IMG/VR virus record: IMGVR_UViG_3300027816_000051
Location: 186,001-250,000 of that record
Reading direction: 5' to 3' (one strand)
Length of the DNA: 64,000 nucleotides
Shown here: positions 1 through 64,000 of the stretch, in pieces
Numbering within the stretch: the stretch's first letter is position 1
How the letters are laid out: each line of letters starts with the position of its first letter
Notes under the pieces: model-generated
Told to the model about the DNA's origin: nothing
Databases searched by the model: none
What the model saw: the letters and a program-made list of their open reading frames with translations, nothing else
Translations under genes and position numbers: made by a program

Positions 1-1
1 A

Positions 2-466
2 TTTTTAAAGACCGCAGTATATGACGCGTTTCGTTTAGCAACAAATAAGTACACTGCTGATGAACTAATCTCGAATAGGGCGGTGTTTGAAGTTGAGGTT
101 CGTAAACTATTGGAAAGTCAACTTTTAAAAGAAGGGTTTGTGATAAACCAATTCACCTCAAATTTGATTTACCCTGAGACATTTAAGAAGTCCATTGAAG
201 CCAAGAACAATGCGGTCCAAGCAGCGTTAAGGGCGGAAAATGAGGTAAAAACTGCGGAAGCTCAAGCCAAGATTAAAATTGCAACCGCCAATGGTAATGC
301 TCAAGCAATGTTGACCGCGGCTAAAGCGGAATCCGAAGCCAATCGGATGAAACAACAAACAATTACACCTTTACTCCTACAACTTGAATGGATTAATAAA
401 TGGAATGGGAAGTTACCCGAAACCATGTTAGGTGACAAAAATAATACGATGATAGGTATTAAATAA
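2..466 (+). CDS. SPFH/band-7/prohibitin family protein, C-terminal part (5' end outside window)
   Basis: Frame is open from the window start; Ala/Glu-rich coiled coil (AEAQAKIKIATANGNAQA) ending in KWNGKLP, typical of SPFH proteins. Confidence 0.8.
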   Translation, partial: FLKTAVYDAFRLATNKYTADELISNRAVFEVEVRKLLESQLLKEGFVINQFTSNLIYPETFKKSIEAKNNAVQAALRAENEVKTAEAQAKIKIATANGNAQAMLTAAKAESEANRMKQQTITPLLLQLEWINKWNGKLPETMLGDKNNTMIGIK

Positions 467-470
467 AAAG

Positions 471-494
471 AACCCCTCGAAAGAGGGGTTTTTT
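471..494 (+). terminator. Intrinsic terminator
   Basis: aacccctc-gaaa-gaggggtt hairpin followed by a T-tract. Confidence 0.85.
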
Positions 495-527
495 GTTTAC
501 ATACGATATTTATAGATAAAAGAAAAA

Positions 528-761
528 ATGAAAAAAGTAGTTAAATTATCAATCAAAGATTTAGAAAATATTGTAAAAAGAACAATCAACGAAGCTGAGT
601 TTGATGATTTCGATACTCAAGCACAGCCCGAGGAATTACCAGGTGCTCAGGAGTACGAAGATGAACAAGAATTAAAAAGAACTGTGGCTATTGGTAAAGG
701 TGACGATGGAAAAATATACGTAACTGATGTTGAAACCGGTGAAATAATTGCAACCAAGTAA
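528..761 (+). CDS. Small acidic protein with putative capsid-targeting leader
   Basis: N-terminus MKKVVKLSIKDLENIVKRTINE matches the leader family at 50-64 kb; TATTTATA upstream. Confidence 0.6.
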   Translation: MKKVVKLSIKDLENIVKRTINEAEFDDFDTQAQPEELPGAQEYEDEQELKRTVAIGKGDDGKIYVTDVETGEIIATK

Positions 762-762
762 A

Positions 763-1263
763 TTATTGGTCCTTAACTTTTTTCTTCAAGTTCCTTATCA
801 TCCCAATTAATTTCTCATCCCTTTTATTATTAATAATAGTGGTGGTGTTAGATGATTCAGGAAGCATCGCCATCACTCTTACGGAACTATCATCATTAAT
901 ATTATAGGTTTTACGAGACATTGAGTTTACTACTCTTGTCTCGTTTTTCATTTTATTGGTATAGTTTTCAATATCACTTATAATAGTTAATATCTCATTT
1001 TCCCTTTTAACCATTTCATTGGTACACTCTCTTTGATTTTCTATTACTTGGTTGTTTAACTCATCAATTCTATTGTTTAGTTGTACAATCTGATTGTTTT
1101 GGGATTCTATCCTTAATTTCAGTTCTTCGTCATTATATGTTAAAGACTCAGTGATTTTGGGTCCAACCGAGATAATTATAATTGAAAATAACAAAATTGA
1201 CAGAGCAACAATTCTTTGTCTCTGTGTGAATTTTGATAATATTTCAGATATATACTTAAACAT
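763..1263 (-). CDS. Membrane-anchored coiled-coil protein
   Basis: One N-terminal hydrophobic helix followed by a heptad-like N/Q/E-rich region. Confidence 0.6.
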   Translation of the reverse strand: MFKYISEILSKFTQRQRIVALSILLFSIIIISVGPKITESLTYNDEELKLRIESQNNQIVQLNNRIDELNNQVIENQRECTNEMVKRENEILTIISDIENYTNKMKNETRVVNSMSRKTYNINDDSSVRVMAMLPESSNTTTIINNKRDEKLIGMIRNLKKKVKDQ

Positions 1264-1289
1264 ATAATAATAAATATTTCATAATTAAA

Positions 1290-1628
1290 ATGGCAAACAA
1301 AAAAGGATTAAATACTCGAGTAATTACTGTTTTTCATCCAGACACTGACGAGGAATTTGAATTATTCGTAACCTATGAATACATAAATAAAGATGATTCA
1401 GATGAAGATGATAATTTATTTATGGATAACAATGAGGTTGATATTAAATCATATGAACCAAACAACGAAGTTGATGAATTACCAACTTGGTTAACAGAAG
1501 ATATGGTCTACGAGGCCTTGTACGCTGAATTGGAGATAGATGAATTCGAGGGGGAAGAACTCACAGAAGAAGAGGAAGACACCTACTACAATGATTTTGT
1601 TGAGGATTCTGACAATGATGATTATTAA
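1290..1628 (+). CDS. Highly acidic hypothetical protein
   Basis: 112-aa ORF very rich in D/E. Confidence 0.6.
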   Translation: MANKKGLNTRVITVFHPDTDEEFELFVTYEYINKDDSDEDDNLFMDNNEVDIKSYEPNNEVDELPTWLTEDMVYEALYAELEIDEFEGEELTEEEEDTYYNDFVEDSDNDDY

Positions 1629-1692
1629 AATTACTCTTTAAAATTTTTTATTTTAAAAATTTATTCTTATACTTGTCATAGAAGTATTTCAA

Positions 1693-2172
1693 ATGACAAA
1701 GTATACTATTTTTTGTGATTTAGATGGGGTCTTAATAGATTTCAACCAAGGTTATAAAGACCTTACTGGTATTGATTTGAACAAAGACGAACATCGTAAC
1801 GACTCACAATTTTGGGCACCAATAGAAAAGGCGGGATATGATTTTTGGGTCAATTTGAAATGGATTGAACCTGACGGTCACATTTTGTGGGAACACATTT
1901 CCAAGTATAATCCAACCCTTTTATCTGCACCATCAAGACAAGTTGAATCCCGTATTGGGAAAATGGAATGGGTAAACAGGGAGTTACCCGGTGTTGCTTT
2001 AATATTAAGAAGTGCTAAACATAAAAAAGATTTCGCGGCTCCATACACAATATTAATCGACGATAGGAAAGATACTATAGACGGTTGGAATGAAAACGGT
2101 GGTGAAGGTATTCTTCATACTTCCGCGGAAGAAACAATCAAAATATTAAAAGAAAAATATAATTTACACTAA
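1693..2172 (+). CDS. HAD-superfamily phosphatase, 5'(3')-deoxyribonucleotidase-like
   Basis: Motif I FCDLDGVL, LSAP, conserved K, motif IV LIDDR. Confidence 0.8.
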   Translation: MTKYTIFCDLDGVLIDFNQGYKDLTGIDLNKDEHRNDSQFWAPIEKAGYDFWVNLKWIEPDGHILWEHISKYNPTLLSAPSRQVESRIGKMEWVNRELPGVALILRSAKHKKDFAAPYTILIDDRKDTIDGWNENGGEGILHTSAEETIKILKEKYNLH

Positions 2173-2363
2173 TGGCAGAAAATAGTTCGTCATCAGGAGG
2201 AGTGGGATTCTTCGGTCTGATGTTTTTAATTTTTATGACACTTAAACTTACTGGTGTTATTGATTGGTCGTGGTGGTGGGTGACCGCACCACTATGGGGT
2301 GGGTTTGCCCTCATCTTTATTGTCATCATGATTGTTGTAGTTGTAAAAGCACTTGACCGATGA
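2172..2363 (+). CDS. Small two-TM membrane protein
   Basis: LKLTGVIDWSWWWVTAPLW between two hydrophobic helices. Confidence 0.7.
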   Translation: MAENSSSSGGVGFFGLMFLIFMTLKLTGVIDWSWWWVTAPLWGGFALIFIVIMIVVVVKALDR

Positions 2364-3028
2364 TATATGTATCAATAGACATTGAGACTTCAGGTCTCGA
2401 ACCGTTAAACAATAGTGTGTTGTCTTTTGGTGCTATCATAGAAGACACCACTAATAAATTACCATACGAGAAATTACCAAAGTTTAACGCCATCGTACTT
2501 CAAAACCAAATTACCGGTTCACCGAGAGCGATTTCCATGAACAAAGAAATCATATCATTAATTGGTGAATATAAAGAAGGTAACGAAGAGGATAGGGCAA
2601 ACTTGGAACATCATAGTGATTATGTATTTTTGGAAGAAAATGAACTGGCACAAAAATTCTATGACTTTTTATTCTTAAATGGTATCTACCCAAATTCATC
2701 ATTTCTAAATAATCATGTTAGAAATGTCAATGGAACAATGATACCGGCTTTTAACAATCACACACCATCACTTACAATTAATGTTGCCGGTAAAAATTTT
2801 GGAACCTTTGATAAATTGTTCTTGGAAGAATTACCGTGGTGGAAAAAACTCATAAAAATCAGACAAAGAATTATTGACCCTTCCGTTTTGTATTGTATAT
2901 GGGATGAGGATAACGCAATTCCAAGTCTTAAAAAATGTAAAGAACGTGCTGGAATTGACGGAGAAGTCGCTCACACCGCTCTTGAGGACGCTTGGGACGT
3001 GGTTCAAATGTTACGTAAATTTTATTAA
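2360..3028 (+). CDS. DEDDh 3'-5' exonuclease (DnaQ-like)
   Basis: ExoI SIDIETSG, ExoII NFGTFD, ExoIII HTALEDA. Confidence 0.85.
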   Translation: MIYVSIDIETSGLEPLNNSVLSFGAIIEDTTNKLPYEKLPKFNAIVLQNQITGSPRAISMNKEIISLIGEYKEGNEEDRANLEHHSDYVFLEENELAQKFYDFLFLNGIYPNSSFLNNHVRNVNGTMIPAFNNHTPSLTINVAGKNFGTFDKLFLEELPWWKKLIKIRQRIIDPSVLYCIWDEDNAIPSLKKCKERAGIDGEVAHTALEDAWDVVQMLRKFY

Positions 3029-3047
3029 TAAACTAAATTAAAACAAT

Positions 3048-4088
3048 ATGTCACGAATCAAAGAACTAAAACAAAATCCTGACAACAACATAAATATGGT
3101 TGATGTCTTTCAAATCTTTTGCCCTGAGGGTAAATCTAAGTACATCGAATTTTTAATTCGACTTTCAAAAAACACGAAACATTTAGACATGTACGTCAAT
3201 GAAGTTCGTGAGAATCTAAAAAGAGAATTTGGAATTACAGATGACCACTTTAAAGGAATGACCCCATTTCAAATTTTTAGCTCTTACAGATTTTTGGAAC
3301 AGAGTTTTAATTTTTCAGATTTAAAAACATTCCAAAAATTTTGTGATTACAATGAAAGAGGATTGATTCAAGATAATGACTTATCTAAATTTAAATCTTT
3401 TGACGATGTAATGACGGCGACTAGTCTCGCTGAGATTAAAGCTTTCGAGAAAGATTTGGAAAAACAAATTCACACATTGTTCACTTCAGATGAGTGGATT
3501 GTTTTAAGACCTTTAACGTTTTACGCCTCAAAGAAATATGGGTCATCAACAAAATGGTGTACGTCGTCTGAGAATAACCCGGATTATTTCCTAAGATACT
3601 CCAAAAGAGGTATCCTTATTTATGTGATTAATAAATTAACAGGATTAAAAGTTGGTTGCTTTAAATCACTCGACTCAGACCCTGAATTTTCTTTTTGGAA
3701 TCAAATTGATTCTCGTATCGATTCATTAGAAAGTGGTTTACCTGATTTTATATTGGGTGTCATTAAAAATGAAGTTAGTGAAAACCCAGTAACCAACAAC
3801 TCTTTGTTGACTGAAGAAGATAGAATCAAAGAGGATGTGTTACTGAAAGAGTTTACCAAAATGGAGGTACTACCAGAACCAACGGATATGGAATCCCCAA
3901 TGGGTGAAGCTGATATGGATATGAGAAATGTGGATATAAGAGAAGAGAGAGAATGGGTAGTTGAACGTGATGTTGAAGCGGTTGTGGAAGAAAGGGCGTA
4001 CGAGACAAGTGGAATGATGTCGGAAGGACCGAGAGAAATCTTACGAGGAACCTATGACAATGAAAATGCCACCTTGAGGAGAATTTAA
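3048..4088 (+). CDS. Conserved phage protein (YGxxTKWC motif) with acidic tail
   Basis: ASKKYGSSTKWCTS motif; 346-aa ORF. Confidence 0.55.
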   Translation: MSRIKELKQNPDNNINMVDVFQIFCPEGKSKYIEFLIRLSKNTKHLDMYVNEVRENLKREFGITDDHFKGMTPFQIFSSYRFLEQSFNFSDLKTFQKFCDYNERGLIQDNDLSKFKSFDDVMTATSLAEIKAFEKDLEKQIHTLFTSDEWIVLRPLTFYASKKYGSSTKWCTSSENNPDYFLRYSKRGILIYVINKLTGLKVGCFKSLDSDPEFSFWNQIDSRIDSLESGLPDFILGVIKNEVSENPVTNNSLLTEEDRIKEDVLLKEFTKMEVLPEPTDMESPMGEADMDMRNVDIREEREWVVERDVEAVVEERAYETSGMMSEGPREILRGTYDNENATLRRI

Positions 4089-4148
4089 TTACAATCAAAT
4101 CTAAATTTGTAAGGAGGGATTTCGGTCCCTCTTTTTTTTGAAAAAAAA

Positions 4149-4180
4149 TTTGGATATCTCAAATACTAGTAATATATTTG
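4149..4180 (+). promoter_or_regulatory. Bacteroidota primary-sigma promoter
   Basis: TTTG-N20-TATATTTG matches the -33/-7 consensus. Confidence 0.8.
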
Positions 4181-4197
4181 TATGTAAATCATAAAAA

Positions 4198-4665
4198 ATG
4201 AAAAAATTCTTAATGATATTTTGTATGCTGTTGATGAACAACACATGGGCACAAGGGTTAAGAGTACCCCAAAGAATATTCAATTATGGATTATCTTATG
4301 GTCCTAGAGGTAATTCATCATATTATTCCGCGGGTTACGAATTCTCCAAAGAAAAAACAAATGCCTTTATTGGAATTGGTTATGGTAAATTGATGGCCGA
4401 ATTAAATTTATTTAACCCCAATACTTTAACAATCAATGGTAGACCTGAAGAAATTTATGTTGTTTTAAATTACGTTTACACAAATAAAGATTATAAATGG
4501 TTAATTTTAACAGGTGGGGCGGGTTTATCTGTTGATGGTGGTAATCAAATTATATTGAAGACCGCTGCAAATTTGAAATTATCATATCCCTTGTACTTAA
4601 CTTTAAGTTTTTATCAAACCGATAAACCTCAGTTTATGATTGGGGGTAGGTTGTTTATTTTTTGA
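4198..4665 (+). CDS. Secreted protein, outer-membrane beta-barrel-like
   Basis: Signal peptide, alternating aromatic/Gly beta-strands, C-terminal Phe. Confidence 0.55.
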   Translation: MKKFLMIFCMLLMNNTWAQGLRVPQRIFNYGLSYGPRGNSSYYSAGYEFSKEKTNAFIGIGYGKLMAELNLFNPNTLTINGRPEEIYVVLNYVYTNKDYKWLILTGGAGLSVDGGNQIILKTAANLKLSYPLYLTLSFYQTDKPQFMIGGRLFIF

Positions 4666-4667
4666 TT

Positions 4668-5042
4668 ATGAAAATAGCACTCATAGCACACGACGGTAAG
4701 AAGGCGGACATGGTTGCCTTTGTAATGAAACGATTAGATTTTTTTAATCGAACCGATGTTGATATTGTTGCAACGGGTACGACAGGTAAAAGAATAATGT
4801 TTGCTGGTGTTACAAAGGTTGAACAAGTCAATTCAGGACCAATGGGTGGAGACGCGGAAATTGCTGCAATGGTCTCGAGAAAAGAAATCGATGCGGTTAT
4901 ATTTTTTAGGGACCCATTGGATAAACACCCGCACGAACCTGATGTACAAATGTTAATGAGGGTTTGTGATGTGCACGAAGTGGCATTAGCTACAAACTAC
5001 TCAAGTGCAAGAATGGTCGTGGACCATTTTACGAAAAGTTAA
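4668..5042 (+). CDS. mgsA: Methylglyoxal synthase
   Basis: IALIAHDGKK, ATGTTG, SGPMGGDAEI, FFRDPL, HEPDV, ATN: the hallmark MGS motifs. Confidence 0.93.
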   Translation: MKIALIAHDGKKADMVAFVMKRLDFFNRTDVDIVATGTTGKRIMFAGVTKVEQVNSGPMGGDAEIAAMVSRKEIDAVIFFRDPLDKHPHEPDVQMLMRVCDVHEVALATNYSSARMVVDHFTKS

Positions 5043-5083
5043 ATTTTGGAACAATAATTGTCTAACACTCAAACACTAAAATT

Positions 5084-5650
5084 ATGTTTTACAAATATGA
5101 TAACTCTCTACTCCTTTGGAAAAAGGATTGGAAAAAAGTAAAAATCGCGTTGTCGGTTGTAATTGTTTTGGTAATCTCTTCATTTATTTTAGGTCGTTTT
5201 ATACGGTTTAAAAGTTTGGACAGTTACGAAAAAGAATTAATCGTAATTTCATTAGAAAAAGAAAAAAATAAATTTTCAGAGGATAAGTTTGTATCAGAAC
5301 TAAAAAGATTAAACGTTAAATTTCCACATATTGTTATGGCTCAAGCCATTGCTGAGACGGGACATTACAAAAGTCAAGTTTTCAAGGAAAATAATAATCT
5401 GTTTGGTATGAAACAGGCGACAGTTAGAATCAACACCGCCAAAGGAACTCAAAACGGTCACGCGTTTTATGATAACTGGTACCAATCTGTTTATGATTAT
5501 GCGTTTTACCAATGCCGATACCTTGGTCAGATTAATACTGAAAATGAATACTATTTGTATTTATCAAATACCTACGCCGAAGCGGGTGAAGGGTATGTTA
5601 AATTATTGAAAGACATAATTCAAACTGAAAAATTAAAAGAAAAATTTTAA
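5084..5650 (+). CDS. GH73 glucosaminidase/muramidase with N-terminal membrane anchor
   Basis: AQAIAETG catalytic Glu, NNLFGMK, YA motif; TM segment near the N-terminus. Confidence 0.85.
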   Translation: MFYKYDNSLLLWKKDWKKVKIALSVVIVLVISSFILGRFIRFKSLDSYEKELIVISLEKEKNKFSEDKFVSELKRLNVKFPHIVMAQAIAETGHYKSQVFKENNNLFGMKQATVRINTAKGTQNGHAFYDNWYQSVYDYAFYQCRYLGQINTENEYYLYLSNTYAEAGEGYVKLLKDIIQTEKLKEKF

Positions 5651-5652
5651 TC

Positions 5653-6009
5653 ATGGATATAAAACAAGTCAGGATTCTTTTGGCGTTTATAACGGTCATA
5701 ATTTTCACTGGTATTCTTCATTTTAATAAAGAAAAGATACATAACTATATTACAGATGAAAATATAGTTGAGGAAGAAATAAGTGAGGAAGTTATACCAA
5801 GGAGCGAAAAAGAGTGGTATCCTGTACCGGTAGTATCCTGTGAAGAAATATTCCAAAATCAATATCATATAACATTTGAAAATGGTGTCACAATACTAAC
5901 CAATAAACCCGCCAAAATTGGTGATACCACAAAATGTTGGATAAATGGGTGGTATAATTCCAAAATAGATGAGTCCTTAGACTCGTTGACATTTGAAAAT
6001 CCATATTAA
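5653..6009 (+). CDS. Hypothetical membrane-anchored protein
   Basis: N-terminal TM; hairpin terminator follows at about 6014-6037. Confidence 0.55.
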   Translation: MDIKQVRILLAFITVIIFTGILHFNKEKIHNYITDENIVEEEISEEVIPRSEKEWYPVPVVSCEEIFQNQYHITFENGVTILTNKPAKIGDTTKCWINGWYNSKIDESLDSLTFENPY

Positions 6010-6109
6010 TTTAATCCCCGAAAGGGGATTTTTTTTTATTAATTTTTGGAAATACGATTTCTTTTTATTATATTTTGTTAGTGGTAAGTACAGACTAACT
6101 TAGAATATA

Positions 6110-7219
6110 ATGAAAGTAAATATATCGAATGCAACCTTCTCTTCGATAGTAGGGATTGGTCAGAAAGTTAAAAGGGCGGCAAAAGAATCAGGTAATTCAT
6201 ATCTCGAATTAAATAGAGGTGTAAACGCTGTTACGGAAATCGATTTGACGGGAGTTATGAAACAAATTGATTTTAACTCAAAAGAGTTTCAAGTATATGC
6301 ACCTAACTTGGGTATTGAAACATTTAGACATTCTATCGTTTCAGAATATTTTCCTTCATTTGCAAATTCACCTAATTTCATCAATAATATTGCAATCACA
6401 CCAGGTGGTATGCCTGCGTTAGATTTGGTTATCCAATTATTAAATGTAGAAAATATTTATTTCCCAAAATTTTATTGGGGTTCTTATTCTAAAATGGCAA
6501 CAATTAGACAAAAGTCTTTTTCATTTTATGAATCATTAGAATCTTTAGAAGCATCCAATTTTAGTGAATCATCTTGTATTTTTATTTGTGACCCAAATAA
6601 TCCTACAGGTGTAAAAATAGATGACAACATTCTTTTCAGAAAGATTTATGAGATATCGATGACAGGTGCGATTATAATATTTGATTCACCATACCGTAAG
6701 TTATTTTATGAAGATGATTTCTTTGATAAAGTTGCCCATCTTGATAATGTTATTATCACCGAATCTTTTTCAAAATGGGTAGGTTTATCGGGTTTAAGAA
6801 TGGGTTTCATTTTTTGTAAGGACAAGGATTTTAATTCAGAATTAAACATTCGTTTACTTTATGAATTCAATGCCGTATGTTCCCCATCTCAAATGATTAT
6901 TGAGAAAGTTTTAACCACACCCGAAGGAAGAAGTTCATTAGAACAATTTAAAAATATAACAACTAATAATATCTTTAAGAATGTAAATTACCTAAAAGAG
7001 AAAAACCTACTGGTTGAAGAAATTTACCAAGGTGGTCAACCATTAGGTATCTTCGCGGTTATAAATAAATCGGAAGATTACTTATTTCAACATAGAATCG
7101 GTGCTGTTGGTCTTGATAAGTTTGTTTATCACGATAAGGACTTATGGTCATCATATTCTAGAATCTGCGTGTCAGTTGAGCACGAATTATTTAAAAAATA
7201 TTTACTAAACATAAAATAA
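6110..7219 (+). CDS. PLP-dependent aminotransferase class I/II
   Basis: DPNNPTG, FDSPY, SFSKWVGLSGLRMG (PLP lysine), C-terminal Arg. Confidence 0.88.
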   Translation: MKVNISNATFSSIVGIGQKVKRAAKESGNSYLELNRGVNAVTEIDLTGVMKQIDFNSKEFQVYAPNLGIETFRHSIVSEYFPSFANSPNFINNIAITPGGMPALDLVIQLLNVENIYFPKFYWGSYSKMATIRQKSFSFYESLESLEASNFSESSCIFICDPNNPTGVKIDDNILFRKIYEISMTGAIIIFDSPYRKLFYEDDFFDKVAHLDNVIITESFSKWVGLSGLRMGFIFCKDKDFNSELNIRLLYEFNAVCSPSQMIIEKVLTTPEGRSSLEQFKNITTNNIFKNVNYLKEKNLLVEEIYQGGQPLGIFAVINKSEDYLFQHRIGAVGLDKFVYHDKDLWSSYSRICVSVEHELFKKYLLNIK

Positions 7220-7225
7220 ATAAAA

Positions 7226-7444
7226 ATGCAAACATTAATTTTTAACACAACAACAAAAGAAGTTAAGCTTTACGAAGGTCCAAAAGAATCTTCAAAATTA
7301 TTAGAAATGATTACAGATGCACCAACTGTTAGAATAAGTGACAGTGGTTACTATGAAGTCATGAAGAAATTGGATGGAGATGAAAAAAATATTCCTGTTT
7401 TAAGAGTACCAATTTCAAATACAAACATGTTTATCGAAAAGTAA
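7226..7444 (+). CDS. Hypothetical protein
   Basis: Tightly packed in an operon, A-rich start. Confidence 0.6.
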   Translation: MQTLIFNTTTKEVKLYEGPKESSKLLEMITDAPTVRISDSGYYEVMKKLDGDEKNIPVLRVPISNTNMFIEK

Positions 7445-7445
7445 T

Positions 7446-9359
7446 ATGTCTAAATTTACACCCAGCAAATATCAAAAAGATATTTTCAATTTTATTTTAA
7501 AAGATACTCGAAACGCAGTAGTTTCTGCTGTTGCTGGTAGTGGTAAAACGACGACACTATTAAAAGCTTTGGACTTAATACCTGATGATAAATCAGTATT
7601 GTTTTTGGCATTCAATGTTAGTATACGAGATGAATTAAAAAGAAGGATTCCCGAAAATAAGAACATTGATGTCAAAACGGTCCATGGTTTCGGTTACACA
7701 ATCATGAGGAATAACTATGATTGTGGTGTTGACGAAAAAAGTTTAAAGTATCGAAATCTTTTTTGGGACATCATTAATTTTTACAGTGGTGAAAAACCCG
7801 ATAGTTTAGACAAATACGGATTCAACGAAGAACAAAACAAGTACATTCAAGGCATCCATGATTCTGTTCAAGGTGAGAATATTGACAGGTATAAATTTGT
7901 TACCGATGTTGTAACTCTGTGTAATTTATCGAGACAACATTTAGTAAATTTTGATATCAAACCAATTGGTGTTGGTGAGATAAATAAAATTGCAGAGTTT
8001 CATTCTGTGAACAATCAAGATGGTGAATCCACTGCCGCATGGTATCTGTCTAAATTGGGTATGTCTTATCTAAAGGTTCTCGATTATACCGACATGATTT
8101 CTTTACCAATCATTTTGAACCATTCGGGAGATAATTACGATTTTGTTTTTATAGACGAATGTCAAGATTTGAATTCTTGTCACCGTTTATTGATGCAAAA
8201 AGCAATGAAACCTGATGGTGGTAGATTCATTGCTGTAGGTGACCCTAAACAAGCGATATATGGTTTTGCAGGTGCTGACCATGAGTCATATCAAAAATTG
8301 AAAGAACTACCAAACACGGTTGAATTACCATTGTCTTTTACATATAGAGTCTCGCCTGAGATTTTAAATTTGGTTCGACACATAAATCCAGCAATCATTG
8401 CTCATTCTAAAAATAGGTCAGGTAGAGTAATTGAAAACTTCTCCTATAAAGATATTATGGATGGGGACATGGTTTTGTGTAGAAATACATTTCCGGTTGT
8501 CTCATTGTGTATCAAATTATTAAGTGAAGGTAAAAAATCTTATATAATTGGTTCTGATATTGGTAAGTCTTTGAAAACCATGATACTTTCTTGCAACAAG
8601 AAGAATGAAGAATATAACATGACAAACGTAATATGTTGTCTTCTTAAGGACAAAGAAAAGTTGATTGAAAAAACAATGACAAATCACACAATGAAAAGAA
8701 GTGAAGCGTTAGAGGATAACCAAGTAATTCTATTTGGTGAAAAGATACAAGTAATAGAAGCGTTATCCCACGGGATAGATGACCCCGCAATTGTTGTAAA
8801 GAAAATCGATGATATCTTTTCAGATGATAAAAAAAGTGGAATATGCTTGAGTAACGTACATAAATCTAAAGGTCTTGAATCAGAAAGGGTTTTTATTATC
8901 CACCCAGAATTATTTCCATCGAAATTTGCAACCTTACCATGGCAAATTGAACAAGAAAAAAATTTAGAATACGTTGCTTACACAAGAGCCAAAACCACTT
9001 TAGGATTTGTAACCGACTTTGATGCATTTGTTAACCACAAATCAAGGGACATTGACGAATCCAAATTAAAGGTGAGTAAATTTGTCGGTAGTCCTGGTAT
9101 GAAAATTTATTTTGAACTAACTGTTACCGATATTAGAACCGTGAATGGTCTTTATGGGCCAACAACTGTCTATGATTTGGTTGACAAAAATGGTAACATA
9201 TTTTCTAAATTTGGTGAAATTAATACTGAATACCTAACAACTAATTTACATAAGAGCGTTTCAATTAATTCAAAGGTGTCTTTTTACGGCATAATAAAGG
9301 AACACTCAGAATTTAGGGGAAACAAGGTTACTAAATTGGGTAAGATATCTCAGTACTAA
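7446..9359 (+). CDS. UvrD/Rep superfamily-1 helicase with C-terminal extension
   Basis: AVAGSGKTT, FIDECQD, VGDPKQAIYGFAGA, VHKSKGLE, YVAYTRAK. Confidence 0.92.
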   Translation: MSKFTPSKYQKDIFNFILKDTRNAVVSAVAGSGKTTTLLKALDLIPDDKSVLFLAFNVSIRDELKRRIPENKNIDVKTVHGFGYTIMRNNYDCGVDEKSLKYRNLFWDIINFYSGEKPDSLDKYGFNEEQNKYIQGIHDSVQGENIDRYKFVTDVVTLCNLSRQHLVNFDIKPIGVGEINKIAEFHSVNNQDGESTAAWYLSKLGMSYLKVLDYTDMISLPIILNHSGDNYDFVFIDECQDLNSCHRLLMQKAMKPDGGRFIAVGDPKQAIYGFAGADHESYQKLKELPNTVELPLSFTYRVSPEILNLVRHINPAIIAHSKNRSGRVIENFSYKDIMDGDMVLCRNTFPVVSLCIKLLSEGKKSYIIGSDIGKSLKTMILSCNKKNEEYNMTNVICCLLKDKEKLIEKTMTNHTMKRSEALEDNQVILFGEKIQVIEALSHGIDDPAIVVKKIDDIFSDDKKSGICLSNVHKSKGLESERVFIIHPELFPSKFATLPWQIEQEKNLEYVAYTRAKTTLGFVTDFDAFVNHKSRDIDESKLKVSKFVGSPGMKIYFELTVTDIRTVNGLYGPTTVYDLVDKNGNIFSKFGEINTEYLTTNLHKSVSINSKVSFYGIIKEHSEFRGNKVTKLGKISQY

Positions 9360-9395
9360 ATTGACATTTTAAAAATTATTAATTATATTTGAATC

Positions 9396-9881
9396 ATGGG
9401 ATGTGATATTCATGTGTATTTGGAAAAATACACTTCAGTAAATGGTGAAAATAAATGGGTCAATGTTGACCATTGGCAAATAAATCCACATTTTGGAATG
9501 AACGATTCCGAAAGGGAGTACGACCACGTTGCTTTTTATTGGGGAAGAAATTATGATTTATTCTCAATTCTTGCGGAGGTCAGAGGTTCAATGGACCCGA
9601 TTGCGGACCCAAGGGGTTTACCTGAGGATGTGACTGAGACAACAAGAAAGGAATATGAAAGAGGTGATATGGTCCATACAGCTTCTTACTACACCTTAAA
9701 AGAACTCAAAGATTATCTGTACAATAATTCAGATAATGAAGAAATCGTTGAGAACTTAAAATATTTTGTTGACTCTATGGACAATAGGTTTAAAGAAGAA
9801 TTTTGGATAACAAATGATGACCAAAAGAGGTATACGATTAAAGAGAATGGTTTTAGAGTTGTCTTTTGGTTTGACAACTAA
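9396..9881 (+). CDS. Conserved phage hypothetical protein (MGCDIH...FWFDN family)
   Basis: MGCDIH start, RNYDLFSILAEVR, PRGLPED, VFWFDN end. Confidence 0.7.
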   Translation: MGCDIHVYLEKYTSVNGENKWVNVDHWQINPHFGMNDSEREYDHVAFYWGRNYDLFSILAEVRGSMDPIADPRGLPEDVTETTRKEYERGDMVHTASYYTLKELKDYLYNNSDNEEIVENLKYFVDSMDNRFKEEFWITNDDQKRYTIKENGFRVVFWFDN

Positions 9882-10666
9882 TTCTAATAATGATAACAAC
9901 AACCACAAAAGATTATTATGAATGTGTGAGATGTGGTATTAACACCTCATTCGAATATAGAATTTGTCCATGTAACAGAAAACCATGTGATGCGATAAAA
10001 AAAGGAATTATTACAATCACAAAAAATATTACACTGGATGATGATAATTTTAAAGCCGACGGTAGGGACAGGAATGATGATATAGGACAAATGTTGGCAT
10101 CATGGAATGTTTAAAATATGGAAGAAAAATTATATAGTGCAGCAAAAGACTTCGTAAAGAGGTATGGACAAGATGATGTTAGTGAACACATCATCAACAT
10201 CATTGTATCGGTAATGAGAACAAGAGATGGGGTTGGACCCATTGGGGGTAGTTTCGTTCAATCTGTTGTGAATAACGATTTGTGTGGTGCGGTAGTTAGG
10301 GCCGACAATGAATGTTTAAAACACATCAAGTTAATCGCTCTTTCAAGAAACAATTGTTTCTGTGAAGATTAATTTTGTTTTATCAAAAAAATCATTTATA
10401 TTTAGAATATGAAAAATCTAACATTTGTAATTTTTTTGGGTCTAATATTAATGTCTTGCAAGTACAAGACACAATATACTGACACTAAAATCCCATGTAT
10501 TGTTGATTCTGTTGAATATCATGGAATTGGTTGTGACAATACTTTACAAACAACTCCATATTGGAAATTGTATCTAAAAAACCCCGAAATGAAAATAACA
10601 TCGTACAGGTCATATGAAAAAGGTGATACTGTGTATGTAATCGAAAGAAAAATAAAAAAATAAAAT

Positions 10667-11539
10667 ATGATTAATAGAATTTTTACTCCTGAATGGAAAC
10701 TATGGATTTGGTCTAATATTGTGAATGGATATGATAGAGAGTCCATTTTTAATGTTTTACTTAATAATGGATTTGATTACAATTTAATTAAAAGAGAACT
10801 TGAAATTGAACCAACTAACGCGTTAATTTGGCAAAGACAATATTCACAGGAAAACCTTAATCAACCTTACGAAGTTGAACTTTATCCGTTCAATAAATCT
10901 CTATGTGATAACCCAAGAGCTTATAGAGTTGAAAATAATTTAGTTGAAATTTATCATTACCCTGAATTATTAACATTAATTGAATGTGATGATTTGATAT
11001 CGATTACAGACAAAAAATTAAACTCACAGAAAAAATCTAAGGACTTGCAATCACCCATGATTCATAAGTTAGATAAAAAGTCTGAGATTTATAAAACAGT
11101 AAATGAGAGAATCAATTCTGTTATTGGTATTCGAGATTCATTTGGTGAAGATGTTTTTATTCAAAAAATAACACCCGAATTCAATTATGAGGAAAAATAC
11201 GATTTTCTACTACCTAATCAAATATCGGAGGACAAATTGTTTACAAACATGGGTAATAGATTGTGGAGTGTCCAAATATCATTGAATAACATTACTGAGG
11301 GTGGACATCTAACTTTTAATTCAATTGAAAGAAGTGTAAAACCTGTAAAAGGAGATGGAGTAATTTGGAAAAATTTATACCATGATTTTCAACTAAACCC
11401 TTACACCAAACATACACATTTTAAAACAACCGAAGGCGATAAATACGTTTTGTTTAAGTATTATAGAATGGCTGACGGTAGTCAAGTCGTAAAAGAAGGA
11501 CAACAAGAAATTGAAATTCAATTAGATGAGATTAAGTAG
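10667..11539 (+). CDS. Prolyl-4-hydroxylase-like 2OG-Fe(II) oxygenase (divergent)
   Basis: GNRLWS..LNNITEGGHLTF..PVKGDGVIWKNL..NPYTKH..GDKY follows the P4H pattern. Confidence 0.65.
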   Translation: MINRIFTPEWKLWIWSNIVNGYDRESIFNVLLNNGFDYNLIKRELEIEPTNALIWQRQYSQENLNQPYEVELYPFNKSLCDNPRAYRVENNLVEIYHYPELLTLIECDDLISITDKKLNSQKKSKDLQSPMIHKLDKKSEIYKTVNERINSVIGIRDSFGEDVFIQKITPEFNYEEKYDFLLPNQISEDKLFTNMGNRLWSVQISLNNITEGGHLTFNSIERSVKPVKGDGVIWKNLYHDFQLNPYTKHTHFKTTEGDKYVLFKYYRMADGSQVVKEGQQEIEIQLDEIK

Positions 11540-11821
11540 TATTATTTTATTTGTTTTACTCGTCACATCATGTTCTGAACCAAACACAAAACAAGTTGTA
11601 AACGATAGGAATAACCCCCAAACTATTAAACTTAGTAATCAATCCGAATACAGAGTTTTTGAATGGGAACATAAGGGACATACTTATCTCATAATCGATA
11701 GAAGTCATGGTTCAGGAATCACACACGCAGGACATTGTCCCTGTGGAAAATAAACTTACTTCTGAACAAGAAGAGATTTTATGGTGGGAACACTATGAGA
11801 AAATGTATTTAACCAGCGAAG

Positions 11822-12361
11822 ATGGGGAATCTGAATTTTCATGAAGATATAAAAATCGGTCAAACTAATGAACAAGTAGTCATTGATGTATTTGAAAGAG
11901 AATACAATGCTATTTGTGTTGGGAAGAGTGAAAAAGAAAATGGTAATTTAAAAGAGTTCGATTTAATATTCAATTTCCCAACTAAAACCCATGTGGTTGC
12001 AGAAGTCAAGACAGAAGACAAATGGGTACAACCCGGTAGAACATTACCAAACGGTGCCTATTTTCCCGGTATAGATACTGGTAACCTATGTATTGAATTT
12101 AGGATGCACGGTAAGGACAGTGGAATAATGGTAACCAAATCAGATTTGTGGGTAATAGTTTTTATGAACATCAAAGAGATTTGGGTGATTAAAACTAATA
12201 AATTAAGAAAATTAATTTCAGAAAATAATTTCAAAGTAAAGATAGGTGGTGACGAGGTTTATGCTGGAACTAACGTATTGATTCCTGAAGAGAAAAGGTC
12301 ACATATGTATTTGATTCCAAGAAAAAACTTTGAGTCTCATTTTACAGTTTTAAAATACTAA
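11822..12361 (+). CDS. PD-(D/E)xK nuclease-like protein
   Basis: GQTNE helix, EFDLI, AEVKTE, TGNLCIE. Confidence 0.6.
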   Translation: MGNLNFHEDIKIGQTNEQVVIDVFEREYNAICVGKSEKENGNLKEFDLIFNFPTKTHVVAEVKTEDKWVQPGRTLPNGAYFPGIDTGNLCIEFRMHGKDSGIMVTKSDLWVIVFMNIKEIWVIKTNKLRKLISENNFKVKIGGDEVYAGTNVLIPEEKRSHMYLIPRKNFESHFTVLKY

Positions 12362-12774
12362 CCAAATCTTTCTCTCACGAAATCTTGCATTATCTTACCC
12401 ATAATGTTTGCAAAATTTAATTCAGATAACTCACTTTGAGTTACAAATCTAAGATACTGACCCTCATTTAGTGGAATTTCTTCAATAGGTTTGTCAATCA
12501 CACCGTGAAATATATATTTAATATTTGGGGACACATCACCCTCAATACAGACATACTTCTTCCAAAAAGAAAATCTAACTAAACTGCTCGAGTCAGTTTC
12601 AATTTCTTCTATCATTTCTCTTTTCAACGCTTCTAATGGTGTTTCTCTTTTTTCAACGTGACCACCTATAAGGTCCCAATGATTTGGAAAGGGGATATCT
12701 GGGTTGTTGTCTCTTAAATACACCAAGTATTTACCTTCAGGGTTTTGAAGAATGATTTGAGATATTTGTATCAT
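12358..12774 (-). CDS. NUDIX hydrolase
   Basis: Nudix box GGHVEKRETPLEALKREMIEEI. Confidence 0.9.
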   Translation of the reverse strand: MIQISQIILQNPEGKYLVYLRDNNPDIPFPNHWDLIGGHVEKRETPLEALKREMIEEIETDSSSLVRFSFWKKYVCIEGDVSPNIKYIFHGVIDKPIEEIPLNEGQYLRFVTQSELSELNFANIMGKIMQDFVRERFG

Positions 12775-13207
12775 AATTTTGATTTATAAAGATAAATATT
12801 TATACTTTACGTATGAAAATAGTTTTATTAACATTTGGTATATTGTTTCTAATTGTAACCTGGTTGTTTGCAACTGCAACAACCATAAACGGAGAGCACA
12901 ATCGAACAGCATTTAAAATTAAATCATTATTTTATTGGGTTGCTGTGACCTCATCATTTTGTTTGGGGTATATGATTGCCTCAAAATTTTAAATCGACAA
13001 TAAATGAACAACGCAGAAACTCACGAATTTTATGGATGGATGGCTTTTAATGAAGGATTCTTTCACGAGTGGAGAGATGAGGTTGCGAACAGACTTTTAA
13101 AATTAAGTCCCCATGAGTGTGCTAGAGATGATTTTAGGGCGAATTTGTCAATTGAGGTTTTTAACGAAATGACTAAACGCAAAAATAATCTTGAGTTAGG
13201 GGAATAA

Positions 13208-13672
13208 ATGGTGGATATGACTTTTTTAGAAAAAATAAAAGTAGTTGTTGATAGAAGATATAATTCCGAATTGTTAAAAAGGCACGACGGTGATTTCTTT
13301 TGTAATAAATGGTGGTGCTTTAAAGTCAAAGTAGAGACAATACCAATGTCCGAAATTAAAACAAGAGTAAAATCAATTCATTTAAAACCAATACATAAAC
13401 AAATTGAATTAGATATAATAGAAAGAGGGTTTGATTATAATAAGGGTCACATCTATCTAACAAACAAAAATTATATTTTTGATGGTTATCATAGGTACTT
13501 TATTTTAAAAAGACATTTTGACGATTCACTATTAATTACCGTTTATAGGTTGACAAATGTCAGTAGCGGATTCACATATGCATTTAAAATGTCTATTATA
13601 CATTTGTTTGTAAAAATTTATAGATTTTTGTTTAAAAGAGATAAAGGACAAATCATAGAAATAAATTTGTAA
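13208..13672 (+). CDS. ParB/Srx-like domain protein
   Basis: YIFDGYHRY motif. Confidence 0.55.
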   Translation: MVDMTFLEKIKVVVDRRYNSELLKRHDGDFFCNKWWCFKVKVETIPMSEIKTRVKSIHLKPIHKQIELDIIERGFDYNKGHIYLTNKNYIFDGYHRYFILKRHFDDSLLITVYRLTNVSSGFTYAFKMSIIHLFVKIYRFLFKRDKGQIIEINL

Positions 13673-13697
13673 TCATTTAATTGAGATAATTATAGAT

Positions 13698-14393
13698 ATG
13701 AAAATAGATGCACTTTTTATTTCAGATGTTCACCTTGGTACTAAGGGTAGTAATTCTGAAATGGTGCTTGAAGTCCTAAAAAAATATGAACCAACTTATT
13801 TGTTTTTAGTTGGTGATATCATAGATGGTTGGATGTTACAGAGGAAGTTCAGATGGAAACAAAACGACACCAATGTGATAAGAAAAATATTATCACATTC
13901 CAAAAGAGGTACTCAAGTAATTTATGTTACTGGTAATCATGATGAATTTTTAAGACAATATACGGACTTATCTTTTGGTAACATTGAAATTTGTAATGAA
14001 TACAAATATGGTAATGTATTTATTACCCATGGAGACCTTTATGATGGTGTGGTTAAGTTAAAATGGTTAGGTATTTTAGGTTCCATTGGTTACGATATTG
14101 CGATTTCTATAGATAGGACTCTAAAAAAATTTGGACATAAGAGGTCCCTTTCTAAATTTTTAAAGGACAGTGTTAAAGAGGCTGTTAAATTTATTACGAG
14201 TTTTGAGGTAGAACTGGTTAGACAGGCAAAAAAAAGAGAGTGTGACACTGTGATATGTGGTCACATACACAATCCTGAAGATAAAATTATTGAGGGTGTG
14301 AGGTATTTAAATTGTGGGGATTGGATAGAAAACAATACTTACATAATACATCATAACGGGGATTTTAAACTTCAGAGATATGCCACTTTATAA
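13698..14393 (+). CDS. UDP-2,3-diacylglucosamine diphosphatase-like metallophosphoesterase (LpxH family)
   Basis: ISDVHLG, LVGDIIDGW, GNHDE, HGD, CGHIH, NCGDW. Confidence 0.85.
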   Translation: MKIDALFISDVHLGTKGSNSEMVLEVLKKYEPTYLFLVGDIIDGWMLQRKFRWKQNDTNVIRKILSHSKRGTQVIYVTGNHDEFLRQYTDLSFGNIEICNEYKYGNVFITHGDLYDGVVKLKWLGILGSIGYDIAISIDRTLKKFGHKRSLSKFLKDSVKEAVKFITSFEVELVRQAKKRECDTVICGHIHNPEDKIIEGVRYLNCGDWIENNTYIIHHNGDFKLQRYATL

Positions 14394-15117
14394 ACCAACA
14401 AAAATAAAAAACAAACTAACCATTGTAATTCCATGTTACAATGAAGACAAGTATATTAAGAAGACTCTCGACTCAATACACAAACAAGTTTTAATTGATG
14501 GTACAAGAGTAATCATTGCTGATAACCATTCAACAGACCGAACAAGGGCGATTATCAATAATATGTCTATGATGTACTCTGATAGACTTAAGATAGAAAT
14601 GATTGACGGTGGTAAAGTTGGTGAAGCAAGAAATTTAGGGAGTGATTTGGTTAATACTGAATATGTTTTATTTGTGGATGCTGACATCCAATTCTTCAAT
14701 TCAATTACAATTCACGACTGTATTGAGGAAATGATTTTGGAAGATTTGGATTTGATGACATGTAAAATAAAATCAACATCTAAAAATTGGAAGTCCAAAT
14801 TGGTATTCGTTTGTTTTAATTCCGTTAATAATATTATTAGTAAATTCAGTCCATTCGCTGTTGGTACCTTTTTCTTGACAAAAACTGATAAATTTAGAGA
14901 ATTAGGTAAATTTAATGAGGAATACCAACACAGTGAAGACTATGGTTTAAGTAGGAAATACAATTCAAAAAAGTTTAAAATATCCGAACATTACGTTGGT
15001 CAAGATGACCGTAGATTCAAGAAAATGGGGTATTTGGGAATGATTAAACTAATCATTAAGTCCTTTTTGAATAGGGAAAACGAAGAATATTTCAAAAAAG
15101 ATATTGGTTATTGGTGA
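14380..15117 (+). CDS. Glycosyltransferase family 2
   Basis: IVIPCYNE, DNHSTD, ARNLG, FVDAD (DxD), SED. Confidence 0.9.
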   Translation: MPLYKPTKIKNKLTIVIPCYNEDKYIKKTLDSIHKQVLIDGTRVIIADNHSTDRTRAIINNMSMMYSDRLKIEMIDGGKVGEARNLGSDLVNTEYVLFVDADIQFFNSITIHDCIEEMILEDLDLMTCKIKSTSKNWKSKLVFVCFNSVNNIISKFSPFAVGTFFLTKTDKFRELGKFNEEYQHSEDYGLSRKYNSKKFKISEHYVGQDDRRFKKMGYLGMIKLIIKSFLNRENEEYFKKDIGYW

Positions 15118-15863
15118 TTTCAAAAAAAATTTTGAAATTTAAAATATTCTTCTTAATATTGACTCATGATTGTACTTTTATTATTTATCATTTGCATACT
15201 TTTGTATGCAATCAATGAAAACATCCGAAAAAAATAAATCACTATGCTTCACACCAACATTGAGGTATACGAGTATTTACAACCACACTACAAGTGGAAT
15301 TTAGTATCTATTGCATTCTGTGATAGAATGTTGATGGTGTTGATTTCAAAAGGTTGTAGTGATAAGGAGATATTAGATTTAAAAAAATACCTAAACAAAA
15401 ATCAGTTCTATGAATATGAAGAAACTAATCTATACTACCGTTTAAAAAGTAGGTCGGGTGAATTTGTAGAACCTCCAATATTTGACAGGGAGAATGGTGA
15501 AGTTAGGGTTGAGATGGCGAAAAGATTTATCGGTAGAACACAACAATTTTAATATTATCTTTGTATGGTGGTACACAAAAAAGTCAAAGAAGCATACCAA
15601 GAATATATCAAGTGGTATGATAACTTAGGTATAAATAGGGAATACCTGAGAGAAGTAAAAATCAAGAGTCTTACTGAATTTGCACAAAGGATAATCAATG
15701 ATTATGAACTTTGGTATATGTTCGGTGAGGATTGTACCTTACCACTGTCACTTTTGGAAAGACAAGAAATATTCAAGGAAAGACATCCAAGTTCATGGGA
15801 TATTTTATCTCATAAACATTATGATGATTTTTTAATACCAACAGTAAAATTAATAAGATAAAC

Positions 15864-16448
15864 ATGAAGTATACGCTAAAAACTTATGGATGGAGCGCCG
15901 AGTTTATCGGTAAAAAACTCACTGACGAACAGGTTGAACAAATTGAACTCTTAAAAGAAGAAAAAGAGTACGATGAACTTTGGGAAACTAGATTTGACTT
16001 GGAAAGTTTAGATATTGACATTTACGATGGTGACATCTTTCACGTAAACAAAGCATTGGATAACCAAACAATGACCTTTGAACTTGAAGATGAAAATGGT
16101 AACAACGTACTATCTTTTGGTATTGAAGATATTCAAACAATCTCTTCAGTGAATGAGGATTGGGATGATTATATTTCACACCGAGCATTCCCAATGGAAA
16201 AGGGTGAAAATATCTATGTGAGTGTTGACGAAAACAAAGGTGGTATTTGGGAATATGAAATTGAATCTGAAACGGTTCCAACCATTGAAGATTTTACCTA
16301 CTGTCACGGTTCTGTCGACTTTCCTGATGGGGACTGGGATTACATCGATAGAATATTTTTTAAGGGTGAATCCATGGAACCCTCTGATTTTTTGGACAAC
16401 TGGGGTAAATCCTCTCAGGTAGACATTTTTAAATTTGAAGAAAACTAG
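15864..16448 (+). CDS. Acidic hypothetical protein
   Basis: 194-aa ORF in an operon. Confidence 0.6.
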   Translation: MKYTLKTYGWSAEFIGKKLTDEQVEQIELLKEEKEYDELWETRFDLESLDIDIYDGDIFHVNKALDNQTMTFELEDENGNNVLSFGIEDIQTISSVNEDWDDYISHRAFPMEKGENIYVSVDENKGGIWEYEIESETVPTIEDFTYCHGSVDFPDGDWDYIDRIFFKGESMEPSDFLDNWGKSSQVDIFKFEEN

Positions 16449-16629
16449 TTCACCTTGTAAGGAATGTCCATGGGTTGTCAGAAATAATAATAATGACACC
16501 ATCATCCATTTTTCTAAACGAATGGGTAAATCACACGCTTGTCATATGGTTCAAAAAAACATATGGGACGTTTCCAAAGACAATATTTGTGAAGGTAGTA
16601 AAAGACACTTCAAAAAAAATTAAAATATT

Positions 16630-16660
16630 TTTGCATATTAAAAAATATACATTATATTTG
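16630..16660 (+). promoter_or_regulatory. Bacteroidota primary-sigma promoter
   Basis: TTTG-N19-TATATTTG. Confidence 0.75.
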
Positions 16661-16786
16661 TATCAAAATTAATTATGACAGTTATTTTAGTATACATAGG
16701 ATTCTCTCTTTGGTTTCTCGCTGGTTACAAAGTAGGGGAATATAGAACAAGAAAAGAATATCTAAAGAAACGTTCCGATTAATCAT

Positions 16787-16989
16787 CGGATAGTGTGCCT
16801 CACATGATGAGAAACGGTGTGATAACCGTAGAGGACTGATAATAAGACAACGTCTTATTCGGACTGACTATCCGCGGGGAATACCAAAAGGGTGATAAAG
16901 AACAACGTGCCCCTGTAAGTCTATTCCTAACCCGGCAACGGGGACAACCATAACACCTGAAAGTTGGATAAATTAGGGTGTTTTTTTTT
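16787..16989 (+). ncRNA. Putative structured non-coding RNA (unclassified)
   Basis: GC-richer intergenic stretch with nested stems cggatagt/actatccg, acggt/accgt, aataagac/gtcttatt, ending in a hairpin and T-tract. Confidence 0.4.
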
Positions 16990-17696
16990 GTGATTTTTTT
17001 GGATTTCACAAAAAAATTTTTATATTTGAAGAAAAATGTGATTATGGAAAGATATCCCTTTTGGTTGAACAACTTGGTGTACTTCTTAGCAGGTATAGGA
17101 TTTGGATTTTTAATCTTTATGTATCTATGAACACATTTTATATAGGTCAACGGGTTTTATACAAACAAATGGACTGTGTTGTGACTAATGCATCCATTGC
17201 TCGTGGAAAAAAGTATGAAGTTTCTCCTGTTGGTCGTAATCAATACTTCATCGTGGGGTATTGGGAGATTGAAACACCTAAAACTACATACAATGGACAA
17301 CCAAGGAAAGAGGAAGGAACAAATTGAATTTAGTGAAAAAATGGCTTTTTGGTCATTAATTGGTATTATCGTAATTATTGTGACTTTGATAATACTTAAT
17401 AGGTGAAGGAAAACCAAACTATGAGAATATACAAATCAAACAACTTAGAGAAAGAAACTATGTGCACTGGTACAATTTACAAATTTAAAGACCGATGGTT
17501 CTTTAGATACATCTTAATGTTCGACGATGAATATACAGAAATACCTGTTAATGAGGAATCAATTCCAAAATCTAAATGGATGTCGGAATTTTACTCTTCA
17601 GGTGTAAGAGTAAACGCTCAAATTGTTACAAAACAAAGAGAGGATGGTAGTATGTTTGACGAAGCAATTCTTGCAGAATAAAACTAATTTAATTAT

Positions 17697-17966
17697 ATGA
17701 AAACATTTAACGATTTAGAATTCGAACAAATCGATGAATCCCCATTTATGGTTGGTAAAAAGGTACGTACACAATTTGATAATGGATACGGGGTATCTGT
17801 CGTTTCTCACACATACTCCTACGGTGGTAAGGATGGTTTGTATGAACTTGCGGTCTTAGATAAAAATGGTGACCTCACCTACGAAACACCAATAACCAGC
17901 GATGTCCTTGGTTATTTAGAACCTGAACAAGTTACAGAGATTATGAAAAAAGTACAGTCTCTGTAA
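17697..17966 (+). CDS. Conserved phage hypothetical protein
   Basis: FDNGYGVSV..YELAVL..TPITSDVLGYL pattern. Confidence 0.65.
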   Translation: MKTFNDLEFEQIDESPFMVGKKVRTQFDNGYGVSVVSHTYSYGGKDGLYELAVLDKNGDLTYETPITSDVLGYLEPEQVTEIMKKVQSL

Positions 17967-18613
17967 TGATAGATAATATAGAATTAGTTAAGTCATTACT
18001 CAACTTCGAAAACGAGGGTGACTTCTATATGCTCTACATTTTCAAACGAAAGAAAGACCAACCCGAAGGGGAGAGAGATAATCACCAATCGGTGAGAACA
18101 ATTAAGACTTACTGTATTGAAAGTATCGAACATCTTGAACGTAGGTACGATGAGATTAAACAACTGTGTGAGATGTTTAAGGCGAGGGCATACATCCACG
18201 TTCAAAAACAAAATCACTTTGATGTTTCATTGAATATGATGGTTGACCTCGCTCAACGTATTCAGAATGGACAACATAATCAGAAAGGATTATTTGATAG
18301 CGTTGTTGGTCAGTTAAAGACACAGGAGAAACGTTGGATAGTGGATGTTGATGATGTAAAAGAGATGAGTCCAATGATGGTTGCATTTATTGAATATGAA
18401 TGTAAACCATTTACTGAAGTTGAATTTGATGAAGCCGGTGTTCCAATTGGTTACAAGGTGGGACCAAAGGTTGAGGCTGTAATCCCAACAAAGAACGGAC
18501 ACCACTTAATTACCAAAAAATTTGATGTGATGAAGTTTAAGGAGAGATACCCTGAATTAGATATTCAAAAGAAAAACCCCACACTACTTTATTTACCAAA
18601 TTCATTAGATTAA
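17966..18613 (+). CDS. Hypothetical protein with AEP primase-like motifs
   Basis: WIVDVD and PTKNGHHL resemble AEP motifs I and II. Confidence 0.45.
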   Translation: MIDNIELVKSLLNFENEGDFYMLYIFKRKKDQPEGERDNHQSVRTIKTYCIESIEHLERRYDEIKQLCEMFKARAYIHVQKQNHFDVSLNMMVDLAQRIQNGQHNQKGLFDSVVGQLKTQEKRWIVDVDDVKEMSPMMVAFIEYECKPFTEVEFDEAGVPIGYKVGPKVEAVIPTKNGHHLITKKFDVMKFKERYPELDIQKKNPTLLYLPNSLD

Positions 18614-18614
18614 T

Positions 18615-19310
18615 ATGATAAAAGAAAATCCAAATTACGTAAGGTTCGTAGAATCTTGGTCGTCAAAAGATGATTGGAGAGACCCAATCATGAAACCTGT
18701 TTGTTATGAAAATGGGTGGGTAGTTTCAACCAACTCATACAAAGCGTTGTGGTTTCATGATGTCGACTACATTAATAATGAAAACATACATGACCACAGC
18801 AAAGGTAATGGTGTCAACGCCCAACCTGTCATGTTTGAGTTTCGTAAATTTTATGAAGGTGATTCAAAACCATTCGGGAGAATTAAAGTATCTGACCTTG
18901 AAAAAGTTTATGAAGACATCAAGATGATTCCTGAGTTTGACAAAAAATATAAGGAATGTTATCAATGTGATGGACACGGGACTGTTGAGTGTAATTGTTG
19001 TGGACACGAAACCGAATGTGATGACTGTGATGGGGAAGGTAAGGTAGAATGTGGTGAAGAAGAAAATGGTGAGTACACTTATCCCAATAAACACTTCATT
19101 GTTGTTCACGGTGTTCATTTGTCATTATATGAGATGAGAGAACTCATCGATAATGTCAAGTTTATTGGTGTGGATGAATTGGAAGTTTATCCAACCGATA
19201 GTGATATTAAATCGTTATTTGGTATTCCAAATGAAAAAATGTATATTTTGATTATGGGTAATATGACTAACGATGTCGAAAAAACCTACAAAGTAAGAGT
19301 TAATTGTTAA
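18615..19310 (+). CDS. Protein with DnaJ-type CxxCxGxG zinc finger
   Basis: CYQCDGHG, CNCCG, CDDCDGEG. Confidence 0.65.
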   Translation: MIKENPNYVRFVESWSSKDDWRDPIMKPVCYENGWVVSTNSYKALWFHDVDYINNENIHDHSKGNGVNAQPVMFEFRKFYEGDSKPFGRIKVSDLEKVYEDIKMIPEFDKKYKECYQCDGHGTVECNCCGHETECDDCDGEGKVECGEEENGEYTYPNKHFIVVHGVHLSLYEMRELIDNVKFIGVDELEVYPTDSDIKSLFGIPNEKMYILIMGNMTNDVEKTYKVRVNC

Positions 19311-19440
19311 TATTATGGAAAATTTACATCCAGTAGCACAAGTAGTTGGAATAATCGTAATCGGTTTATGCGTTTGTATTGCGTTGTTATCACTATTCAC
19401 AACTTATTTTGATAAAGAATAAAATAAATCTCATTTCACT

Positions 19441-20283
19441 TTGCGGTACGTTTATAAAATTATTGAAAAATATAAGAGGTCATTATTATTAATATACTTC
19501 TACATCTTTATTGCACAAATCATTTTCTTGGTTGAACCCTATGTGTTGGGTAAATCAATAGATGGTTTATTGAATAAGGAGTATTATTGGATTGGGGTTT
19601 TTCTTTTAATAGAATCTCTCTCCAATTTTTTCATTTATAAACGTATGGTATTTGACACCAAGATTTACACATCTATCTACAATGATATTGTGTTTAACTA
19701 TTTGGATAGTTCAGAGGATTCGGATGTCTCAACGAGGTTGGGTAGAACGGATTTAGCACATAGTATTGTGGATTTCTTGGAACACCACATACACTATTAT
19801 ATAATGTCAATACTTTCCATAATTGGAACATTGTTTTTTATATTCATGTCCCACGTGGTTACTGGTTTTATTGTATTGTTATGTGCTCCGTTCATTTGTT
19901 TTATTGTATGGAAGTTCTACGGTAAGATTGCTCAGTCCACAAAAATTAGTCACAACCAACACGAAAAGAAAATGGATGTGCTCAACACAAACGATAGAGG
20001 TTTGATTGATTCATTCTTTAAAAGGAGAAGAAGGATTTGGATTTCAGCATCCACCCTACAAGGAAAGAATTGGACTTCACTCAATATGGTAAAGACCATC
20101 TTCTTGGTTTTATCATTAATCATTTTCACTCACGAAAATGTGAAACTAACACAAGGTGAAGCCATTGCAATGTATTCTTATATAAATCAATTTTTGGTTT
20201 CCCTCTTATCCATCCCTGTGGGTATGGAAATGTTTACAAGAATGACCGATATAATAAAAAGATTAAAAAATACAAATGAGTAA
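19441..20283 (+). CDS. Stand-alone ABC transporter transmembrane-domain protein
   Basis: Five to six TM helices in exporter-type spacing (EPYVLGKSID); no ATPase domain. Confidence 0.6.
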   Translation: MRYVYKIIEKYKRSLLLIYFYIFIAQIIFLVEPYVLGKSIDGLLNKEYYWIGVFLLIESLSNFFIYKRMVFDTKIYTSIYNDIVFNYLDSSEDSDVSTRLGRTDLAHSIVDFLEHHIHYYIMSILSIIGTLFFIFMSHVVTGFIVLLCAPFICFIVWKFYGKIAQSTKISHNQHEKKMDVLNTNDRGLIDSFFKRRRRIWISASTLQGKNWTSLNMVKTIFLVLSLIIFTHENVKLTQGEAIAMYSYINQFLVSLLSIPVGMEMFTRMTDIIKRLKNTNE

Positions 20284-23200
20284 CGAAAAACTAACACCGG
20301 TAAATTGGTTAATCACCAAACTTCAATTGGATACGAGGTATAGTGGAATTTATGACGATATACTAAACGAAGCAAGAAAAATGGAAGATGACCATTATGA
20401 AAAACTGAAAGATTTTGATAATTGGAAAGATTGGAAAAACGGTATAGAAACTAAATCAGAGTAATATGTTTCATGATTTGATGGATGAACTTATGGCGGG
20501 GGAATTGGGTGTTGATGTAGAAACATACATTGATGTCATTGAAGATAAGTGCACAATGGAAGAAGCCAAGTTTATTATTGATAACATCTTTCAAGAAAAA
20601 GATAAAGAGAAGGCCATAGAATTGTTTAACAGTAAATTAGAATAATATGTATAAATCATTCAAACTAACAAAGAGATATAGTATTGCGTTTAATACTTTT
20701 CCTAAGTCGGCTAAAAGTATCGAGACCAAAATACCGGCATATCACACGGGGATTTGTAAATCAACCGATGAGATAAATGAATTTGATACATACTTTTTTG
20801 TTTTGGGTACTTTTAGAATAATGTGGTATGTTGAACACAAACACAAGTGTGGTGTAACCAATGGATAAAAATCAATATGGAAAAGATTATTACATTCGGT
20901 TGTCAGAAAAATGTTTTTGTATATAAGGAAGGTTGTGGGTTATTACCAAATCCTCCTTACAGAAAACACGAAACGGTGGAAATGGCAATCCAACATTTAA
21001 AAGAAAAAGGAATACAGGAACCAAAAGTAATAGAACATGACACAAAAAGAACAAGCATTAAATGACACCAAAAACCGATTCACAAATCTGTTGGATGGTT
21101 GTGTAAGGTCTGGTGTAAGTGTATCAGAAATCATTCGTTACTACGAATCAAGATTGAACAACCAACCAGTACCTGAAACCAAAAGGTCGTCGGGAATTGT
21201 AGATAATTTTATCGAGGACTATCTCAAACATATGGAGAACGAAGATGGAGGATTTTAAATTATTAAGGGGATATGCCGACCCGTTGGTAAGTTTAAGAAT
21301 GACCATAGAAAGTTTAGCCAGAGTCATGGAGAATTACAATTACAGTTTGATTCAATTGAACAACTCTTTAGAACAATTAAACAATACCTTACGAGAAAAT
21401 AATTAAGATTTTTTGGAATATTCAAATTAATTGGTTATTTTTGTTAAAAACAAAAGGACATGGCTATCATCACCATCTTAATATCAATAATGTACGGATT
21501 CTATATCTTAGTATCCCTATTGCGTAGAAGATGGAATGATTTTCTTTATGGGATATGTCTTGGTTTACTTATCATTTCAAATATTCCAACCATTTCTTTC
21601 GTTATCAGTTTACTCGGTCTTATCATTTTACACAGGTACATAGAAGTAAGGGAAAAAAATACAAACGAATCATAATATGCTTAAACACTATAACATAAAA
21701 GTTTTATTACAATCGGCAACCACACAGTATTGGGCTGAGTACACAATATACGATGTGGTTAAATTCGAGGTAGGTAGAAACCATTATTTTTTACAGACCG
21801 AGGATGGTGATGAGAACTATTTCCCCATAAACTTTTCAATCATCAAACAAATAGAAGACCACCGATAGTGGAAAATATTTTCAAAAAACGTCGTTATAGT
21901 GGAAAAAATTCCCGGTTCCGGTGCCCGAGGTTCATTTTAATGGAAAAAATAAATAATATGGAACCACAAGATAAATGGGTATTCTTCAAAGACATTGATT
22001 GGGATTGTCCAAAGAACAATAAGTTTAATGTGGATACAAGGGATTTCCATGTGGGATATCATTGGAATGATGAAGGACATCCTGATATTTCTACCATAAA
22101 CAAATACCCACATTTCTTTTGGACCAAGGATGAACTAACCACATTACTGGAAAGATACTACGAAGAATCTGGTGGTGAGGGTGAATGGAGGTATTTCTCA
22201 TTGGAAACCTATCGCGATGGTTGGTATCTAAAGTACTTAAGAATATTCAGAACGGATATGGGATTCATCATATGTGATTCTGAGAATAAAGCGTTGAAGA
22301 AAGATATATTAAACGGAAAGGTTTACCAAGAATTATTGCATCATCATTAATGGATACAATTAACTTTACATTGTTAAGGGGAATAACCTATAAAAATCAC
22401 CGTGAAATTCTTCGCCGTGGTGATATGACTATTATATTAAGATTCTTTGAAGAGTCCCCTGATTTTCGATTTGATACCCACGTGGAAATATGTCATAATA
22501 ACGGAACCCGTGTAATTGAGGAAGGTGAGACTTTTAAAAGAAACGGAAACAGGGAAGACTATGTTAATTTTGCTAAAAGGATATTGGATACATATGAATA
22601 CGTGGAAGGTAACATAGAAAACATGTACGATTATATTCGTTTGTTTTTGGGTACACTTTTAGTGATTAACGAATCGCTGGGGGAAATTAATGAAAATAAC
22701 TAAAAAACAATAACTGGGGTTCCAACTAATAATATGAATAACGAAATTACATATAGAGTAATAATAGATACAACCATAAAAGATGGAAGATGTATATATA
22801 ATCTCTCAACTCCTACAGACCAACCTCAAATAACTTTAAATCAAATTACCAGTATACTATCAGGAGCACTATCTCTAAGTATAAGAGGTTCAGAAAATGA
22901 AGCACAAACAATGAGGGATGTAATAAATTACCTTAATGAAGAATTTGTTAGTATAGATTCATTTAAAGATATACATGTAAAGAAATGAAAGGAATACTGT
23001 ATAAAGAAAATAATAATTGGATGGTAAGATGGTATGATGAAATAAACTCATCCACCGATTCAACCCAAATTGGAATAATCCCATTACACCCTGGTGATGT
23101 AAAGAATCATGGTCATATACTAAAGGAATATACTATGGTTGATTTTGATATCATTCCTGTATTTGTGGAAAAGGAAGGTGAAGAATGTGTAAACGGGGAA

Positions 23201-23933
23201 GATGTTCCACACGCGAGGATTAAGAACACAGAGAACATTCTATATGGTTCTATAGAAGAATTGATTATTCGTTGGAATATTGATGGAACAAAAACCGCTG
23301 GTAGTCTCACAAGAGAAATAATGGATATAATAAAAAAACATATTACGTTATGATTACAGAACAGAATTTAATTGATTTGGGTTTTGAAAAGGTTGAAGGG
23401 AATCTTGAAGGACAAACAGAACCATGGTACTATTATAATTTGGATATAGATAATGTTAATCTAACTTCAGATGATAGTGACATGGTTAAAGATGAACACT
23501 GGAATGTTCATGTATGGGAATTGGATTTGGTTATTAATAATATGTCTAACCTAAATGGTTTCATAAACATCATCACAAGAATAATAAGGGATAACAAATG
23601 AAGTATATTAAAAAGTTAATGAACCACCTTTGGTGGTTAAAAAAACAGAAGGTAGAAAGTATGGTTTACTGCGGTAGACCCACATCGGTTTAAACAATTT
23701 GAAACCATAGTTGTTACATCTATATGAAAAAATTTATACTGTACAGACCACTCTCGGATATGGAATCTGATGGGGTTTATTTTGACGAATCGGTTAAGAA
23801 GAAACTGGTTGAAGAGAGAGAAAAACAGGTATGTCATTATAGTGGTTTACCCTCTGTTTGGATGTACAGTAGTGATAGGATTTTGACCCACGATACCCCT
23901 AATGTAATACAGAAAGAGTTAAAAAACCCTTGA
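20276..23933 (+). other. Run of about 14 short co-oriented hypothetical phage genes
   Basis: Abutting 60-160 aa ORFs (e.g. 21868-22350, 22350-22703, 22985-23353) with no recognisable domain. Confidence 0.6.
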
Positions 23934-24133
23934 TTTTAACCCTGTAATCCAGACATTTTTTGTCGTAAGGAATTTTTCTCAGATATATACGAATGTATGA
24001 CAAGAAATCCCGCTGGTCGTATTACAATCCATAAAAGTGGATTAAAGTGGGAAATTGTGGGACATAGTAGGGGATTGACCCTTGTTCGAAATAAGAGTTA
24101 TATTTTTATATTTTCAGAAAAACAGATGTAAAT

Positions 24134-24164
24134 AAAAAACCCCCAAGTGTCATACAAGGGGGTT
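24134..24164. terminator. Hairpin at the convergence of the + and - gene blocks
   Basis: A-tract then aaccccc...gggggtt stem. Confidence 0.55.
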
Positions 24165-24184
24165 AATGTATATACGTATATATG

Positions 24185-24976
24185 TCATACACGTCTCGTG
24201 TCGTCAATAAAAATTCTTACGTTGTGTTTCTCCCTGAACTTTTTTTCTAACTTATCAATAATATTATCTTGTAAGTTATAGGGGAAATCGGGACTACCTT
24301 TTTCGATACCATCTATGGTTTTAAATTTTGAATCAATGAACGGAATTAAATCTTTTTCATTTTTTATATCTTTTTTCCCGCGTACCACAACTCTAATAAC
24401 TGGGTTGTCTACGAGTTCATACTCATGGTCATCTATCTTTCCTTTTTTATATACGGTGTAATACACCGTCGCTCTCTTTATTAAAATTTTTATCCACTCA
24501 TCCATTTGGTCAAAAAACTTAGGTAATACATCTTGAGGTAATACAAGGGAATATTGGCCAGACAAAATGTACTGTATTGTTGGATTATCATACCTGAGGT
24601 GATTGGTATAATTTCTGTCAAACGATTCTTCTAATAAATCAATAATTAAAGGTCCGTTAATAAGGTGAAGTGACCTTATACTTAACTTGAACGGAAATTC
24701 ACCGAACCCAATCTCTTGAATTTTTCTGCCAACCAAAATGTAGATGTCATTAATCATCTCAGGATAAACCCTGTTAACATCAACAAATAGTTTCAATAGA
24801 CATTCACTTATAAAAGGGACACCATCTATTGTTCCTTGGGTTGGGTCTTCAGCTACAACATATTTTATTGTAATGGTCCCATCGGTCAGTCCTTTAAGTG
24901 AGTCACCTATTTGTGGTAAAGCGTCGTGAAACTTTTGGACATCATCACCTTCTAAAGTTTCTGTTAGTTTAATCAT
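24185..24976 (-). CDS. Hypothetical protein (probable start MIKLTE)
   Basis: TATTTATA on the sense strand just upstream of ATG 24976. Confidence 0.6.
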   Translation of the reverse strand: MIKLTETLEGDDVQKFHDALPQIGDSLKGLTDGTITIKYVVAEDPTQGTIDGVPFISECLLKLFVDVNRVYPEMINDIYILVGRKIQEIGFGEFPFKLSIRSLHLINGPLIIDLLEESFDRNYTNHLRYDNPTIQYILSGQYSLVLPQDVLPKFFDQMDEWIKILIKRATVYYTVYKKGKIDDHEYELVDNPVIRVVVRGKKDIKNEKDLIPFIDSKFKTIDGIEKGSPDFPYNLQDNIIDKLEKKFREKHNVRIFIDDTRRV

Positions 24977-25274
24977 CTCATTTACTTTACATATAAATAC
25001 CATTCCCCCGCCAAACTAAATCGACCTCCTCAGGTCCCTGAACTAACAAGTGTTAGTTAGTTTGTGCCAAACAAAATCGGTACCGTCGGACGATTCTGAG
25101 GATTCTGATTCCGCCAAACTAAATCGGTGGATTTATTGTTACAACATCAATTGTCTAAACAACCTTTCCGCCAAACTAAATTGACCATCTCAGGTCCCGT
25201 CGTCAGGATTCTCATTAAAAAAAAAATCCCGTGACGTTAATCACAGGATTTGGTTAAGAGACTTGAGTCGTCTA

Positions 25275-25544
25275 TTACATATTACTCAAGATACTCTTAC
25301 GGAACTCGAAAGCTTTCTTCTTGGAGGAGAAGTTCTGAGAGTAACGGGTTCCGTTAACGCTAGCACGTACACGGTAAGAGAAACCATCATAGTAGATGTG
25401 GTGTGAAACAGGTACGTAAGTACTTACGGTTGTTTTCATAGCCGGAGCTGCTACTGCTTTCTTCCCACCCTTTTTGGGGGCTGGAGCTGGTTTCGCCGCT
25501 GGTTTGCTGGCGGGTTTTTTAGTTGTGGACTTCTTTGTTGCCAT
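25275..25544 (-). CDS. Small basic protein: K/A/P-rich histone-like tail plus AP2-like DNA-binding domain
   Basis: MATKKSTTKKPASKPAAKPAPAPKK then HIYYDGFSYRVRASVNGTRYSQNFSSKKKAFEFR (three beta-strands plus helix pattern). Confidence 0.55.
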   Translation of the reverse strand: MATKKSTTKKPASKPAAKPAPAPKKGGKKAVAAPAMKTTVSTYVPVSHHIYYDGFSYRVRASVNGTRYSQNFSSKKKAFEFRKSILSNM

Positions 25545-25633
25545 AATATATTGATTTTGATATATAAAATATACACAAGAAAATCCTAAAAACCAAATCC
25601 TATAAAAAAATCTTTCAAAGAACTAATGCCAAA

Positions 25634-25954
25634 CTAAATCCACAGTATGATTCCCTCCTCAGGGTTATCAGGGTACCGTGACTCTTCTAAACATACACCA
25701 CATGTGGATGGTAATAATTGCTGCTTACCTTTTATTCCATCTACCTGAAATTGCGATAGAGGTGCTGGTATACTGAATCCACATATGTGACACTCTAACC
25801 TATATACGTTTAACTCACCCTTCCAATATAAATCAGTCAAGTTGAATTTCTTTCCCATCACTACGTTGTCATTAACGTCGGTAATGGTGTCTTCTATTAT
25901 TTCACCTGTGGTAGGGTCCGTGAAGTATACCTTGTCCCTGATGAAGAGTTTCAT
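25634..25954 (-). CDS. Hypothetical zinc-ribbon protein
   Basis: CHICG and CGVC; TAG stop lies inside a GCCAAACTAAAT motif. Confidence 0.6.
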   Translation of the reverse strand: MKLFIRDKVYFTDPTTGEIIEDTITDVNDNVVMGKKFNLTDLYWKGELNVYRLECHICGFSIPAPLSQFQVDGIKGKQQLLPSTCGVCLEESRYPDNPEEGIILWI

Positions 25955-26123
25955 TTACTCTTCCCCCTTTCTTCCAAACGTTGCAAATATTGTGAAAACA
26001 TCTTGGCCGCCATTGCTAACCTTTGAGGTTTAAAACAATATTTCTTATTAAGTCTAGCCATTGCTATCCTCATGAACTGTTCCTGAATCCGTGGTTCTAC
26101 TACTATCATGACTTTAAATATTG

Positions 26124-26585
26124 CTACAGGTGAGTATTGAATACATCAAAATCCCTAATTCCCATATTTTGTCTCTCCACTCTTGCGTTGTGCTGTAAAA
26201 ACGCTTGAATACCTTCACCGTGTGGTACGGCTTGAAATATTAGTTGCTGTTTAAATTGCTCTGAAGTAATAACTCGAACAACAGACAGTCCAAGTAATCT
26301 CATCCAAAATGGTTCGTCGACCATTACAGATTTAATCCTGAAATAGTTCACAGATTCTCGAGTCACACTGAAGACCCCTTTTCGTTCAATTACACAGTCA
26401 TCATAGAATTCATACCTCCAACAATCTACTTCGAAATATTTGTAGATATAGATGACTACCGCCAATGCACATGCATATGGGTGTACGAAGTAAGTTGCTG
26501 GTACCATGGCCAGCCAACCAATATTCAACCACTGAGATGGGGTGAATATGTGAATCGGTTCTTGAGGTTTCTGTGTATTGAACAT
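26124..26585 (-). CDS. Membrane protein with bacterial PH (bPH_2) domain
   Basis: Two TMs, then YEFYDDCVIERKGVFS..RIKSV..PFWMRLLGL. Confidence 0.75.
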   Translation of the reverse strand: MFNTQKPQEPIHIFTPSQWLNIGWLAMVPATYFVHPYACALAVVIYIYKYFEVDCWRYEFYDDCVIERKGVFSVTRESVNYFRIKSVMVDEPFWMRLLGLSVVRVITSEQFKQQLIFQAVPHGEGIQAFLQHNARVERQNMGIRDFDVFNTHL

Positions 26586-26589
26586 AATA

Positions 26590-26880
26590 CTAAGTTTTTG
26601 TTACAGTTTTATTTGCGGTTGTTCCTGCTGGTGAACATCCACATGGTGATGCTTTTCTACACATATTCATAAATGTCAGTGTATCCACTAAGTATACCTT
26701 CATGGTATCACCATATGAACCTTTATCCCATTGGGGTTTAATTACTTCTCGGGTTATGTTGCAATCGATAAAGTAAACTTTGTGTCCACTTACTAATGCC
26801 TTGTCCCCGTGTTGGATATATGTTCGATTGGTTCCACAACCAACTAATCCAAGTGCTGATATAAATAATATTTTTTTCAT
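26590..26880 (-). CDS. Putative lipoprotein
   Basis: MKKILFISALGLVG-C lipobox-like. Confidence 0.55.
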   Translation of the reverse strand: MKKILFISALGLVGCGTNRTYIQHGDKALVSGHKVYFIDCNITREVIKPQWDKGSYGDTMKVYLVDTLTFMNMCRKASPCGCSPAGTTANKTVTKT

Positions 26881-26904
26881 AACTCCAAATCTAAATAAAA
26901 TTTA

Positions 26905-27507
26905 TTACTTCTCAATATGGATATCACGAAAAAATTCAAAATCAATTACTTCGTCTTCCTCCACCGCGAAGTCAACACACATTGCAATAATCTTTCCTCT
27001 TTTCTTTGCAACATATAATGTGTAAGAACCATCACCAAAACCAGATGAAGAAACTACTCCCTCGTCATACACACCGTATCGACTATCACCCAAGGTACGA
27101 GAACACATACTGATGTACCATTTTTCACCTTGTTCTTCCTCACGGGCCTCGGTCATTTCTTTCCAAGGTGTTACACCAAAGAATGAAATGTCACCATCTC
27201 CCAAACCGATTCGTTCTGTAATAGAGTCGTCACGGTAAGATTCTTTGGAGAAGATTCCACACTGACCTGAGTCGACACCGATGGTTGCAGGATAATCTTT
27301 CCAAACCAGTTTGTCGTCTTTATGGTCCTCGTGTATGACAAGTATCATTGAACTTCGGATACCCCAATCACCACAGTCGTGACGCTTAACATAGGTGTCA
27401 TACATACCGGGTTTAACACCACTAACAATTCCCTGACACCAGGTTGGGATTGTGTAACAAGGGTCGGATACTACGACCTCAGTTCCTAATTTGATTTTGT
27501 TTGTCAT
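26905..27507 (-). CDS. DUF4241-like protein
   Basis: VVSDPCY, IGVDSGQ, SSSGFGDGSY. Confidence 0.65.
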   Translation of the reverse strand: MTNKIKLGTEVVVSDPCYTIPTWCQGIVSGVKPGMYDTYVKRHDCGDWGIRSSMILVIHEDHKDDKLVWKDYPATIGVDSGQCGIFSKESYRDDSITERIGLGDGDISFFGVTPWKEMTEAREEEQGEKWYISMCSRTLGDSRYGVYDEGVVSSSGFGDGSYTLYVAKKRGKIIAMCVDFAVEEDEVIDFEFFRDIHIEK

Positions 27508-27598
27508 ACACCTATTGATTTTTAATGTTCTATATTCAAAATTAATACATTTACTAGAATATTCCAAATTTTTCTAGAATATTTTTGCCAATCTAAAT

Positions 27599-27898
27599 TC
27601 AGTACATCTCCTCCTTCAGTTGCTTTGCTTTCTCAAAGTGTTTCTTGATTTGGTTTGCAAAACTCACCAAACGAGCTTTGGTCTTTGCGTATGCGTAGAA
27701 CTGACAATACTCACTGTCAAAATCGATTCCACTACAATTGATGTTTCTCTTGACACAGTCCTCGAAGTCATAGGCAGAGTCGTAGTCGTGACCAATTGCT
27801 TCTTTTTTAGGGAAACCAGTAAGTGTCCACTGTGCTCCATCCCAATCACCTTTGTAAATTGAGAGTCCAATACCTGTTGAAATTGTTTCTGTTTTCAT
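27599..27898 (-). CDS. Hypothetical protein
   Basis: Operon member; stop abuts the motif at 27587. Confidence 0.55.
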   Translation of the reverse strand: MKTETISTGIGLSIYKGDWDGAQWTLTGFPKKEAIGHDYDSAYDFEDCVKRNINCSGIDFDSEYCQFYAYAKTKARLVSFANQIKKHFEKAKQLKEEMY

Positions 27899-27902
27899 AC
27901 CT

Positions 27903-28382
27903 CTACTTTTTAAATGTTGATTTGAATACTCGGATGTTTTCCTCAATCTCGAGGTCCATAGCCTGAGCTAACTTCATCTTGGCTTTGGTCATGAACTCCT
28001 TGTCGCCAGACAAAATCTCCAAATCCTCCTCAGGGTGAAACTCAATCTTGTCGACAATAACACGGACATCTTTTGACTTCTTATCCTTACGGTAGAAAGG
28101 AGTCCTTGCGTAGATGTACTCACGAACTTGAGTCAACTTGATATCACTGAGGTCCTCACGAATTCTCATTTGGATTATAATCTCCTCGAGTGATGCTAGT
28201 TTTTCGAATGTTAATTTACTCTCAGTGATTAAGTTCTTATATAAACCAGTGAGCTCTTTAAGCTCCTTAGAATATTTCTTACCATCACCGTGGTTGATGA
28301 ATTGGTCATATGAACTCAGTTCACTCTTTGACCCTACGATGTCAATGAAGACACCCTCGATTGTTTTATTTACTCGTCCCAT
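27903..28382 (-). CDS. Hypothetical protein
   Basis: 159-aa ORF in an operon. Confidence 0.6.
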   Translation of the reverse strand: MGRVNKTIEGVFIDIVGSKSELSSYDQFINHGDGKKYSKELKELTGLYKNLITESKLTFEKLASLEEIIIQMRIREDLSDIKLTQVREYIYARTPFYRKDKKSKDVRVIVDKIEFHPEEDLEILSGDKEFMTKAKMKLAQAMDLEIEENIRVFKSTFKK

Positions 28383-28654
28383 AATCTTTAAAAGAAGTTT
28401 AATACAGATTTTAACATGCCAAACAAAATTCGGGGTTCGGCTGTCCCGTCGGAAAATTTTACTTCAGAGTTTTCCATTTCTCTTTTCATTTGAATTGCTT
28501 CATCAACTTTAATCCGTTGCTCGATGGTTCTTGCGTGGTATTTGGATGAAACAATGACATTCTCTTGAGTTCTCAATGCGTCTACCCATTCTTGGTAGGT
28601 TAATTCTTCTTGAGGTTCTGCTGTCGATAATATTTTCAAATCTTCCATATGAAT

Positions 28655-29269
28655 TTATTTTACTTTTTCCTTTAGTTCTTCTTCGTATATTCTACGGATT
28701 TCTTTTGCGTCTTCCGTATCCACATAAGGGAATTGTGCAACGAAGTCATCAACACTAGTTTCGTTATCGATTGCATATTCCATCTCATTTTGGAAAAGGG
28801 ATTCCCAAAAGTATTCTTCGTCAAAACGATAGTTACCTTCGAGATAACCATAATCATCCTCAACCACTCCGTTTTGATTAATGGTTGTTTTGCCACAGAA
28901 ATCACTTCCACCCTCCGAGTAGAACAACTCCACATCCACACCATACATCTTGTGTAATACAACACCAAAGTTTATTGGTGGTGACCACGCCGTATCAGGT
29001 GACATATAGATAACATCCTTCTCAAAAGTGAAGTTGCAGTCGGCGTATGACACATCCCATTTGGTACCATACCAACTGGTGTTTGCATTATACCATCCAC
29101 CTTGTTCGTATTCTTCTTTACTAATTTCAGGTTCACGACCGATTAAGGACTCAAACACGATACACTTTTCAGGTTCGGACTTTGGAACATCATTAAGGAT
29201 ACGAGTGAGCAAACCAATCTGCTCTTCAGTACCTGTTATTGTTATTGAGTTTTGACACCAGTTCGGCAT
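28655..29269 (-). CDS. DUF1281/YubB ferredoxin-like family protein
   Basis: MPNWCQN, WYGTKWD, DTAWSPP. Confidence 0.7.
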   Translation of the reverse strand: MPNWCQNSITITGTEEQIGLLTRILNDVPKSEPEKCIVFESLIGREPEISKEEYEQGGWYNANTSWYGTKWDVSYADCNFTFEKDVIYMSPDTAWSPPINFGVVLHKMYGVDVELFYSEGGSDFCGKTTINQNGVVEDDYGYLEGNYRFDEEYFWESLFQNEMEYAIDNETSVDDFVAQFPYVDTEDAKEIRRIYEEELKEKVK

Positions 29270-29352
29270 AATCTATCTATTTTAAGCTGTTCATTAATAC
29301 AAAGGTATAAAGAGGATACCATTTTACCAAACGATATCCTCTTTTTATTTTT

Positions 29353-29898
29353 TTACCAGGATGATTGGTAGTAGAAATCTCCTTCCTTTTCCTCTAATAA
29401 GGGAGTGATTTGTTTGATGGTATCTTCTAAACCTTTTAGATACCACTCATCATATTCAGTTCCCCCGAAAAAGAAACCTGCTTGGGTTGGTAGTAGTTCT
29501 TCCGCAAGTTCGGTGTCGGTGTAGACATCGATGTCCTCATACAATTCCTTACCACCTTGCCAACCAACTTTCACCTGAACCTTCTTCGTCGGAGAATTTT
29601 TCAGGGTTGCTCTAACTTTCCCACAGGTATCCACCAACTCTTTGAGTTTTTCGCGGTCTACATAATACTCACCACAATCGTCCTCACCGTCCTGTACATT
29701 GTTTACAAACCATGCGTGGATGTGGTTGTCCTTTCTCCAATACGCCACCTGTTCCTCGATGGATGAAATTCTGTCGGGTTGAATTTCCTTAACTACTTTC
29801 CCACCCTTCTTAACTGTCACCTTGTGAAGTTGTTCGGGTTCCATATGTGACCAATTTTTCACATAGGTTTTCTTCTTGAGATACATGTCTAATCCCAT
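29353..29898 (-). CDS. Conserved phage hypothetical protein (MGLDMY...YWRK family)
   Basis: MGLDMYL, YWRKDNHIHAWF, GFFFGG, YYQSSW. Confidence 0.7.
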   Translation of the reverse strand: MGLDMYLKKKTYVKNWSHMEPEQLHKVTVKKGGKVVKEIQPDRISSIEEQVAYWRKDNHIHAWFVNNVQDGEDDCGEYYVDREKLKELVDTCGKVRATLKNSPTKKVQVKVGWQGGKELYEDIDVYTDTELAEELLPTQAGFFFGGTEYDEWYLKGLEDTIKQITPLLEEKEGDFYYQSSW

Positions 29899-29902
29899 TG
29901 TA

Positions 29903-30205
29903 TTATTGATTTAAGATGTTAAACAATTTTGTACCAAGACCAAATAACTTTTCGGCCTTATCTTCTCTTTTTCCTTCACTACACACGTAGATTGACTTAT
30001 CAGGTAGAACACCCAAATCCAACATTCCAAATGTGTGTTCCCATTTACCATTGATGAATTGTTCACCTGTAAACCTTTCTTGTGCGTTGTACGCTTCGTA
30101 GGTCATTTTCAATTTGACATTATTCTCATTTTGAATAATTCTCATCTCATATGACTTATCTCTCAAGTGAGATGATACCGAGTGGATTACTTTTTCTTTT
30201 TTCAT
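29903..30205 (-). CDS. Hypothetical protein (probably leaderless)
   Basis: ATG lies 4 nt after TATCTTTG. Confidence 0.6.
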   Translation of the reverse strand: MKKEKVIHSVSSHLRDKSYEMRIIQNENNVKLKMTYEAYNAQERFTGEQFINGKWEHTFGMLDLGVLPDKSIYVCSEGKREDKAEKLFGLGTKLFNILNQ

Positions 30206-30265
30206 AATACAAAGATATAACAATTTTTCTTTTATACCAAATTTATTTTCAACTTTGTTGCCAAA

Positions 30266-30577
30266 CTAAATGTCCTCGACGGTAAAGTCATCCGACTCAA
30301 GGATGTCTATGATGTGTGCGAGTTCATATATGTCCAATTCAACTAACGAGAGTTCTATACTATCACCAAAACTTTCCGACATCACAGTACCATCAGGTAA
30401 TATTCCATACGCCGCGTATTGAACTCTACCATCATCTTCGTACATACCTTCGGTAACCCAAACTCCAAACACATTTCTAAATGTGATTTGTTGGTTCTCA
30501 CCAATAATGGTCGAACATTTGTTTTTAATTTTTTTGATTATTTCCTCTTGTAGGTCTTGAATTTTTTTCTTGTACAT
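30266..30577 (-). CDS. Hypothetical protein
   Basis: Own promoter; TAG stop inside the motif. Confidence 0.65.
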   Translation of the reverse strand: MYKKKIQDLQEEIIKKIKNKCSTIIGENQQITFRNVFGVWVTEGMYEDDGRVQYAAYGILPDGTVMSESFGDSIELSLVELDIYELAHIIDILESDDFTVEDI

Positions 30578-30699
30578 AATAAAATGTTTTAGTAATACAA
30601 AGATATAACAATTTTTCTTTTATACCAAATTTATTTTCAACTTTGTTGCCAACCTAAATCAATGTCCATCCCATAATATATGTGTACGAGGTTTTTAAT

Positions 30700-30725
30700 A
30701 AAAAACCCCACATTTCTGTGGGGTT
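30700..30725 (-). terminator. Intrinsic terminator (same hairpin reused near 34213, 40725, 41816)
   Basis: aaaaaaccccacatttctgtggggtt. Confidence 0.85.
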
Positions 30726-30740
30726 CTCTCCTTAAACCAA

Positions 30741-31331
30741 TCAATCATAAGTAATCCTCGCGTATTTTACTGTGACCCAGTTGTCCTTTACAACAATCTT
30801 ACCCATGTCCTCACCATCCTCGCCTTTCCAATAAACCTCACCATTTAATTTCACACCCCACTTCTCAAAGAAATGATTGATGATATATTTCAACCACTCA
30901 ACGTAGTTGTAAAACTTCTCACCACCATCCCATATTAGATGAGTTCCATTTTCATCCGTAGTCCACTGACACCATAAACCAGGTTGACATTTACCCTCTC
31001 GTGTTCTCAAATCATTTTGTGTCCACCTTTCGTTGTAGTTAGTTGTTAGAAAATCTAGTTGACCTGGAGGTGTATTGTAATCGACAATACTATCATCCTT
31101 GTCTTGACCTGCGAACCCATTACCACCAACAAAGTATTCACCATCGTTTCCGTAGGTTTCTTCTTTTGGTAGAAAAGGGTTTCCGTGTTCACCCTTAAAT
31201 AACTCATAGAGTTTCTCAACATTTCGTTTCATTCTACGAGTGTTGTTGAACTTGGTGATGTAATTCTTTTCATCACTAGTAAGTGGACGACTGAATTCAA
31301 ATCCACCTTCGAAATCGGTTGTGTATCCCAT
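30741..31331 (-). CDS. Conserved phage hypothetical protein (MGYTTDF family)
   Basis: QPGLWCQW, WDGGEKFYNYVEWL, WKGED. Confidence 0.7.
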   Translation of the reverse strand: MGYTTDFEGGFEFSRPLTSDEKNYITKFNNTRRMKRNVEKLYELFKGEHGNPFLPKEETYGNDGEYFVGGNGFAGQDKDDSIVDYNTPPGQLDFLTTNYNERWTQNDLRTREGKCQPGLWCQWTTDENGTHLIWDGGEKFYNYVEWLKYIINHFFEKWGVKLNGEVYWKGEDGEDMGKIVVKDNWVTVKYARITYD

Positions 31332-31410
31332 ACTTTTTTAATTTAATTGTATTACAAAGATATAACAATTTTTCTTTTATACCAAATTTTTTTTCAACTT
31401 TGTCGCCAAA

Positions 31411-31887
31411 CTAAATCCCCCCTGTGAATATGGGGTTTGGTCTGAACTCCAATTTGTACTTTGGGTTGTAACTACCACCCGAACAATTGCTACATGAATA
31501 AGACCTACTTCTTAAACGATGGGCTTTGGATACCTTACCACAACCAACACATGTTGCAATATATTTTGCTTCGGGTGTTTCAACTACTTTACTACTATAA
31601 CAACGATGTCCATCACAACCTATTTCAATCGCTTTCGACCTCCATACATGGTTATGTTTTTGACCAGGACAAAGTGCGTGTGCAATCTCATGTAGAATAG
31701 TATTCTTTACATGACTTTCATCATTAAGTAATGTCAATACTTTGGATAGTGTAATTTGTTTAGGTCTGTATTTACAACACCCAAACCTACTTTTTGCATT
31801 GTCATACGCAAATGTCCACCCCTTAACATCTAACTTGTGTTTGTGAATTAACTTCTCTGCTAACCGTTGTGCTTTAATTAAGTCCAT
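31411..31887 (-). CDS. SprT-like zinc metalloprotease
   Basis: FGCC, ILHEIAHAL, HNHVW, C-terminal CxxC pairs. Confidence 0.85.
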   Translation of the reverse strand: MDLIKAQRLAEKLIHKHKLDVKGWTFAYDNAKSRFGCCKYRPKQITLSKVLTLLNDESHVKNTILHEIAHALCPGQKHNHVWRSKAIEIGCDGHRCYSSKVVETPEAKYIATCVGCGKVSKAHRLRSRSYSCSNCSGGSYNPKYKLEFRPNPIFTGGI

Positions 31888-31908
31888 GTTGTTTTATTTT
31901 AGGCCAAA

Positions 31909-32298
31909 CTAAATTTCACCTTCACCTGTCGTGATGTACACTCCGTAATCGATGGTGTGCAATTGTGGTACTCCATCATTGTCCATGATGTGACCATCGA
32001 ATAACCAGTTGGGTTGAACTCGTGGATTGTATCGAACCCTACGACTTTCATCCTTGTATGGTTGACCTGTGTAAATCTTGATGTCCTTACAAAGTATCCA
32101 CGCACATACTGTTTTATTACCACCATCGAAAATCTTCTGTGCTGTTTTCCTGTGGTTCTTAAATGTGCAACCTGTCATGACCAACTGATTATCTGTTGGA
32201 CTGTAATACAATACACTACCATCAGGGTGTTGTACTTTCCACTTCATGTAGTTCTTACCTCTACCGAGATTGAACCTTACTTTAATACTTTTACTCAT
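31909..32298 (-). CDS. Hypothetical protein
   Basis: Own promoter; KTVCAW, YNP; TAG stop inside the motif. Confidence 0.65.
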   Translation of the reverse strand: MSKSIKVRFNLGRGKNYMKWKVQHPDGSVLYYSPTDNQLVMTGCTFKNHRKTAQKIFDGGNKTVCAWILCKDIKIYTGQPYKDESRRVRYNPRVQPNWLFDGHIMDNDGVPQLHTIDYGVYITTGEGEI

Positions 32299-32316
32299 CT
32301 TGATTGGTTTATAATA

Positions 32317-32348
32317 CAAATATAATACTAATTCTTTTATATTCCAAA
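32317..32348 (-). promoter_or_regulatory. Bacteroidota promoter, representative of about 28 similar ones between 27.5 and 49.6 kb
   Basis: TTTG-N20-TATATTTG on the - strand; similar elements near 30210, 30598, 31355, 33016, 34062, 37123, 40360, 42755, 44112, 46549, 46856. Confidence 0.88.
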
Positions 32349-32392
32349 TGTTTTTTTGCCAAACAAAAATCCCCCTGTGACGGGGGACCTTT

Positions 32393-32995
32393 TTATTCTT
32401 TCAAATCAAAAATCAATTCGGTGTAATTCATCATCCCATTGGTTACGAGTGGACTATCTTTTTCTACCGAGATAACATCTCTTGCCCACGAACCAACAAT
32501 CTCATTTTCATCATCACCTCTAAAATCTCCCCCACCCATTCCGTTACCTTCACTAGTTAATAGTGGTAAAGGGTGAATTTTTACACCATCCCATCCTTGA
32601 ATTTCGGGAACTTTGTTTTTATCCACGAACATTTTTTTGGTGTGGTTTACAATGTAGGGGTATTCATCCGTTGATGACACTTTGGGTTTGATTTGGTTTT
32701 CATCATTACAAAGTGAATACAAATTTGCATCGTACTCCTTCCCTTCCGAAATGACTTTTACACCTGGTTCTTCTCCTGCGTAATCACCCGCCCACACTAC
32801 ACGACTTTTGTAATGTTCACCTCTACGGGTTAATTGTTTTTCAAAAGTTGAAACGAAGTTGTTCCCTTGATAGGAATGCTCCATCAGTTTGAGTCCGTTG
32901 TCGTACTCGTGTGAATACATCCACGCTTTAACTGTTTCGTGTTCACCCTCTTTTGGGGTGTTACCTAAAATGATTGGTTTATAATATTGTCCCAT
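32393..32995 (-). CDS. Conserved phage hypothetical protein (MGQYY family)
   Basis: GLKLMEHS, WAGDYA, IHPLPLLT..GNG.GGGD, GSWARD. Confidence 0.7.
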   Translation of the reverse strand: MGQYYKPIILGNTPKEGEHETVKAWMYSHEYDNGLKLMEHSYQGNNFVSTFEKQLTRRGEHYKSRVVWAGDYAGEEPGVKVISEGKEYDANLYSLCNDENQIKPKVSSTDEYPYIVNHTKKMFVDKNKVPEIQGWDGVKIHPLPLLTSEGNGMGGGDFRGDDENEIVGSWARDVISVEKDSPLVTNGMMNYTELIFDLKE

Positions 32996-33270
32996 TGTTA
33001 TGTTGTTTTATGATACAAATATAATACTGTTATTATTATATTCCAAATAATTTTTTATCTTTTTTATTGTTTTCTTGCCAACCAAGTTTTTGGATTAACC
33101 AGGGTCACCAGCAAAATGACCAGTAAAACTGGCTGTTGCAACCAGTCTGAAGCCAGGTGATTTTGGTTGGCACAACTTAAAGTGTTGATTTTATTAGGAT
33201 TACAGAATGCCAAACAAAATTCCGATGACCAGCATCATGCGCGCAACATCTTCAAGCAATAAAAAACCCC

Positions 33271-34041
33271 TCATTGTGAGGGGTCTACTATAAACTTACT
33301 ATCTTTTTGAGGTCGTTTTCGTGTGACTTTATATTTTAATCCCACAATAATGTCGTTCTCATCTCGATATCTCATATCATATAAGTCACCATCGATAACT
33401 TTTCTACCCCAAAACTTTTTGGGTATTTCTTTTTTGAAAACAACGGCAACTCGTATACCATTGTTCAACATACTAATACAATCTGAAAAGTTTGTACCAC
33501 TAAATGAAAATGTTAAGTCGTAGTTCTTATACTTCTTAACTAACTCCATTCGTTTACCCACTTTGCTGTAGTCGTAAAACATAACATTAGGAAACAATTG
33601 CAAAATGTTTTTTCTTTTACCATCTATCTCCATATGAAAAGATTCGGGTGAAATGTCTGAAGTGTTATTTAAACGAACACTAAAGTGATAACCTTGTTTT
33701 TCTGCCTTCTTTTTTGCCGCCTCAATTTCTGCAACCATCCATTGCATGAAATACTGGCGATGTTCGAAAAACAATTTTGTTTTTTTAATTCTACTCTCAG
33801 TAATCATGTCATCTCTCATGTTCATTCGATTCATACCAGATTCGTTTAAACATAGTGCAGTACACTCCGCGTTTCTCATTGGGCAAACTTCGTAACCACT
33901 TAAGTCCGCGGGTGCGAGGTAAAGACTGTAGGTTAATTCATCATACTTGTACGCCTTAGCGTGTTTTGATGTCAGGTTAACTGAACCTAAATAATTGATT
34001 CCAGTTTCCTTTCTGGCTTGGGTTTTATTTCTGTACTCCAT
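33271..34041 (-). CDS. Gp88-like phage protein
   Basis: LYLAP, CP..C...CL, RLNNTSDI, FYDYSK, NYDLTFSFS, DGDLYDMR. Confidence 0.75.
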   Translation of the reverse strand: MEYRNKTQARKETGINYLGSVNLTSKHAKAYKYDELTYSLYLAPADLSGYEVCPMRNAECTALCLNESGMNRMNMRDDMITESRIKKTKLFFEHRQYFMQWMVAEIEAAKKKAEKQGYHFSVRLNNTSDISPESFHMEIDGKRKNILQLFPNVMFYDYSKVGKRMELVKKYKNYDLTFSFSGTNFSDCISMLNNGIRVAVVFKKEIPKKFWGRKVIDGDLYDMRYRDENDIIVGLKYKVTRKRPQKDSKFIVDPSQ

Positions 34042-34272
34042 ATAATATTGGTTTAACAATACAAATATAAAACGAATTCTTTTATATTCCAAATTTATTT
34101 TTATTTTTTTTCTTCAGGAGGGACCTGTTCTTCCCAGGGCGATATTGTTTGGCGGGCGCCAAACTAATTTAATAGACGAACTGTGCAGCTCCTCCGCACA
34201 CATTCGAGCAATAAAAAACCCCCACATTTCTGTGAGGGTTTTTCGAACCGAACATTAAATCAATATACTAAA

Positions 34273-34650
34273 CTAAAGAACCCCTTCTATTGAATGTCCC
34301 TTTTTGGTGAGGTTTTTACCTTTACGTTCATAGTTGTTGTAGCCAACCAAAAACAAATCGTCTTTGGTCCCTAACACCATCGAACCTTCAAGTTTCATTC
34401 CACCATAAGTTACTTTCAGCTTACGCATAAAATCATTGAAAGAACGCTCAAGCTGTACACCAATCTTATCGGTAGGAGGAACTGGTGCATTTTCAATGTG
34501 ATAACGAGTACCAACACGAGAAAATTTAATTCCCACCATTTCCTTTTTCTCAAAGTTTGGTAAACTCTCATTAAGGCATTCACGAATTTCGTGCAAAGAC
34601 TTCTTCAGAGAATTAGCCGTAGTCTTTCTTGGTTTTTTTATCATATTCAA
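34273..34650 (-). CDS. Basic hypothetical protein
   Basis: Cassette with own promoter and terminator. Confidence 0.55.
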   Translation of the reverse strand: MNMIKKPRKTTANSLKKSLHEIRECLNESLPNFEKKEMVGIKFSRVGTRYHIENAPVPPTDKIGVQLERSFNDFMRKLKVTYGGMKLEGSMVLGTKDDLFLVGYNNYERKGKNLTKKGHSIEGVL

Positions 34651-34899
34651 GTTTTTGAATTACAGTACAAAAGTAATAAGAATATTTTCGATAAACAACA
34701 AATATTTTCACTTTGTTCAACTTTTTTGTCAAAACCTTATACAAAAAGTGTCTTTTTTATTGGATTACAAACATTTGTGTGTTGAAAACTCCGCCAAACA
34801 AAATCTGGAGTCGTCTTCAGGATGTTACATCTTGTGAAATTTTGAGCAAAAAAAAGGGGTAACCTTTCGGTCACCCCAATCACTAACCCTAATCCAAAG

Positions 34900-35655
34900 T
34901 TAGAAACGAAGGTTCAACTTGTCCTCATTACGACGCTTGTAGTTGTAAATGTCTTCAATCATTTCCGCGTATGATTTTTTATCACCACACATATAGATTG
35001 AACTTGGACGAAGTTTTACTTTATGTAAAAATTCTTCAAACTTAAAATCGGGTTTCTTTTCCATAATGGTAAGAATAGTACGAACAAATACCGATTTGTT
35101 GTAACCCTTTTCAAAGTAAGGTTTCAGTTGGAGTAGGTTATTCGCCCATTCTTTGGCGGTTTCCATATTACCAACAACAAACTTACCATCCGCAAAATCT
35201 TGTTTGTCACAATGACGAGTACCAGAATTTTGTAGTAACATAATTCTTTCGGTCAAAGAAAACATCGGAAACTCTTTTGAAAAATCTTCCAAAGTTTTGT
35301 AAGATTTGTTTCCTTGTTCGGAAAAACCATGAATGTAATCTTTCTTACCCCACTCTTTCATGTTCTGGTTGAACTTACGTGCGGCTTCAAAGATACCTTT
35401 CGTGGTGTTGGGGATTGAGTTGTCTACAATAAAGTAGATACCTTTACCCGCTTCTTTTGCTGCGGTTAGTCGGTGTTGTCCGTCTACAACCACATACTGG
35501 GAGTTTACAATGATTGGAACGAGTTTTAATCCGTCCTTCTTCATCGAGTCTGTAATACGCTTAACGCGTGGAGAGTCTACCTCACGATTTACATTGTGAA
35601 GTTTGAACATACCCAAATTTTGGGTGAACTTTACTTGAACATTTTTTGTACTCAT
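34900..35655 (-). CDS. ParB-N/Srx domain protein
   Basis: NREVD, PIIVN, VVDGQHRLTA. Confidence 0.8.
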   Translation of the reverse strand: MSTKNVQVKFTQNLGMFKLHNVNREVDSPRVKRITDSMKKDGLKLVPIIVNSQYVVVDGQHRLTAAKEAGKGIYFIVDNSIPNTTKGIFEAARKFNQNMKEWGKKDYIHGFSEQGNKSYKTLEDFSKEFPMFSLTERIMLLQNSGTRHCDKQDFADGKFVVGNMETAKEWANNLLQLKPYFEKGYNKSVFVRTILTIMEKKPDFKFEEFLHKVKLRPSSIYMCGDKKSYAEMIEDIYNYKRRNEDKLNLRF

Positions 35656-36028
35656 TTTCGTTTCTAATTTTAGATTAAAGATTTAATGTGGGTACAAAGA
35701 TATAATAGTTTTTCTTTTTTTCCAAATTTTTTTTAAAGTTTTTTCAAAAAAGTTTTTCCACATACATCTTTGACTTTGTGTATGACAAACATACTAAAAC
35801 TTTTAAGGATATTCACCAAGAATACTAGTATTTCTTGCCAAACAAAATCGTCCAGCCGTCGTCCAGTTTTCCCCCTGGCGTATGTTAAAACGAAGATTTT
35901 CAGTATTTTAGAAACAAAAAAAGGGATTCCGAAGAACCCCTTTAGTGTGTCAAACCAAACACAAATTACAACTATGAAATGTAATCCAATAAAAAGTTAC
36001 ACATCATATTTTACATTGTCAAGTGTTT

Positions 36029-37102
36029 TTAGATTACAGGTAATACATCAAGTTCTTTACCTTTTTCTTGGTAGAACAAACTTCCACCATCATTTCCCTC
36101 ATCATCCATAGAAGGAATACATAGTGTTCCGTTGTCCAACTCAATACAAATTGGTCTCTTGTACCAACCCATAAGTTCCATTTCCTCATCGGTAAGATAA
36201 CGAACTGATTTGATAACTCGTCCCTTTAGGACTTTCTCACTTTGATTTACCCAATGGGTAGTTATTTCTTGATTTGTCATACGAATGGTTTTTTACAAAG
36301 GTATAAAGATTATTTCTTTTTACAAGTTATTTTTGCCAATCAATATTCACTGTTCACCATGTCTTCGGGTATCTTTCCAAAATATCTTGGGGATAGAGAA
36401 CACCATTACCATTAAGTAATACATCCTCCCACCAACGAATACCAATTTGTAAACGGGGTACTGCGAATTTTGGAATGTCATCTTGATGGACTCTAAAGAA
36501 CACATCGTTTCTTCCACCCGTTTCAGGTTCGCCTGGTGTAGGTAGTGTTTCTACTTCCTCACAATATTTTGCACGAACACCGAATTCTTGTTTTAACCAC
36601 TTTTCGAATTCCTTAATGTTGGACTTACCGATAAGAGTTGCGGGCCAAACACAAACTTGACTGAAATTTTTCATGTTACAAATAATTTAATTGACAATAA
36701 TCCTCAAGGTCAACTAATGGTATGCGACCATATTTTACGGAAGAATAATACCCTTGAGTTTCGTACCCTTTCTTCCATTGTTCGAACGCCTTACACGCCG
36801 CTCTGTGCGACTTGTAGTAAGGTACATCCCTTTCGAGTGTGAACCCATCAGGGGATAAAATTTGAATTTTCTGTGCCATATGATTAACGATAAAGAGTTA
36901 CATAGTCACCGAAATACTTTTCAATCACGCCAATCAAATTCTCATAATCCCCACTCATCATCTCCTCTTGAATTTTCTTGGAGTCCAAACCGAGTTGTTT
37001 CGCCCATTTTGAGGCGAGACCAATAAGAACGAACGCGTTCCCATCAGGTCCTGTGAGGTCAATCTCAATACCTCCTTGTTTTTCATCAATAGATTTTATC
37101 AT
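36029..37102 (-). other. Four small hypothetical genes (36029-36280, 36354-36674, 36676-36879, 36884-37102)
   Basis: Co-oriented ORFs with promoters; motifs SMDDEGNDGG, GGRND and LTGPDGNAF. Confidence 0.6.
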
Positions 37103-37244
37103 TGTCTTGTCGTTTTATAATACAAATATAAATCAGTAATTAATATAATCCAAATATTTTTTTATTTTTCTTGCCAATCTAATTTCCGTCCTGAACCGTG
37201 ACTCAGAGTCCTGAGAAATAAAAAAACCCCTTTCGGGGTTTCTC

Positions 37245-37652
37245 TTACGAGGTGTACTTGTTATAGAACACTTCCATTCGTTCCATTACCACATCTAAAC
37301 TCCAACCACTTGTGTCTTGGTCGTTCCAATGAAAGTAACCCATTTGAAATTTCTCAACACAATTAGGTATTGATTTATCGTGTACGAACTCGGGGCAACC
37401 ACCATCAACAAAATCATCTTGGTAGTTACCACGATACTCAATTACGATATCCTTACCATTGAACTTTTTGGTGTAAGTTACTTTTTGAGTATACTTTTTG
37501 GTTTGAACTTTACCCTTTCGTGTCCAACCATGTTCGGACATAAAAACATCCATTTGTTGGTTAACACTTTCTTTTATCTTAGAAAGTTCATTCTCTTTTT
37601 CCTCTTTTTGTTTTTTCAAGAAGGAATAATAATCTTTAATTGTCGTGTACAT
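37245..37652 (-). CDS. Hypothetical protein
   Basis: Cassette with promoter and terminator (aaacccc-tttc-ggggttt). Confidence 0.6.
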   Translation of the reverse strand: MYTTIKDYYSFLKKQKEEKENELSKIKESVNQQMDVFMSEHGWTRKGKVQTKKYTQKVTYTKKFNGKDIVIEYRGNYQDDFVDGGCPEFVHDKSIPNCVEKFQMGYFHWNDQDTSGWSLDVVMERMEVFYNKYTS

Positions 37653-37977
37653 ATGTTTATTAATTTAACACCACAAATATAAAAGTATATAGAATATAAT
37701 CCAATAATTTTTTTATTTTTTTTGCCAAACAATTTGGTGGATTCCAGGTCCCCGCAGCAGGAAACCAGTAAAACCAGAAGCAATGACTAGAAAAAACCAG
37801 TTGTGCAACAGCAGCAACCAGCCCTTGATTTTGGTTGGCGAACCCAAACCATTGATTTTATTGGGTTTACAGAATGCCAAACAAAATCACGAACAGCAGC
37901 GCAACCAGCAGCAACTTCGGAGCAATAAAAAACCCCCACCTTTTGAGTGAGGGTTTTAACCAATAAAAATGAAACAA

Positions 37978-38667
37978 CTAACTCTCTGCGACCAATAGTT
38001 TTCGGTATTCTTTTTCGGTCAAGTGTCTAACCGAACCACTTTCACACTTCTTTTTCTTCTTAATAAGAACACAATCACCTTGCCGAACAATTTTCTCAAT
38101 TCCACCTTCTTTAATGTCTGTTTGAATTGTCCACGCGATTGCTTGAATAGGGGTAATCTTTTCACCAAAGTTCTCACTACTACTCAACCATTTGTCTTTG
38201 TTGTTAGTACGATAAACACTTTGTGCGTCCACCCAAATAAAATACTCCCTATCAGTTGAGGTGTCCTTACACTTTACAAAGTGAACATTATCTGGTCTAC
38301 GCCAACCAAATTCTGCACCTTCACCCCAAACATTTCCTTTTACTTCATAAAGTTCGTAGGTGTCCTCAAAGTTTTTCTTAATGAGTTCACCATTCTCACC
38401 AACCCAAAATGTTTCTTTTGAAATCGTTTCGGACTTAATAAGTGTGGGGTTCACTTCTTTGTAAATGTTTTCCAAACCCAAACAACCTACGGCGATACGC
38501 CTCTGTTCAATGTTTTGAATTTCGGTTGTAATTTCTTTGAAAGTAATAGGAACAATATCTTCCCAAATATCTTCCAAACCATTAAAGGGTGTATTACGAT
38601 ATTTTGTTTTTAATAAACGACAACCAATGTTGTAGTCAAAACGAGTGTTTTCAATTATGATTTTCAT
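37978..38667 (-). CDS. DUF6745-like protein
   Basis: NIEQRR, YELY, VKCKDTSTDREY, AIAWT. Confidence 0.5.
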   Translation of the reverse strand: MKIIIENTRFDYNIGCRLLKTKYRNTPFNGLEDIWEDIVPITFKEITTEIQNIEQRRIAVGCLGLENIYKEVNPTLIKSETISKETFWVGENGELIKKNFEDTYELYEVKGNVWGEGAEFGWRRPDNVHFVKCKDTSTDREYFIWVDAQSVYRTNNKDKWLSSSENFGEKITPIQAIAWTIQTDIKEGGIEKIVRQGDCVLIKKKKKCESGSVRHLTEKEYRKLLVAES

Positions 38668-38687
38668 TTCTTTTACTTTTTAATTGT

Positions 38688-39341
38688 TTACATATCACTT
38701 TCAGTCAATACCAAAAATTGTCTTGTTAGTGAAACGAATAATGTGTTATCTACAATTTTAGGTAATACATCACTATCCACTTCTTCTGTGTTGAATTGAA
38801 ACCAATCCTCTTGTTCGCCGTCTGCGTTTTCAAATTCGTGGTTCTCAACAACATCAGTAATCTTTTCCAATAATGTATCAGAAATCTGTTCTTCCTCATC
38901 ATTGAGAATACAATCACCTTTGTAGTTAATTGAACTTCCGTCTTGACTGCCAACCAAATTAAGGACTTTGGTTCTAATAAACTCAACCTCTTTTTCTGTG
39001 AGTTCAACAACAACTTCTTCTGTAAAACTCTCTGACCATTCCGCCTGTGCAGATTTGTAATACGAGAAAGTGGGGTTTTCCTCATCATCTTCATCAAGTG
39101 TAATCTCAACACTTCCAAATTCACCAATGTAGTGTCCGTCAGAGTTCACATAAAATTCTACTCTACGGAAAACATCATCATCAAAGAAACTATCAAGTTC
39201 ACCACTCTCAACATCTTTGTTTTCTGAATTGTAAAAATTAAAGTGATAATCATTCATACTATCACCACCACAACTAAATTCCATAGTTGCGCTTGTAATA
39301 CCTAACTCTTTCCAGAGTGCGATTGCTTCATTAGTTTGCAT
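38688..39341 (-). CDS. Acidic protein, DUF6878-like
   Basis: GITSATMEFSCGGDS N-terminus. Confidence 0.5.
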   Translation of the reverse strand: MQTNEAIALWKELGITSATMEFSCGGDSMNDYHFNFYNSENKDVESGELDSFFDDDVFRRVEFYVNSDGHYIGEFGSVEITLDEDDEENPTFSYYKSAQAEWSESFTEEVVVELTEKEVEFIRTKVLNLVGSQDGSSINYKGDCILNDEEEQISDTLLEKITDVVENHEFENADGEQEDWFQFNTEEVDSDVLPKIVDNTLFVSLTRQFLVLTESDM

Positions 39342-39735
39342 ATTCGTGGATTTTTTGGTTTAATTGTTTAACTACTTCGTACGCTTCGGGGTTGTCTAAA
39401 TCTTTTACCCCATTACACATCCAGGGTTGAACCTCTAAATGTTTAAGGTAATCTTGTGGGGTTGGAACGAACTTCATTCTAAAATCTTCTGCGATATGTA
39501 ACATCGCAATATCAACAACATCAACTGACTTACCATCACTATTAGTAATGTTGTAACCGAAGATTTTTGGAATGATAGTGTATGCGAACCAAGTGTTGTG
39601 GGTGAGTAACCGAGAACTATTATTGTTCATTGTCGCTTTCGGACTATCAATAAGTTCGTGGATAGGTAAATAATCTTCTACCTTACCACCCCAACGCTTG
39701 ACGCTGCTCTTTGAGTGAATTAGTGGGTTCGCCAT
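39331..39735 (-). CDS. DUF6915-like protein
   Basis: MANPLIHSKSSVKRWGGKVEDYLPIH..DS, HIAED, VPTPQD. Confidence 0.65.
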   Translation of the reverse strand: MANPLIHSKSSVKRWGGKVEDYLPIHELIDSPKATMNNNSSRLLTHNTWFAYTIIPKIFGYNITNSDGKSVDVVDIAMLHIAEDFRMKFVPTPQDYLKHLEVQPWMCNGVKDLDNPEAYEVVKQLNQKIHEYAN

Positions 39736-39737
39736 AG

Positions 39738-40016
39738 TTAATCCCAAATTTGAGTGATAGTACCTTCAAACGGATTGTACTCAACTTGTTTTCCCATAAC
39801 CCAATCACCTTGCTCAACTTTGAGTGGTTTGTGTTCGTTTGAGAAACTTCCATCGGGTTGTTCGTGTCTTAATACACTATCCTTTCTAACTTCAACTTCT
39901 GCGAAATCTGTTTGTGTTTCATCAACAATGAAATCACCATACAGAGTGTGCTGGTTAACACCCTCACCCTTTAAGAGTGTGTGTTTTTTCTTCGGAGTTA
40001 CTTTCTTGTTTTTCAT
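39738..40016 (-). CDS. Small His-containing conserved protein
   Basis: GEGVNQH, LRHE, EH, QVEYNP. Confidence 0.55.
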   Translation of the reverse strand: MKNKKVTPKKKHTLLKGEGVNQHTLYGDFIVDETQTDFAEVEVRKDSVLRHEQPDGSFSNEHKPLKVEQGDWVMGKQVEYNPFEGTITQIWD

Positions 40017-40776
40017 TTTTAGATTGTTTTATGGTACAAATATAAATCTATTTTTTGTATAAGTGAATTTTTTTTTTATTTTTTTCGCCAAACAAAAATC
40101 ACCCGTGAAGGTGATTTCGTCATTCGTTTCGTACAATATCTAATAGGTCATTCACAATTTCTTTTTTGGTTAATGAAAGAAGTTGATTACCTCTGAACGA
40201 CAACAACTTAAAGGTATTCATTCCTTTAATACCTTTTTCACCCTCTACATAGTAATCCATTTTCCACTTACCCAAATACTTAACATTCCCTATGTGTTTT
40301 ACATAGTAGACATTACCGATAGTTAGTTTTTCTAAAACCATATAAATTAATTTAGAACACAAATATAAATCTATATTTTGTATAATCCAAATTTATTTTT
40401 ATATTTCTTGCCAAACAAAAGTTATCCTGTGCTGCATCATCACCATCTTGGATACTTATTATTATGATAGAAGGGATACTTTATACATTAGGAGTTGAGT
40501 TCGTATTAGTCATTATATTGTTTTGTTATGAGTTAAGAAGACAACTAAAAGAAGATTATCAAGAGAAACCATTTAGATTCTGGGAAGATACATGAACATC
40601 TCCTGGTTGCGCGCAGCCCTCGATTTTGGTTGGCTCGAACCCAAAGTATTGATTTTATTGGGTTTAGAGTTTGCCAAACAATTTTCACTGTTTGCGCGTA
40701 GCTCACCATCAACTTTGGAGCAATAAAAAACCCCACATTTCTGTGGGGTTCTTATTAATTGAGTACCTAACCAATC

Positions 40777-41631
40777 TTAAACCAACTCAACCAATTCTTT
40801 GAAAATTTGACGTTCCCTTTGTCCATAGGTTCCAAACATCTTGTTTTCAGAGTTATCACCTTTACTTAAGGAATGTGTGGTGTACTTAGTAACCCCACTG
40901 AACAATCCCCAAAGGTTATCACCTTTCTCTTTTACTTCACCATTAAGGTCTACGTAGAAACGAGAAAGACGATTACGAGTCACGGTCGACACATCTTTGT
41001 CACTATTCAAATCAACATCTTTCATGATATTGAACAATGTACGTGTAACCCAATCCTCTTGTTTCTTGGTCATCTTCGTTTCAGAAAGTTTCTTAATGTC
41101 TTCGAACATTTCTTTTTCTTCCACGAGTACCCCCTCCAAACCACGACAGATATCATCGATTCTCATCTCCATGTTTTTGGTGTGACGAATTTTCGCATTC
41201 AAGTTACGGAACGCTGCGAAGAATGAATTCTGACAACTGATTGTAATATTACTTGGACCGAATGCCAAACTAGTTGACCCATCGAAGGAATTCACACCAG
41301 TGATGAAACCCTCAACTCTGTCATTGCCCAATTTCAAATCATTTGATTTCAATTGAAGGTATACTTTCTCACCCCCACCAAAGTAACCACCTTTGTGAAT
41401 TGGTAAACCAACCTGTTGAGATACCTTGTCTAGTAAATCAACCATCTGATGATTTTGATAAGGAAAGTAACCATCACCATGTACAGACAAAACAGTGTTT
41501 GTGTCCTCACGGATGATTGCTTTACTCTTAGGAACAATGATACCACTTTCTGTAGTGATACTTTCTTCTCTTACGGTCCAATTTAGGCCGACTTTGTTGA
41601 GAACTTGCTGTGTGCGATTTTCTTGTGACAT
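40777..41631 (-). CDS. DUF932/DUF945 family protein
   Basis: GLNWTV, YQN, NSFDGS, CQN, IRHT, LWGLFSGVTKYTTH. Confidence 0.8.
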   Translation of the reverse strand: MSQENRTQQVLNKVGLNWTVREESITTESGIIVPKSKAIIREDTNTVLSVHGDGYFPYQNHQMVDLLDKVSQQVGLPIHKGGYFGGGEKVYLQLKSNDLKLGNDRVEGFITGVNSFDGSTSLAFGPSNITISCQNSFFAAFRNLNAKIRHTKNMEMRIDDICRGLEGVLVEEKEMFEDIKKLSETKMTKKQEDWVTRTLFNIMKDVDLNSDKDVSTVTRNRLSRFYVDLNGEVKEKGDNLWGLFSGVTKYTTHSLSKGDNSENKMFGTYGQRERQIFKELVELV

Positions 41632-42035
41632 ATGGATGTTTTTTAATTTGATACAAATGTAATACACTTTTCATTATAATCCAAATAAATCTTTATTTTT
41701 TTTTTCTGACCCCAGAATTCACCGTACCATCTCAGAAATTGGTTGGCATCTGTCATACACCCGCCAAACTAAATTGAACACGGGATTTGCCGGCGACGAA
41801 TTTTTTTAGCAAACAAAAAACCCCCACATTTCTGTGAGGGTTCCTTAACCAAATAAAACTAATCTATGAACGACAAATCAAGTGTATTACACTTTAACCA
41901 AATATAGGAATTAAAACAAACATTGTCAATAGGAAAAACATAAGTATTACAATGCCACCCAAAATTCCATCCCAAAATTCCTTTCGGTCTTCTTGGTAAA
42001 CTTCTTTGAAAGTTGAAAACATTTCCTTTAACATA

Positions 42036-42395
42036 TCAATAATTGTTTTGATTATCGTAGTTGTCTCGGTAAACTCTTTTACGAGGTTGGTTGGTTCGTT
42101 GACCATTCCAATGGCGGTCTCCATTACCACCATTTTCGTAGTATGAGTTATTAATCATTTCATCAACCGATGGAACTTCAAAGTCCATATCACAACTTCC
42201 ATTCATCATCTTCCACTGAATTTCATAAATGGTTTTAATGTCTTCTTCAACATTGACATATGTACCATCTATGTATTCAATCTTCGTTGCTATCTTGTCG
42301 TTTCTTTTATCCAAGATACTAAAAATGTTTTTGACATTTTGTAGATTGACAAGTGTTGGGGTTCCTTTACCTTGATAAGTGAGTTTAATTAACAT
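42036..42395 (-). CDS. Hypothetical protein
   Basis: Own promoter; LVN..TKIEY..VNVEE pattern. Confidence 0.55.
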   Translation of the reverse strand: MLIKLTYQGKGTPTLVNLQNVKNIFSILDKRNDKIATKIEYIDGTYVNVEEDIKTIYEIQWKMMNGSCDMDFEVPSVDEMINNSYYENGGNGDRHWNGQRTNQPRKRVYRDNYDNQNNY

Positions 42396-42488
42396 TTTTT
42401 GTTTTTTTAATTATTGGACAAATATACAAATGAATTTTTGGAATATACAAACGATTGTGCCAATCAAAATCGGCGGTTCACCATCTCC

Positions 42489-42734
42489 TCAGATATTTCC
42501 CGAAAAGACAAGAAAATTGTTGGGTGGTAAATAAGTGTCGGGAGTGTCAATGATTTCATATTCATCTTCACCCTCAACTACACCAAGAGTCCTACCACTA
42601 TCCCAACGGACATTGATAACACCATGACCAACATGATAAATTGTTCCCATTGAACCTTCCTCAACGGGGTTAGGGTCGTTCTCCATTGAAACGAGACGAA
42701 TTCTTTTTCCGATTAATTTTTCGTTTATTTTCAT
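42489..42734 (-). CDS. DUF4314 family protein
   Basis: RIRLVSMENDPNPVEEGSMGTI..VRWDSGRTLG. Confidence 0.75.
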   Translation of the reverse strand: MKINEKLIGKRIRLVSMENDPNPVEEGSMGTIYHVGHGVINVRWDSGRTLGVVEGEDEYEIIDTPDTYLPPNNFLVFSGNI

Positions 42735-42809
42735 ATCTGTATTAGTTTATTAATACAAATATACAACTTATTTTATGATATCCAAATTTTTTTTAGGATA
42801 TTTTGCCAA

Positions 42810-43115
42810 TCAAATTGATGTCAATCTGAATATTCGTTTGAACTCTTTTTCAATTCTTCTGAATCTTATTTCGTCTTTTTCTCTAACATAACGCGATATT
42901 GTTTTGTTAAATTGAAAGTTAGAACGAGTAAGAAGATAGATAAATTTTCTCCTCTCCACTTTGTGACCTTCAAAGTTGTATGCCCATTCAACATCAACCG
43001 AAATATAATTTTCAGTTTCAATGATGTCACACACTTTACCTTCTTTTTCCGATTTTTTTAGGTAGTTCATTACTTCCTCATCGGTATTCAATGATATGTC
43101 GTTATAGTTTTTCAT
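42810..43115 (-). CDS. Hypothetical protein (probably leaderless)
   Basis: ATG 4 nt after TATATTTG; TGA stop inside the motif at 42805. Confidence 0.6.
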   Translation of the reverse strand: MKNYNDISLNTDEEVMNYLKKSEKEGKVCDIIETENYISVDVEWAYNFEGHKVERRKFIYLLTRSNFQFNKTISRYVREKDEIRFRRIEKEFKRIFRLTSI

Positions 43116-43350
43116 AATACAAATATACAATTCATTTTATGATATCCAAATTTATTTTAAAATATCCAATAACACCATCTACTGTTTCACCCGGCGTCGT
43201 AAAAATTTTGGTTGGCTGACCACATAAAACACTTAAATATAATAGGTTATCCGCCAAACAAAATCCCCACCAGGCGTGGGCTGGGCGAATTCTGGTATAA
43301 AAAAAAATCCCCGACTTTCGCCGAGGACTTTTCACCTAACCAAACAAAAT

Positions 43351-43758
43351 CTATTCGTATTCTTCTGCGTACAATTCACCCGTGAGGTACATGTCGTAAG
43401 TTTTTACTTCACCCTCCAACACTTCGGTTACTTTGTCAATAAGACTTTGGGTAATTTTCTTTACTCCATATTCTTCACGGACTTTCTTCTTTGAAACAAA
43501 GTACCAACCAACTTGTCCACTATCCCAACGACAACTGAACGGACTTGTGTTCATTGTAATTCCCGAGTGGTCGTACAAGTAAAGAGGTAAGATAACACAA
43601 ACATCTTCTTCTTTGATGATTGCGTTTTTCATTTCTTCCCAACCATTGTAGTTATTGTGGTTGTAGTCGTGTTTGTCTCCAAGGTCGTAACGTCCGTGAA
43701 AACACACCATTTTTCCGAGGTTGTCCCAACTCCGTGGGTTGTCAAAATCTTGATACAT
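43351..43758 (-). CDS. Conserved phage hypothetical protein
   Basis: PRSWDNLG, LPLYLYDHSGIT, WDSGQVG, YLTGE. Confidence 0.7.
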   Translation of the reverse strand: MYQDFDNPRSWDNLGKMVCFHGRYDLGDKHDYNHNNYNGWEEMKNAIIKEEDVCVILPLYLYDHSGITMNTSPFSCRWDSGQVGWYFVSKKKVREEYGVKKITQSLIDKVTEVLEGEVKTYDMYLTGELYAEEYE

Positions 43759-44367
43759 AGTCGTTATTATTTATTGGTTTATACAAATATATAACAATTT
43801 TATTCGTTTACCAAATCTTTTTTGCCAAACTTTATTCGTCTGTACGCCTTCGCCGAAGGTTTCGACTTCTGTAACATTTTCCTACGGACTATTTGTGCGA
43901 CGTGTCTCACACTTAATCCATTAAGGGTTTCATTCTTCATAGTTAAATTCGGTTTCATCTTCTATTTCTTTAAGTTTTTGTTCAAACTCATTTCTCATTT
44001 CATCGGTATCAAAGATTGGTTGTTTAGTTTCATCATCAATGTAATAGTAAACACCGACTTTGATTTCCGTTGGGATTGATTTCTTACTCATAGTAATTAT
44101 GTATTACGATACAAATATAAAACTATATTCAGTATAATCCAAATTTTTTTTCATACCTGTCGTCTCCATCCCACAAATTGTTTGGCGTGTTGTTTAATGT
44201 TTTGACCGAAAGATTAAACAAAACATATAGTGTAATACGCCTTTATTGAGTGTCATACAGTGCCAACCAAATTTAGGATACAGCACGTGCTGTGAGGTGA
44301 AACTAAAACGCAACAAAAAAGGGTAACATTTCTGCTACCCTTTTCCACCGCAACCGAGTTAAACCAA

Positions 44368-44916
44368 TTAAATCGACAAGTACAGGCGGTTGTGGTTGTA
44401 TAGTGCGACTGGGTTTTCTTCCGCAATCTTACCATATTCCTTTTTAATGATTTCGTACATTCTATCTTGTGGTTCGTTAATACACTCCGATAAAAGTTCA
44501 CAAAAACCATAGTTACTTTCATCAACTACTTCTTGTTCGGTACCAGGTAAACCACAATAGTACGCTTCCCCTACTTCGGAAATAAACATTCCCGAATAAA
44601 AACCTTTCAACTTAAAGTGATTAACGAATTTGTCCGCGTTACACCAAATAAAAATTGAATTGTCTTTTTCTTTTAATAGGTACACCATACTTTCATCAAT
44701 GATGAAACCATTTGAACCAGGAAATTGTCCAACCGAGAACAATCCCATAGGTGCTCCGTGTCCACACATTATTACTCTGTCGTGGGCGTCGATAAGTTTT
44801 CTAACTTCTTCTTTTGTTACCCCACCCGTGATAATTGTCTTATTCGGTATAGGTTCGTACACAATATCTAAAAATTGTGTCGATTTGTCTTTTGGATGAA
44901 TTACAAGTGTTTTCAT
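44368..44916 (-). CDS. Hypothetical protein with possible His-Cys peptidase dyad
   Basis: VIMCGHG and IFIWCNA. Confidence 0.5.
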   Translation of the reverse strand: MKTLVIHPKDKSTQFLDIVYEPIPNKTIITGGVTKEEVRKLIDAHDRVIMCGHGAPMGLFSVGQFPGSNGFIIDESMVYLLKEKDNSIFIWCNADKFVNHFKLKGFYSGMFISEVGEAYYCGLPGTEQEVVDESNYGFCELLSECINEPQDRMYEIIKKEYGKIAEENPVALYNHNRLYLSI

Positions 44917-45552
44917 TATTTTGTCGATTTTATGATACAAAGATATAACGAGTTTTTTATTCTACCAAATTTATTTTTATTTTTCTTGCCAACTAACCAA
45001 ATAGTAACTTACCATTCGGTAACATCTCAGAACCGCTGCGTCGGGAAAATTTTGGTTGGCGTTCTTACAATCTGTAAAGTAAAAACCTACTAATCTGTAA
45101 AGTGGATGCCAAACAATTTTCACCCTGAACCGTGACTCAGGACTTCAGGTCATAAAAAAACCCCAACTTTCGTTGAGGTCTTGTCTTTACTCTTCTTCAC
45201 TATCCCGAAAAATTTGAATCGCTTCGTTGAACAATTCATTCTGTAATTGAAATAGTGTATATCCACTCTTAATACATTCATCTACCCAATCATTATCACC
45301 TTCAAAAATTCCTTCCCAACTTCTATTCGGTGGTAAACCCATTTCGTTTTCGGTTTGAATATGTTGGTAAATTAAACCAACAACTTCTTGTCTTGTCATT
45401 TTAATTAGTTTTGGTGAAACACAAAGATAAAACATTTTTTCGTATAATCCAAATTTTTTTATATCTTTCTTGCCAACCAATTTTCACCCTGAACCGTGAC
45501 TCAAGTTCTTCAGGTCATAAAAAAACCCCCACCTTTCGGTGAGGGTTCGTTG

Positions 45553-45855
45553 TTAAAAAACTTCGGGTTCAAACTCAATTTGTGGGATACCCAATAGTTC
45601 GTAATCATCAAATTCCCCCCAATCGGGTTCATTGAAATAACGAAAACGGACATCCATAGTTCCATCTTCGTTCCACCAAATACGGACTTGGGTTCGGTGG
45701 TCGGAAATAAAAAACCCTTCAAGTTGTTCCAACTTCTCAATTAGAGGTTGAACATCCGAATCGTCAATAGTTACTTCTTCGTTATTAACGAGGAAATCAT
45801 CAACACATTCACAATTACCATCGTAGTCGATAGAGAAATCAATGTACTTTTCCAT
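45553..45855 (-). CDS. Acidic hypothetical protein
   Basis: Cassette with promoter and terminator. Confidence 0.6.
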   Translation of the reverse strand: MEKYIDFSIDYDGNCECVDDFLVNNEEVTIDDSDVQPLIEKLEQLEGFFISDHRTQVRIWWNEDGTMDVRFRYFNEPDWGEFDDYELLGIPQIEFEPEVF

Positions 45856-46144
45856 TTTGTTTTTTTTGTTTTATTGGTTTAACAATACAAATATAAATCA
45901 AATTTTAATATACACAACATTTGAGTATATTTTTTTTTATCTATTTTGCCAAACTACCACGAAACAGATGACCACCTGTCGTCAAATCCGAAAAATTGTT
46001 TGGCGTAGGTGTAATACAATGTATGATAGTGTCATACAACGCCAACCAAAATTCCGAGCTGCAACTGTGCAGCTCCACTGCACACATCCGAGCAAAAAAA
46101 ATCCCCGACTTTCGCCGAGGACTTTCCACCTAACTAAACCAAAC

Positions 46145-46519
46145 CTAATATGAACCAAACCTTTCTTTTAACGCCACGTCAAACGCGGACATAAATGTTA
46201 CTTGTTCTTTGACTTCTTCAAGTGAAAGTTTGGTATCACCATTTTCACCCGTTTCATCATCGTAACCCATTATCAACCCATTACCCGATAGAGGTTGTCG
46301 GTAATTTTTCAACTTGAAAAACTTTGTGTTTTCATCAACACTCATTATACCTTCTTCATCAACATACACATCGTTTTCGTTGTTGTAACTAACAATCTCA
46401 AAAATAGAACACTTTAAGTGTCCATAGATACTTGGTAACTGACTACCAGTTTCATCACGAACAACTTCAACTTCGGAAATTGTTTTGTTTTCTACGTCGA
46501 TTAAAATTCCTCTTGACAT
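46145..46519 (-). CDS. DUF3846-like protein
   Basis: DVYVDEEG, PLSGNGLIMG. Confidence 0.6.
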   Translation of the reverse strand: MSRGILIDVENKTISEVEVVRDETGSQLPSIYGHLKCSIFEIVSYNNENDVYVDEEGIMSVDENTKFFKLKNYRQPLSGNGLIMGYDDETGENGDTKLSLEEVKEQVTFMSAFDVALKERFGSY

Positions 46520-46614
46520 TTCTTTTTTGTTTTATTGGTTTAACGATACAAATATAATACTATTTCTTTTATATTCCAAATCTTTTTTTGCCAATCAAAT
46601 TCCAACATCTCCCG

Positions 46615-47980
46615 TCAGGAGGTCAGGTATTTCTTGTCTTTGACAAATTTGAGGTGTCTACATTCCTCAATAGTCAATCCCACAAATTCGTTGGGAGTGA
46701 AACTGATTTCATCGGGATAGTAGTCGAACAAAAATTCTTCTTGTCCATTTTCCATTGTAACCCACACTTGGGGCATCGGGTCGAACAAACTCTTTGGTTG
46801 TTCCGTAATACGAGATGAGATAACTTTCATGATTTTGTCTATTGGTTTAACTATACAAATATAAAACTATTTTTCTTATATACCAAATTTATTTTTATTT
46901 TTCTCAGAACCGTCGTCCGTATCCAAAAATTGGTTGGCGTAGGTGTAATACGATACTCACTATTTGTCATACGGCGCCAAACAATTTTCCTTCAGGGCCC
47001 TGACTCAAGTCCTGAAATGTTCACCTTATCAATAAGGGAAACAAATAAAAAACCCCCACCATTACTGATGAGGGTTAGTCTGAACCAACAAACTAAATTC
47101 AATTTAAACAAAGATTTTTCATAAGGTCGGAAACTTGGTAAGGTTTATAAAAATCAAAAACCTCTTGATGTTTTTCATCGGTTACAAAATTGTGGAACTC
47201 AACATTCAAAACGCCCTTGTCAAAGGTTGTTTCAACACTACACAAAATTTCGTGTCCATCCCTTTCAATGATTTGTGGAACAACTCGGTCGTACACCATT
47301 CTACCGATTGGGTCGTTTGGTACTGGTCCACCACCAACACCATACTCGGTTTCCCCTTCTTCGTTTACTTTTTTCAAAAGGTACATTTTTACATTGGGTA
47401 CACTATCGTTTGTTCCCAACATTTCTTCGGTACTCACTTTTGCGGAGTGTGTCATTCCTTGAATAAAATCTCTGATTTCTTCAATGTCTTTGTAATTGTT
47501 CATACTTGTTCTTTTTATTTGGTTTAACAATACGAATATAATATGATTAAACGGATATTCCAAATAAATTTATATTTTTTTTGCCAACTTACGATACAAG
47601 ATGTCGAGGGACAGAAGACGGATTTTGATTTTTGGTTGGCGAGCGTAATACGATAATACCAATGTGTAATACCCCGCCAAACAATTTTCTACGCTGCTCA
47701 AATCCACCACAGAACCTCGTGTAAATAAAAAACCCCCAACTTTCGTTGAGGGTTAATTACCATTTTGGAATTTTTAGAACCTTTGAGGTTGTGGTTTCTT
47801 TTTACTCTTGATGTAATTTTTGATGTCCTCAAACAAAATGATAAAGAACATACCAATACCCATACAAGAAAATAAGAACATACCCATTTGATTGTCTACG
47901 GGAATATCCCAAGTTAATGATACCCACATTGAGTAAACAATGAACCCGATGATTGCGATGTAAGGAAATAACTTTTTCAT
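46615..47980 (-). other. Three single-gene cassettes (46615-46830, 47099-47503, 47774-47980; the last is a two-TM protein)
   Basis: Each has its own -33/-7 promoter. Confidence 0.6.
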
Positions 47981-48078
47981 AATTGTTTCTTTTGTTTGGT
48001 TTAACGATACAAATATAATATAAGTTTCAATATAAACAACATTTTTTTATATCTATTTTGCCAACTTGATAACACCAA

Positions 48079-48276
48079 CAACTTCTCCTTCGAGCAACAG
48101 CGCATGGTTGGAAATTAGATTGGCGGTTTTAGCAACACCTAAAGCATTTAGCAACTTCTCCTTCGAGCAATTGCGCATGAGGGAAATTAGATTGGCGGTT
48201 TTAGCAACACCTAAAGCATTTAGCAACTTCTCCTTCGAGCAATTGCGCATGAGGGAAATTAGATTGGCGGTTTTAG
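48079..48276. repeat. 72-bp tandem repeat, about 2.7 copies
   Basis: Unit caacttctccttcgagcaattgcgcatgagggaaattagattggcggttttagcaacacctaaagcatttag starts at 48079 (variant), 48152 and 48224. Confidence 0.95.
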
Positions 48277-48479
48277 TCCGTGTCGGCGCATTTGCAACAA
48301 ACTCGCCAAACAATATCTAACAGCGCAGCCCGGGTGAAATTCTGTTCCCAAATTTTTTCTTACTTTTTTTATTCGTTCCCGCCAAACAACATTCCCGATG
48401 GTTCACGGGGTTCGGAAAATTTCACACACAAAAAAAGGGGATACTTTCGTACCCCCTTCGGTTTTTCTTTCGGTGTGTG

Positions 48480-49043
48480 TTACTCCTTTACAATTTCGTA
48501 CCTATCTCCGTTTACCGAAATTTCAAGTACATTGTCAAGGTCGGGTGTTATCGGTTTAACCTCTCTATCCAAACCTTGTTTTTCGTTACTACTCTTTCTA
48601 TCACTTATCCACTTTTCAAACAATGTTTTGTCTATTGAGTTACCACGAAATTCGTACTCCGTTGTTCCTTTGATTTCGGGAAACCACTCTACCATAAGGT
48701 AGGTTTTTGTTTCGGTGTCGGTGTCAGTCAGTAATGATTTACTGATATGTTTTTTACCCGTTGGACTTTCAACCTTAAAGGTGTTCGGGTCTTTACCCTC
48801 TTTCATAAGGTTGTTGTGTACCCTCTTTTCGTAGTCAGTTACCAAACGATAAGTTTTAGATGATACCTTAAAGATTTCCTTATAGTAAGGGTTTAATTCT
48901 TTGGTGTCCTTTGTCTTTTGTAAAACTTCTTTGTAAAGGGTTTTCATTTTTACCCCTACAAAAGTGTTAGGACTTTTTTCCTCAATCTCTTTGATGATAC
49001 TGATGATTTCGGACTTCGTTACTTTTTTGATTTCTTTGTTCAT
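48480..49043 (-). CDS. Hypothetical protein
   Basis: Cassette with promoter and terminator; NPY, DYEKRV motifs. Confidence 0.65.
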   Translation of the reverse strand: MNKEIKKVTKSEIISIIKEIEEKSPNTFVGVKMKTLYKEVLQKTKDTKELNPYYKEIFKVSSKTYRLVTDYEKRVHNNLMKEGKDPNTFKVESPTGKKHISKSLLTDTDTETKTYLMVEWFPEIKGTTEYEFRGNSIDKTLFEKWISDRKSSNEKQGLDREVKPITPDLDNVLEISVNGDRYEIVKE

Positions 49044-49304
49044 ACTTTTATTTTTTAGTTTGTTAGGAATACACAAATATAAAACACTATTTCATATAAA
49101 CAAAACTTTTTTTTATTTATTTCGCCAGACTACCACGAACCCGATGACCACCTGTCGTCCGTATCCGAAAATTGGTTGGCGAGTCGGTGCAATTATGGTC
49201 TATTCGCCAATCAAATTTCCACCTGAACCATCTCCTCAAGTTCACACAAATCTTCTTGGACAAAAAAAATCCCCACCTTTCGGTGAGGACTTTCGGTGTG
49301 GTGT

Positions 49305-49562
49305 TTAATCTTCTTCACCCTCTTCAATTCCCGACATTACAACTTCGGTCAAGTGATTAACAAAGGTTTCGTACAACTTGTAATCCAACATAACCTTTTG
49401 TCTTGTGTGTACAAGGGTTACGTTCTTTTCGTTTTTTTCATCGTACAACTCATTTGTTAGGTCATTCGTGAAATCAGTACCATTCCACTCGTAGTCAATT
49501 TGGTTTGACAATAACTGGTCAATTTTACTTTTAACCAAGTTTTTAACTTTTTGTGTGTCCAT
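49305..49562 (-). CDS. Hypothetical protein (first gene of the - strand block)
   Basis: TATCTTTG upstream, terminator downstream. Confidence 0.6.
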   Translation of the reverse strand: MDTQKVKNLVKSKIDQLLSNQIDYEWNGTDFTNDLTNELYDEKNEKNVTLVHTRQKVMLDYKLYETFVNHLTEVVMSGIEEGEED

Positions 49563-49697
49563 ATTTTTATTAATTGGTTTGTGGGTACAAAGATATAACA
49601 ATTTTAAAATAATACAAGTGAAAGTTATTCACATCCTGAATGTGGATTTTGACCACCCTGAACCTGACGACCCCCATCCCACAAATTGTTTGGCATA

Positions 49698-49940
49698 CCC
49701 CCTATACCTACCCCCTCCCCTCAAACCATACCCCCCTCCCTCCCGTATCCCCCCTTAATATAGGGTATTTTGGGTGTCTGTAGAGGGGGGACAATACCTT
49801 AACAGAAATTTTTCCGGAAAAAATCTGAAAAATCGGAAAGTACCCCCTTTTCTGAAAAAAAAATTTTGGGAAAAAATCTAAAAATCTGAAAAAAGGTCAA
49901 AAACCGTTTCTGGAATTTCCGGAAAATTTTTCAAAAAATT
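49698..49940. other. C-run/G-run tract plus A/T-tract region at the strand divergence
   Basis: At least seven C3-C6 runs in 49698-49754, then repeated aaaaatc(t/g)gaaa and tttccggaaa elements. Confidence 0.6.
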
Positions 49941-49992
49941 TGGAATATTCAAAAAGATATCATAACTTCGTATCAACATAAGAAAAGAAGTC

Positions 49993-50610
49993 ATGAAAAA
50001 AGTTTTTTATTTATTACCACTCGTGGTATTCGTCACAATCGGAGCGGTCCTTTCATTTACCACCGAGGGTCAAACAATCGTTCAACAGATAAAACCAAAT
50101 AAGGTTATCTACATACAACCAATGGGTGATGTGAAACAAGAGTATTTGGAATTGGTAGAAAAGACCGTGGAATCTTTTTATGGTTTTGAATGTATTGTAA
50201 ATCCTAAGGACCCTTTAACCAATAATCTTTTGGCCGAAAGTAAAACAAGGTATTCTGCCAATAAGATACTAAGACAATATAGAGGGAAAGATAACTATCT
50301 AATTTTAACCGAGAAGGATATTGCAACACCAAGTCGTGGATATCCTGAATGGGGTGTGTTAGGATTGGGTTACAGACCTGGTAGTGTATGTGTGGTATCA
50401 ACGTTCAGAATGAAACGTAATGTTAGTGTGGATGTAATTAAGGAGAGAATAAAAAAAGTGTCCATACATGAAGTTGGACACAATTTAGGTTTGGACCACT
50501 GTACAAATCATCCTGAATGTTTAATGAATGATGCCAATGGTACAATCAAACAAGTTGATAGAGAAAAGATGTGGTTGTGTGATAGATGTAAACAGATTAT
50601 TGGTATGTAA
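49993..50610 (+). CDS. Archaemetzincin-like (M54) zinc metalloprotease with N-terminal anchor
   Basis: HEVGHNLGLDHC, CLM, LCDRC. Confidence 0.88.
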   Translation: MKKVFYLLPLVVFVTIGAVLSFTTEGQTIVQQIKPNKVIYIQPMGDVKQEYLELVEKTVESFYGFECIVNPKDPLTNNLLAESKTRYSANKILRQYRGKDNYLILTEKDIATPSRGYPEWGVLGLGYRPGSVCVVSTFRMKRNVSVDVIKERIKKVSIHEVGHNLGLDHCTNHPECLMNDANGTIKQVDREKMWLCDRCKQIIGM

Positions 50611-50612
50611 CC

Positions 50613-52196
50613 TTAGGTTGATACCATCTGAATTTTATATGTCCTTGCAATCTGTTCGTAATTGTTCTTATTGATATTTTTAAAGACCGACCTCTTATAT
50701 ACAACTTTGTTGGTTTGACTATCTCGGATTGGTCCTTGGAAATTCCAAACAATTAAATCTTTTTTAGTGGTTGGGTCTTCTATGGTCATACCAACTTCTC
50801 CGTCTATATAACTAAGACCTTTAACACGGAATTGCATTACCATATCATCCTCAACATTTGCTTCGGCTTTAAAGTTTGATAGTACATTGGATAATACCTT
50901 TTTGATAGATTCACTAATAATACTTTCAGCCATGGTTGAAGTTTCATCATTTCCACTCAATTGTTGGGCTAACATCATAGGACTTTTACAAACTTCACCA
51001 TCACCACCCAATTGTTCGAAATATGTTGGTGCGTTTTGAACGAGATAACTTGTTCCTTTATCACCCATTGCAAATACTCTTGCACCTTTGGCTAATTTTT
51101 GAACCCTTGGGTCTTCAATGAATTTAGCGGGAACCCCAACACATCCATAACTTTGATTCGCATTTGCGATTAATTTAATTGAGTTCAAATATTCTTTTGG
51201 TACCTTACCCGCAGATAAGTCGGCTTTTAATACGTTTCTTAAATCTTCACTGGCTGTTAGTCTCCCTTCAATATTGGGAATACCGTGAATCGCGGCAGCC
51301 ATTTGTTTACCCCCTTGGTCTTTCAAATTGAATACATTTTTACCTTTACCAGTATATCCCGTATTACTACCTAAACTTGATATGTTATAAATGCCCTTTG
51401 CTAAAAAACGTTCTTTGTAGTGGTCAACAACAAAATAAGCAGCATCGGCTATACATATTTTTGATGACTCATCCCATCTTCTTCTTGAGTCTTTTACACA
51501 GGATTCTTTTGTTGTAAAATTACTTGCGGTACAAAGACGAGGAGACGCTTCTAATTTTTGACCTTTTGCGTCATCACCGGGTACCGGACTATTTTTACAC
51601 CAATCCGCGTGAGTATAACTTTTACTATCTGATATTGATTTTTGTTCATTAGCACCATCAACAACTTGGGTGTGAAGTACGTATTTACTACCTGTATCAA
51701 AAAGATATATCAAATTGTACTTTGGGTCGTAAACGAAAAACGGTTTGTCGTTTAATTTTCTTTTTTCAATGTATGTTAATTCAGCATCGATTCTTGGGGT
51801 ATAGTTATATTTTGTACCTACAGTTTCGGATTTCTTTTCCAATTCTGATTTTTGTTTAGCAACTGGATTTACAACAATTGGTTTGGTTTGTAGATTGTCT
51901 TGATATCCAGCATAACCTCCTTGTTGACCAAGTCTACCCGTATTTAAACCCGTAAATTTCTTCACAGGTTCCACCGGTTTTGTTGAACCGAATACTTTTG
52001 TTTTGATTGCTTCTTTTCCCGTACCGGTGGCTAATCTATATGTTTTTTGGTTTTTTAATTTATAATAGTAGTTGTCACCATCTTTCATGTAATCGTACTT
52101 ACCATCATAATTGGTGACATAGGTTTTCTGTTCGTTGATAACTGATTCGACAATATTAACTAAATCCGACTCAGTGAGTCTTATTACTTTTCCCAT
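50613..52196 (-). CDS. Leader-bearing protein with L,D-transpeptidase (YkuD)-like domain
   Basis: MGKVIRLTESDL leader; PFFVYD..IYLFD, AIHG, SYGCVGV. Confidence 0.65.
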   Translation of the reverse strand: MGKVIRLTESDLVNIVESVINEQKTYVTNYDGKYDYMKDGDNYYYKLKNQKTYRLATGTGKEAIKTKVFGSTKPVEPVKKFTGLNTGRLGQQGGYAGYQDNLQTKPIVVNPVAKQKSELEKKSETVGTKYNYTPRIDAELTYIEKRKLNDKPFFVYDPKYNLIYLFDTGSKYVLHTQVVDGANEQKSISDSKSYTHADWCKNSPVPGDDAKGQKLEASPRLCTASNFTTKESCVKDSRRRWDESSKICIADAAYFVVDHYKERFLAKGIYNISSLGSNTGYTGKGKNVFNLKDQGGKQMAAAIHGIPNIEGRLTASEDLRNVLKADLSAGKVPKEYLNSIKLIANANQSYGCVGVPAKFIEDPRVQKLAKGARVFAMGDKGTSYLVQNAPTYFEQLGGDGEVCKSPMMLAQQLSGNDETSTMAESIISESIKKVLSNVLSNFKAEANVEDDMVMQFRVKGLSYIDGEVGMTIEDPTTKKDLIVWNFQGPIRDSQTNKVVYKRSVFKNINKNNYEQIARTYKIQMVST

Positions 52197-52302
52197 GTTT
52201 TTTTTCTATATAAATATCATAATCAGTCAGAAATTATGAACCTCGTACGCCGGAACCGGGAATTTTCTTAAAACGTAATATTTATTGGAAATAAAGATTA
52301 AT

Positions 52303-52581
52303 ATGAAAAAAAGTATAAAATTAACCGAAGCCGAATTGATAAAGGTGATAAAAAAGGTTATTAAAGAATCGAATCTTTCTGAATCCATGTTACCAGGAAC
52401 TTACGCCATGATGGCAGCAGAAGAAGCCGCATCTAAAGTTTCACAAATGTTAATGAACGAATATTCAAGATTTGCCGGACCTGAACAAAAAGGGTCTATT
52501 AAGAATATGTTTTTGAAAATGTTTTGTGAACGTCTTGAAAGTATCATCTTGAATAAAGATGAAGAAATGGGTCAAGATTAA
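52303..52581 (+). CDS. Small leader-bearing protein
   Basis: MKKSIKLTEAELIKVIKKVIKE. Confidence 0.6.
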   Translation: MKKSIKLTEAELIKVIKKVIKESNLSESMLPGTYAMMAAEEAASKVSQMLMNEYSRFAGPEQKGSIKNMFLKMFCERLESIILNKDEEMGQD

Positions 52582-52593
52582 AAAGAAATAATC

Positions 52594-52716
52594 ATGGCAA
52601 AGGCAAGAAAAGAACACCCCAAACCCAAAAGTAGAAAATCAGTAAAAAAGACATCTCGTAGAATCGAAAAGAACAATGAGATGTTGAGAAAGATTTGGGA
52701 AGAAATGCGTAAATAA
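52594..52716 (+). CDS. Very basic 40-aa peptide (not in the ORF track)
   Basis: MAKARKEHPKPKSRKSVKKTSRRIEK... fills the gap between two genes. Confidence 0.45.
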   Translation: MAKARKEHPKPKSRKSVKKTSRRIEKNNEMLRKIWEEMRK

Positions 52717-52731
52717 AAACTATTTGTAAAC

Positions 52732-53208
52732 ATGGGACAAAGAATTATCATATCAGAAGAAGATAAAAACCGTATAAAAGGTTTATACGAACAAACCAGT
52801 AGTAAACCATTTAATTTCTTCACATATAAGGACACCGTACACAATATGATTGAATCCATGACATCTTTAATGGAAAACATTGAGAGGTCAAAACTGTGTC
52901 AATCATTGGACAATCAACTCCAACCGACTTTTGGTTTGGTGGACGATTTGGTTGCAAGAATGGCGGCAGATAATGGTATGAGTGAAGGTGAGTCTATTAA
53001 GTATGTTTACGATACTTGGAAACAACAAAAAACAGGTGGTATGCCACTTTTAATGAAACTAATTGGTGGTAACGTAAGTGTCTCAAAAGAAATGGTGGAC
53101 AAATTATATGCCCACATTAGAACCAAACAAAACGGAGCGTTATTAACCTCCATCATATCGGACATATTTGGAAGTGCCGGTATTAAACAAATACCAATGT
53201 GTTCTTAA
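52732..53208 (+). CDS. Leader-bearing hypothetical protein
   Basis: MGQRIIISEEDKNRIKGLYEQ. Confidence 0.65.
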   Translation: MGQRIIISEEDKNRIKGLYEQTSSKPFNFFTYKDTVHNMIESMTSLMENIERSKLCQSLDNQLQPTFGLVDDLVARMAADNGMSEGESIKYVYDTWKQQKTGGMPLLMKLIGGNVSVSKEMVDKLYAHIRTKQNGALLTSIISDIFGSAGIKQIPMCS

Positions 53209-53221
53209 AATATTTATATAC

Positions 53222-53782
53222 ATGGGACAAAGAATTATCATATCCGAAGGGGACAGAAAACACATAAGAGGTTTGTACGAACAACCAACTTCAACACCTG
53301 AAGAAAACACACCATTTTTAGAGTGGGCGGAAAACGCTGAGATTACACCATTTATTGCACCAAACCCATATAGTGGTGGTGATTTGAAATTAGGTGTACA
53401 AATTAAAAGTTCAACCGGTGAGGATTTATCTAAAATAAGTCAAACCGCAAACCAAAAGACAATCATAAACCTAATTGAAAGAATGGATATCATTACCGAA
53501 AACGGACAGGTTGTTCATACTTTCACAACCGAAGAACAAGATGGAAGTGGTAGTGGTTTATTTAATTTCTCAACGTTTAAACCCACATATGAAATAATCG
53601 ATAACTCATTTGTTGTTTACACCACCATAAGTGAAAATTCTGAGGTGATTCAAAAACTTAAACAGTTTACAAATAAAACAAATAAATTCATTGTTACTGT
53701 TACCCCTCGTCTATCAAACGATTTATTAAAGACTGGTTCCAAATTATTCAAAACCAAGTCAAACATATTAATGGTAAACTAA
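53222..53782 (+). CDS. Leader-bearing hypothetical protein
   Basis: MGQRIIISEGDRKHIRGLYEQ; TATTTATA upstream. Confidence 0.65.
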   Translation: MGQRIIISEGDRKHIRGLYEQPTSTPEENTPFLEWAENAEITPFIAPNPYSGGDLKLGVQIKSSTGEDLSKISQTANQKTIINLIERMDIITENGQVVHTFTTEEQDGSGSGLFNFSTFKPTYEIIDNSFVVYTTISENSEVIQKLKQFTNKTNKFIVTVTPRLSNDLLKTGSKLFKTKSNILMVN

Positions 53783-53808
53783 TATTTATAAAAAAACATT
53801 AAAAAATT

Positions 53809-54135
53809 ATGGCAAACAAAATTGAATTAATTGATTTATTGACAAGACTATATGATTACATGGAAAATCGTGCGGATGCAGACGGTAGTTCAGAAGGGTA
53901 TGTTGCAAACGAGGAAATGGGTTTAATGGGTGAAATTGATGATATGTTACATGCGTTGGGTCAAAAAGGTTTTGGTAGTGATGTCAGAGCGTCCCTTGAT
54001 TCAAAATACAAATTCGGTGGTTTCAGTTTAAATGAAAACTCAAAAAACAGTAGTAAGAAAAAGGTTATTAAATTAAACGAATCAGAACTGATTAAGGTGA
54101 TTAAAAAAGTTATTAAAGAAAACTCAAAAATATGA
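53809..54135 (+). CDS. Hypothetical protein with the leader-type motif at its C-terminus
   Basis: Ends KKVIKLNESELIKVIKKVIKENSKI. Confidence 0.6.
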   Translation: MANKIELIDLLTRLYDYMENRADADGSSEGYVANEEMGLMGEIDDMLHALGQKGFGSDVRASLDSKYKFGGFSLNENSKNSSKKKVIKLNESELIKVIKKVIKENSKI

Positions 54136-54794
54136 AACCAAAAACATTAAACGAAGAGATTAACCGTATTAAAAACATCATGGGTTTCATTAATGAATCC
54201 ATGGATGAACCTACTGGTGAAACTCAAGAATTTAACGGTAAAACCTATCCAAGTCACCACGGTAGTCCCTTTGATAGAGGTAGTGCTGATAGTTGGTATA
54301 GCCGTGGAACCAACCCACATAAAAACCATCCTGAATATTCCGAAGATTTAACCCCCGAGGAAATCGATGCGTATTATGCTGGATTCTATTGGAATGAGAG
54401 ACATGGTGACCATAAAGATTATGGTGATGATGACGATAGAATGAGAGATGATGATTTGGATGAATCTAATCATGAATTAAATGAAGATGAGGTAAACTAT
54501 AATATTAATCGAGCTATCCAATGTTTCTTAAATAAGAAAGGTATTAAAGATGATGCCGGTCAACCACTAAAGATTGATGGTTCTATTGGTAGATTACCTA
54601 ATTCAAAATCAGCTCAAGCCATTGCAAAATACCAAGAAAAACTTGGTGTTTATCCTGTGGATGGTGTTTGGGGTCCTGATACCATGGAAAAAATGCCACC
54701 GAAAGATTTGGCGATGTATAAAGATTGTAAATCTGAATATGGTGACATATTCGATAAGGGTCTCCACATGTTGGGACTCGACGAAGAAAAATAA
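54132..54794 (+). CDS. Leader-bearing protein with peptidoglycan-binding domain
   Basis: IQCFLN..LKIDGSIG..AQAIAKYQEKLG..VDGVWGPDT. Confidence 0.75.
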   Translation: MKPKTLNEEINRIKNIMGFINESMDEPTGETQEFNGKTYPSHHGSPFDRGSADSWYSRGTNPHKNHPEYSEDLTPEEIDAYYAGFYWNERHGDHKDYGDDDDRMRDDDLDESNHELNEDEVNYNINRAIQCFLNKKGIKDDAGQPLKIDGSIGRLPNSKSAQAIAKYQEKLGVYPVDGVWGPDTMEKMPPKDLAMYKDCKSEYGDIFDKGLHMLGLDEEK

Positions 54795-54848
54795 AATTGA
54801 AACCCTCCACTCGGAGGGTTTTTTATTTGTAAAACTATTTATGGTGAG

Positions 54849-56000
54849 ATGAAAATAATTATTTCAGAATCACAATTCATAAAACTTAATCAATCAATAT
54901 CACAAGAAAGTGAATTGAATGAGAACCTATTGAGGTATTTTATGGGTGGTTATAAATCCGCAAAAGATTTCGCGAAACTATTAAGAACAAATAAAACGAT
55001 TTCATCAGAAATTCAAAACGTATTCAAGGACCCCGTCATGTATGGGAAATTTAATTTAGTTGGTGTTAAAACAGTAGACGATTTCGCAAAATTAATTGAG
55101 TCTAATAGATATACACCAAAATTGAAAGGTCAGTTTGAACTTTTTATTTTAAAATCCCCGAAAGTTTATCCAAATCTAGTGGATATTTCCGCAAATTCTT
55201 TAGTGAAGAACAAAACGTTTTTAGAAAAATTTAGACCAGAGATGATGCAAGGTGAATCGGAATTTAGAATACAATTAAAAAAATCACGATACAACGATTA
55301 TGCTATAAATAAAATTGTTGAGAAAACTAAACATCTAATCAAAAAATCAACAAATCAATTTACATCAGCATTAGCACCAATTCAAGCCGAAATCGGGACA
55401 TTAAAACCCGATTATGTAAAACTTTTTGGTATTGAGAAGTATGATAACTTGGTATCAGCACTATTGACTAATAAAATAAATCAGACTCAATTCATCAATA
55501 CTTTAAGAAGAACAACCGGTAATACCAAAAAAGTTGGTAGTAATATGGTTAAAGTGTTTAGGGCGGGACCTAAGAAAGATAATTTTTTCTATGTTAGTCC
55601 TAGTAAAAAATATGTTACAAAAAACTATGCGTCAAATAATCCAAACGCTGTTCAACCTATGTATGTTAATTTGGGTAGAACTTTAGATTTAACTCGTTTA
55701 GACCCAAGAGCGGTGAAGATGGACTCTTTTGTAAAATATTTAAAAGATTCGGGTGTAAAATTCACAAAAGAAGAAGAAATTAAATTATTAGGTAAATTCC
55801 TCAAACCACAAAGTAAAACATCATTTGGAAAAAGTTACCATGACGTACAACTGTGGCACATAATTAACACATCACCCGAAATCGCGAGTGCAGCATCAAG
55901 AAGTGGTTTTAATTCAATTAAACAATTTGAAACATCATCATTCGCACCAGATGCGTGGAATAAAGGTGACTTTTCATATTTTATTTTGAAACAACCTTAA
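54849..56000 (+). CDS. Leader-bearing protein with C-terminal ADP-ribosyltransferase-like domain
   Basis: VFRAG, FFYVSPSKKY..Y, PMYVNL..LDL, GFNSI. Confidence 0.45.
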   Translation: MKIIISESQFIKLNQSISQESELNENLLRYFMGGYKSAKDFAKLLRTNKTISSEIQNVFKDPVMYGKFNLVGVKTVDDFAKLIESNRYTPKLKGQFELFILKSPKVYPNLVDISANSLVKNKTFLEKFRPEMMQGESEFRIQLKKSRYNDYAINKIVEKTKHLIKKSTNQFTSALAPIQAEIGTLKPDYVKLFGIEKYDNLVSALLTNKINQTQFINTLRRTTGNTKKVGSNMVKVFRAGPKKDNFFYVSPSKKYVTKNYASNNPNAVQPMYVNLGRTLDLTRLDPRAVKMDSFVKYLKDSGVKFTKEEEIKLLGKFLKPQSKTSFGKSYHDVQLWHIINTSPEIASAASRSGFNSIKQFETSSFAPDAWNKGDFSYFILKQP

Positions 56001-56233
56001 TCTTATTTTATTTGTTTTTATTGTATTGGTCAAAAAAGACCATTCCCCATCCGATAAAGACAACCCCTAAAATAATATACGGTAAAATCATAACATTTGT
56101 TTTTACATAAGATATCAATATTATTTTAATAAACAAAACAATTCTCAATCTACGTAATTAAGAAACAATAAAAAGACCGTCTTTGAAAGATTTTTTTTGT
56201 TTTACCTAATATTTATTAGAAAAGAAAATTATC

Positions 56234-56764
56234 ATGTATAAAAATTTTAGAGTTTCAGAAGAGGAGAAAAAACAAATTCTTGAAATGCACCAATCAAATG
56301 GATATAACGCCGCAAGTAATTTAATTAACGAACAAGGTGGACAAGACCCCGCTTGGATTAAACAATCCGACTCAAATCTTAATTTTACTTCAAAAGCAAA
56401 AATGGGAATTGAGGATGGAACTCAGGCGACTTATGTGGCTGGTGGGTCGGGAGACGACAGTTTTGTAATTATTATCCCAAAAGGAAGTAAATTTAAAGTA
56501 TCTCCAAGTGGTTCATTCCTTTTGTCAATAGGATATCTTGTGAGTAAAACCGCACTATTTCAAAATGGACTTCAACCCGCAACACTTTTCACTGATAATT
56601 TAGCAGTGTCAAAAGCACTTCATAGTGGTAAATTAAATGCAAGGGCGGTTAATATTGCAGGAACTGTTGATGGAAATATAATTTATGAGGGGGGTTCAAC
56701 AGCGTTTAGATTACCTAACACTGGTGAAGCTTTATCTCAGAGAATTCAAAAATCTTTTGCATAA
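56234..56764 (+). CDS. Leader-bearing hypothetical protein
   Basis: MYKNFRVSEEEKKQILEMH..LINEQ. Confidence 0.65.
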   Translation: MYKNFRVSEEEKKQILEMHQSNGYNAASNLINEQGGQDPAWIKQSDSNLNFTSKAKMGIEDGTQATYVAGGSGDDSFVIIIPKGSKFKVSPSGSFLLSIGYLVSKTALFQNGLQPATLFTDNLAVSKALHSGKLNARAVNIAGTVDGNIIYEGGSTAFRLPNTGEALSQRIQKSFA

Positions 56765-56785
56765 GTAAAAACATTTATTAAATAT

Positions 56786-56814
56786 AAAAGGGGAGTTAAA
56801 CTCCCCTTTTTTTT
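56786..56814. terminator. Bidirectional terminator (near-copy at 58785-58809)
   Basis: aaaaggggagt-taa-actccccttttt between convergent genes. Confidence 0.85.
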
Positions 56815-57355
56815 ATTTTACCAATATCATAAAATTATAGGTCTTATCACTGTAATTCTGTGAGAAAAAAACACCAACCGTTTTTGAAGACGGATTTGTT
56901 AAATCGGAAAACAAATCAGAATCTAACGACATAACATCTAATAGATAATCACAAAACTTTAATTCTTTATTTTCAAAGTGCGCAACATACCCATACTCAC
57001 TGAACAATCCGTATGTTCCCCATGTAAATCCTTGAGATAAAGGTAAACCATTTAAATTGGATACTGTGAGATAATCACTAATATCACAACTGAAGGTCAC
57101 CTCATTTACACCGTTTTCACTTCTTAAGTTATTAATTGACGTTAGAACACTTTGAATAACTAATTGTTGGTTGAGACCATATTCGGTGATTGGGGATGTC
57201 TTATCTTCTTGTAAAGGTATAATCTTAATCGACCAATCACCGTTATCCACATATGTAATAATATCTGATTTAAATCTTTTCTGAATATCAGAAGTTTGAC
57301 CAAAAGAGTTTAGTACCATTACCAAACTAACACACAAAACAACTACATTTTTCAT
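56813..57355 (-). CDS. Secreted protein with degenerate CAP-like domain
   Basis: Signal peptide; INNLRSENGV, LTNPSSKTVGV. Confidence 0.45.
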   Translation of the reverse strand: MKNVVVLCVSLVMVLNSFGQTSDIQKRFKSDIITYVDNGDWSIKIIPLQEDKTSPITEYGLNQQLVIQSVLTSINNLRSENGVNEVTFSCDISDYLTVSNLNGLPLSQGFTWGTYGLFSEYGYVAHFENKELKFCDYLLDVMSLDSDLFSDLTNPSSKTVGVFFSQNYSDKTYNFMILVK

Positions 57356-57491
57356 AACTTTTGTTTTAATATTTGAACAAAGTTATATATATTTTTAATA
57401 TATCCAAATTTTTTTTGAAATATTTTTAAAAAAAAATAATCATGGGTGTCTAATATATTTCTTGATATTTATATTATAAAGAAGAAAATTC

Positions 57492-58784
57492 ATGAGAAAA
57501 GTAATACGATTAACAGAATCGGACTTAGTGGAGGTTGTTAAAAATATTTTATTAGAACAAAATTATTCAGAGATACAAGGAACCACTGACCCTACACCAA
57601 TTGCAAAACTTTCGGTTTTAACTGATGCTGGTCTACCGGCTGATAATAATAATTTTAGGGGGAGATGGGTTTTAGAACAACCAAACATAGGTAAAACTTT
57701 TAGTGAAACAAAAAATTTAAGTCTATTTAGAAATTTAACACCAAAATCACCCGCTGGTGGTGAGAATTATATTGAGATGATGGTACAAAAATTTATACCT
57801 AATGAACTAAATCCTGATAAAACAATTAAAAAGAAAGGTTATCCCGATACGAGTACCCCACCTGTTGTAGAATCTTTAACTAATAGTGGTTCAAAAACAT
57901 TTAATGTTAAATACAAAGACCCCGATGGTAAACATACTTGGAGTCTCATTAGGATAGTAGCATCAGGTAATGGTTTGTTAGCCTTATCTAGAGCGTTATT
58001 AGAAGCTCAAGGAACACCAAATAAAATTACAATTGGTATGTCACAAACTAAAAGGGCTAGCGGTAGTTATGTATATAATGCGGCAAAAATTGGTAATATC
58101 ACACCAACGTTGAATCTAATATCGAATATGGTAACCGCATCCATTATTACTAAGAGTGGGTTACTTTCTCCAACATTAAAACAATACGTCAGTGGTGATA
58201 TGGTTAGTATTGGTACATATTTTAACAGGTCTAACGAAGACATTGCAAAATTAATCGCGAATTCGTTATACTTTTTTGATACATTTTTTATTCCCGAAAA
58301 CGAAATTCAGGTTTTCAGAAAAAAAACAGATTCGTCAGGAAAGTTACTTTTACCAAACTATAATTCTCAACCTTTTTTAGATTTGATAAACACAATGCCA
58401 GTGTTTAATGACATCCAAGGGTTGGTGGATGGACAAGGTGGATACCAAAAATGGAAAAATGTTGAACCAGAGGTTATAAAATTATATGACAAATATAATG
58501 AATTAATTAAAAATGCTGTTGTTGAACAATACAAGAAAAGATTATTAGCATTTTTTACTGATGTTTATAAAGACGCAAATCAAGCAAATCAACTTGTAAG
58601 TTCGACACAATTTAGGTCTGCTAGTATAAAAATTGAGGGTGCATTTAACAACGCGGTCGAAGGTGTGAAATACACAGGTACGGTAAAAATTGATAATGCA
58701 ACATCAAAAACAACGGCTAACACCTATGAAGTCGGTAAATCAAAACCTATTACAAATACCCCAAAACAACCTAACCAAAAATAA
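57492..58784 (+). CDS. Leader-bearing hypothetical protein
   Basis: MRKVIRLTESDLVEVVKNILLEQ; TATTTATA upstream. Confidence 0.7.
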   Translation: MRKVIRLTESDLVEVVKNILLEQNYSEIQGTTDPTPIAKLSVLTDAGLPADNNNFRGRWVLEQPNIGKTFSETKNLSLFRNLTPKSPAGGENYIEMMVQKFIPNELNPDKTIKKKGYPDTSTPPVVESLTNSGSKTFNVKYKDPDGKHTWSLIRIVASGNGLLALSRALLEAQGTPNKITIGMSQTKRASGSYVYNAAKIGNITPTLNLISNMVTASIITKSGLLSPTLKQYVSGDMVSIGTYFNRSNEDIAKLIANSLYFFDTFFIPENEIQVFRKKTDSSGKLLLPNYNSQPFLDLINTMPVFNDIQGLVDGQGGYQKWKNVEPEVIKLYDKYNELIKNAVVEQYKKRLLAFFTDVYKDANQANQLVSSTQFRSASIKIEGAFNNAVEGVKYTGTVKIDNATSKTTANTYEVGKSKPITNTPKQPNQK

Positions 58785-58814
58785 AAAAAGGGAGTTTAAA
58801 CTCCCTTTTGTTTT

Positions 58815-59255
58815 TTATAAACCGGCTTCCCAAGTTATAAGATGGTCATCTTGGGGTAAAGAAACTTTCACAGAGTCCTGTCCAATAAATTTAATGTAAC
58901 CATTTAACTTATCACCGATAATTTGAATGGTTATGGTATTCATGTCGTCATTTTTGTAGTATTGTGAAACTTTATAACCACGACATTCACCTTTTAGGTT
59001 CATAACAATCACGGAATCTGGTTTGATATCCATGGGTGTTTTACGTCTCACCAAAATACGGTCGGCATAAATCAATGGGTCAGTTATTCTTTCTTCAAGA
59101 TTATCATCCTCCATTGGGGTTATCTTCAACCCATTCTTGATTTCAACCAACTTAATTGGATAAATCAAATCCACCGATGAATCGGTTTCGTTTTCTTGTC
59201 CAAACAATACCACTGAAGACAAGATGAAGACGGCGATTAATGATAATTTTTTCAT
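58815..59255 (-). CDS. Secreted hypothetical protein
   Basis: Bacteroidota-type signal peptide ending FG-Q. Confidence 0.6.
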   Translation of the reverse strand: MKKLSLIAVFILSSVVLFGQENETDSSVDLIYPIKLVEIKNGLKITPMEDDNLEERITDPLIYADRILVRRKTPMDIKPDSVIVMNLKGECRGYKVSQYYKNDDMNTITIQIIGDKLNGYIKFIGQDSVKVSLPQDDHLITWEAGL

Positions 59256-59378
59256 GACTTTAATTAATTTGTTGATTCAAAGGTATGGCGACTTTTAGAA
59301 TATTCCAAATTTTTTTCAAATATTTTTAAAAAAAAATCGTAACTAATTCAAAATCAACTTATTAAATTTGAAAATATT

Positions 59379-59717
59379 TTACCAAAATAGTTGTATACAT
59401 ATCATTGCCACTGCTAAAATCAAGGTAATTACGGTCTTTAAAGTCATAACCTCGGAAAATAACCACATAGACATAAAGGTGAAAACAATCATTCCTGACG
59501 CAAAACCTATAAGTCTCGCTGGCCATAACTGAAACCCAAAATATGTTACAATAAGTCGAACTGATTCTAAGGTCAGTAACATTGCGGGTACCCCAAAAAT
59601 AAAAAGACTAATTATTTTGTTATCGTTCATCCATTTATATTTCAAAGGTCCCTGATATTGTATAAATGTTAAAATGTGAGCACAAATAGCATAGACTAGT
59701 CCTAAAATTAAATTCAT
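59379..59717 (-). CDS. Small four-TM membrane protein (SMR/DMT-like topology)
   Basis: Four hydrophobic helices in 112 aa. Confidence 0.6.
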   Translation of the reverse strand: MNLILGLVYAICAHILTFIQYQGPLKYKWMNDNKIISLFIFGVPAMLLTLESVRLIVTYFGFQLWPARLIGFASGMIVFTFMSMWLFSEVMTLKTVITLILAVAMICIQLFW

Positions 59718-59812
59718 GTATTAAAGATACGAATTATTTCTATCAAATCAAAATATAAAAAATATTTTAAAATTTTTTTGGATATTCCAAAAATATGTTT
59801 TATGTTTGTGGT

Positions 59813-60484
59813 ATGAAAAGATTGATTCTGATATTATTATTGGTGAAGTCACAAATTGTTGTCTCTCAAACAAATCGTATCTCACAAGACTCTATTAATA
59901 TCTATTTTCAAAATATTGTCAACGAGTATAGGGTTAACAATAACCTAAGTAGTTTATCTATTGATACCACATTAAGTCCTTTTACAAAAAATTGGTCGGA
60001 GTACATGTTTAAACAAAATTATTGTGGACATGGTGTTGGCGACGAATCATTTGAAAATCGAGCAATTAATTTTGTATCTATAAGAGAACTTTATTGTGTT
60101 GAAAACGTGGCGGGTCCGTGGGATTTTACCAAAGACTTACCATATGATGTTGAAGACCCAAGTTACACATATTATACTAAAATTGGATTGGATGGTCTCG
60201 ATTACAAATACAAATTAACCAGCACCGAAATACACACTTTATTGGATGTTGAAAATAAAATAGGTGAAGGTGTAAACACCAACAAAAATATTGCAGTTTT
60301 CGTTTTTTATCTATGGAAAAACTCACCATCTCACAACGAAGCGTTATTAGATTATCAAACAACTAAATTCTATGTTTCCATAACATATGTTGGTACAAAA
60401 ATAACAGCGTCGTATTTAGCCACAAGTTCCCCGAAACCAATAAGTAAAAAAAGACAGGGATGGTTAAGTAAATTATGTCGTTAG
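59813..60484 (+). CDS. CAP/SCP domain secreted protein
   Basis: VNEYRVNNNL, CGH, ENVA, WKNSPSHNEALL; promoter TTTG-N20-TATGTTTG at 59777-59808. Confidence 0.8.
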   Translation: MKRLILILLLVKSQIVVSQTNRISQDSINIYFQNIVNEYRVNNNLSSLSIDTTLSPFTKNWSEYMFKQNYCGHGVGDESFENRAINFVSIRELYCVENVAGPWDFTKDLPYDVEDPSYTYYTKIGLDGLDYKYKLTSTEIHTLLDVENKIGEGVNTNKNIAVFVFYLWKNSPSHNEALLDYQTTKFYVSITYVGTKITASYLATSSPKPISKKRQGWLSKLCR

Positions 60485-60525
60485 ATTTATAACAATTAAA
60501 TGAGATATTTATAAATAAAAAAGTC

Positions 60526-60987
60526 ATGACCCAAATTATAGTAACAGAAACGCAGTTAAAGAACCTCACAAGAAGATTAAACGAAGATTCTATGGATAGT
60601 AAGTATAGAATGGAATGTAAAGCCGACGTTGATTATTATAAAGTAATGTACAACGGTATGGAAATTGAATATGTATATCCATTAAATATTAACGTAAATT
60701 TTGACATCGATTTAGAGGGAAGAAGTTATGGTATTAAAAGTGTATCCGTATATAATATCGTTGGTCCATCTGAAGTAGAAATGGAGATAGAATACTACCC
60801 TGAAAATAGTGATGATTCAGTAGATGAAACCGTTGTTGTGCCACTAAATTGGGATAATGTTGTAATAGATAAGGATGAGAATTTGGGTTATATTGGTATT
60901 GGTGATATTATACAAATTTCATTGAAAAATGATGAGAGTGGTAAAATCGTTTGTGATACCATTACAGTAAGTAGTTTCTCTATATAA
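60526..60987 (+). CDS. Leader-bearing acidic protein
   Basis: MTQIIVTETQLKNLTRRLNE; TATTTATA upstream. Confidence 0.65.
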   Translation: MTQIIVTETQLKNLTRRLNEDSMDSKYRMECKADVDYYKVMYNGMEIEYVYPLNINVNFDIDLEGRSYGIKSVSVYNIVGPSEVEMEIEYYPENSDDSVDETVVVPLNWDNVVIDKDENLGYIGIGDIIQISLKNDESGKIVCDTITVSSFSI

Positions 60988-61118
60988 TCTTTACATTTTT
61001 TTAAAGTAATCGTATACTTATAATAGACCTTGTGGTTGAAGTCGAAGTGTCCTCGTGATATTTGAGTTGGAATTGATACCAACGAATTCGGGTTCAAATA
61101 CAAAAAAATATAAGGAAT

Positions 61119-61913
61119 ATGAATTACACAACCTCAAACAGGTATGCTGTACCTCAATCTTTTATTACAAGAAGTAAACAAAGATTAAAACAGCACGTAG
61201 ACACCGTATACATGAATAACGGTGATGAGTTCGAAATCGAACTTTACAATCCCACACAAAATAAAGTTTTAGCTAAGATTGAACTGAATGGTAAATCCAT
61301 CGGTAATGGTATCATAGTTCGTCCTGGTGAAAGAGTTTTCCTCGAAAGGTACTTAGACGAAGCGAGAAAGTTTTTGTTTGAAACTTATGTTGTAAATGGG
61401 AATAATGAAGAAGTCCAAAAATCCATAGAGAATAATGGTGACGTTGTTGTCAGATTTTACGATGAAGTATCAACATACCCGTATTATGGTAGTATTCCCA
61501 CTTGGAATAGTAATTGGAATAATAGTGGAACCCTTAGTTATCCACCGGGTGTAAGAACCTTTACAACAAATAATATGAATTCTATTAGTTCTTCATCATC
61601 TAATTATTCATATGTGAATGATACCATCACCAGTAGTATTGATGTGAACCTTAACATTCCAAAATTAAAAAAGAGTAAAGAAAGACACATTGAAACTGGT
61701 AGAGTTGAGAAAGGTTCTGAGTCAAACCAAACTTTTGTTTATGACAACAGTAATTTTAACTCTTTTCCATGTAAAACAAATTGGTGGAAAATAAAACCAA
61801 ATTCAACCAAAGTGATGGTTCGGGAAGATTTAACTGTTTACTGTACTGAATGTGGCTCAAAAAGAAAAAAAGATTCTCATAAATTTTGTCCCCATTGCGG
61901 AACAAAATATTAA
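61119..61913 (+). CDS. Hypothetical protein with C-terminal zinc ribbon
   Basis: YCTECG..FCPHCG. Confidence 0.7.
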   Translation: MNYTTSNRYAVPQSFITRSKQRLKQHVDTVYMNNGDEFEIELYNPTQNKVLAKIELNGKSIGNGIIVRPGERVFLERYLDEARKFLFETYVVNGNNEEVQKSIENNGDVVVRFYDEVSTYPYYGSIPTWNSNWNNSGTLSYPPGVRTFTTNNMNSISSSSSNYSYVNDTITSSIDVNLNIPKLKKSKERHIETGRVEKGSESNQTFVYDNSNFNSFPCKTNWWKIKPNSTKVMVREDLTVYCTECGSKRKKDSHKFCPHCGTKY

Positions 61914-61936
61914 AATAAACTAATCACAAGGTCTAT

Positions 61937-61963
61937 GAAGGGGTTACAGGTTGTAACCCTTTC
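61937..61963. terminator. Hairpin between convergent genes
   Basis: gggttac-aggtt-gtaaccc core stem. Confidence 0.7.
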
Positions 61964-62257
61964 TTATTTAAAATCAACAGGTATTGATTTTATATCACTA
62001 ATCGTGATATTTTTTAAACCCAACGTACCGTGTGAAATTGGTGCGAATACACCTTGGGTATGTAGGAATTGAAAATAATAATATAGGTACGTTGGGTCAA
62101 TTTTGTTAAGGTATTCTTCTTTTACTTTAACACCAATGTTCTCTTCATAAAACTCCTTTGAGGGTTTACCGACACTTTGTTCGGAACCTTTTCTTTGTAA
62201 CCAAAAATCGGCTTCGGGAAAATTGGTTTTAAATATACATACATCTCCTATTCTCAT
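61964..62257 (-). CDS. Small protein resembling a type I R-M specificity (HsdS TRD) domain
   Basis: IGDV, RKGS..VGK, IDPTYLYYYF, GT..KNITISDIKSIPV. Confidence 0.5.
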   Translation of the reverse strand: MRIGDVCIFKTNFPEADFWLQRKGSEQSVGKPSKEFYEENIGVKVKEEYLNKIDPTYLYYYFQFLHTQGVFAPISHGTLGLKNITISDIKSIPVDFK

Positions 62258-63858
62258 AATTCTGAAAGTCTATCGTTTAAATAACTGTTGAAATCGTTAT
62301 CATCAATATCTGGTGACCATCTGTCGTCAATATAGAATCTTGGTTTTTCATAGTACTCACCTAGTAATTCATGAAAAACACATTGGGCATCATCGTCACA
62401 TTTTTCAAAAAACTCATCCATTTCATCTTCACCATAACCCATGTTATCTATTATGTTTTTTAAATTAATTCGTATGGTTGCACCTCTATCATTTAGACTT
62501 AAAACATCTCCGTAATCACTAAGTGCGTTTCGTAGTTGCTTCATTGCATAATCATAGTAAGATGAATTTGCGGAATCGGAAAACGCCGAACCTAATGCAC
62601 CTCGAACTTCATAGTTATCGTCATACTCTTCTATTAATTCATCTATAGACATGTTTGGTTCAAATTCTTCACCTGCTCTATCTCTAAGATAATCAATGAT
62701 TGTTCTTTTATTATCTTCGTCTGCATGGTATTCTAACGCAGATTTCCAATCATCATAATACCCATCAGTTAATTCCCATATATCACCTGATAATAAAGTC
62801 TCGATAAAACCTATTTTTTTTGTACGACCACTGGCATCTCTCGATTGTCTAATGGTCCAATCCCCCTCAACGTAATATGGAACAGAATCCGGTTCAATAT
62901 CCCAATCAAAAACCGTATCGGGTTCTTGAAAATCTTGGGTTATACCCATCTTCTGTAGTTTTCTTTTTAGTTTACGAGTGTTGAATATTTCAGGTTTAGA
63001 TTGATATATCTGTGTAATTTGTTCATCAGATAAATCGGCAATACTGAAATCATCACCACTATTGTATTCACTACCAAAACCTTTTACGATGTCTGTATTT
63101 AAAATTAAATCAACAACATAGGGATAAAATTCTGGTTTTGGTTTACTATTTTTAGGACCTTTTAATTGATAAACAATCCCATCCTCATCACCAATCGCGG
63201 CGGTTAAATGACTTTTGTTGACTGTGTAATTATCTTTAAGTTTTTTTGTTTCTCTTAACGAGAATATCGTGTTACTTGAATTTGTTCTACCACAGTGACC
63301 CATGCGGTTACATTCTTCTCTTGAATCATTCGTATTTAAATCCACCCAATAGAAACCAACACCGTCTTTATTTCTGTAGTCTTTTACGATGTCGTTTTTT
63401 TCAACATAATTAATATCTCCTTCTCCTGAAGTTAACTCTTGGTGCCACTTTCTTGATTCATTGTAAAGTTGACCAAAATTTAAGTTTTTATTATCACCCA
63501 AATTTCCGTTTAAACCAATGCGTATCCAGTCCATTATTGATACGATATTACTTCTCATACCTCTAACACCAGCACTTTTATTTATTGCGTCGATACCCAT
63601 TTTTCTTCTATACTCAGGGTCTTTTCTAAAAGTTTCTCTGGCTTGTTTTTCTTCATCTTCAGGTACCGCACTCATCATATGTTCTAATCTTTGTTGTGCG
63701 AATACATCGATTAATTTATTGGCTAATATGATTGATAACGGACCCCCCAATTCTTCTATTTGGTCAGCATTATCTTGACTCAAACCAAGTTTGTTTACCA
63801 ATATATCTTTCCTATTGGCTTCAAGAATTAATTGCTCAATTAAATTTATTGTCTTCAT
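62254..63858 (-). CDS. Large leader-bearing protein with PcfJ-like motif
   Basis: MKTINLIEQLILEA; SRKWH, EECNRMGHCG, IFSLR, QLKGPKNSKP. Confidence 0.5.
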   Translation of the reverse strand: MKTINLIEQLILEANRKDILVNKLGLSQDNADQIEELGGPLSIILANKLIDVFAQQRLEHMMSAVPEDEEKQARETFRKDPEYRRKMGIDAINKSAGVRGMRSNIVSIMDWIRIGLNGNLGDNKNLNFGQLYNESRKWHQELTSGEGDINYVEKNDIVKDYRNKDGVGFYWVDLNTNDSREECNRMGHCGRTNSSNTIFSLRETKKLKDNYTVNKSHLTAAIGDEDGIVYQLKGPKNSKPKPEFYPYVVDLILNTDIVKGFGSEYNSGDDFSIADLSDEQITQIYQSKPEIFNTRKLKRKLQKMGITQDFQEPDTVFDWDIEPDSVPYYVEGDWTIRQSRDASGRTKKIGFIETLLSGDIWELTDGYYDDWKSALEYHADEDNKRTIIDYLRDRAGEEFEPNMSIDELIEEYDDNYEVRGALGSAFSDSANSSYYDYAMKQLRNALSDYGDVLSLNDRGATIRINLKNIIDNMGYGEDEMDEFFEKCDDDAQCVFHELLGEYYEKPRFYIDDRWSPDIDDNDFNSYLNDRLSEL

Positions 63859-64000
63859 CTAAATCTCTTAAAAGAAAGAATACTTTCAAATAGTTTATAA
63901 TTAGTTCCGTAAGATGCTAAATTTTCCACCTTTACCGGCCCATCAAACCTTTCTCCCGTATTTTTATTATAGTAAGTTATATTAATACTTTCTTTTTCAC

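What the first reader, a model, noticed from the sequence alone, without database searches (positions are those of the whole stretch)
24557..42816. Motif is written into coding sequence and supplies stop codons
Seen: same-orientation copies lie inside ORFs at 24557, 24728, 26513, 28005, 28418, 29559, 34342, 36929, 38082, 38301, 38949 and 41264 (peptides such as ILVG, NIGW, ILFG, NLIG, EFGW, NLVG). They often fill long operons that have no intergenic space. Five unrelated genes end in Ile-stop encoded by the motif itself (ATT-TAG or ATT-TGA; stops at 25634, 30266, 31411, 31909, 42810). Inference: selection for regular spacing at DNA level beyond promoter control. The stop overlap recalls integron cassettes and may mark junctions where genes were captured.
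Basis: partly seen in the sequence, partly recalled or inferred. Interest (0 to 1): 0.65.

Follow-up and report, generated by a model that had tools for sequence, protein, structure and literature searches.

The report
Cassette-boundary word in a giant phage
A 12-letter DNA word marks the edge of about fifty small promoter-gene-terminator units in one arm of an uncultured giant phage. It is also kept inside some genes and lies where related phages have gained or lost genes. The stop codons it supplies are a side effect of tight packing.

Summary
The motif is real. On the minus strand it reads (G)ATTTwGkTTGGC(R). All but 2 of its 68 strong copies in the 288-kb phage record lie in one 26.6-kb leftward arm, window 24.2-50.6 kb. 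Copies inside coding sequence are far above codon-shuffle expectation: 7-9 observed against 0.2-2.2, 0 of 1000 shuffles. They use all three frames, keep their synonymous positions in a relative that is about 78% identical, and break up the two long promoter-less operons. The five Ile-stop overlaps are exact. They are not beyond chance (5 used, 3 expected), and they are lost or read in another frame in relatives, so they are a by-product of packing. The motif is not a terminator tail. It lies 35-70 nt after canonical terminators and 9 or 18 nt before Bacteroidota-type -33/-7 promoters, often with an inverted partner. Gene-cassette gains and losses between relatives break at the motif. No integrase or resolvase is encoded, and each cassette has its own promoter, so this is not an integron. 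The closest known system is the PeSL regulatory cassettes of T4-type phages. New here are the extra word, which differs between lineages (a distant relative uses AATGTTCAACGGC in the same place), and its upkeep inside genes. The molecular function is inferred, not shown.

The parts
24185..50610 (-). Leftward arm of about 45 small genes. Nearly all motif copies and most host-type promoters of the genome lie here.
24727..24741 (-). In-CDS copy (ILVG), 18.9 bits, in the 263-aa gene 24185-24976
28004..28018 (-). In-CDS copy (EILSG), 15.5 bits, in ORF 27903-28382. Homologues in L067 and L069 carry their own lineage's motif at about the same place. L071 has none there.
28417..28431 (-). In-CDS copy (ILFG), 22.5 bits, 10 codons before the stop of gene 28388-28648. 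Syntenic copies occur in L067 and L071.
29558..29572 (-). In-CDS copy (VGW), 19.3 bits, mid-gene in 29353-29844. Its core is kept in L012 although the flanks have diverged.
34341..34355 (-). Weak in-CDS copy (13.5 bits), lost in L010/L011
36928..36942 (-). In-CDS copy (NLIG), 18.7 bits, in the 72-aa gene. Only 28 of 120 homologues have G at this residue.
38081..38095 (-). Weak in-CDS match (TTCGGC, 14.3 bits), explained by the invariant peptide KIVRQGDC
38300..38314 (-). In-CDS copy (EFGW), 19.9 bits, in a variable, gap-prone loop of the 229-aa protein
38948..38962 (-). In-CDS copy (NLVG), 14.7 bits, in the 217-aa gene; core kept in L012
41263..41277 (-). Weak in-CDS copy (14.3 bits) inside the DUF932 domain
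25627..25641 (-). Copy whose TAG is the stop of gene 25634-25954
30259..30273 (-). Copy whose TAG is the stop of the 103-aa cassette gene 30266-30577, followed 18 nt later by a -33/-7 promoter
31404..31418 (-). Copy whose TAG is the stop of the SprT-like gene 31411-31887
31902..31916 (-). Copy whose TAG is the stop of the L5-gp82-like gene 31909-32298
42804..42818 (-). Copy whose TGA is the stop of gene 42810-43115
45422..45548 (-). Typical module, in order: canonical terminator (45523-45548), GC-rich spacer, motif (45471-45485), 18-nt A-rich tract, -33/-7 promoter (45422-45453)
37826..37889 (-). Motif plus inverted partner with a 34-nt loop. Similar pairs lie at 33158-33222, 40621-40686, 43203-43266, 45991-46054, 46925-46989, 47627-47689 and 49167-49219.
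25009..25183 (-). Four tandem copies, each preceded by a GC-rich stretch, 47-57 nt apart
48111..48269 (+). Three 72-nt tandem repeats, each holding an inverted-orientation copy
30271..30587 (-). Cassette (gene 30266-30577 plus module) absent from relatives L010-L012. The junction lies in a shared stretch of about 70 nt holding motif and promoter.
37177..37673 (-). Cassette (gene 37245-37652) absent from L010/L011. The switch from left-like to right-like sequence maps to TTGGC.
40086..40359 (-). Cassette (gene 40120-40341) absent from L010-L012. The switch maps to the motif.
42809..43103 (-). Cassette (gene 42810-43115) absent from L010-L012
45178..45472 (-). Cassette (gene 45187-45399) absent from L010-L012. 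The shared repeat runs from the terminator to the motif and ends at TTGGC.
46589..46603 (-). Single copy where L010/L011 carry an extra 475-nt cassette flanked only by 17-21 nt repeats of the motif
34900..35655 (-). ParB/DUF262-like 251-aa protein, conserved in this arm in three lineages. It is only a candidate for the factor that reads the motif.

Best explanation
The word (G)ATTTwGkTTGGC(R) is a cis-element that differs between lineages. It forms the shared edge of about 45 self-contained cassettes in one hyperplastic arm of an uncultured giant phage of about 290 kb. That arm is probably expressed early, and the phage most likely infects a Bacteroidota host.

Shown:
- Order of a cassette: gene, canonical hairpin/T-run terminator, 35-70 nt of GC-rich DNA, the word, sometimes a loop of about 36 nt plus an inverted copy, an A-rich tract of 18 or 9 nt, TTTGG (-33), 19 nt, TAnnTTTG (-7), the next gene.
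- The word is conserved far more than its flanks.
- It is replaced by an unrelated word at the same place in a distant lineage.
- It is the point at which cassettes come and go between relatives.

Inferred:
- It is a recognition site read at the DNA level by a sequence-specific factor. That factor is encoded by the phage or is specific to the host, and it acts on these promoters or on this arm.
- Because it is the one sequence shared by otherwise unrelated cassettes, recombination between copies adds, removes and swaps cassettes, as proposed for PeSLs.
- Where genes are packed with no space between them, the site is written into coding sequence in whichever frame fits, and selection keeps it.
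- Where a gene abuts the next cassette, its reading frame runs into the word and stops at the TAG or TGA that the two loose positions (-3 and -1) allow. That gives Ile-stop.
For: - Specificity: 50 of 52 minus-strand and 16 of 16 plus-strand copies of at least 14 bits lie in the arm.
- Layout: searches give the order of parts. 13 copies are followed by a promoter at fixed spacing (18+-1 nt nine times, 7-9 nt four times). Strong terminators lie 35-70 nt upstream. The promoter type is that of Bacteroidota (PMC6847099), and such promoters cluster in the arm. The phage has a sigma factor but no RNA polymerase that I could find.
- Constraint: against L012 the core is 93% identical while the flanks are 62-75% identical. 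In-CDS cores are 98% identical, and 23 of 24 third positions are kept against 68% elsewhere.
- In-CDS enrichment and spacing.
- The in-CDS copies use all three frames.
- Lineage specificity: the variant ATATTGTTTGGCA in L067/L068, perfect inverted pairs in L016, and AATGTTCAACGGC with its own inverted partner in L069/L070. Each type is absent from the other lineage. L071 again has the TTGGC type.
- Syntenic in-CDS copies are kept although the proteins are only about 40-65% identical.
- Junctions.
- Stops are a by-product.
Against: - Nothing here shows binding or any effect on transcription.
- Many copies have no promoter at the fixed distance. These are the first arms of pairs, the tandem array and the in-CDS copies.
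- The spacing between the two arms of a pair varies from 4 to 112 nt, which does not suit a simple dimeric operator.
- The distant lineage L069 has no copy in the operon where the window has three.
- The EILSG-site copy is absent in L071.
- The ParB-like candidate is equally diverged (42%) from the lineage with a similar word and from the lineage with a different word.
- Whether recombination is ordinary homologous exchange or is targeted to the word cannot be told from about a dozen junctions.
Confidence: 0.5

Rival explanations
1. The word works in RNA. With its inverted partner it forms a hairpin in the message that is cut, stabilises the transcript or controls translation, and the in-CDS copies are internal processing or pause sites.
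For: - Copies are co-oriented with transcription: 8 sense against 1 antisense in CDS.
- 14-15 copies have an inverted partner that folds into a 12-17 bp stem.
- Some copies lie between cistrons with no promoter, for example 31902.
- The 30 nt upstream of non-CDS copies are GC-rich and fold better than controls (median -5.5 against -1.9 kcal/mol, P = 2e-10).
Against: - Most intergenic copies lie downstream of strong terminators and upstream of the next promoter, so they should be poorly transcribed.
- The sequence is conserved, not the pairing. The two arms disagree at position -1 in 14 of 15 pairs in this phage.
- In-CDS copies have no hairpin.
- No Rfam family matches.
- The contigs from RNA libraries were too short to tell.
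Confidence: 0.2
2. The word is the end of a selfish palindromic element (REPIN-, MITE- or RPE-like), or the target of a dedicated site-specific recombinase or nuclease. That element spreads copies, inserts in frame into genes and captures cassettes, as in an integron.
For: - Inverted pairs favour a 35-38 nt interior.
- In-CDS copies lie at variable or indel positions of protein alignments.
- L069 has a complete pair inside a gene.
- One extra cassette in L010 is flanked by only 17-21 nt of the word.
- Three junction switches map within the word.
Against: - There is no tyrosine or serine recombinase. The only Y1-transposase hit is 15 bits, below threshold, in an 81-aa ORF with no convincing catalytic motifs.
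- Copies are confined to one arm and one orientation.
- Copies are held at syntenic places across lineages about 40-65% identical in protein, which does not suit a mobile element.
- Each cassette has its own promoter.
- Other junctions lie in longer shared terminator or promoter repeats, as ordinary homologous exchange predicts.
Confidence: 0.17
3. The word is the T-rich tail of intrinsic terminators. The coding-sequence copies and the stop overlaps follow from terminators placed at gene ends.
For: - In three places a GC hairpin abuts the word directly: 43266-43280, 32371-32387 and 42471-42483.
- The upstream 30 nt fold better than controls.
Against: - Canonical terminators with 6-9 T lie separately, 35-70 nt upstream.
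- G at -2 and GGC are 95-97% conserved, which a U-tract does not need.
- In-CDS copies lack hairpins.
- In pairs the T-rich side comes before the stem and the A-rich side after it.
Confidence: 0.06
4. The in-CDS copies are chance products of codon usage or of a recurring peptide.
For: Two weak matches are of this kind. 38081 follows an invariant peptide, and 41263 lies in a conserved DUF932 domain.
Against: - 0 of 1000 shuffles reach the observed counts, and there are 0 sense copies in the other 241.6 kb of coding sequence.
- Three frames and several different peptides are involved.
- Synonymous positions are kept.
Confidence: 0.02

Closest known systems
PeSL (promoter-early stem-loop) regulatory cassettes of T4-type phages (Arbiol et al. 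2010, PMC2839356; Comeau et al. 2014, PMC4122927)
   Same: Repeated composite units of a strong host-type promoter, an A/T-rich upstream tract and a stem-loop terminator. They crowd a hyperplastic region of small ORFan genes. Stop codons of upstream genes lie inside the unit. Indels between close relatives are bounded by the units, which carry their own promoter and terminator.
   Different: - The host promoter type is Bacteroidota -33/-7, and the phage is unrelated to T4.
- There is an extra strictly conserved, oriented 12-mer that belongs to neither promoter nor terminator, often with an inverted partner.
- That word is replaced by another word in a distant lineage.
- It is kept inside coding sequence.
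- Mini-circles were not tested.
Integron gene cassettes (attC sites and the IntI integrase)
   Same: Arrays of single-gene units bounded by a short conserved core that is part of an imperfect inverted repeat. Stop codons sometimes lie in the site. Cassette content varies between relatives.
   Different: - No integrase is encoded.
- Every cassette has its own promoter, not a common Pc.
- Most copies are single, not paired.
- The order of the arms is the reverse of attC: here GTTTGGC ... GCCAAAC, in attC RYYYAAC ... GTTRRRY (the attC consensus is from my own knowledge).
- The sequence is conserved, not the structure.
REP/REPIN (BIME) elements with their RAYT transposases, and Rickettsia palindromic elements inserted in frame in genes (from my own knowledge, not checked in papers here)
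   Same: Short words specific to a lineage, often as inverted doublets with a spacer, placed after gene ends. RPEs are found in frame inside genes.
   Different: - No RAYT-like gene was found.
- Copies are restricted to one 27-kb arm and one orientation.
- Copies are tied to promoters at fixed spacing.
- In-CDS copies are mostly single 12-mers, not whole elements.
Dispersed operator sets of a global phage or plasmid regulator, such as P1 C1 operators or RK2 KorB (a ParB-family protein) OB sites (from my own knowledge, a lead only)
   Same: Many copies of one short word upstream of many promoters of one element. The word co-varies with the element's own regulator. A ParB-like gene lies in the arm.
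   Different: There are about 50-65 copies, some inside genes and some in tandem arrays. Binding is not shown, and the ParB-like protein does not visibly co-vary with the word.

Membership tests
Integron | An IntI-type tyrosine recombinase encoded next to the array | tested here: not met
   PF00589 has no match in the 92%-complete record, while the control genomes all match. No serine recombinase either.
Integron | attC: an imperfect inverted repeat at the 3' end of every cassette, inverse core RYYYAAC first and core GTTRRRY last | tested here: not met
   Only 14-15 of 51 copies have a partner. The arm order is GkTTGGC ... GCCAAmC, and the loop varies from 4 to 112 nt.
Integron | Promoter-less cassettes read from one common promoter | tested here: not met
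   About 25 consensus -33/-7 promoters lie in the arm, roughly one per cassette.
Integron | Cassette gain and loss bounded by the site | tested here: met
   In 7 of 8 (L010) and 5 of 6 (L012) indel junctions, one alignment end lies within 20 nt of TTGGC.
PeSL-type regulatory cassettes | A repeated composite of a strong host-sigma promoter, an A/T-rich upstream tract and a stem-loop terminator, concentrated in a hyperplastic region of small genes | tested here: met
   compared with PMC2839356. Promoter and terminator activity were not assayed.
PeSL-type regulatory cassettes | Indels and replacements between close relatives bounded by the cassettes | tested here: met
   Five window cassettes are absent from L010-L012, and there is one extra cassette in L010 and one in L012.
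PeSL-type regulatory cassettes | Mini-circles formed by exchange between neighbouring cassettes | not testable with these tools
   This needs PCR or long reads from phage DNA. Contigs from RNA libraries show joints near modules, but these are not interpretable.
REP/REPIN with RAYT | A cognate HUH Y1 transposase (RAYT) in the genome | tested here: not met
   PF01797's best hit is 15.3 bits, below the cut-off, in an 81-aa ORF with no convincing catalytic motifs.
REP/REPIN with RAYT | Copies outside genes, spread over the genome, in inverted doublets | tested here: not met
   Copies are confined to one arm, 10 are in CDS, and most are single.
Intrinsic terminator | A GC-rich stem-loop followed at once by a U-tract at the RNA 3' end | tested here: inconclusive
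   Only 3 copies abut a hairpin. The canonical terminators lie upstream. RNA 3' ends are not available.
Polar genome words (Chi, KOPS) | Genome-wide distribution, with orientation tied to replication | tested here: not met
   There are no strong copies outside the arm apart from 2 inside a giant repetitive gene.
MITE | Terminal inverted repeats with target-site duplications, and empty sites in relatives | not tested
   I did not look for target duplications. Paired copies are present at the same places in relatives.

The most novel reading that the evidence does not exclude
A clade of giant phages maintains a short oriented recognition word of its own along its early arm. The word is placed at every cassette edge and, where there is no intergenic room, inside genes at intervals of at most about 1.1 kb. 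It is read by a factor that is still unknown and co-evolves with it, since different lineages use different words. The same word is the preferred crossover point for gene-cassette capture. This would be a cassette system without a classical integrase. It would combine the roles of a regulatory operator and a recombination site, and it constrains protein sequences.
Probability: 0.22. Interest if true: 0.8.

Novelty: new variant of a known kind. Interest (0 to 1): 0.6.

Why it matters
Hyperplastic arms full of small unknown genes are where large phages keep host-takeover and counter-defence functions, and how those genes are exchanged is only partly understood.

- This locus extends the PeSL idea to an unrelated, uncultured clade of giant phages that probably infect Bacteroidota.
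- It adds two features not described for PeSLs. One is a short word at the cassette edge that differs between lineages. The other is selection that keeps that word inside coding sequence, so a non-coding signal shapes protein sequence.
- It gives a sequence rule for delimiting cassettes in metagenomic phage contigs.
- It gives a clear target for finding the factor that reads the word, by binding and reporter assays.
- It is a caution for annotation. Gene callers run reading frames through motif-plus-promoter modules, as in the 135-137 aa versions of a 103-aa protein.

Tried and rejected
- Megablast and tblastn against deposited phages found no close relative, and one protein found only distant ones.
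- Rfam gave nothing at gathering thresholds and nothing usable at E <= 1. There are no tRNAs.
- E. coli-type promoter matches are at chance level, 65 against 65.6.
- RNA evidence: the only holders were short Logan contigs from four RNA libraries, with 5-14% of the sampled words. They lie mostly inside genes and cannot show starts, ends or strand. They say nothing on whether the word is transcribed.
- Phage RNA-polymerase promoter idea: no T7-like polymerase match, although the control search was blind, and no multisubunit polymerase match. The inverted partners would also drive antisense transcription.
- The 'second cluster' at genome 110-120 kb is weak matches inside one 5,472-aa repetitive gene.
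- RAYT idea: the weak Y1_Tnp hit is an 81-aa ORF with no convincing motifs.
- Compensatory pairing between the two arms is not seen in this phage.
- Co-variation of the ParB-like protein with the word is not seen.
- Conserved C-terminal peptide idea: the tails differ, and the families' profiles end 26-29 residues before the stop.
- No alternative genetic code was needed or used.

Full report
**What the motif is.** The finding does not spell the motif out. Reading the twelve cited places and the five cited stops shows the + strand word GCCAAnCwAAAT. On the minus strand, which is the coding strand from about 24.2 to 50.6 kb, this reads (G)ATTT[T/A]G[T/G/A]TTGGC(A/G). The window is bases 186,001-250,000 of a single 288,260-bp virus record with 34% G+C. 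CheckV rates the record 92% complete.

A 15-nt matrix built from the TTGGC sites gives these counts:

| Strand | Copies of at least 14 bits, whole genome | Inside the arm |
|---|---|---|
| minus | 52 | 50 |
| plus (inverted orientation) | 16 | 16 |

The other two minus-strand copies, and the weak 'second cluster' at 110-120 kb, lie inside one repetitive 5,472-aa gene. The word therefore belongs to this arm, not to the genome as a whole.

**What the arm is.** It holds about 45 small genes on the minus strand. The few with families are typical accessory phage genes: GP88, DUF932, a ParB/DUF262-like protein, SprT-like, L5-gp82-like, DUF4241, Api92-like, DUF6915 and DUF3846.

- Consensus promoters of the Bacteroidota type cluster here. 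These have TTTG at -33 and TAnnTTTG at -7 (PMC6847099).
- E. coli-type promoter matches are at chance level.
- The genome encodes a sigma-70-family protein. I could find no RNA polymerase.
- From this I infer that the host is a Bacteroidota member and that host polymerase reads this arm, probably early. Neither point is shown.

**Anatomy of a unit.** Printing every intergenic region in gene orientation gives a recurring order:

1. The stop codon.
2. A canonical terminator: a 5-6 bp G/C stem, often a GAAA loop, then 6-9 T.
3. 35-70 nt of GC-rich DNA (51% against 36% G+C) with weak hairpin potential.
4. The word.
5. Optionally a loop, most often 35-38 nt, plus an inverted copy.
6. An A-rich tract of 18 or 9 nt.
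7. TTTGG, 19 nt, TAnnTTTG, about 22 nt, ATG.

The terminator scan finds 30 sites against 13.1 +- 3.8 in shuffles. The strong ones lie upstream of the word, not at it. The word is therefore not the terminator tail.

The 51 copies of at least 12 bits divide as follows:

| Class | Number |
|---|---|
| Intergenic | 36 |
| Inside coding sequence | 10 |
| Overlapping a stop codon | 5 |
| Followed by a promoter at fixed spacing | 13 |
| With an inverted partner | 14-15 |

**In-CDS copies.** In the 44 block genes called by my own crude caller there are 8 sense copies of at least 14 bits and 1 antisense copy.

| Test | Observed | Synonymous shuffle | Codon-order shuffle | Shuffles reaching observed |
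|---|---|---|---|---|
| At least 14 bits | 8 | 1.5 | 0.19 | 0 of 1000 |
| At least 12 bits, matrix retrained without in-CDS copies | 9 | 2.2 | 0.49 | 0 of 1000 |
| At least 14 bits, retrained matrix | 7 | 1.5 | 0.16 | 0 of 1000 |

- The other 241.6 kb of coding sequence hold no sense copy of at least 14 bits.
- The copies use all three frames and encode different peptides: ILVG, EFGW, VGW, NLIG, ILFG and others. No peptide is being selected.
- Against the relative L012, which is 78-84% identical in DNA, third codon positions are 68% identical overall. Inside the cores of the in-CDS copies, 23 of 24 are identical. By my own binomial estimate P is about 0.001.
- Not all copies are equal. 38081 follows a peptide that is invariant in 120 homologues, and 34341 is lost in L010. 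By contrast, the FG of EFGW and the G of NLIG are present in only 21-28 of 120 homologues, so the protein does not dictate them.
- In-CDS copies have no upstream hairpin.

**Spacing.** The gaps between the 49 copies of at least 14 bits have a CV of 0.56, against 0.97 for random placement. The largest gap is 1,141 nt, against about 2,270 expected. Without the in-CDS copies, two promoter-less operons would leave gaps of 2.2-2.7 kb. When the in-CDS copies are re-placed at random within coding sequence, P(largest gap <= 1,141) is 0.005 and P(CV <= observed) is 0.001. It is not universal. The distant lineage L069 has no copy of its own word in the syntenic four-gene operon, a gap of 2.2 kb.

**Stops.** The five Ile-stop cases are exact.

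- 22 of the 51 copies contain TAG (A at -3) or TGA (A at -1).
- A long open frame reaches 18 copies, and 9 of those hold a stop triplet. 5 are in frame, where 3 would be expected (my binomial estimate, P about 0.15).
- In relatives the numbers used are 3 of 4 (L010), 0 of 2 (L012), 0 of 1 (L067) and 1 of 4 (L023).
- The SprT-like gene of L012 reads the same word in another frame and stops 9 nt later.
- The gp82-like gene of L012 has a 1-nt deletion and reads through to a TAA. In L067 and L069 the protein ends about six residues earlier with no word at all.
- Homologues of the 103-aa cassette gene with CAG in place of TAG are called as 135-aa proteins that run on through the word and the promoter. 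A 51%-identical homologue ends differently, with the word 32 nt after its stop.
- The family profiles end 26-29 residues before these stops.
- The stop overlap is therefore a by-product of a gene abutting the next unit.

**Relatives and constraint.** IMG/VR holds identical contigs, relatives about 90% identical (L009-L011) and one 78-84% identical (L012).

- In L012 the core of non-CDS copies is 93% identical, while the 20-30 nt on either side are 62-75% identical.
- A pattern scan found more distant phages with the same word. In L016, genes barely align with the window, yet the word occurs as perfect 14-17 bp inverted pairs between terminator and promoter. L023 also carries it.
- Through protein homologues I reached two further giant phages. 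L067/L068, from a 335-kb contig, use ATATTGTTTGGCA at 31 copies per 20 kb.
- L069/L070, from a 324-kb contig, have no TTGGC-type copy. At the same place after the terminators they have AATGTTCAACGGC with its own imperfect inverted partner, 13 sense copies against 1 antisense, two of them inside genes. That word is absent from the window.
- L071 is again of the TTGGC type, with 9 copies in 8.4 kb against 0.28 expected.
- The in-CDS copy near the end of the small gene before the 159-aa gene recurs at the syntenic place in L067 and L071.
- In the 159-aa protein, each of the window, L067 and L069 has its own word within two codons of the same place, although the proteins are 41% identical. L071 lacks it. 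I rate that coincidence as suggestive only, roughly P = 0.03 by my own estimate.
- A word that changes as a set between lineages points to recognition by a factor that changes with it.

**Cassette junctions.** Five window segments, each holding one gene with its module, are absent from L010-L012. L010 and L012 each have an extra cassette.

- In 7 of 8 junctions with L010 and 5 of 6 with L012, one alignment end lies within 20 nt of TTGGC. If junctions could fall anywhere in intergenic DNA, I estimate roughly P = 0.003 for the L010 set.
- In three junctions the switch from left-like to right-like sequence maps within or next to the word (40359/40086, 37673/37177 and 45472/45178).
- The extra L010 cassette is flanked by only 17-21 nt of the word.
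- Elsewhere the shared repeat is longer, running from terminator to word or from word to promoter. The crossover cannot be placed, which is what ordinary homologous exchange between repeated regulatory DNA predicts.
- Segment identities between the window and L010 vary from 86% to 98% and change at these junctions.

**Comparison with known systems.** This is the behaviour described for PeSLs in T4-type phages: composite promoter/terminator units in hyperplastic regions, stops of upstream genes within them, and indels bounded by them (PMC2839356; PMC4122927).

- It differs from PeSLs in phage and host type, in the extra oriented 12-mer that belongs to neither promoter nor terminator, in that word's replacement in another lineage, and in its upkeep inside genes.
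- It is not an integron. There is no tyrosine or serine recombinase, every cassette has its own promoter, most copies are single, and the arm order is the reverse of attC.
- It is not a REP/RAYT system.

**Mechanism.** I commit to a DNA-level recognition site at the upstream edge of the promoter module. It is read by a lineage-specific factor, and recombination between copies is a consequence. I hold the whole picture at about 0.5 and the protein-binding step at about 0.35.

- The main rival is an RNA hairpin or processing role. Three points count against it: the word's place between terminator and promoter, the lack of compensatory change between arms, and the lack of hairpins at in-CDS copies. 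The public RNA data could not settle it.
- A selfish element or targeted recombination remains possible at about 0.17.

Noticed in passing
genome 107949-124367 (outside the window; G000:C1): A single 5,472-aa open reading frame. It is highly repetitive and holds the weak GCCAA..AA matches that looked like a second motif cluster.
   Followed up: partly
window 48100-48320 (+ strand copies at 48111, 48183, 48255): Three tandem 72-nt repeats, each with an inverted-orientation copy (GAAATTAGATTGGCG), just downstream of two forward copies at 48304 and 48380.
   Followed up: no
window 25009-25183: Four forward copies in tandem, 47-57 nt apart, each preceded by a GC-rich stretch, upstream of gene 24185-24976. 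No consensus promoter follows.
   Followed up: no
window 24000-50700, minus strand; also L067 and L016: Companion words restricted to the arm and biased to one strand. GTATTACA (11 of 12 minus-strand copies in the arm) and GTATGACA (10 of 11) lie in the loops between paired copies. GACGACrG (6 of 8) lies 15-25 nt before many copies. In L016, GGTATTACA lies between -33 and -7 of the promoters.
   Followed up: partly
L069 and L070 (324-kb contig and a 30-kb contig): A distant giant phage uses a different word, AATGTTCAACGGC, with the partner CCGGTGAACATT, at the equivalent place. It also has repeated TTTTAACA boxes before its genes.
   Followed up: partly
genome 142709-142915 (276-aa ORF) and 40895-41080: A phage-encoded sigma-70-family protein (66 bits) and a second hit below threshold. 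No RNA polymerase was detected.
   Followed up: no
window 34900-35655: A ParB/DUF262-like protein with a DGQHR motif, kept in this arm in three lineages at 42% identity.
   Followed up: partly
window 46559->45443, 46902->45497, 43343->46141 (tables 5 and 5c): Contigs from RNA libraries join distant places that lie in or beside promoter or motif modules. This would be expected if relatives in nature carry the cassettes in another order. There is one contig per joint, at low depth.
   Followed up: no
P0242, P0246, P0248 (homologues of window 30266-30577): Public gene calls of 135-137 aa are the 103-aa protein extended through the motif, the A-rich tract and the promoter. This is an annotation artefact that such modules invite.
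   Followed up: yes
window 49993-50610 (+): A zinc-metallopeptidase-like gene (Peptidase_M54/zincin) on the opposite strand at the upstream end of the arm.
   Followed up: no

What the first reader, a model, noticed from the sequence alone, without database searches (positions are those of the whole stretch)
24557..49694. A 25-kb genomic domain marked by about 70 oriented copies of an unknown 12-bp site (GCCARHCWAAWT)
Seen: the motif (e.g. GCCAAACTAAAT, GCCAAACAAAAT, GCCAACCAAATT, GCCAATCAAATT) recurs with gaps of at most about 1.1 kb from 24.5 to 49.7 kb. This coincides with the - strand block of cassette genes. I found no good match in the other ~39 kb. About 55 copies point one way; reverse copies occur only from 33.1 kb onward and become denser toward 49.7 kb. 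Inference: a sequence-specific DNA-binding protein coats this one domain, probably the early/first-expressed region. It could act as a regulon operator, an architectural or protective factor, or an entry signal. I do not recognise it as a described system.
Basis: partly seen in the sequence, partly recalled or inferred. Interest (0 to 1): 0.92.

Follow-up and report, generated by a model that had tools for sequence, protein, structure and literature searches.

The report
Phage promoter box marking accessory-gene domain
A 12-bp oriented DNA box really does mark one 25-kb block of small accessory genes in an uncultivated jumbo phage of Bacteroidota; it sits at fixed helical phase upstream of about 20 host-type promoters and is most likely the operator of a small phage-encoded DNA-binding protein.

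Summary
The stated pattern has 39 exact matches against 0.2 expected. A weight matrix finds about 68 sites, all between 24.5 and 49.7 kb, with 52 in one orientation and 16 in the other. One weak hit lies outside.

In gene sense (- strand) the box reads ATTTWGDTTGGC. The domain is a chain of autonomous cassettes, each with a Bacteroidota-type promoter (TTTG / TAnnTTTG), one to four genes and an intrinsic terminator. The box lies upstream of the promoters. The gaps to the -7 element are 31-33, 41-44, 52-55 or 64 nt and nothing in between (44 promoters, 9 genomes, period 10.7 bp). Identical promoters outside the domain lack the box.

Further copies follow terminators, form inverted pairs, or form arrays. 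Related uncultivated phages keep the architecture, but the box sequence differs by lineage (TTTGGC, TCTGGA, CTGGGC, ACYGGC). This points to a co-evolving phage-encoded reader.

The best candidate reader is an 89-aa protein (25275-25544, - strand) with a basic tail and an arm-type/AP2-like fold. Its gene always closes the domain and is flanked by boxes. Binding and the direction of regulation are untested. I class this as a new variant of known kinds (L5 stoperators, T4 PeSL cassettes).

The parts
24185..49694 (-). Accessory-gene domain. It holds about 45 small - strand genes in autonomous cassettes, about 25 Bacteroidota-type promoters, many intrinsic terminators and about 68 boxes.
25275..25544 (-). 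Candidate box reader. An 89-aa protein with a K/A/P-rich tail (residues 1-40) and a conserved beta-sheet-plus-helix domain (residues 44-87).
   Evidence: The gene closes the domain in every lineage looked at.
25010..25181 (+). Array of four same-orientation boxes (25010, 25066, 25113, 25170), just downstream of the candidate reader gene and upstream of the 272-aa gene at 24185-25003.
   Evidence: The array is kept in relative L031.
25628..25639 (+). Box upstream of the candidate reader gene's own promoter, 54 nt from the -7 element. The TAG stop of ORF 25634-25954 lies inside the box.
27587..27598 (+). Promoter-proximal box, 42 nt from the -7 element.
30191..30271 (-). 81-bp box-plus-promoter module, copy 1 of 3. 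The gene-sense 5' edge of the repeat is the box itself.
   Evidence: (family D2)
30579..30659 (-). Box-plus-promoter module, copy 2, 89% identical to copy 1.
31336..31416 (-). Box-plus-promoter module, copy 3. The three cassettes between these modules are absent from relative L084.
32358..32369 (+). Promoter-proximal box 33 nt from the -7 element. At the orthologous promoter in L084 the gap is 43 nt, one helical turn more.
33077..33220 (.). Triad. Upstream box 33209, inverted box 33160 (36-nt spacer holding a WATCAANNNNTTR word) and promoter-proximal box 33077 (53 nt from the -7 element).
   Evidence: (D9)
34142..34169 (.). Inverted pair with a 4-nt spacer.
36335..37184 (+). Two promoter-proximal boxes (36335 at 31 nt, 37173 at 42 nt) and one intragenic copy (36929) that L084 does not keep.
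37724..37887 (.). Triad: 37876, inverted 37828, and promoter-proximal 37724 (42 nt).
40087..40684 (.). Box 40087 (42 nt from a -7 element), box 40410 (42 nt), and the inverted pair 40623/40673.
41736..41774 (.). Inverted pair with a 15-nt spacer that holds GTATGACA.
42459..43835 (.). Promoter-proximal boxes 42459 (32 nt), 42805 (41 nt) and 43824 (32 nt), plus the inverted pair 43205/43253.
45049..46601 (.). Pairs 45049/45108 and 45993/46041. Promoter-proximal boxes 45472 (42 nt) and 46590 (33 nt).
46927..47687 (.). Pairs 46927/46976 and 47629/47676. Their spacers hold two GTATKACA words about 21 nt apart.
   Evidence: D13, D14
48079..48392 (.). A 72-bp tandem repeat (2.7 copies), each unit carrying a reverse box (48113, 48185, 48257), followed by forward boxes 48305 and 48381.
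   Evidence: (D10). A near-identical contig has one unit fewer (L119).
49169..49694 (.). Pair 49169/49206 and a lone reverse box at 49683 at the upstream edge of the domain, next to a G-rich stretch.
   Evidence: The arrangement is kept in L084.
34342..41275 (+). Span holding six intragenic copies (34342, 36929, 38082, 38301, 38949, 41264) that are mostly lost at the orthologous positions of relatives.
37929..37957 (-). Example of the intrinsic terminators that precede the boxes. Others are at 33264-33286, 34856-34877, 45523-45548, 47051-47076, 47731-47754 and 48434-48459.
   Evidence: (30 found against 12.5 expected)

Best explanation
The box (gene sense ATTTWGDTTGGC) is the operator of a trans-acting, sequence-specific DNA-binding protein that controls, as one regulon, the roughly 25 host-sigma-type promoters of a hyperplastic accessory-gene domain in a Bacteroidota jumbo phage.

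Shown: one box sits upstream of most of these promoters on a fixed face of the helix. With T-12 of the -7 element as reference, box centres fall near -50, -60, -71 and -82. An A-rich tract lies between the box and the -33 element. Extra boxes lie after terminators, in inverted pairs 50-200 bp upstream of promoters, and in arrays at the distal end of the domain.

Inferred: The most likely reader is the 89-aa protein encoded at 25275-25544. It has a basic histone-like tail and an arm-type/AP2-like domain, and it would bind each asymmetric box as a monomer. Its gene belongs to the regulon and is flanked by boxes, and the promoters are already near consensus. I therefore think feedback repression (shut-off of this gene set, possibly helped by roadblock sites after terminators) is somewhat more likely than activation.

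The repeated box-plus-promoter modules also serve as homology for gain, loss and reshuffling of cassettes.
For: Enrichment and confinement to the domain.
Anatomy (terminator, spacer, box, A-tract, -33, -7, start codon).
Promoter consensus and numbering for Bacteroidota: PMC6847099.
Spacing from box to -7 element in 44 promoters of 9 genomes: 31-33 (11), 41-44 (25), 52-55 (7), 64 (1), none between. Best period 10.7 bp, resultant length 0.90.
An orthologous promoter pair differs by one turn.
A lineage with the box inverted still shows 45-46 and 56 nt.
Five consensus promoters outside the domain have no box.
Intergenic boxes are kept in relatives of 68-76% nucleotide identity while the flanks diverge or gap. 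They are also kept in L099, whose proteins are only 35-59% identical.
Box variants by lineage, with the same architecture.
Candidate reader: 120 homologues without Pfam family; invariant YRVR / G / K..A..R columns; AlphaFold pLDDT about 90 for four strands plus a helix; best PDB fold hits are integrase arm-type domains 3jtz and 3rmp_C, and ApiAP2 domains; nearest named Atlas clusters are Integrase_DNA, Arm-DNA-bind_4 and Integrase_N_phage.
The gene is at or next to the distal end of the domain and has boxes within about 150-400 bp in all ten lineages checked; in most of them they form clusters on one or both sides.
Against: No binding, transcription or timing data exist. Everything rests on sequence.
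The fold matches are not significant (Foldseek E about 0.5, Atlas scores 0.83-0.87, no Pfam or PDB sequence hit).
A residue-level covariation idea failed. Homologues with HH or NN at positions 48-49 share the same TCTGGA box, and a TTTGGC box occurs with several protein subtypes.
About half of the boxes are not promoter-proximal.
Twelve boxes are intragenic, and several of these are not conserved.
Phasing could partly reflect common descent of promoter modules.
Only 64 kb of a genome of about 230-290 kb was seen, so confinement to this domain is not shown genome-wide.
Upstream phased sites are classically activator positions, which argues against my preference for repression.
Confidence: 0.6

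Rival explanations
1. The boxes are stoperator-like silencers. A repressor binds the asymmetric boxes and mainly blocks elongating RNA polymerase at cassette junctions, so that the whole domain is silenced. The promoter-proximal copies would be ordinary operators.
For: The site is asymmetric, about 12 bp, present in dozens of copies and strongly biased in orientation with transcription (52:16). Many copies lie in short intergenic spaces, after terminators, or over stop codons. Arrays lie at the distal end of the domain. The box consensus differs by lineage, as in Cluster A immunity groups. The L5 system is described in PMC9283540.
Against: The boxes are confined to one domain rather than spread over the genome. 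No HTH or gp71-like repressor and no integrase was found in the window. One lineage (L145) has the box inverted relative to transcription and keeps the same architecture. The strict helical phasing to promoters is not explained by a roadblock.
Confidence: 0.25
2. There is no dedicated reader. The box is only the conserved edge of a mobile terminator/promoter module (PeSL-like). It is kept by duplication and gene conversion, and it matters only as homology for cassette shuffling.
For: There are 24 copies of a promoter module. Three 81-bp copies, 89-100% identical, begin exactly at the box. Cassettes are present, absent or reordered between relatives. PeSL precedent: PMC2839356 and PMC4122927.
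Against: The box is conserved where the rest of the module has diverged. It occurs without any promoter: after terminators, in arrays and in inverted pairs. It is placed in three or four discrete phase classes with unrelated spacer sequences. It has changed in concert at all sites within each lineage.
Confidence: 0.12
3. The boxes are arm-type or core sites of a site-specific recombination system that captures and excises cassettes, like an integron. The 89-aa protein would be an accessory factor.
For: The boxes lie at cassette borders and gene content is mosaic. Inverted pairs flank a word that matches the IHF consensus I recall from memory. The candidate protein resembles integrase arm-binding domains.
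Against: No recombinase was found in the window by Pfam. The cassettes carry their own promoters and terminators. The box does not fit RYYYAAC / GTTRRRY. Most boxes are single, not paired. Phasing to promoters is unexplained. Repeated 81-bp modules suffice for homologous exchange.
Confidence: 0.06
4. The boxes are a polar DNA signal read along the duplex: Chi-like protection, a translocase or ejection guide, or a packaging signal.
For: The strand bias is strong and the boxes are confined to one block.
Against: Strand bias cannot be separated from gene orientation in this block. The sites cluster in intergenic regions at fixed distances from promoters. They come in inverted pairs. One lineage has the opposite orientation relative to the genes.
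Confidence: 0.03
5. The inverted pairs act as RNA or single-strand DNA hairpins.
For: Twelve pairs have 12-nt arms.
Against: In 9 of the 11 window pairs compared, one arm has A and the other C at position 6. That gives a mismatch on either strand. In relatives the outer halves of the arms fit the W-rich consensus but are not complementary. Spacers range from 4 to 47 nt. Most boxes are unpaired and lie between a terminator and a promoter. Rfam finds nothing.
Confidence: 0.03

Closest known systems
Operator/stoperator sites of the L5-type immunity repressor in Cluster A mycobacteriophages (PMC9283540)
   Same: Both have an asymmetric 12-13 bp site read (there, shown) by a monomer. Both have dozens of copies, mostly in promoters and short intergenic spaces. 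Orientation is tied to the direction of transcription. The consensus differs between related phages.
   Different: Here the sites are confined to one 25-kb domain of a jumbo phage of Bacteroidota. They are phase-locked upstream of promoters rather than overlapping them, and they often come as inverted pairs. No HTH repressor or integrase was seen. The candidate reader has a different, arm-type/AP2-like fold. Function is untested.
PeSL (promoter-early stem-loop) cassettes of hyperplastic regions in T4-like phages (PMC2839356, PMC4122927)
   Same: Small genes of unknown function are each bracketed by a conserved composite of terminator and host-type early promoter. These composites are repeated many times in a plastic region, with gain, loss and exchange of cassettes between relatives.
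   Different: The promoters are of the Bacteroidota TTTG/TAnnTTTG type. The composite carries an extra, strongly conserved 12-bp box that also occurs apart from promoters and varies by lineage. PeSLs have no such separate operator.
Class I activator-dependent promoters (CRP at -61.5, -71.5, -82.5; MarA/SoxS marboxes); from established knowledge, not tested here
   Same: The upstream site is restricted to positions one helical turn apart. For MarA/SoxS the site is asymmetric, is read by a monomer, and its orientation matters.
   Different: There is no CRP- or AraC-family protein here. The promoters are already near consensus.
Phage phi29 p4 with the histone-like p6 (early-to-late switch); from my own knowledge
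   Same: A small phage protein binds upstream of strong host-type early promoters and works together with a DNA-coating activity to repress them. Here the candidate protein joins a specific domain to a basic, histone-like tail.
   Different: phi29 has a handful of sites and two separate proteins. There is no sequence or fold relation.
Integron attC arrays
   Same: A one-directional array of small cassettes is separated by a recurring site that sometimes overlaps stop codons.
   Different: No integrase was found in the window. The cassettes have their own promoters and terminators. The site lacks the attC core sequences and structure.

Membership tests
L5-type stoperator system | Many copies of an asymmetric site of about 13 bp in promoters and short intergenic spaces | tested here: met
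   About 68 copies of a 12-bp asymmetric box, about 56 of them intergenic or at gene junctions. They lie in one domain only.
L5-type stoperator system | Site orientation follows the direction of transcription | tested here: inconclusive
   The ratio is 52:16 in the window. The minority copies are systematic inverted partners, and lineage L145 has the opposite orientation.
L5-type stoperator system | Reader is a gp71-type repressor (N-terminal HTH plus stoperator domain) of a temperate phage | tested here: not met
   No HTH, gp71-like or integrase family was found in any window ORF by Pfam. The rest of the genome was not seen.
L5-type stoperator system | The bound site stops elongating RNA polymerase | not testable with these tools
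   Needs transcription assays.
PeSL cassettes (T4-like hyperplastic regions) | Composite of a terminator stem-loop and a host-type early promoter repeated between small ORFs | tested here: met
   24 promoter modules and an excess of - strand terminators. The promoter type is that of Bacteroidota.
PeSL cassettes (T4-like hyperplastic regions) | Indels and replacements between related phages are bounded by the composites | tested here: inconclusive
   Cassette-level presence, absence and reordering are seen, and repeated 81-bp modules flank the variable cassettes. Exact junctions could not be resolved at 70% identity.
Integron (attC array) | Adjacent IntI tyrosine recombinase and attI | tested here: not met
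   No Phage_integrase hit in the window. The ORF at the upstream edge (49993-50610) is a zincin-like peptidase.
Integron (attC array) | attC with RYYYAAC ... GTTRRRY cores forming an imperfect palindrome after each promoterless ORF | tested here: not met
   The core GCCAAHC / GDTTGGC departs from both. Only 12 of about 45 junctions have inverted pairs. The cassettes have their own promoters.
Class I activator site | Site centres spaced by whole helical turns upstream of the core promoter | tested here: met
   Spacing classes are 31-33, 41-44, 52-55 and 64 nt, with period 10.7 bp.
   No expression data.
Arm-type / AP2-like DNA-binding domain (for the 89-aa protein) | Three-stranded antiparallel sheet packed on a C-terminal helix | tested here: met
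   In the AlphaFold model, strands are at 44-47, 50-52, 57-63 and 66-72 and a helix at 75-87, with pLDDT about 90.
Arm-type / AP2-like DNA-binding domain (for the 89-aa protein) | Significant sequence or structure similarity to known members | tested here: inconclusive
   The top Foldseek hits are 3jtz and 3rmp_C (arm-type) and 3igm and 6sy0 (AP2), but with E of 0.5-2. Atlas neighbours score 0.83-0.87. There is no Pfam or PDB sequence match.

The most novel reading that the evidence does not exclude
A free-standing relative of the integrase arm-binding (AP2-like) domain, fused to a histone-like tail, acts as master regulator of a whole anti-defence or host-takeover gene domain in lytic jumbo phages. 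It reads oriented boxes at every cassette. Protein and box have diversified into specificity groups, so related co-infecting phages could silence or spare each other's accessory arsenal. That would be an immunity-like system outside lysogeny, and the same boxes would guide cassette exchange.
Probability: 0.15. Interest if true: 0.8.

Novelty: new variant of a known kind. Interest (0 to 1): 0.6.

Why it matters
Almost nothing is known about gene regulation in phages of Bacteroidota, least of all the large uncultivated freshwater ones. This finding offers three things. It gives a concrete regulon that can be recognised by sequence: box, promoter, terminator and a candidate regulator. It marks the plastic domain that holds the likely host-takeover and anti-defence genes. 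It also extends two ideas to a new phylum and phage type: the multi-copy asymmetric operator known from mycobacteriophages, and the mobile promoter-terminator cassette known from T4-like phages.

Tried and rejected
- Megablast of 44 kb of the window against GenBank phages found nothing. The nearest isolates share only about 36% helicase identity (Bacteroides phages DAC/SJC), and the first 50 kb of DAC22 has no box.
- There are no tRNAs and no Rfam family.
- Scanning IMG/VR for the paired pattern gave mostly chance single hits. Only loci with three or more boxes were used.
- A sigma-70 consensus scan is uninformative here: 71 found against 66 expected. The promoters are of the Bacteroidota type.
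- A sigma-54 or long-spacer sigma-70 reading of TTGGC(A) was rejected by eye, because the spacing to any -10/-12 element does not fit (from sequences).
- Pfam over about 110 ORFs found no HTH, recombinase or ParB-HTH protein. The ParB/DUF262-like ORF 34900-35655 is a weak hit.
- The 272-aa gene behind the four-box array was dropped as a reader candidate, because it is not conserved across lineages.
- Residue-level covariation (HH at positions 48-49 with TTTGGC) is refuted by P0115/L149 and P0105/L151.
- A PDB sequence search with the family profile found nothing meaningful.
- The protein family is nearly absent from 185,579 species genomes. Three small lake MAG contigs carry it, so it is not a host regulator family.
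- A genome-wide scan for single boxes in the full-length contigs was not run.

Full report
OBSERVATION
All lie between 24557 and 49217. A weight matrix built from them and iterated finds 69 sites: 68 in 24557-49694 and one weak site at 12956. GCCAAAC alone occurs 30 times forward and 4 times reverse in the domain and never elsewhere. Fifty-two sites read on the + strand and 16 on the - strand. The first reverse copy is at 33160. The domain coincides with a block of - strand genes with reversed GC skew.

WHAT THE WINDOW IS
There is no close match among deposited phages. IMG/VR holds contigs of 115-288 kb with an identical helicase, plus more distant relatives. The nearest isolates are Bacteroides, Chryseobacterium and Flavobacterium phages, at 33-36% helicase identity. 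The flanks encode a helicase, an exonuclease, a phosphoesterase, glycosyltransferases and a cell-wall hydrolase. The promoters are of the Bacteroidota type, TTTG at -33 and TAnnTTTG at -7 (consensus and numbering from PMC6847099). I conclude that this is an uncultivated jumbo phage of a Bacteroidota host.

ANATOMY
In gene sense the box reads ATTTWGDTTGGC. Printing every intergenic region in that sense shows a recurring unit:
- stop codon;
- strong intrinsic terminator (30 found against 12.5 expected);
- a G+C-rich stretch of about 30 nt;
- the box;
- an A-rich tract;
- TTTGG;
- about 19 nt;
- TAtaTTTG;
- about 25 nt;
- start codon.

The promoter module occurs 24 times in the domain. The site classes are as follows:
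- 17 promoter-proximal;
- 12 inverted pairs, in which an upstream box and an inverted box lie 4-47 nt apart (mostly 36), usually 50-200 bp upstream of a further promoter-proximal box;
- a four-box array at 25010-25181;
- three reverse copies inside a 72-bp tandem repeat;
- 12 intragenic copies.

Four ORFs use the TAG inside the box as their stop codon.

PHASING
The gap between the last base of the box and T-12 of the -7 element was measured at 44 promoters in nine genomes. It is 31-33 nt at 11 promoters, 41-44 nt at 25, 52-55 nt at 7 and 64 nt at 1, with no value in between. The best period is 10.7 bp, with resultant length 0.90. A set thinned to one value per genome and class still gives 0.87. 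One orthologous promoter has 33 nt in the window and 43 nt in L084. Box centres therefore fall near -50, -60, -71 and -82. Five equally good promoters outside the domain (4149, 16630, 21412, 57408, 59777) have no box. This is the strongest evidence that the box is read together with RNA polymerase and defines a promoter class.

CONSERVATION AND PLASTICITY
Five loci from other contigs align to the domain at 68-76% identity (L031, L082, L084, L101, L109). L099 shares only four proteins, at 35-59% identity. All of them carry the box with the same anatomy.

At aligned positions, intergenic boxes are kept while the flanks diverge or gap. Six intragenic copies are mostly lost.

Gene content is mosaic at the level of cassettes. 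Blocks such as 37978-40362 and 30266-31887 are missing from L084, and gene order differs. The latter block is bracketed by 81-bp modules, 89-100% identical, whose edge is the box. This is the pattern described for PeSL cassettes of T4-like phages (PMC2839356, PMC4122927).

The genes themselves are typical accessory or establishment-type families: DUF932, DUF3846, DUF4314, DUF6915, SprT-like, GP88, L5 gp82-like, DUF1281_C, DUF4241 and bPH_2. That they are early genes is an inference, drawn from the dense host-type promoters.

A CANDIDATE READER
No ORF of the window has an HTH or recombinase family.

The 89-aa product of 25275-25544 has a Lys/Ala/Pro-rich tail and a conserved C-terminal domain of about 50 residues. 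It has 120 unnamed homologues, all metagenomic, with invariant Y..G.SYRVR..G..K..A..R columns. The AlphaFold model shows four strands and a helix at pLDDT about 90. The best PDB fold matches are arm-type DNA-binding domains of integrases (3jtz, 3rmp_C) and ApiAP2 domains, though at non-significant E-values. The Atlas's nearest named clusters are Integrase_DNA, Arm-DNA-bind_4 and Integrase_N_phage, which are leads only.

Contigs encoding divergent homologues were fetched. In every one, the gene is at or next to the distal end of a same-orientation accessory domain, the last or last-but-one gene in most, and boxes lie within about 150-400 bp of it, in most lineages as clusters on one or both sides. 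In the window, its own promoter has a box at the 54-nt class. The family is almost absent from 185,579 species genomes, so it is a phage family.

LINEAGE-SPECIFIC BOXES
In those contigs the most enriched oriented word differs from lineage to lineage, but it occupies the same places:

| Locus | Box in gene sense |
|---|---|
| window, L147, L150, L151 | ATTTWGTTTGGC |
| L141, L149 | ATTTAGTCTGGA |
| L143 | ATTTTGCTGGGC |
| L148 | ATTATGACTGGC |
| L146 | ATTATGACCGGC |
| L145 | GCCAAAGAATATT (the box inverted), still 45-46 or 56 nt from the -7 element |

 The promoter elements do not change. A concerted change at all sites of a genome points to a co-evolving trans-acting reader, not a conserved RNA polymerase subunit. 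A simple residue-to-base covariation (His48/His49 with TTTGGC) was tested and failed.

MECHANISM
Shown: the box is a conserved, lineage-specific element, phased to promoters, that marks this domain.

Inferred: a monomeric phage protein, probably the 89-aa arm-type-like protein, reads it. The regulator gene lies inside its own regulon and the promoters are near consensus. I therefore favour feedback shut-off, with post-terminator and array sites acting as roadblocks or cooperative anchors and the basic tail engaging the adjacent A-tract. Activation from class I-like positions remains a serious alternative.

Rivals considered, in order of weight:
- a stoperator-like roadblock as the main role;
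- a reader-less PeSL-type module;
- integron-like recombination;
- Chi-like or entry signals;
- hairpins.

Hairpins are disfavoured by systematic arm mismatches and non-complementary outer halves. Recombination is disfavoured by the lack of a recombinase and by the promoter phasing. Polar signals are disfavoured by the promoter-locked placement and by the inverted lineage.

COMPARISON AND NOVELTY
The system works most like the L5 operator/stoperator regulon (PMC9283540) laid over a PeSL-type cassette region. It fails the membership test for either family on reader type, distribution and promoter geometry. I found no description of it in the searched literature. It is a new variant of known kinds, in a phage group whose regulation is unexplored.

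LIMITS
Only 64 kb of the genome was examined. All functional statements are inferences from sequence. The fold assignment is suggestive, not significant.

Noticed in passing
window 41763-47687 (spacers of the inverted pairs), also 24458-24545; L143, L145, L148, L151: A second word, GTATGACA / GTATTACA, is enriched in the domain (GTAATAC 19 forward and 5 reverse, against 3 and 2 outside). It usually lies 2-5 nt from a box core, sometimes as two copies about 21 nt apart. It is also the next most enriched word in distant lineages whose box differs. It may be a second factor's site or an extension of the box.
   Followed up: partly
window 33172-33208, 37840-37875, 40635-40672; L031 about 11215-11250, L109 about 2935-2968, L099 about 1556-1591: One family of inverted pairs has, at its centre, an A/T tract followed by AATCAA-N4-TTR. 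This matches the E. coli IHF consensus WATCAANNNNTTR as I recall it. It is kept even in L099, which has no nucleotide similarity to the window otherwise. It may be a bending site between two boxes.
   Followed up: no
window 48079-48276: A 72-bp tandem repeat (2.7 copies, 96% matches), each unit carrying a reverse box. One reading frame stays open through the repeat. A near-identical IMG/VR contig (L119) is 72 bp shorter here, so copy number varies in nature.
   Followed up: partly
window 49602-49992: The large divergent intergenic region at the upstream edge of the domain has a G-rich stretch with repeated GGGGGTAT-like words next to the lone reverse box, then an A/T-rich part with repeated TTTTCAGATTTTTT words. 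The G-rich part next to a box is kept in L084 (near its position 270).
   Followed up: no
window 25634-25636, 30266-30268, 31411-31413, 31909-31911: Four ORFs end at the TAG that lies inside the box. In this way a coding sequence can abut a box-promoter module directly, without a terminator.
   Followed up: partly
window 6110-15117: Outside the domain, a + strand run encodes a class I/II aminotransferase, a UvrD-like helicase, a 2OG-Fe(II) oxygenase-like protein, a metallophosphoesterase and a family 2 glycosyltransferase. NUDIX and MGS-like hits lie somewhere among the small ORFs. This could be a nucleotide or DNA-modification gene set.
   Followed up: no
window 49993-50610 (+) and 50613-52196 (-): A zincin-like peptidase (Peptidase_M54 / reprolysin-like hits) is encoded divergently from the domain. 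Next to it is a 527-aa ORF with no family in Pfam or PHROGs.
   Followed up: no
alignment A1 (54 small ORFs of the window): One unidentified member gave a weak hit to the CBASS inhibitor family Acb3 (E 0.0075), and another to baseplate gp6_C. Which ORFs these are was not determined.
   Followed up: no
window 34179-34228 and 46063-46112: The G+C-rich stretch between terminator and box is itself a repeated family (86% identical copies). It has overlapping short palindromes (TGTGCAG...CTGCACA, GAGCTGCA...TGCAGCTC). Other spacers share CTGAGG / GACGAC words. Function unknown.
   Followed up: no

What the first reader, a model, noticed from the sequence alone, without database searches (positions are those of the whole stretch)
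25275..25544. Candidate cognate binder: histone-like tail fused to an AP2-like domain at the edge of the motif domain
Seen: an 89-aa protein with a K/A/P-rich tail and a C-terminal HIYY..SYRVRASVNG.RYSQNF...KKAFEFR segment. Its gene has one motif upstream (25628) and four just downstream (25010-25182). Established: AP2/ERF and related three-stranded beta-sheet domains bind short non-palindromic sites, GCC-containing in plant ERFs. Inference: best in-window candidate for reading GCCAA sites, possibly autoregulated, with the tail compacting DNA. The ParB-N protein (34900-35655) or a host factor are alternatives.
Basis: inference. Interest (0 to 1): 0.72.

Follow-up and report, generated by a model that had tools for sequence, protein, structure and literature searches.

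The report
Small AP2-fold phage protein, not motif reader
The 89-residue gene is real, well transcribed in lake samples and folds like an AP2/integrase-arm DNA-binding domain, but comparison with related giant phages argues that it does not read the GCCAAAC motif.

Summary
Window 25275-25544 (-) is a genuine 89-aa gene: K/A/P-rich disordered head (residues 1-37, net charge +11) plus a conserved 50-residue domain. One motif copy lies upstream and four downstream (three exact, one with a mismatch).

The fold claim holds. The core model (pLDDT 92.5) is a three/four-stranded sheet plus C-terminal helix. Its best matches are AP2 domains, integrase arm-type domains and the AP2 modules of phage HNH endonucleases. 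No Pfam family is matched.

The cognate-binder claim is not supported.
- The window belongs to a 288-kb bS21-type freshwater Bacteroidota jumbo phage, and the motif marks nearly every intergenic region of a 25-kb block with host-type promoters. Motifs next to this gene are therefore not a special association.
- In relatives the motif is lineage-specific (GTTTGGC, GTCTGGC, TACTGGG, TACTGGA, GACTGGC, GTTTCGC and others), while the protein's sheet stays the same. Proteins 86% identical accompany motifs differing at 5 of 7 bases.
- The K/A/P tail is missing in most homologues.

Lake metatranscriptome contigs cover the gene from its own conserved promoter to its own terminator, at the highest depth in 6 kb.

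Best reading: an abundant phage nucleic-acid-binding protein of low or conserved specificity. One speculative target is the conserved GTAT(G/T)ACA element.

The parts
25275..25544 (-). CDS of the 89-aa protein (stop codon included)
   Evidence: ORF list. 120 homologues. Single copy in the genome. Third-codon-position-only differences in a related strain's RNA contig.
25434..25544 (-). Residues 1-37: K/A/P-rich, predicted disordered N-terminal tail
   Evidence: pLDDT about 46-52. 11 K, 10 A, 6 P, net +11. Variable in length or absent in homologues.
25278..25433 (-). Residues 38-89: conserved AP2/integrase-arm-type fold (strands 44-47, 50-52, 57-63, 66-72; helix 75-87)
   Evidence: Core model pLDDT 92.5. 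Fold matches. Invariant residues.
25560..25597 (-). The gene's own promoter: TTTG (-33-like, 25594-25597), 20 nt, then TATATTTTATATAT (25560-25573), about 15 nt before the ATG
   Evidence: Read from the sequence. The same arrangement is conserved upstream of the homologous gene in most of the 25 relatives inspected. The metatranscriptome contig begins at 25573.
25217..25251 (-). Intrinsic terminator of the gene: 12-pair stem 25251-25224 followed by a run of 10 T
   Evidence: Terminator scan. RNA contig X1 ends at 25217, the last base of the T run. An equivalent hairpin and T run follows the gene in relatives.
25628..25639 (+). Motif copy upstream of the gene. In gene sense it reads ATTTAGTTTGGC, and its TAG is the stop codon of the upstream ORF 25634-25954
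25010..25181 (+). Four tandem motif copies (25010, 25066 with one mismatch, 25113, 25170), lying between the gene's terminator and the next gene (24185-25003)
   Evidence: Relatives carry their own lineage's motif, or GTATGACA arrays, in the same position.

Best explanation
The gene encodes a small, very basic nucleic-acid-binding protein conserved across bS21-type freshwater Bacteroidota jumbo phages and more distant relatives. Its 50-residue core has the AP2 / integrase arm-type fold, closest to the AP2 modules of phage HNH homing endonucleases. It presents invariant Arg58 and Arg60, and basic or polar residues of the next strand, on the sheet face not packed against the helix (inferred from the alternation of residues). 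A basic N-terminal arm, expanded in this lineage into a 37-residue K/A/P-rich tail, would add non-specific affinity for the DNA backbone (inferred).

The gene is an autonomous unit with a strongly conserved host-type promoter and a strong terminator. In lake metatranscriptomes it is the best-covered stretch of its neighbourhood. This fits an abundant architectural or globally acting DNA-binding protein made from the host-RNA-polymerase-dependent block.

It is not the protein that gives the GCCAAAC(T/A)AAAT motif its specificity. That motif is a lineage-specific upstream element of the block's promoters and changes between relatives while this protein's sheet does not. If the protein has a preferred site, that site should be as conserved as the protein.
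For: Fold. Language-model neighbours carry Integrase_DNA, Arm-DNA-bind_4 and Integrase_N_phage.

Conservation: invariant SYRVR core in 120 + 56 homologues. Single copy.

Genome context:
- The genome encodes bS21, which places it in the clade of PMC9723584.
- Perfect host-type -7 boxes (TAnnTTTG) precede 27 of 53 genes at 210-240 kb and 0-1 gene per 10 kb in most of the rest.
- The motif occurs in nearly every intergenic region of the block, with a -7 box 41-43 nt downstream in 10 of 40 copies and 31-33 nt downstream in 4.

No covariation:
- The sheet segment from DG to NF is identical or differs at one or two loop or strand-end residues in six loci.
- Their dominant motifs are TACTGGG (L029, 20 sense/13 antisense), GTCTGGC (L031, 10/2), TACTGGA (L026, 21/6), GACTGGC (L023, 10/2), GTTTCGC (L039, 6/7) and GTTTGGC (L042, 11/3).
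- The L029 and L039 proteins are 51/59 identical.
- Each lineage's variant sits upstream of the same conserved promoter of the homologous gene, so the variants correspond in position.

Expression: RNA contigs span 25217-25573 at depth 10.8 (X1) and 25329-25515 at depth 15.8 (X10), against 2-4 for the other pieces in 6 kb. Promoter and terminator are conserved in relatives.
Against: - No binding assay or complex model exists (one search was not folded), so DNA binding itself is inferred from fold and charge.
- All fold scores are moderate (Z up to 6, Foldseek E 0.006-0.4), as expected for 50 residues but not decisive.
- No sequence-profile match to AP2 or to arm-domain families.
- Most motif variants keep a TGG core, so recognition of only that invariant part by the invariant arginines is not excluded.
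- Metatranscriptome contigs carry assembler depth, have no strand, and may include DNA carry-over.
- The motif comparison covers only +/-10 kb around the gene in each relative.
Confidence: 0.6

Rival explanations
1. One reading: the protein is the sequence-specific reader of the GCCAAAC(T/A)AAAT sites, regulates the block and itself, and compacts DNA with its tail.
For: - AP2-like fold.
- It is the only protein of the block with a recognisable DNA-binding fold among the 24 proteins of the block scanned against Pfam.
- Motif copies flank the gene.
- Most lineage variants keep TGG, and the protein keeps R58 and R60.
Against: - Motifs flank almost every gene of the block.
- Near-identical proteins go with motifs differing at up to 5 of 7 bases, including one without TGG (GTTTCGC in L039).
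- Several gene-bearing loci (L028, L043, L050, L052, L059) show none of the variants within +/-10 kb.
- The tail is absent in most homologues.
Confidence: 0.12
2. The protein binds the deeply conserved GTAT(G/T)ACA element rather than the lineage motif, in the manner of integrase arm domains on direct-repeat arm sites.
For: - The element is as conserved as the protein. It is enriched in sense orientation in nearly all of the 33 non-redundant related loci counted.
- CGTATGACA is a top 8-mer in the L080/L081 loci, whose proteins are 34% identical, and a GTATGACA copy lies just beyond the gene or its terminator in L080-L084, whose proteins are 31-36% identical.
- Seven tandem copies follow the gene in L049.
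- In the window it forms direct repeats 21 nt apart between inverted motif pairs.
- GTATTACA is absent from the genome outside 205-240 kb (0 against about 23 expected) but has 16 copies inside.
- It is clustered in the same block in two relatives.
Against: - The evidence is co-occurrence only. Many other conserved phage proteins could read the element.
- Part of the sense-strand excess lies in coding sequence.
- There is no binding test.
Confidence: 0.18
3. It is an RNA-binding (dsRBD-like) or ribosome-associated protein, in keeping with the clade's interference with translation through bS21.
For: - Sub-threshold dsrm hits in the window protein (E 0.66) and in 7 of 61 family members, best E 0.023.
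- dsRBD structures at Z 2-2.8.
- AP2-like mitoribosomal proteins of T. gondii among the best matches.
- Two cluster members are labelled 'predicted RNA-binding protein' by JGI.
- Inverted motif pairs could form RNA hairpins.
Against: - The model lacks the first helix of a dsRBD.
- AP2 and integrase domains score clearly higher than dsRBDs.
- The dsrm hits are far below the Pfam cut-off (11 bits against 23).
Confidence: 0.07
4. It acts by binding host RNA polymerase or another protein, like small phage regulators such as Xp10 P7 or E. coli CedA, not primarily by site-specific DNA recognition.
For: - Weak structural resemblance to CedA (Z 3.0-3.7) and to Xp10 P7 (Z 2.2).
- The gene lies in an early-type block and is well transcribed.
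Against: These matches rank below the AP2 and integrase domains. The invariant exposed arginines and the basic arm point to nucleic acid.
Confidence: 0.05

Closest known systems
AP2-type DNA-binding modules of phage HNH homing endonucleases (HNH_3 + AP2 architecture, e.g. T5-like F-Tfl enzymes)
   Same: Best structural matches in the viral library: probability 1.0, TM 0.65-0.77, rmsd 0.9-2.0 A, 26-32% identity over about 42 residues. Same sheet-plus-helix module in a phage setting.
   Different: No nuclease domain. It is a standalone 89-aa protein, single copy. No Pfam AP2 match. It is conserved as a core gene at a fixed position rather than scattered like homing endonuclease genes.
Arm-type DNA-binding domains of tyrosine integrases (lambda Int-N, Tn916 Int-N, HPI/P4-like integrases; Pfam Integrase_DNA, Arm-DNA-bind_4)
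   Same: Same fold (3jtz Z 4.7, 1bb8 Z 4.1, 3rmp Z 4.4). Nearest named language-model clusters. AlphaFold DB integrase N-termini at TM 0.6-0.73.
   Different: Not attached to a recombinase. The clade is reported to lack integrases (PMC9723584). No sequence-profile match.
Plant and apicomplexan AP2/ERF domains (AtERF1 GCC-box binding domain 2gcc, PfSIP2 6sy0, TEM1 7et4)
   Same: Fold: Z 4.3-6.0, rmsd 2.2-3.5 A over 45-51 residues. Arginines on the exposed sheet face.
   Different: No detectable sequence homology. No evidence for GCC-type recognition. Sequence identity 6-24%.
Abundant phage-encoded histone-like proteins, e.g. SPO1 TF1 (from my own knowledge, not tested here)
   Same: Small, basic and highly expressed phage DNA-binding protein that could act globally on phage or host DNA. 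This is a functional analogy only.
   Different: TF1 is an HU-fold dimer, whereas this protein has an AP2-like fold with a disordered Lys/Ala/Pro tail. No functional data exist here.

Membership tests
AP2/ERF domain (Pfam PF00847) | Significant match to the family's sequence profile | tested here: not met
   No AP2 hit at E up to 10 for the protein. None among the 25 most-matched families listed for the 61 family members scanned at E up to 1. PF00847 finds nothing in the genome at E up to 1.
AP2/ERF domain (Pfam PF00847) | Three-stranded antiparallel sheet packed against one C-terminal helix | tested here: met
   Model secondary structure. AP2 structures are the top matches (6sy0 Z 6.0, 2gcc Z 4.8, 7et4 Z 4.3-5.2). 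AlphaFold DB 'AP2/ERF domain-containing' hits at probability 0.9-1.0.
AP2/ERF domain (Pfam PF00847) | Sequence-specific DNA binding through Arg and aromatic residues of the sheet | not testable with these tools
   Invariant R58, R60 and Y51 are present, but complex prediction does not fold protein with DNA.
Integrase arm-type DNA-binding domain (PF02920 / PF14657) | Significant match to the family's sequence profile | tested here: not met
   No Pfam hit. No PDB sequence hit with either family profile at E up to 10. Only language-model similarity of 0.83-0.87, below the tool's own 0.9 lead threshold.
Integrase arm-type DNA-binding domain (PF02920 / PF14657) | N-terminal module of a tyrosine recombinase | tested here: not met
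   Standalone 89-aa ORF with its own promoter and terminator. Single copy. The clade is reported without integrase or resolvase (PMC9723584).
Cognate transcription factor of the GCCAAAC(T/A)AAAT motif | Recognition surface changes when the motif changes between relatives (covariation), or motif and gene are associated exclusively | tested here: not met
   The same sheet sequence goes with six different motif variants. Proteins 86% identical go with motifs differing at 5 of 7 bases. Motifs flank almost all genes of the block.
Histone H1-like / lysine-rich 'histone-like' tail proteins | Lys/Ala/Pro-rich low-complexity tail | tested here: met
   Residues 1-37: 11 K, 10 A, 6 P, no acidic residue. 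Predicted disordered.
Histone H1-like / lysine-rich 'histone-like' tail proteins | The tail is a conserved, defining part of the family | tested here: not met
   Most homologues are 56-72 aa with only a short basic Thr/Lys/Arg arm. The long tail is confined to the window's close relatives.
dsRBD (Pfam PF00035) | Profile match above cut-off and alpha-beta-beta-beta-alpha topology | tested here: not met
   11 bits against a cut-off of 23. No N-terminal helix in the model. dsRBD structures reach only Z 2-2.8.

The most novel reading that the evidence does not exclude
That signal is potent enough to be purged from the rest of the 288-kb genome yet concentrated in the host-polymerase-dependent block. 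On this reading the protein is an abundant AP2-fold 'phage histone' that nucleates on these sites to switch the whole early block on or off. The lineage-specific TGG-type motif would be read by a different, still unidentified factor.
Probability: 0.15. Interest if true: 0.6.

Novelty: new member of a known kind. Interest (0 to 1): 0.35.

Why it matters
The result gives a fold and a likely activity to a protein family that is unannotated in every source consulted here. The family is conserved at a fixed position in an abundant group of freshwater Bacteroidota jumbo phages and is well transcribed in nature.

It also removes the most obvious candidate for reading the block's promoter-upstream motif. 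Because that motif changes from lineage to lineage, its reader must be a faster-evolving phage or host factor.

The comparison exposes two cis-elements that deserve study in their own right: the lineage-specific TGG-type motif placed 42 nt before host-type -7 boxes, and the conserved, genome-purged GTAT(G/T)ACA element.

Tried and rejected
Searches that gave nothing:
- Pfam and PHROGs on the protein: only noise-level hits.
- Pfam on 61 family members: no shared family.
- PDB sequence search with two family profiles: no hit.
- GenBank phage collection by DNA and by protein: no match.
- The supplement of PMC9723584 gave no expression table for this family.
- ESM Atlas on the downstream 272-aa protein: no lead, best score 0.58.

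Steps that failed or fell short:
- Complex prediction with residues 30-89 and a 30-bp motif duplex was counted but not folded. It is no evidence either way.
- With the neighbouring bPH_2 protein it returned only close relatives that all carry the gene, so 'motif-rich relatives lacking the gene' could not be tested.

Readings of the motif considered and dropped:
- U-tract of intrinsic terminators. The motif often overlaps the upstream stop codon and elsewhere follows a separate canonical terminator.
- Sigma-54 promoter. The GG-N10-GC rule is not met (reading).
- Promoter of a phage RNA polymerase. No single- or multi-subunit polymerase was detected, although the control for PF00940 did not ring.

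Other: an apparent 792-nt 'skip' over the downstream gene in run X9 is most simply a divergent gene in a related strain, not a deletion.

Full report
**What is there.** Window 25275-25544 (- strand) is an ATG-started ORF of 89 residues. Residues 1-37 are Lys/Ala/Pro-rich (11 K, 10 A, 6 P, no acidic residue, net +11) and the whole protein has pI 10.6. The exact motif GCCAAACTAAAT occurs at 25628 (upstream of the gene) and at 25170, 25113 and 25010. A one-mismatch copy lies at 25066 (downstream). The motif is far above chance: 47 matches with up to 2 mismatches against 9.1 +/- 3.0 in shuffles. In the whole 288,260-bp record all exact copies lie at 211-229 kb on one strand.

**The gene is real and conserved.**
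- A search of 5.8 billion proteins gave 120 homologues of 55-133 aa, all unnamed and without Pfam domains. An exhaustive HMMER scan of cluster representatives added more distant ones down to about 31% identity.
- In the 40-sequence alignment of closer homologues the invariant positions are Y43, Y51, G54, S56, Y57, R58, V59, R60, G65, K75, A78 and R82. In the wider 52-sequence alignment only Y51, G54, R58 and R60 stay invariant.
- The long K/A/P tail is found only in the window's close relatives. Most members are 56-72 aa with a short basic Thr/Lys/Arg arm.
- The gene is single copy in the genome.
- All five differences between the window and a related strain's metatranscriptome contig inside the CDS fall on third codon positions (25311, 25326, 25356, 25359, 25389). 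That is the signature of purifying selection.

**Fold.**
- With the family alignment, AlphaFold2 gives a disordered head and a confident core: strands 44-47, 50-52, 57-63 and 66-72, and a helix 75-87. The core alone reaches pLDDT 92.5 and pTM 0.71.
- A VIA-align search of 48,161 PDB chains that does not depend on Foldseek ranks these at the top: the P. falciparum SIP2 AP2 domain (Z 6.0), AP2-like Toxoplasma mitoribosomal proteins (Z 5.0-5.7), the AtERF1 GCC-box domain (Z 4.8, 2.2 A over 45 residues), the HPI integrase arm domain (Z 4.7), TEM1 and WRINKLED1 AP2 domains (Z 4.2-4.3) and Tn916 Int-N (Z 4.1). One search gives the same picture.
- AlphaFold DB clusters give integrase N-termini and 'AP2/ERF domain-containing' proteins at probability 0.96-1.0, TM 0.5-0.84 and rmsd 1.0-2.8 A.
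- In the viral library the best matches are the AP2 modules of phage HNH homing endonucleases: probability 1.0, rmsd 0.9-2.0 A, 26-32% identity over about 42 residues.
- ESM Atlas neighbours beyond the protein's own family carry Integrase_DNA, Arm-DNA-bind_4 and Integrase_N_phage.
- dsRBDs score only Z 2-2.8, and the dsrm Pfam hits are far below threshold.
- The scores are moderate in absolute terms, as is unavoidable for 50 residues, and no sequence profile links the family to AP2. I therefore accept the fold but not Pfam membership.

**Genomic setting.**
- The record is an IMG/VR virus genome, 92% complete. It encodes ribosomal protein bS21. This places it among the bS21-encoding jumbo phages of freshwater Bacteroidetes described by Chen et al. 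2022 (PMC9723584), which were reported to lack integrases.
- It has two sigma-70-family genes and no detectable RNA polymerase.
- Perfect Bacteroidetes-type -7 boxes (TAnnTTTG) precede 27 of 53 genes at 210-240 kb and almost none elsewhere. The unidirectional block of small genes at window 24-50 kb is therefore the host-polymerase-dependent, early-type region (inference).
- The 89-aa gene is the second-to-last gene of this block. Its homologues hold the same end-of-block position in a 74%-identical relative and in contigs whose proteins are only 31-36% identical.

**What the motif is.**
- In gene sense it reads (A/T)(A/T)TT(A/T)G(T/G/A)TTGGC. It occurs in nearly every intergenic region between 25.0 and 49.7 kb, singly or as inverted pairs.
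- Of 40 sense copies, 10 have a perfect -7 box 41-43 nt downstream (8 at exactly 42), and 4 have one at 31-33 nt. This puts the motif at roughly -45 to -66 of host-type promoters.
- It often overlaps the stop codon of the preceding gene (ATTTAG) or follows a separate canonical terminator, so it is not a terminator U-tract.
- Because almost every gene of the block has such a copy, the copies next to the 89-aa gene are no evidence of a special relationship or of autoregulation.

**The decisive comparison.**
- Fifty-nine related loci were fetched from IMG/VR, mostly from 200-335-kb contigs.
- Close relatives share the GTTTGGC-type motif. More distant ones have a different dominant repeated word in the same architecture: TACTGGG (L029, L032, L053), TACTGGA (L026), GTCTGGC (L031), GACTGGC (L023), GTTTCGC (L039), CTTTGGC (L049), TCCTGGC (L062) and ATGTTTGGCC (L040, L055).
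- The variants correspond in position. Each lineage's word lies 44-72 nt upstream of the conserved -7-like box of the homologous gene, and one to three copies follow the gene's terminator.
- The protein's sheet does not follow these changes. The segment from DG to NF is identical in L029, L031 and L032. It differs by only one or two loop or strand-end residues in L026, L039, L042 and L023.
- The whole L029 and L039 proteins are 51/59 identical, although their motifs differ at 5 of 7 positions. The L039 word even lacks the TGG shared by the others.
- Five loci with the gene show none of the variants within +/-10 kb.
- AP2 and integrase arm domains read bases with the sheet (established knowledge of 1GCC and lambda Int-N). 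This protein therefore cannot be what distinguishes one lineage's motif from another's. At most it could touch the shared TGG.

**Expression.**
- Four freshwater RNA libraries hold pieces of the 6-kb stretch.
- In run X1 one contig spans 25217-25573 at depth 10.8, against 2.2-3.8 for its other four pieces. In X10 a contig spans 25329-25515 at depth 15.8 against 3.9. A related strain in X9 gives 25243-25548.
- The X1 contig ends exactly at the last T of the terminator run (stem 25251-25224). It begins at the promoter's TATATTTT box.
- That promoter is TTTG, 20 nt, then TATATTTTATAT(A)AAC, about 12-15 nt before the ATG. Together with a hairpin and T-run terminator, it is conserved upstream and downstream of the gene in most of the 25 relatives inspected.
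- The gene is thus a monocistronic, well-transcribed unit. This suits an abundant protein better than a scarce dedicated regulator. The caveats are that contigs carry assembler depth, have no strand, and may include DNA.

**Best explanation and rivals.**
- Best explanation (0.6): an abundant, basic nucleic-acid-binding protein with an AP2/integrase-arm fold. It is derived from, or related to, homing-endonuclease DNA-binding modules. It has low or clade-conserved specificity, and its tail is a lineage-specific booster of non-specific affinity.
- A more interesting variant (about 0.15-0.18) is that it reads GTAT(G/T)ACA. This element is enriched in nearly all related loci. A GTATGACA copy lies just beyond the homologous gene or its terminator even in the most distant relatives. 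It forms seven tandem copies after the gene in L049. In the window it occurs as direct repeats 21 nt apart between inverted motif pairs. It is absent from the genome outside 205-240 kb (0 against about 23 expected) while present 16 times inside. It clusters in the same block of two relatives. This is co-occurrence only.
- RNA binding (0.07) and RNA-polymerase binding (0.05) remain possible but are less well supported.

**Novelty and score.** The family is new to the databases consulted but belongs to a well-known fold class, and small standalone AP2-like proteins in phages are not surprising. The attractive part of the finding, a motif and its reader found together, does not survive comparison. 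I rate it a new member of a known kind, with interest 0.35. The cis-elements uncovered along the way are the more intriguing leads.

Noticed in passing
window 41758, 44238-44273, 46017-46052, 46951-46987, 47651-47687, 24155-24190; whole genome: GTAT(G/T)ACA element. GTATTACA has 0 copies outside genome 205-240 kb (about 23 expected) and 16 inside (about 3 expected). GTATTAC is among the most depleted 7-mers outside the block (13 against 69). The element lies as direct repeats 21 nt apart between inverted motif pairs. It is conserved in all relatives and clustered in the same block of two other complete genomes.
   Followed up: partly
L023-L062 (related IMG/VR loci): The promoter-upstream motif is lineage-specific among related jumbo phages (GTTTGGC, GTCTGGC, TACTGGG, TACTGGA, GACTGGC, GTTTCGC, CTTTGGC, TCCTGGC). 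Each variant is nearly exclusive to its lineage and often forms palindromes with 4-nt or about 14-50-nt spacers. Its reader must evolve fast.
   Followed up: partly
window 27544-46601 (14 promoters): Fixed phasing of the motif to the Bacteroidetes -7 box TAnnTTTG: 42 nt in 8 cases, 41-43 nt in 10, 31-33 nt in 4. The two classes are one helical turn apart.
   Followed up: partly
whole genome; window 24976-25021: TATTTAT lies within 60 nt upstream of 57 of 266 genes outside the early-type block. It is a candidate middle or late promoter, possibly for the phage sigma factors at genome 142.7 kb and 40.9 kb. The 272-aa gene downstream of the target has this box right after the last motif copy, in the window and in relatives.
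   Followed up: no
genome 28129-28287 (outside the window): The phage encodes ribosomal protein bS21. This ties the genome to the bS21 phage clade of freshwater Bacteroidetes (PMC9723584).
   Followed up: yes
L084:14910-20237: A distant relative's contig carrying the homologous gene also encodes Cas3-like, Cas6 and Cas7fv-like proteins. This is a phage-borne type I-F-variant CRISPR-Cas module.
   Followed up: no
window 48113-48268: Three 72-nt tandem repeats, each ending in an antisense motif copy (AATTAGATTGGC), overlapping a short 65-aa ORF.
   Followed up: no
window 25023-25036 and upstream of many motif copies: Short G+C-rich hairpins (for example GACCTGAGGAGGTC) directly precede many motif copies. 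Their sequences vary, so the stem rather than the sequence may matter.
   Followed up: no

What the first reader, a model, noticed from the sequence alone, without database searches (positions are those of the whole stretch)
25593..49135. Motif is helically phased upstream of host-type promoters (7-9, 18-19 or 29-30 bp from the -33 box)
Seen: the gap between the -33 box and the motif is exactly 18 bp at 27587, 30260, 30648, 31405, 37173, 37724, 40410, 42805, 44988, 45472 and 47583, and 19 bp at 48060 and 49124. It is 7-9 bp at 32358, 36335, 42459, 43824 and 46590, and 29-30 bp at 25628, 33077 and 45948. Spacer sequences differ but lengths step by about 10.5 bp. Established: class I activators need same-face positioning relative to RNA polymerase. 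Inference: a factor bound here contacts Bacteroidota RNAP, controlling about 20 promoters together. The same promoter type outside this block (4149, 16630, 59777) lacks the motif, giving two promoter classes.
Basis: partly seen in the sequence, partly recalled or inferred. Interest (0 to 1): 0.85.

Follow-up and report, generated by a model that had tools for sequence, protein, structure and literature searches.

The report
Boundary repeat of phage gene cassettes
The short motif seen one, two or three DNA turns upstream of about 20 promoters is real. It is the tail of a longer 12-base repeat that marks the ends of small swappable gene cassettes in an uncultured giant phage of Bacteroidota, so the neat spacing alone does not show that an activator touches RNA polymerase.

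Summary
Observation confirmed. At all 21 listed sites, TTGGC on the gene (minus) strand lies 7-9, 18-19 or 29-30 bp upstream of a Bacteroidota -33/-7 promoter (R=0.94 at 10.5 bp). The pattern holds for 91 distinct spacers from related phage contigs (7-9, 17-20, 28-31, 40 bp; nothing between).

The picture is incomplete, though.
- TTGGC is the 3' end of a 12-13-mer, R-A-W-T-T-W-G-N-TTGGC-R. It has 67 copies in 24.5-49.7 kb (69 in the window against 6.5 expected).
- Fifty copies lie on the gene strand. Seventeen are inverted partners.
- Only about a third sit next to a promoter. The rest overlap stop codons, follow terminators by 34-44 nt, or form inverted pairs and a tandem array.
- Nine in-block promoters lack the motif.
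- The step of about 11 bp comes from phased A-tract modules, which motif-less promoters also carry.
- Cassette gains, losses and shuffles between relatives break at the repeat.
- Sister clades carry a different repeat (ACTGGG, ACTGGA, TCTGGC) in the same architecture.

Best reading (confidence 0.4): a lineage-specific, operator- or stoperator-like protein site at the joints of PeSL-like early-gene cassettes. No binding protein was found. A class-I activator role remains possible but unproven.

The parts
24185..49700 (-). Block of about 46 small minus-strand genes in about 30 promoter-terminator cassettes. It holds 67 of the window's 69-70 motif copies.
   Evidence: Pfam families found: DUF932, SprT-like, GP88, DUF1281_C, DUF6915, DUF3846, DUF4314 and L5_gp82-like.
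25566..25639 (-). Motif copy (TAG in the motif is the stop of the upstream ORF), 30-bp spacer and promoter with a TATATTTT -7 box.
27537..27598 (-). Motif copy, 18-bp A-rich spacer and -33/-7 promoter.
30210..30271 (-). Motif copy (TAG is the stop of ORF 30266-30577), 18-bp spacer and promoter. It is the right-hand repeat flanking a window-only cassette.
30598..30659 (-). Motif copy, 18-bp spacer and promoter. It is the left-hand repeat of the same cassette.
31355..31416 (-). Motif copy (TAG is the stop of the SprT-like ORF), 18-bp spacer and promoter.
32317..32369 (-). Terminator hairpin whose T-run runs into the motif, then a 9-bp spacer and promoter.
33016..33088 (-). Motif copy, 29-bp spacer and promoter. 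The ortholog in L039 has an 11-bp shorter spacer.
36296..36346 (-). Motif copy (contains TGA), 8-bp spacer and promoter.
37123..37184 (-). Motif copy, 18-bp spacer and promoter. It bounds a window-only cassette.
37674..37735 (-). Motif copy, 18-19-bp spacer and promoter. It bounds a window-only cassette.
40360..40421 (-). Motif copy, 18-bp spacer and promoter. The L039 ortholog has a 10-bp longer spacer.
40087..40098 (-). Motif copy directly after a hairpin, 18-19 bp upstream of a promoter with a degenerate -33 box. It bounds a window-only cassette.
42419..42470 (-). Motif copy (TGA in the motif is in frame with the upstream ORF), 7-bp spacer and promoter.
42756..42816 (-). Motif copy (TGA is the stop of ORF 42810-43115), 18-bp spacer and promoter.
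43784..43835 (-). TTGGC with a weak 5' half, 8-bp spacer and promoter.
44938..44999 (-). TTGGC with a weak 5' half, 18-bp spacer and promoter.
45422..45483 (-). Motif copy, 18-bp spacer and promoter. It bounds a window-only cassette.
45888..45959 (-). TTGGC with a weak 5' half, 29-bp spacer and promoter.
46549..46601 (-). Motif copy (contains TGA), 9-bp spacer and promoter.
47533..47594 (-). TTGGC with a weak 5' half, 18-bp spacer and promoter.
48010..48071 (-). TTGGC with a weak 5' half, 19-bp spacer and promoter.
49074..49135 (-). CTGGC variant, 19-bp spacer and promoter.
25010..25181 (-). Tandem array of four motif copies (25010, 25066, 25113, 25170), spaced 47-57 nt. It lies upstream of gene 24185-25003, which has no -33/-7 promoter.
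28418..28429 (-). Motif copy in the last codons of ORF 28388-28648, between co-transcribed genes. No promoter follows.
31903..31914 (-). Motif copy whose TAG ends ORF 31909-32298. The SprT-like ORF, which has no promoter of its own, starts 15 nt later. Synteny with L041 breaks here.
33160..33220 (.). Inverted pair: gene-strand copy 33209-33220 and opposite-strand copy 33160-33171, with a 37-nt loop.
34142..34169 (.). Inverted pair with a 4-nt loop.
34793..34804 (-). Single copy 43 nt after a terminator T-run.
35837..35848 (-). Single copy after a terminator, next to an atypical promoter-like site.
37828..37887 (.). Inverted pair, 39 nt after a terminator T-run.
40623..40684 (.). Inverted pair downstream of the DUF932 gene's terminator.
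41736..41774 (.). Inverted pair with a 15-nt loop containing GTATGAC, upstream of the motif-less DUF932 promoter.
43205..43264 (.). Inverted pair after a terminator.
44175..44273 (.). Inverted pair with a 75-nt loop containing GTATGAC and GTATTAC.
45049..45119 (.). Inverted pair after a terminator.
45993..46052 (.). Inverted pair whose loop carries GTATGAC and GTATTAC.
46927..46987 (.). Inverted pair whose loop carries GTATGAC and GTATTAC, upstream of motif-less promoter 46863.
47629..47687 (.). Inverted pair whose loop carries GTATTAC twice.
48079..48392 (.). Two gene-strand copies (48381, 48305) followed by three opposite-strand copies (48257, 48185, 48113). The last three sit inside a 72-bp tandem repeat of 2.7 units.
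49169..49217 (.). Inverted pair, 44 nt after a terminator T-run.
49683..49694 (+). Opposite-strand copy at the upstream edge of the block, before motif-less promoter 49595.
24557..24739 (-). Two copies inside gene 24185-25003 (24557 is a CTGGC variant; the other is 24728). Both are in the frame ATT-TTG-NTN-GGC.
29300..29345 (-). Example of an in-block promoter without the motif. The others have -7 boxes at 49595, 46863, 44119, 43127, 41661, 35702, 34675 and 34069. They carry the same phased A-tracts.

Best explanation
SETTING. The window comes from an uncultured giant (at least 288 kb) phage whose promoters are of the Bacteroidota sigma-A type. Positions 24.5-49.7 kb form a hyperplastic block of small accessory genes. 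They are organised as cassettes: phased A-tract array, -33/-7 promoter, one or a few ORFs, then an intrinsic terminator.

WHAT THE MOTIF IS.
- It overlaps the stop codon of the upstream ORF, or follows its terminator by 34-44 nt.
- It is then followed either directly by the next promoter's A-tract array, or by an inverted copy of itself.

PROPOSED MECHANISM (inferred, not shown). The repeat is the recognition site of a phage-lineage-specific, sequence-specific DNA-binding protein that acts on the whole block. The closest functional analogues are the operator/stoperator sites of Cluster A mycobacteriophages.
- Bound at the joints, the protein would insulate cassettes from read-through.
- It could also modulate the adjacent promoter. 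Shut-off is more likely than activation, because the promoters are already near consensus.

ORIGIN OF THE SPACING. The steps of 8, 18, 29 and 40 bp arise because the site abuts an integral number (1-4) of roughly 11-bp phased A-tract modules. These modules belong to the promoter. This geometry places any bound protein on one face of the helix, but it does not by itself show a contact with RNA polymerase.

EVOLUTIONARY ROLE. Because the same short sequence flanks every cassette, it also serves as the joint at which cassettes are gained, lost and shuffled between related phages, as PeSLs do in T4-like phages.
For: SHOWN.
- The motif gives 69 hits against 6.5 expected, almost all inside the block.
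- 50 of 67 copies lie in the 26% of the block that is non-coding, and 6 more overlap stop codons (p=1.6e-22). The strand split is 50:17.
- The motif is conserved as a 12-nt island between unrelated flanks. The roughly 25 nt on its 5' side are GC-rich but not conserved in sequence.
- The arms of inverted pairs are independent instances of the degenerate motif. They mismatch at the N and W positions and the loops are 4-75 nt, so base pairing is not what is conserved.
- The order stop, terminator, 34-44 nt, motif is regular.
- Related contigs keep the architecture but carry a different repeat: TCTGGC, TGTGGC, TTTGGCT, ACTGGG or ACTGGA.
- A scan of bacterial genomes found only isolated, chance-like hits.
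- Five window-only cassettes relative to L039 are each flanked by the repeat unit. Cassette order differs in L041.
- 27 of 114 blastn homology ends lie within 5 nt of a copy, against 6.7 expected.
- Spacer quantisation is documented. The same A-tract phasing occurs in motif-less promoters.

FROM THE LITERATURE.
- Stoperators are asymmetric 13-mers with more than 20 copies. They are intergenic and their orientation is tied to transcription (PMC9283540).
- PeSLs are early-promoter plus stem-loop cassettes that mediate indels in hyperplastic regions (PMC2839356, PMC4122927).
Against: - No DNA-binding protein, recombinase or transposase was found among about 50 proteins of the window scanned against Pfam or PHROGs. 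The window covers less than a quarter of the genome.
- The GC-rich 5' flank and the fixed distance from terminators are not explained by a simple operator model.
- The inverted pairs can fold as hairpins (dG -9.5 to -21 kcal/mol), and several are followed by a T-run, so an RNA or ssDNA role is not excluded.
- With an intergenic-only null, the enrichment of breakpoints at the motif is weaker (21 observed against 11.4 expected; the maximum in 2000 simulations was 22).
- No expression or binding data exist.
Confidence: 0.4

Rival explanations
1. The motif is the binding site of a class-I-type transcription activator. It sits on the same helical face as RNA polymerase and switches on about 20 host-type promoters together, defining a second promoter class.
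For: - The spacing is quantised with a period of 10.5-11 bp in the window and in relatives.
- Indels of 10 and 11 bp occur at orthologous promoters.
- The inferred site centres near -50.5, -60.5, -71.5 and -82.5 resemble class-I positions (my knowledge of CRP; -7 box coordinates from PMC6847099).
- The gap distribution is tighter for motif-bearing than for motif-less promoters.
- Clade C (L059) also places its own, different repeat at a fixed 11-12 bp from -33.
Against: - About two thirds of the copies have no promoter downstream, and 17 are inverted.
- The promoters have near-consensus -33 and -7 boxes, as good as those of the 9 motif-less in-block promoters.
- Motif-less promoters show the same A-tract phasing.
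- In clades B, E and F the repeat is not promoter-adjacent.
- No activator candidate was found.
Confidence: 0.15
2. No dedicated factor exists. The repeat is simply the conserved joint ('linker') of mobile promoter-terminator cassettes. It is kept similar by frequent homologous recombination and gene conversion among cassettes, and it persists because cassettes carrying it are the ones that get exchanged (a pure PeSL-type explanation).
For: - Cassette indels and reordering have breakpoints at the repeat unit.
- Promoter units 30260, 30648 and 31405 are near-identical copies.
- Each relative has its own dominant cassette type: 18 bp in the window, 29 bp in L041 and 19 bp in L043.
- PeSLs are a precedent (PMC2839356).
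Against: - Gene conversion should homogenise long tracts. At post-terminator copies, inverted pairs and the tandem array, only the 12-mer is conserved while both flanks differ.
- 12 nt is short for efficient homologous recombination.
- The strand bias and the inverted-pair arrangement are not predicted.
Confidence: 0.2
3. RNA-level element. On the transcript, the motif (AUUUUGUUUGGC) follows a GC-rich hairpin or pairs with its inverted copy. It would act as a back-up terminator, or as a 3'-end processing or stability signal recognised by a phage RNA-binding protein or nuclease.
For: - The strand bias is towards the transcribed strand.
- The position is 3' of ORFs.
- At 32358 and 40087 the motif's T-run is the T-run of a terminator hairpin, and about a third of copies have a hairpin just upstream.
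- Inverted pairs fold with z-scores down to -5, and several are followed by U-runs.
Against: - In 17-19 intergenic regions the motif lies 34-44 nt after a strong canonical terminator, so it would rarely be transcribed.
- Upstream hairpin propensity is weak overall (mean z -0.77).
- Stems carry systematic mismatches and show no compensatory pairing.
- Single copies have no partner.
- Rfam gave no match.
Confidence: 0.1
4. Site-specific recombination site. The repeat, or the hairpin formed by an inverted pair, is the target of a phage-encoded recombinase or HUH nuclease that inserts and excises cassettes. This would be integron attC-like or REPIN/RAYT-like.
For: - One repeat lies at the 3' end of nearly every cassette.
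- The SprT-like ORF (31411-31887), which has no promoter of its own, is bounded by two copies, and synteny with L041 breaks exactly there.
- Imperfect inverted repeats have variable centres and conserved mismatches.
- The repeat is clade-specific.
- The heptamer GTATKAC/GTMATAC is enriched in the loops in all clades.
Against: - No integrase, transposase or HUH protein was found in the window.
- Most cassettes carry their own promoter.
- attC core sites (RYYYAAC/GTTRRRY) are absent.
- Most indels are flanked by 50-72 bp of homology, which is enough for ordinary recombination.
- Only 13 of about 30 joints have an inverted partner.
Confidence: 0.1

Closest known systems
PeSLs (promoter-early stem-loop cassettes) of T4-like phages (Arbiol et al. 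2010, PMC2839356; Comeau et al. 2014, PMC4122927)
   Same: - Repeated composite units sit in a hyperplastic region: stop codon of the upstream gene, AT-rich region upstream of a strong host-type early promoter, and a terminator stem-loop.
- Each precedes a small ORF of unknown function.
- Indels and replacements between close relatives are bounded by the units.
   Different: - The promoter type is Bacteroidota -33/-7, not sigma-70.
- A separate 12-13-bp clade-specific motif is conserved apart from the promoter and the stem-loop. It also occurs without any promoter, as inverted pairs and as a tandem array.
- The AT-rich part is a quantised array of phased A-tracts.
- Mini-circles were not tested.
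Operator/stoperator sites of Cluster A mycobacteriophages (L5 gp71-type repressor; PMC9283540, PMC6550527)
   Same: - Both are asymmetric 12-13-bp sites present in tens of copies.
- They lie mostly in short intergenic spaces and at promoters, often at gene ends.
- Their orientation is correlated with the direction of transcription.
- The sequence variant differs between related phage lineages.
   Different: - No cognate repressor was identified here.
- There is no sign of a temperate lifestyle.
- The sites are confined to one 25-kb block.
- A quarter of the copies are inverted partners.
- Promoter-adjacent copies lie upstream of -33, not over the core promoter.
Class I activator sites (CRP-type at -61.5, -72.5, -82.5) and UP elements or phased A-tracts upstream of promoters
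   Same: The site is centred at integral helical turns upstream of the promoter, and A-tracts fill the -37 to -65 region where alpha-CTD or curved DNA acts.
   Different: - The promoters are near consensus.
- The phasing is also present without the motif.
- No activator is known.
- TSS positions are inferred, not mapped.
Integron attC sites and REP/REPIN elements
   Same: One imperfect inverted repeat with a variable centre lies at the 3' end of gene cassettes, the repeat sequence is lineage-specific, and cassette content varies between relatives.
   Different: There are no attC core sites and no integrase or RAYT gene in the window. Most cassettes have their own promoter, and many joints carry only a single repeat copy.

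Membership tests
Class I activator-dependent promoters | Activator site centred at integral helical turns upstream (about -61.5, -71.5, -82.5) | tested here: met
   Gaps of 8, 18, 29 and 40 bp put the 12-mer centre near -50.5, -60.5, -71.5 and -82.5, using -7 box = -12..-5 (PMC6847099). The TSS is inferred only.
Class I activator-dependent promoters | Weak core promoter that needs the activator | tested here: not met
   Motif-bearing promoters have TTTG and TAnnTTTG boxes as good as those of motif-less ones.
Class I activator-dependent promoters | A cognate activator protein, with expression dependent on it | not testable with these tools
   No DNA-binding domain was found in the scanned proteins. 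No expression data exist.
Stoperator-type multi-copy asymmetric operators | Asymmetric site of about 13 bp in tens of copies per genome | tested here: met
   67 copies of a 12-13-mer, with the information-content profile.
Stoperator-type multi-copy asymmetric operators | Intergenic location with orientation tied to transcription | tested here: met
   56 of 67 copies are intergenic or at stop codons, and 50 of 67 lie on the coding strand.
Stoperator-type multi-copy asymmetric operators | Cognate repressor encoded by the phage that binds the site | tested here: inconclusive
   None was found in the 64-kb window. The rest of the genome (at least 288 kb) could not be scanned.
PeSL-like regulatory cassettes | Host-type early promoter, AT-rich upstream region and terminator stem-loop, repeated in a hyperplastic region | tested here: met
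   About 30 promoters, canonical GC hairpin plus T-run terminators, and small ORFs with patchy distribution among relatives.
PeSL-like regulatory cassettes | Indels or replacements between close relatives bounded by the cassettes | tested here: met
   Five window-only cassettes relative to L039 have 50-72-bp overlapping flanks. Cassette order is shuffled in L041. Breakpoints are enriched at the motif.
PeSL-like regulatory cassettes | Excised mini-circles | not testable with these tools
   This needs read-level or PCR data.
Integron attC | Core sites RYYYAAC / GTTRRRY and an adjacent intI integrase | tested here: not met
   The arms are TTGNTTGGC / GCCAANCAA, and no integrase was found in the window.
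REP/REPIN with RAYT | Palindromic units dispersed over intergenic regions genome-wide, plus a RAYT gene | tested here: not met
   Copies are confined to one block of the window, with chance-level counts in the other 39 kb. No Y1 transposase was found.
Intrinsic terminator | GC-rich hairpin immediately followed by a U-tract | tested here: inconclusive
   This holds for some copies (32358, 40087) and for several inverted pairs. The overall upstream hairpin signal is weak (mean z -0.77), and most copies lie after a separate canonical terminator.

The most novel reading that the evidence does not exclude
The 12-mer is the target of a dedicated phage protein whose specificity has co-evolved with the site across sister clades (TTGGC, TCTGGC, TGTGGC, ACTGGG, ACTGGA). 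That protein both insulates or controls the early accessory-gene cassettes of a lytic giant phage and mobilises them. In effect this would be a phage-borne, integron-like or stoperator-like cassette system not described for Bacteroidota phages.
Probability: 0.15. Interest if true: 0.85.

Novelty: new variant of a known kind. Interest (0 to 1): 0.55.

Why it matters
- Regulation in Bacteroidota phages is almost unstudied, and their promoters differ from the E. coli paradigm.
- This block offers about 30 natural promoter variants in which the upstream region differs by whole helical turns (8, 18, 29, 40 bp). That is a ready-made series for testing how upstream A-tracts and upstream-bound factors act on sigma-A(Bfr) RNA polymerase.
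- A clade-specific 12-mer marks the joints of shuffled accessory-gene cassettes, many from families seen in anti-defence or plasmid leading regions. It gives a handle for finding the factor that controls or moves such genes in uncultured giant phages.
- The repeat also gives a simple sequence signature for locating these hyperplastic regions in metagenomes.

Tried and rejected
- **tRNA and Rfam scans of the window.** Nothing found.
- **Megablast of the block against GenBank phages.** No match. Only distant protein similarity was found: the helicase is 36% identical to that of Bacteroides phages DAC16-23.
- **Plus-strand ORFs covering the repeat-rich spacers** (for example 45842-46153 and 48964-49308). 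Their translations are low-complexity junk, so they were rejected as genes.
- **Stop-codon recoding or read-through**. TAG and TGA inside the motif act as ordinary stops of upstream ORFs. Stop usage is TAA 22, TGA 13, TAG 11, and nothing required read-through.
- **Sigma-54 or sigma-70 -35-like reading of TTGGCA.** No matching downstream element was seen by eye at the right spacing in the aligned promoter regions.
- **The motif's TTTGG as a phased decoy -33 box.** The offsets (14, 24, 35 bp) are not whole turns.
- **A general hairpin immediately upstream of every copy.** The signal is only weak.
- **Search for the binding protein.** Pfam and PHROGs scans of about 50 proteins and an Atlas search of the 272-aa protein behind the tandem array gave no DNA-binding lead. 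The only faint candidate is a weak ParB/GmrSD_N-like hit at 34900-35655.
- **Bacterial genome scan for inverted pairs.** Only single, chance-like hits.
- **Phasing of the inverted pairs relative to motif-less promoters.** Distances of 38-61 bp, counted by eye from the sequences, show no clear pattern.

Full report
**What the motif is**

The listed coordinates all carry GCCAA on the plus strand. That is TTGGC on the minus strand, the coding strand between about 24 and 50 kb. Downstream of each lies a textbook Bacteroidota promoter: TTTG, 19-20 nt, TAnnTTTG (consensus as in PMC6847099). An ATG-initiated ORF follows 15-35 nt later.

**Check of the observation**

No value falls between these classes.
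- The clustering is far from chance. Rayleigh R is 0.94 at 10.5 bp, and none of 20,000 uniform simulations with an optimised period reached it.
- After collapsing related cassettes to 8 clusters, R is 0.96 and p is about 1e-4.
- The promoters at 4149, 16630 and 59777 indeed lack the motif.

**The motif is longer and far more abundant than described**

- Aligning all minus-strand TTGGC sites gives the consensus R-A-W-T-T-W-G-N-TTGGC-R.
- AWTTWGNTTGGC with at most one mismatch occurs 69 times in the window, against 6.5 expected (maximum 14 in 100 shuffles). All but three hits lie in 24.5-49.7 kb.
- In the block there are 67 copies, 50 on the coding strand and 17 on the other.
- Fifty copies lie in the 26% of the block that is non-coding, 6 overlap the stop codon or last codons of an ORF, and 11 are deep inside genes (p=1.6e-22).
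- The TAG or TGA inside the motif is the actual stop codon of several upstream ORFs: 30260, 31405, 31903 and 25628 for TAG, and 42805 for TGA.
- Only 21-22 copies are promoter-adjacent.
- The rest fall into four groups:
  - four copies in tandem at 25010-25181;
  - single copies after terminators;
  - copies between co-transcribed genes (28418, 31903);
  - 13 gene-strand copies each followed 4-75 nt later by an inverted copy.
- Conversely, 9 of about 30 in-block promoters have no motif within 60 bp.

**Architecture of the intergenic regions**

- Long intergenic regions follow one plan. A stop codon is followed by a canonical GC hairpin with a T-run. A GC-rich stretch of 34-44 nt comes next (17 of 19 cases), then the motif, often an inverted copy, and finally the A-rich array and promoter.
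- The roughly 25 nt on the 5' side of every copy, on whichever strand it lies, are 50-60% GC in a 35% GC genome. They are not conserved in sequence.
- They form a clear hairpin in only about a third of cases.
- The arms of the inverted pairs are independent instances of the degenerate motif. The gene-strand arm is mostly TTGTTTGGC and the opposite-strand arm mostly TTGGTTGGC, which gives a constant mismatch. The W positions also often differ.
- The pairs can still fold (dG -9.5 to -21 kcal/mol).

**Where the window comes from**

- Proteins match phage families: a UvrD-like helicase of phrog_1967 and DUF932.
- The best, distant hits are to 170-180-kb Bacteroides phages and to Chryseobacterium and Flavobacterium phages.
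- The DUF932 protein retrieved 41 IMG/VR loci. Some are 100% identical and sit on contigs of up to 288 kb. More distant relatives sit on contigs of up to 324 kb.
- The window therefore comes from an uncultured giant phage. The Bacteroidota host is inferred from the promoter type.

**Evidence from relatives**

1. Close and moderately distant relatives (93-75% DUF932 identity) have the same repeat at the same density. They also show the same spacing rule. Ninety-one distinct spacers from 13 loci have lengths 7-9 (15), 17-20 (48), 28-31 (18) and 40 (1), with nothing between. The periodogram peaks at 10.5-11 bp.
2. Orthologous promoters change class between relatives. The promoter at 33077 has a 29-bp spacer here and 18-19 bp in L039 and L040, through a clean 11-bp indel. 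The promoter at 40410 is 10 bp longer in L039. Other examples are 47583 (18/29/19) and 46590 (9/9/18/29).
3. Sister clades keep the architecture but use a different repeat:
   - TTGTCTGGC (L060);
   - TTGTGTGGC (L062);
   - TGTTTGGCT (L061, L053);
   - TTTACTGGGG with inverted CCCCAGTAA (L045, L047 and related loci);
   - CTTTACTGGATTA (L059).
4. Promoter adjacency is not universal. L059 has its repeat 11-12 bp from -33 at 6-7 promoters. In clades B, E and F the position 7, 17-18 or 28 bp upstream of -33 is held by TTAACA, and their own repeat lies elsewhere.
5. Bacterial genomes hold only isolated, chance-like matches.

**What produces the 10.5-bp steps**

- The spacers are built from modules. 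An A-tract fills -1..-8 relative to the -33 box, with a dip at -9..-12. A second A-tract fills -13..-19, followed by another dip, and a third fills -24..-29.
- The same profile appears in the 38 motif-less promoters of the clade.
- Their AT-rich upstream region also tends to end near 10, 19, 30 and 39 bp, more loosely than with the motif.
- Promoters of clades whose repeat is not promoter-adjacent show similar steps, most clearly in L060 and L062.
- The periodicity is therefore a property of a phased A-tract array that belongs to the promoter. The motif abuts the array after 1, 2, 3 or rarely 4 modules.
- This puts whatever binds the motif on one face of the helix. With the -7 box at -12..-5, the centres fall near -50.5, -60.5, -71.5 and -82.5.
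- It does not by itself demonstrate a contact with RNA polymerase.
- The motif-bearing promoters are also as close to consensus as the motif-less ones, which is unlike typical activator-dependent promoters.

**Cassette dynamics**

- Relative to L039 (91-97% identity) the window has five extra single-gene cassettes: 30272-30586, 37178-37672, 40087-40358, 42810-43102 and 45179-45471.
- In each case the flanking alignments overlap by 50-72 bp on the motif-spacer-promoter unit.
- In L041 the cassettes are reordered. The homolog of 45187-45435 lies between the homologs of 36884-37102 and 37245-37652.
- The SprT-like ORF (31411-31887) has no promoter of its own. It is bounded by two motif copies, and synteny with L041 breaks exactly there.
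- Of 114 blastn alignment ends against L039-L043, 27 lie within 5 nt of a motif copy, against 6.7 expected (maximum 18 in 2000 simulations).
- With an intergenic-only null the figures are 21 of 64 against 11.4 (maximum 22).
- Gene content of the block is patchy among clades.
- This matches the behaviour of PeSLs in T4-like phages (PMC2839356, PMC4122927).

**Interpretation**

- A 12-nt island is conserved between unrelated flanks, is asymmetric and strand-biased, differs between sister lineages, and is absent from bacteria. This pattern points to recognition by a lineage-specific trans-acting factor. Passive homogenisation or selection for base pairing explains it less well.
- The closest functional analogue is the operator/stoperator system of Cluster A mycobacteriophages: asymmetric 13-mers, more than 20 copies, intergenic, with orientation tied to transcription (PMC9283540).
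- I therefore favour a protein-binding site at cassette joints (confidence 0.4). It would insulate cassettes and may modulate the adjacent promoters, and it doubles as the joint for cassette exchange.
- The main weaknesses are these:
  - no DNA-binding protein, recombinase or nuclease was found among about 50 scanned proteins;
  - the window covers under a quarter of the genome;
  - the GC-rich flank and the fixed distance from the terminator remain unexplained;
  - there are no expression data.

**Novelty**

I found no description of this phage group or of its repeat in the searched literature. The components resemble known kinds (PeSLs, stoperators, phased A-tracts). I rate it a new variant of a known kind, of moderate interest.

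Noticed in passing
window 48079-48276: A 72-bp unit is repeated 2.7 times in tandem at 96% identity. Each unit carries an opposite-strand copy of the motif (AATTAGATTGGC). The close relative L039 appears to have fewer units.
   Followed up: partly
loops of inverted pairs, e.g. window 46939-46975, 46005-46040, 47641-47675, 44187-44261; also L041, L042, L045, L047, L053, L056, L059-L062: The heptamer GTATKAC, or its complement GTMATAC, is enriched roughly 7-10-fold in the loops between inverted motif copies. This holds in every clade, even where the repeat itself differs. In the window it often appears as two direct copies about 20 bp apart. Its function is unknown. It recalls nick-site or promoter-like elements, but only from memory.
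   Followed up: partly
window 34048-34065, 45874-45891, 46535-46552, 46842-46859, 47519-47536, 47996-48013 (minus strand): The conserved leader TTTGTATYGTTAAACCAA starts inside the -7 box and runs into the 5' UTR of six cassettes (6 hits against 0.09 expected).
   Followed up: partly
window, about 19 sites in 25200-49300, e.g. 47730-47760, 47040-47060, 45520-45545, 41810-41835: The canonical terminators are themselves a sequence family: roughly CCCTCAC-GAAAGGT-GGGGG followed by T6-10, often followed by ATTGCTC. The 3' cassette ends are therefore repeated modules too.
   Followed up: partly
window 24185-25003 with 25010-25181: The last gene of the block (272 aa) has no family hit and a low-confidence Atlas model. 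It has no -33/-7 promoter, is preceded by four tandem motif copies, and contains two more copies in frame.
   Followed up: partly
window 24185-49700 (proteins): The block is rich in families typical of plasmid leading regions and phage accessory or anti-defence islands: DUF932, DUF3846, SprT-like, DUF1281_C (Api92-like), DUF6915, DUF4314, bPH_2, L5 gp82-like, and a weak ParB/GmrSD_N-like hit at 34900-35655.
   Followed up: partly
contig ranges of L033, L034, L037, L046, L052: Several IMG/VR contigs that are 100% identical to the window in the DUF932 protein begin or end inside this block. The assemblies probably break on the repeats. Alternatively, the block may lie near a genome end in some assemblies.
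   Followed up: no
L045 2188-2800 and 3363-3480; L059: In the sister clades the alternative repeats (TACTGGG, TACTGGA) also form tandem arrays spaced about 50-57 nt apart, and 'repeat, short loop, inverted repeat, about 48 nt, second inverted repeat' units. The higher-order arrangement is therefore conserved while the repeat sequence is not.
   Followed up: partly
clades B, E, F: L045, L056, L062 promoters: The hexamer TTAACA (often TTTTAACAA, preceded in L056 by CCTTCACAAA) sits 7, 17-18 or 28 bp upstream of the -33 box. These are the same quantised positions that TTGGCA occupies in the window's clade.
   Followed up: partly
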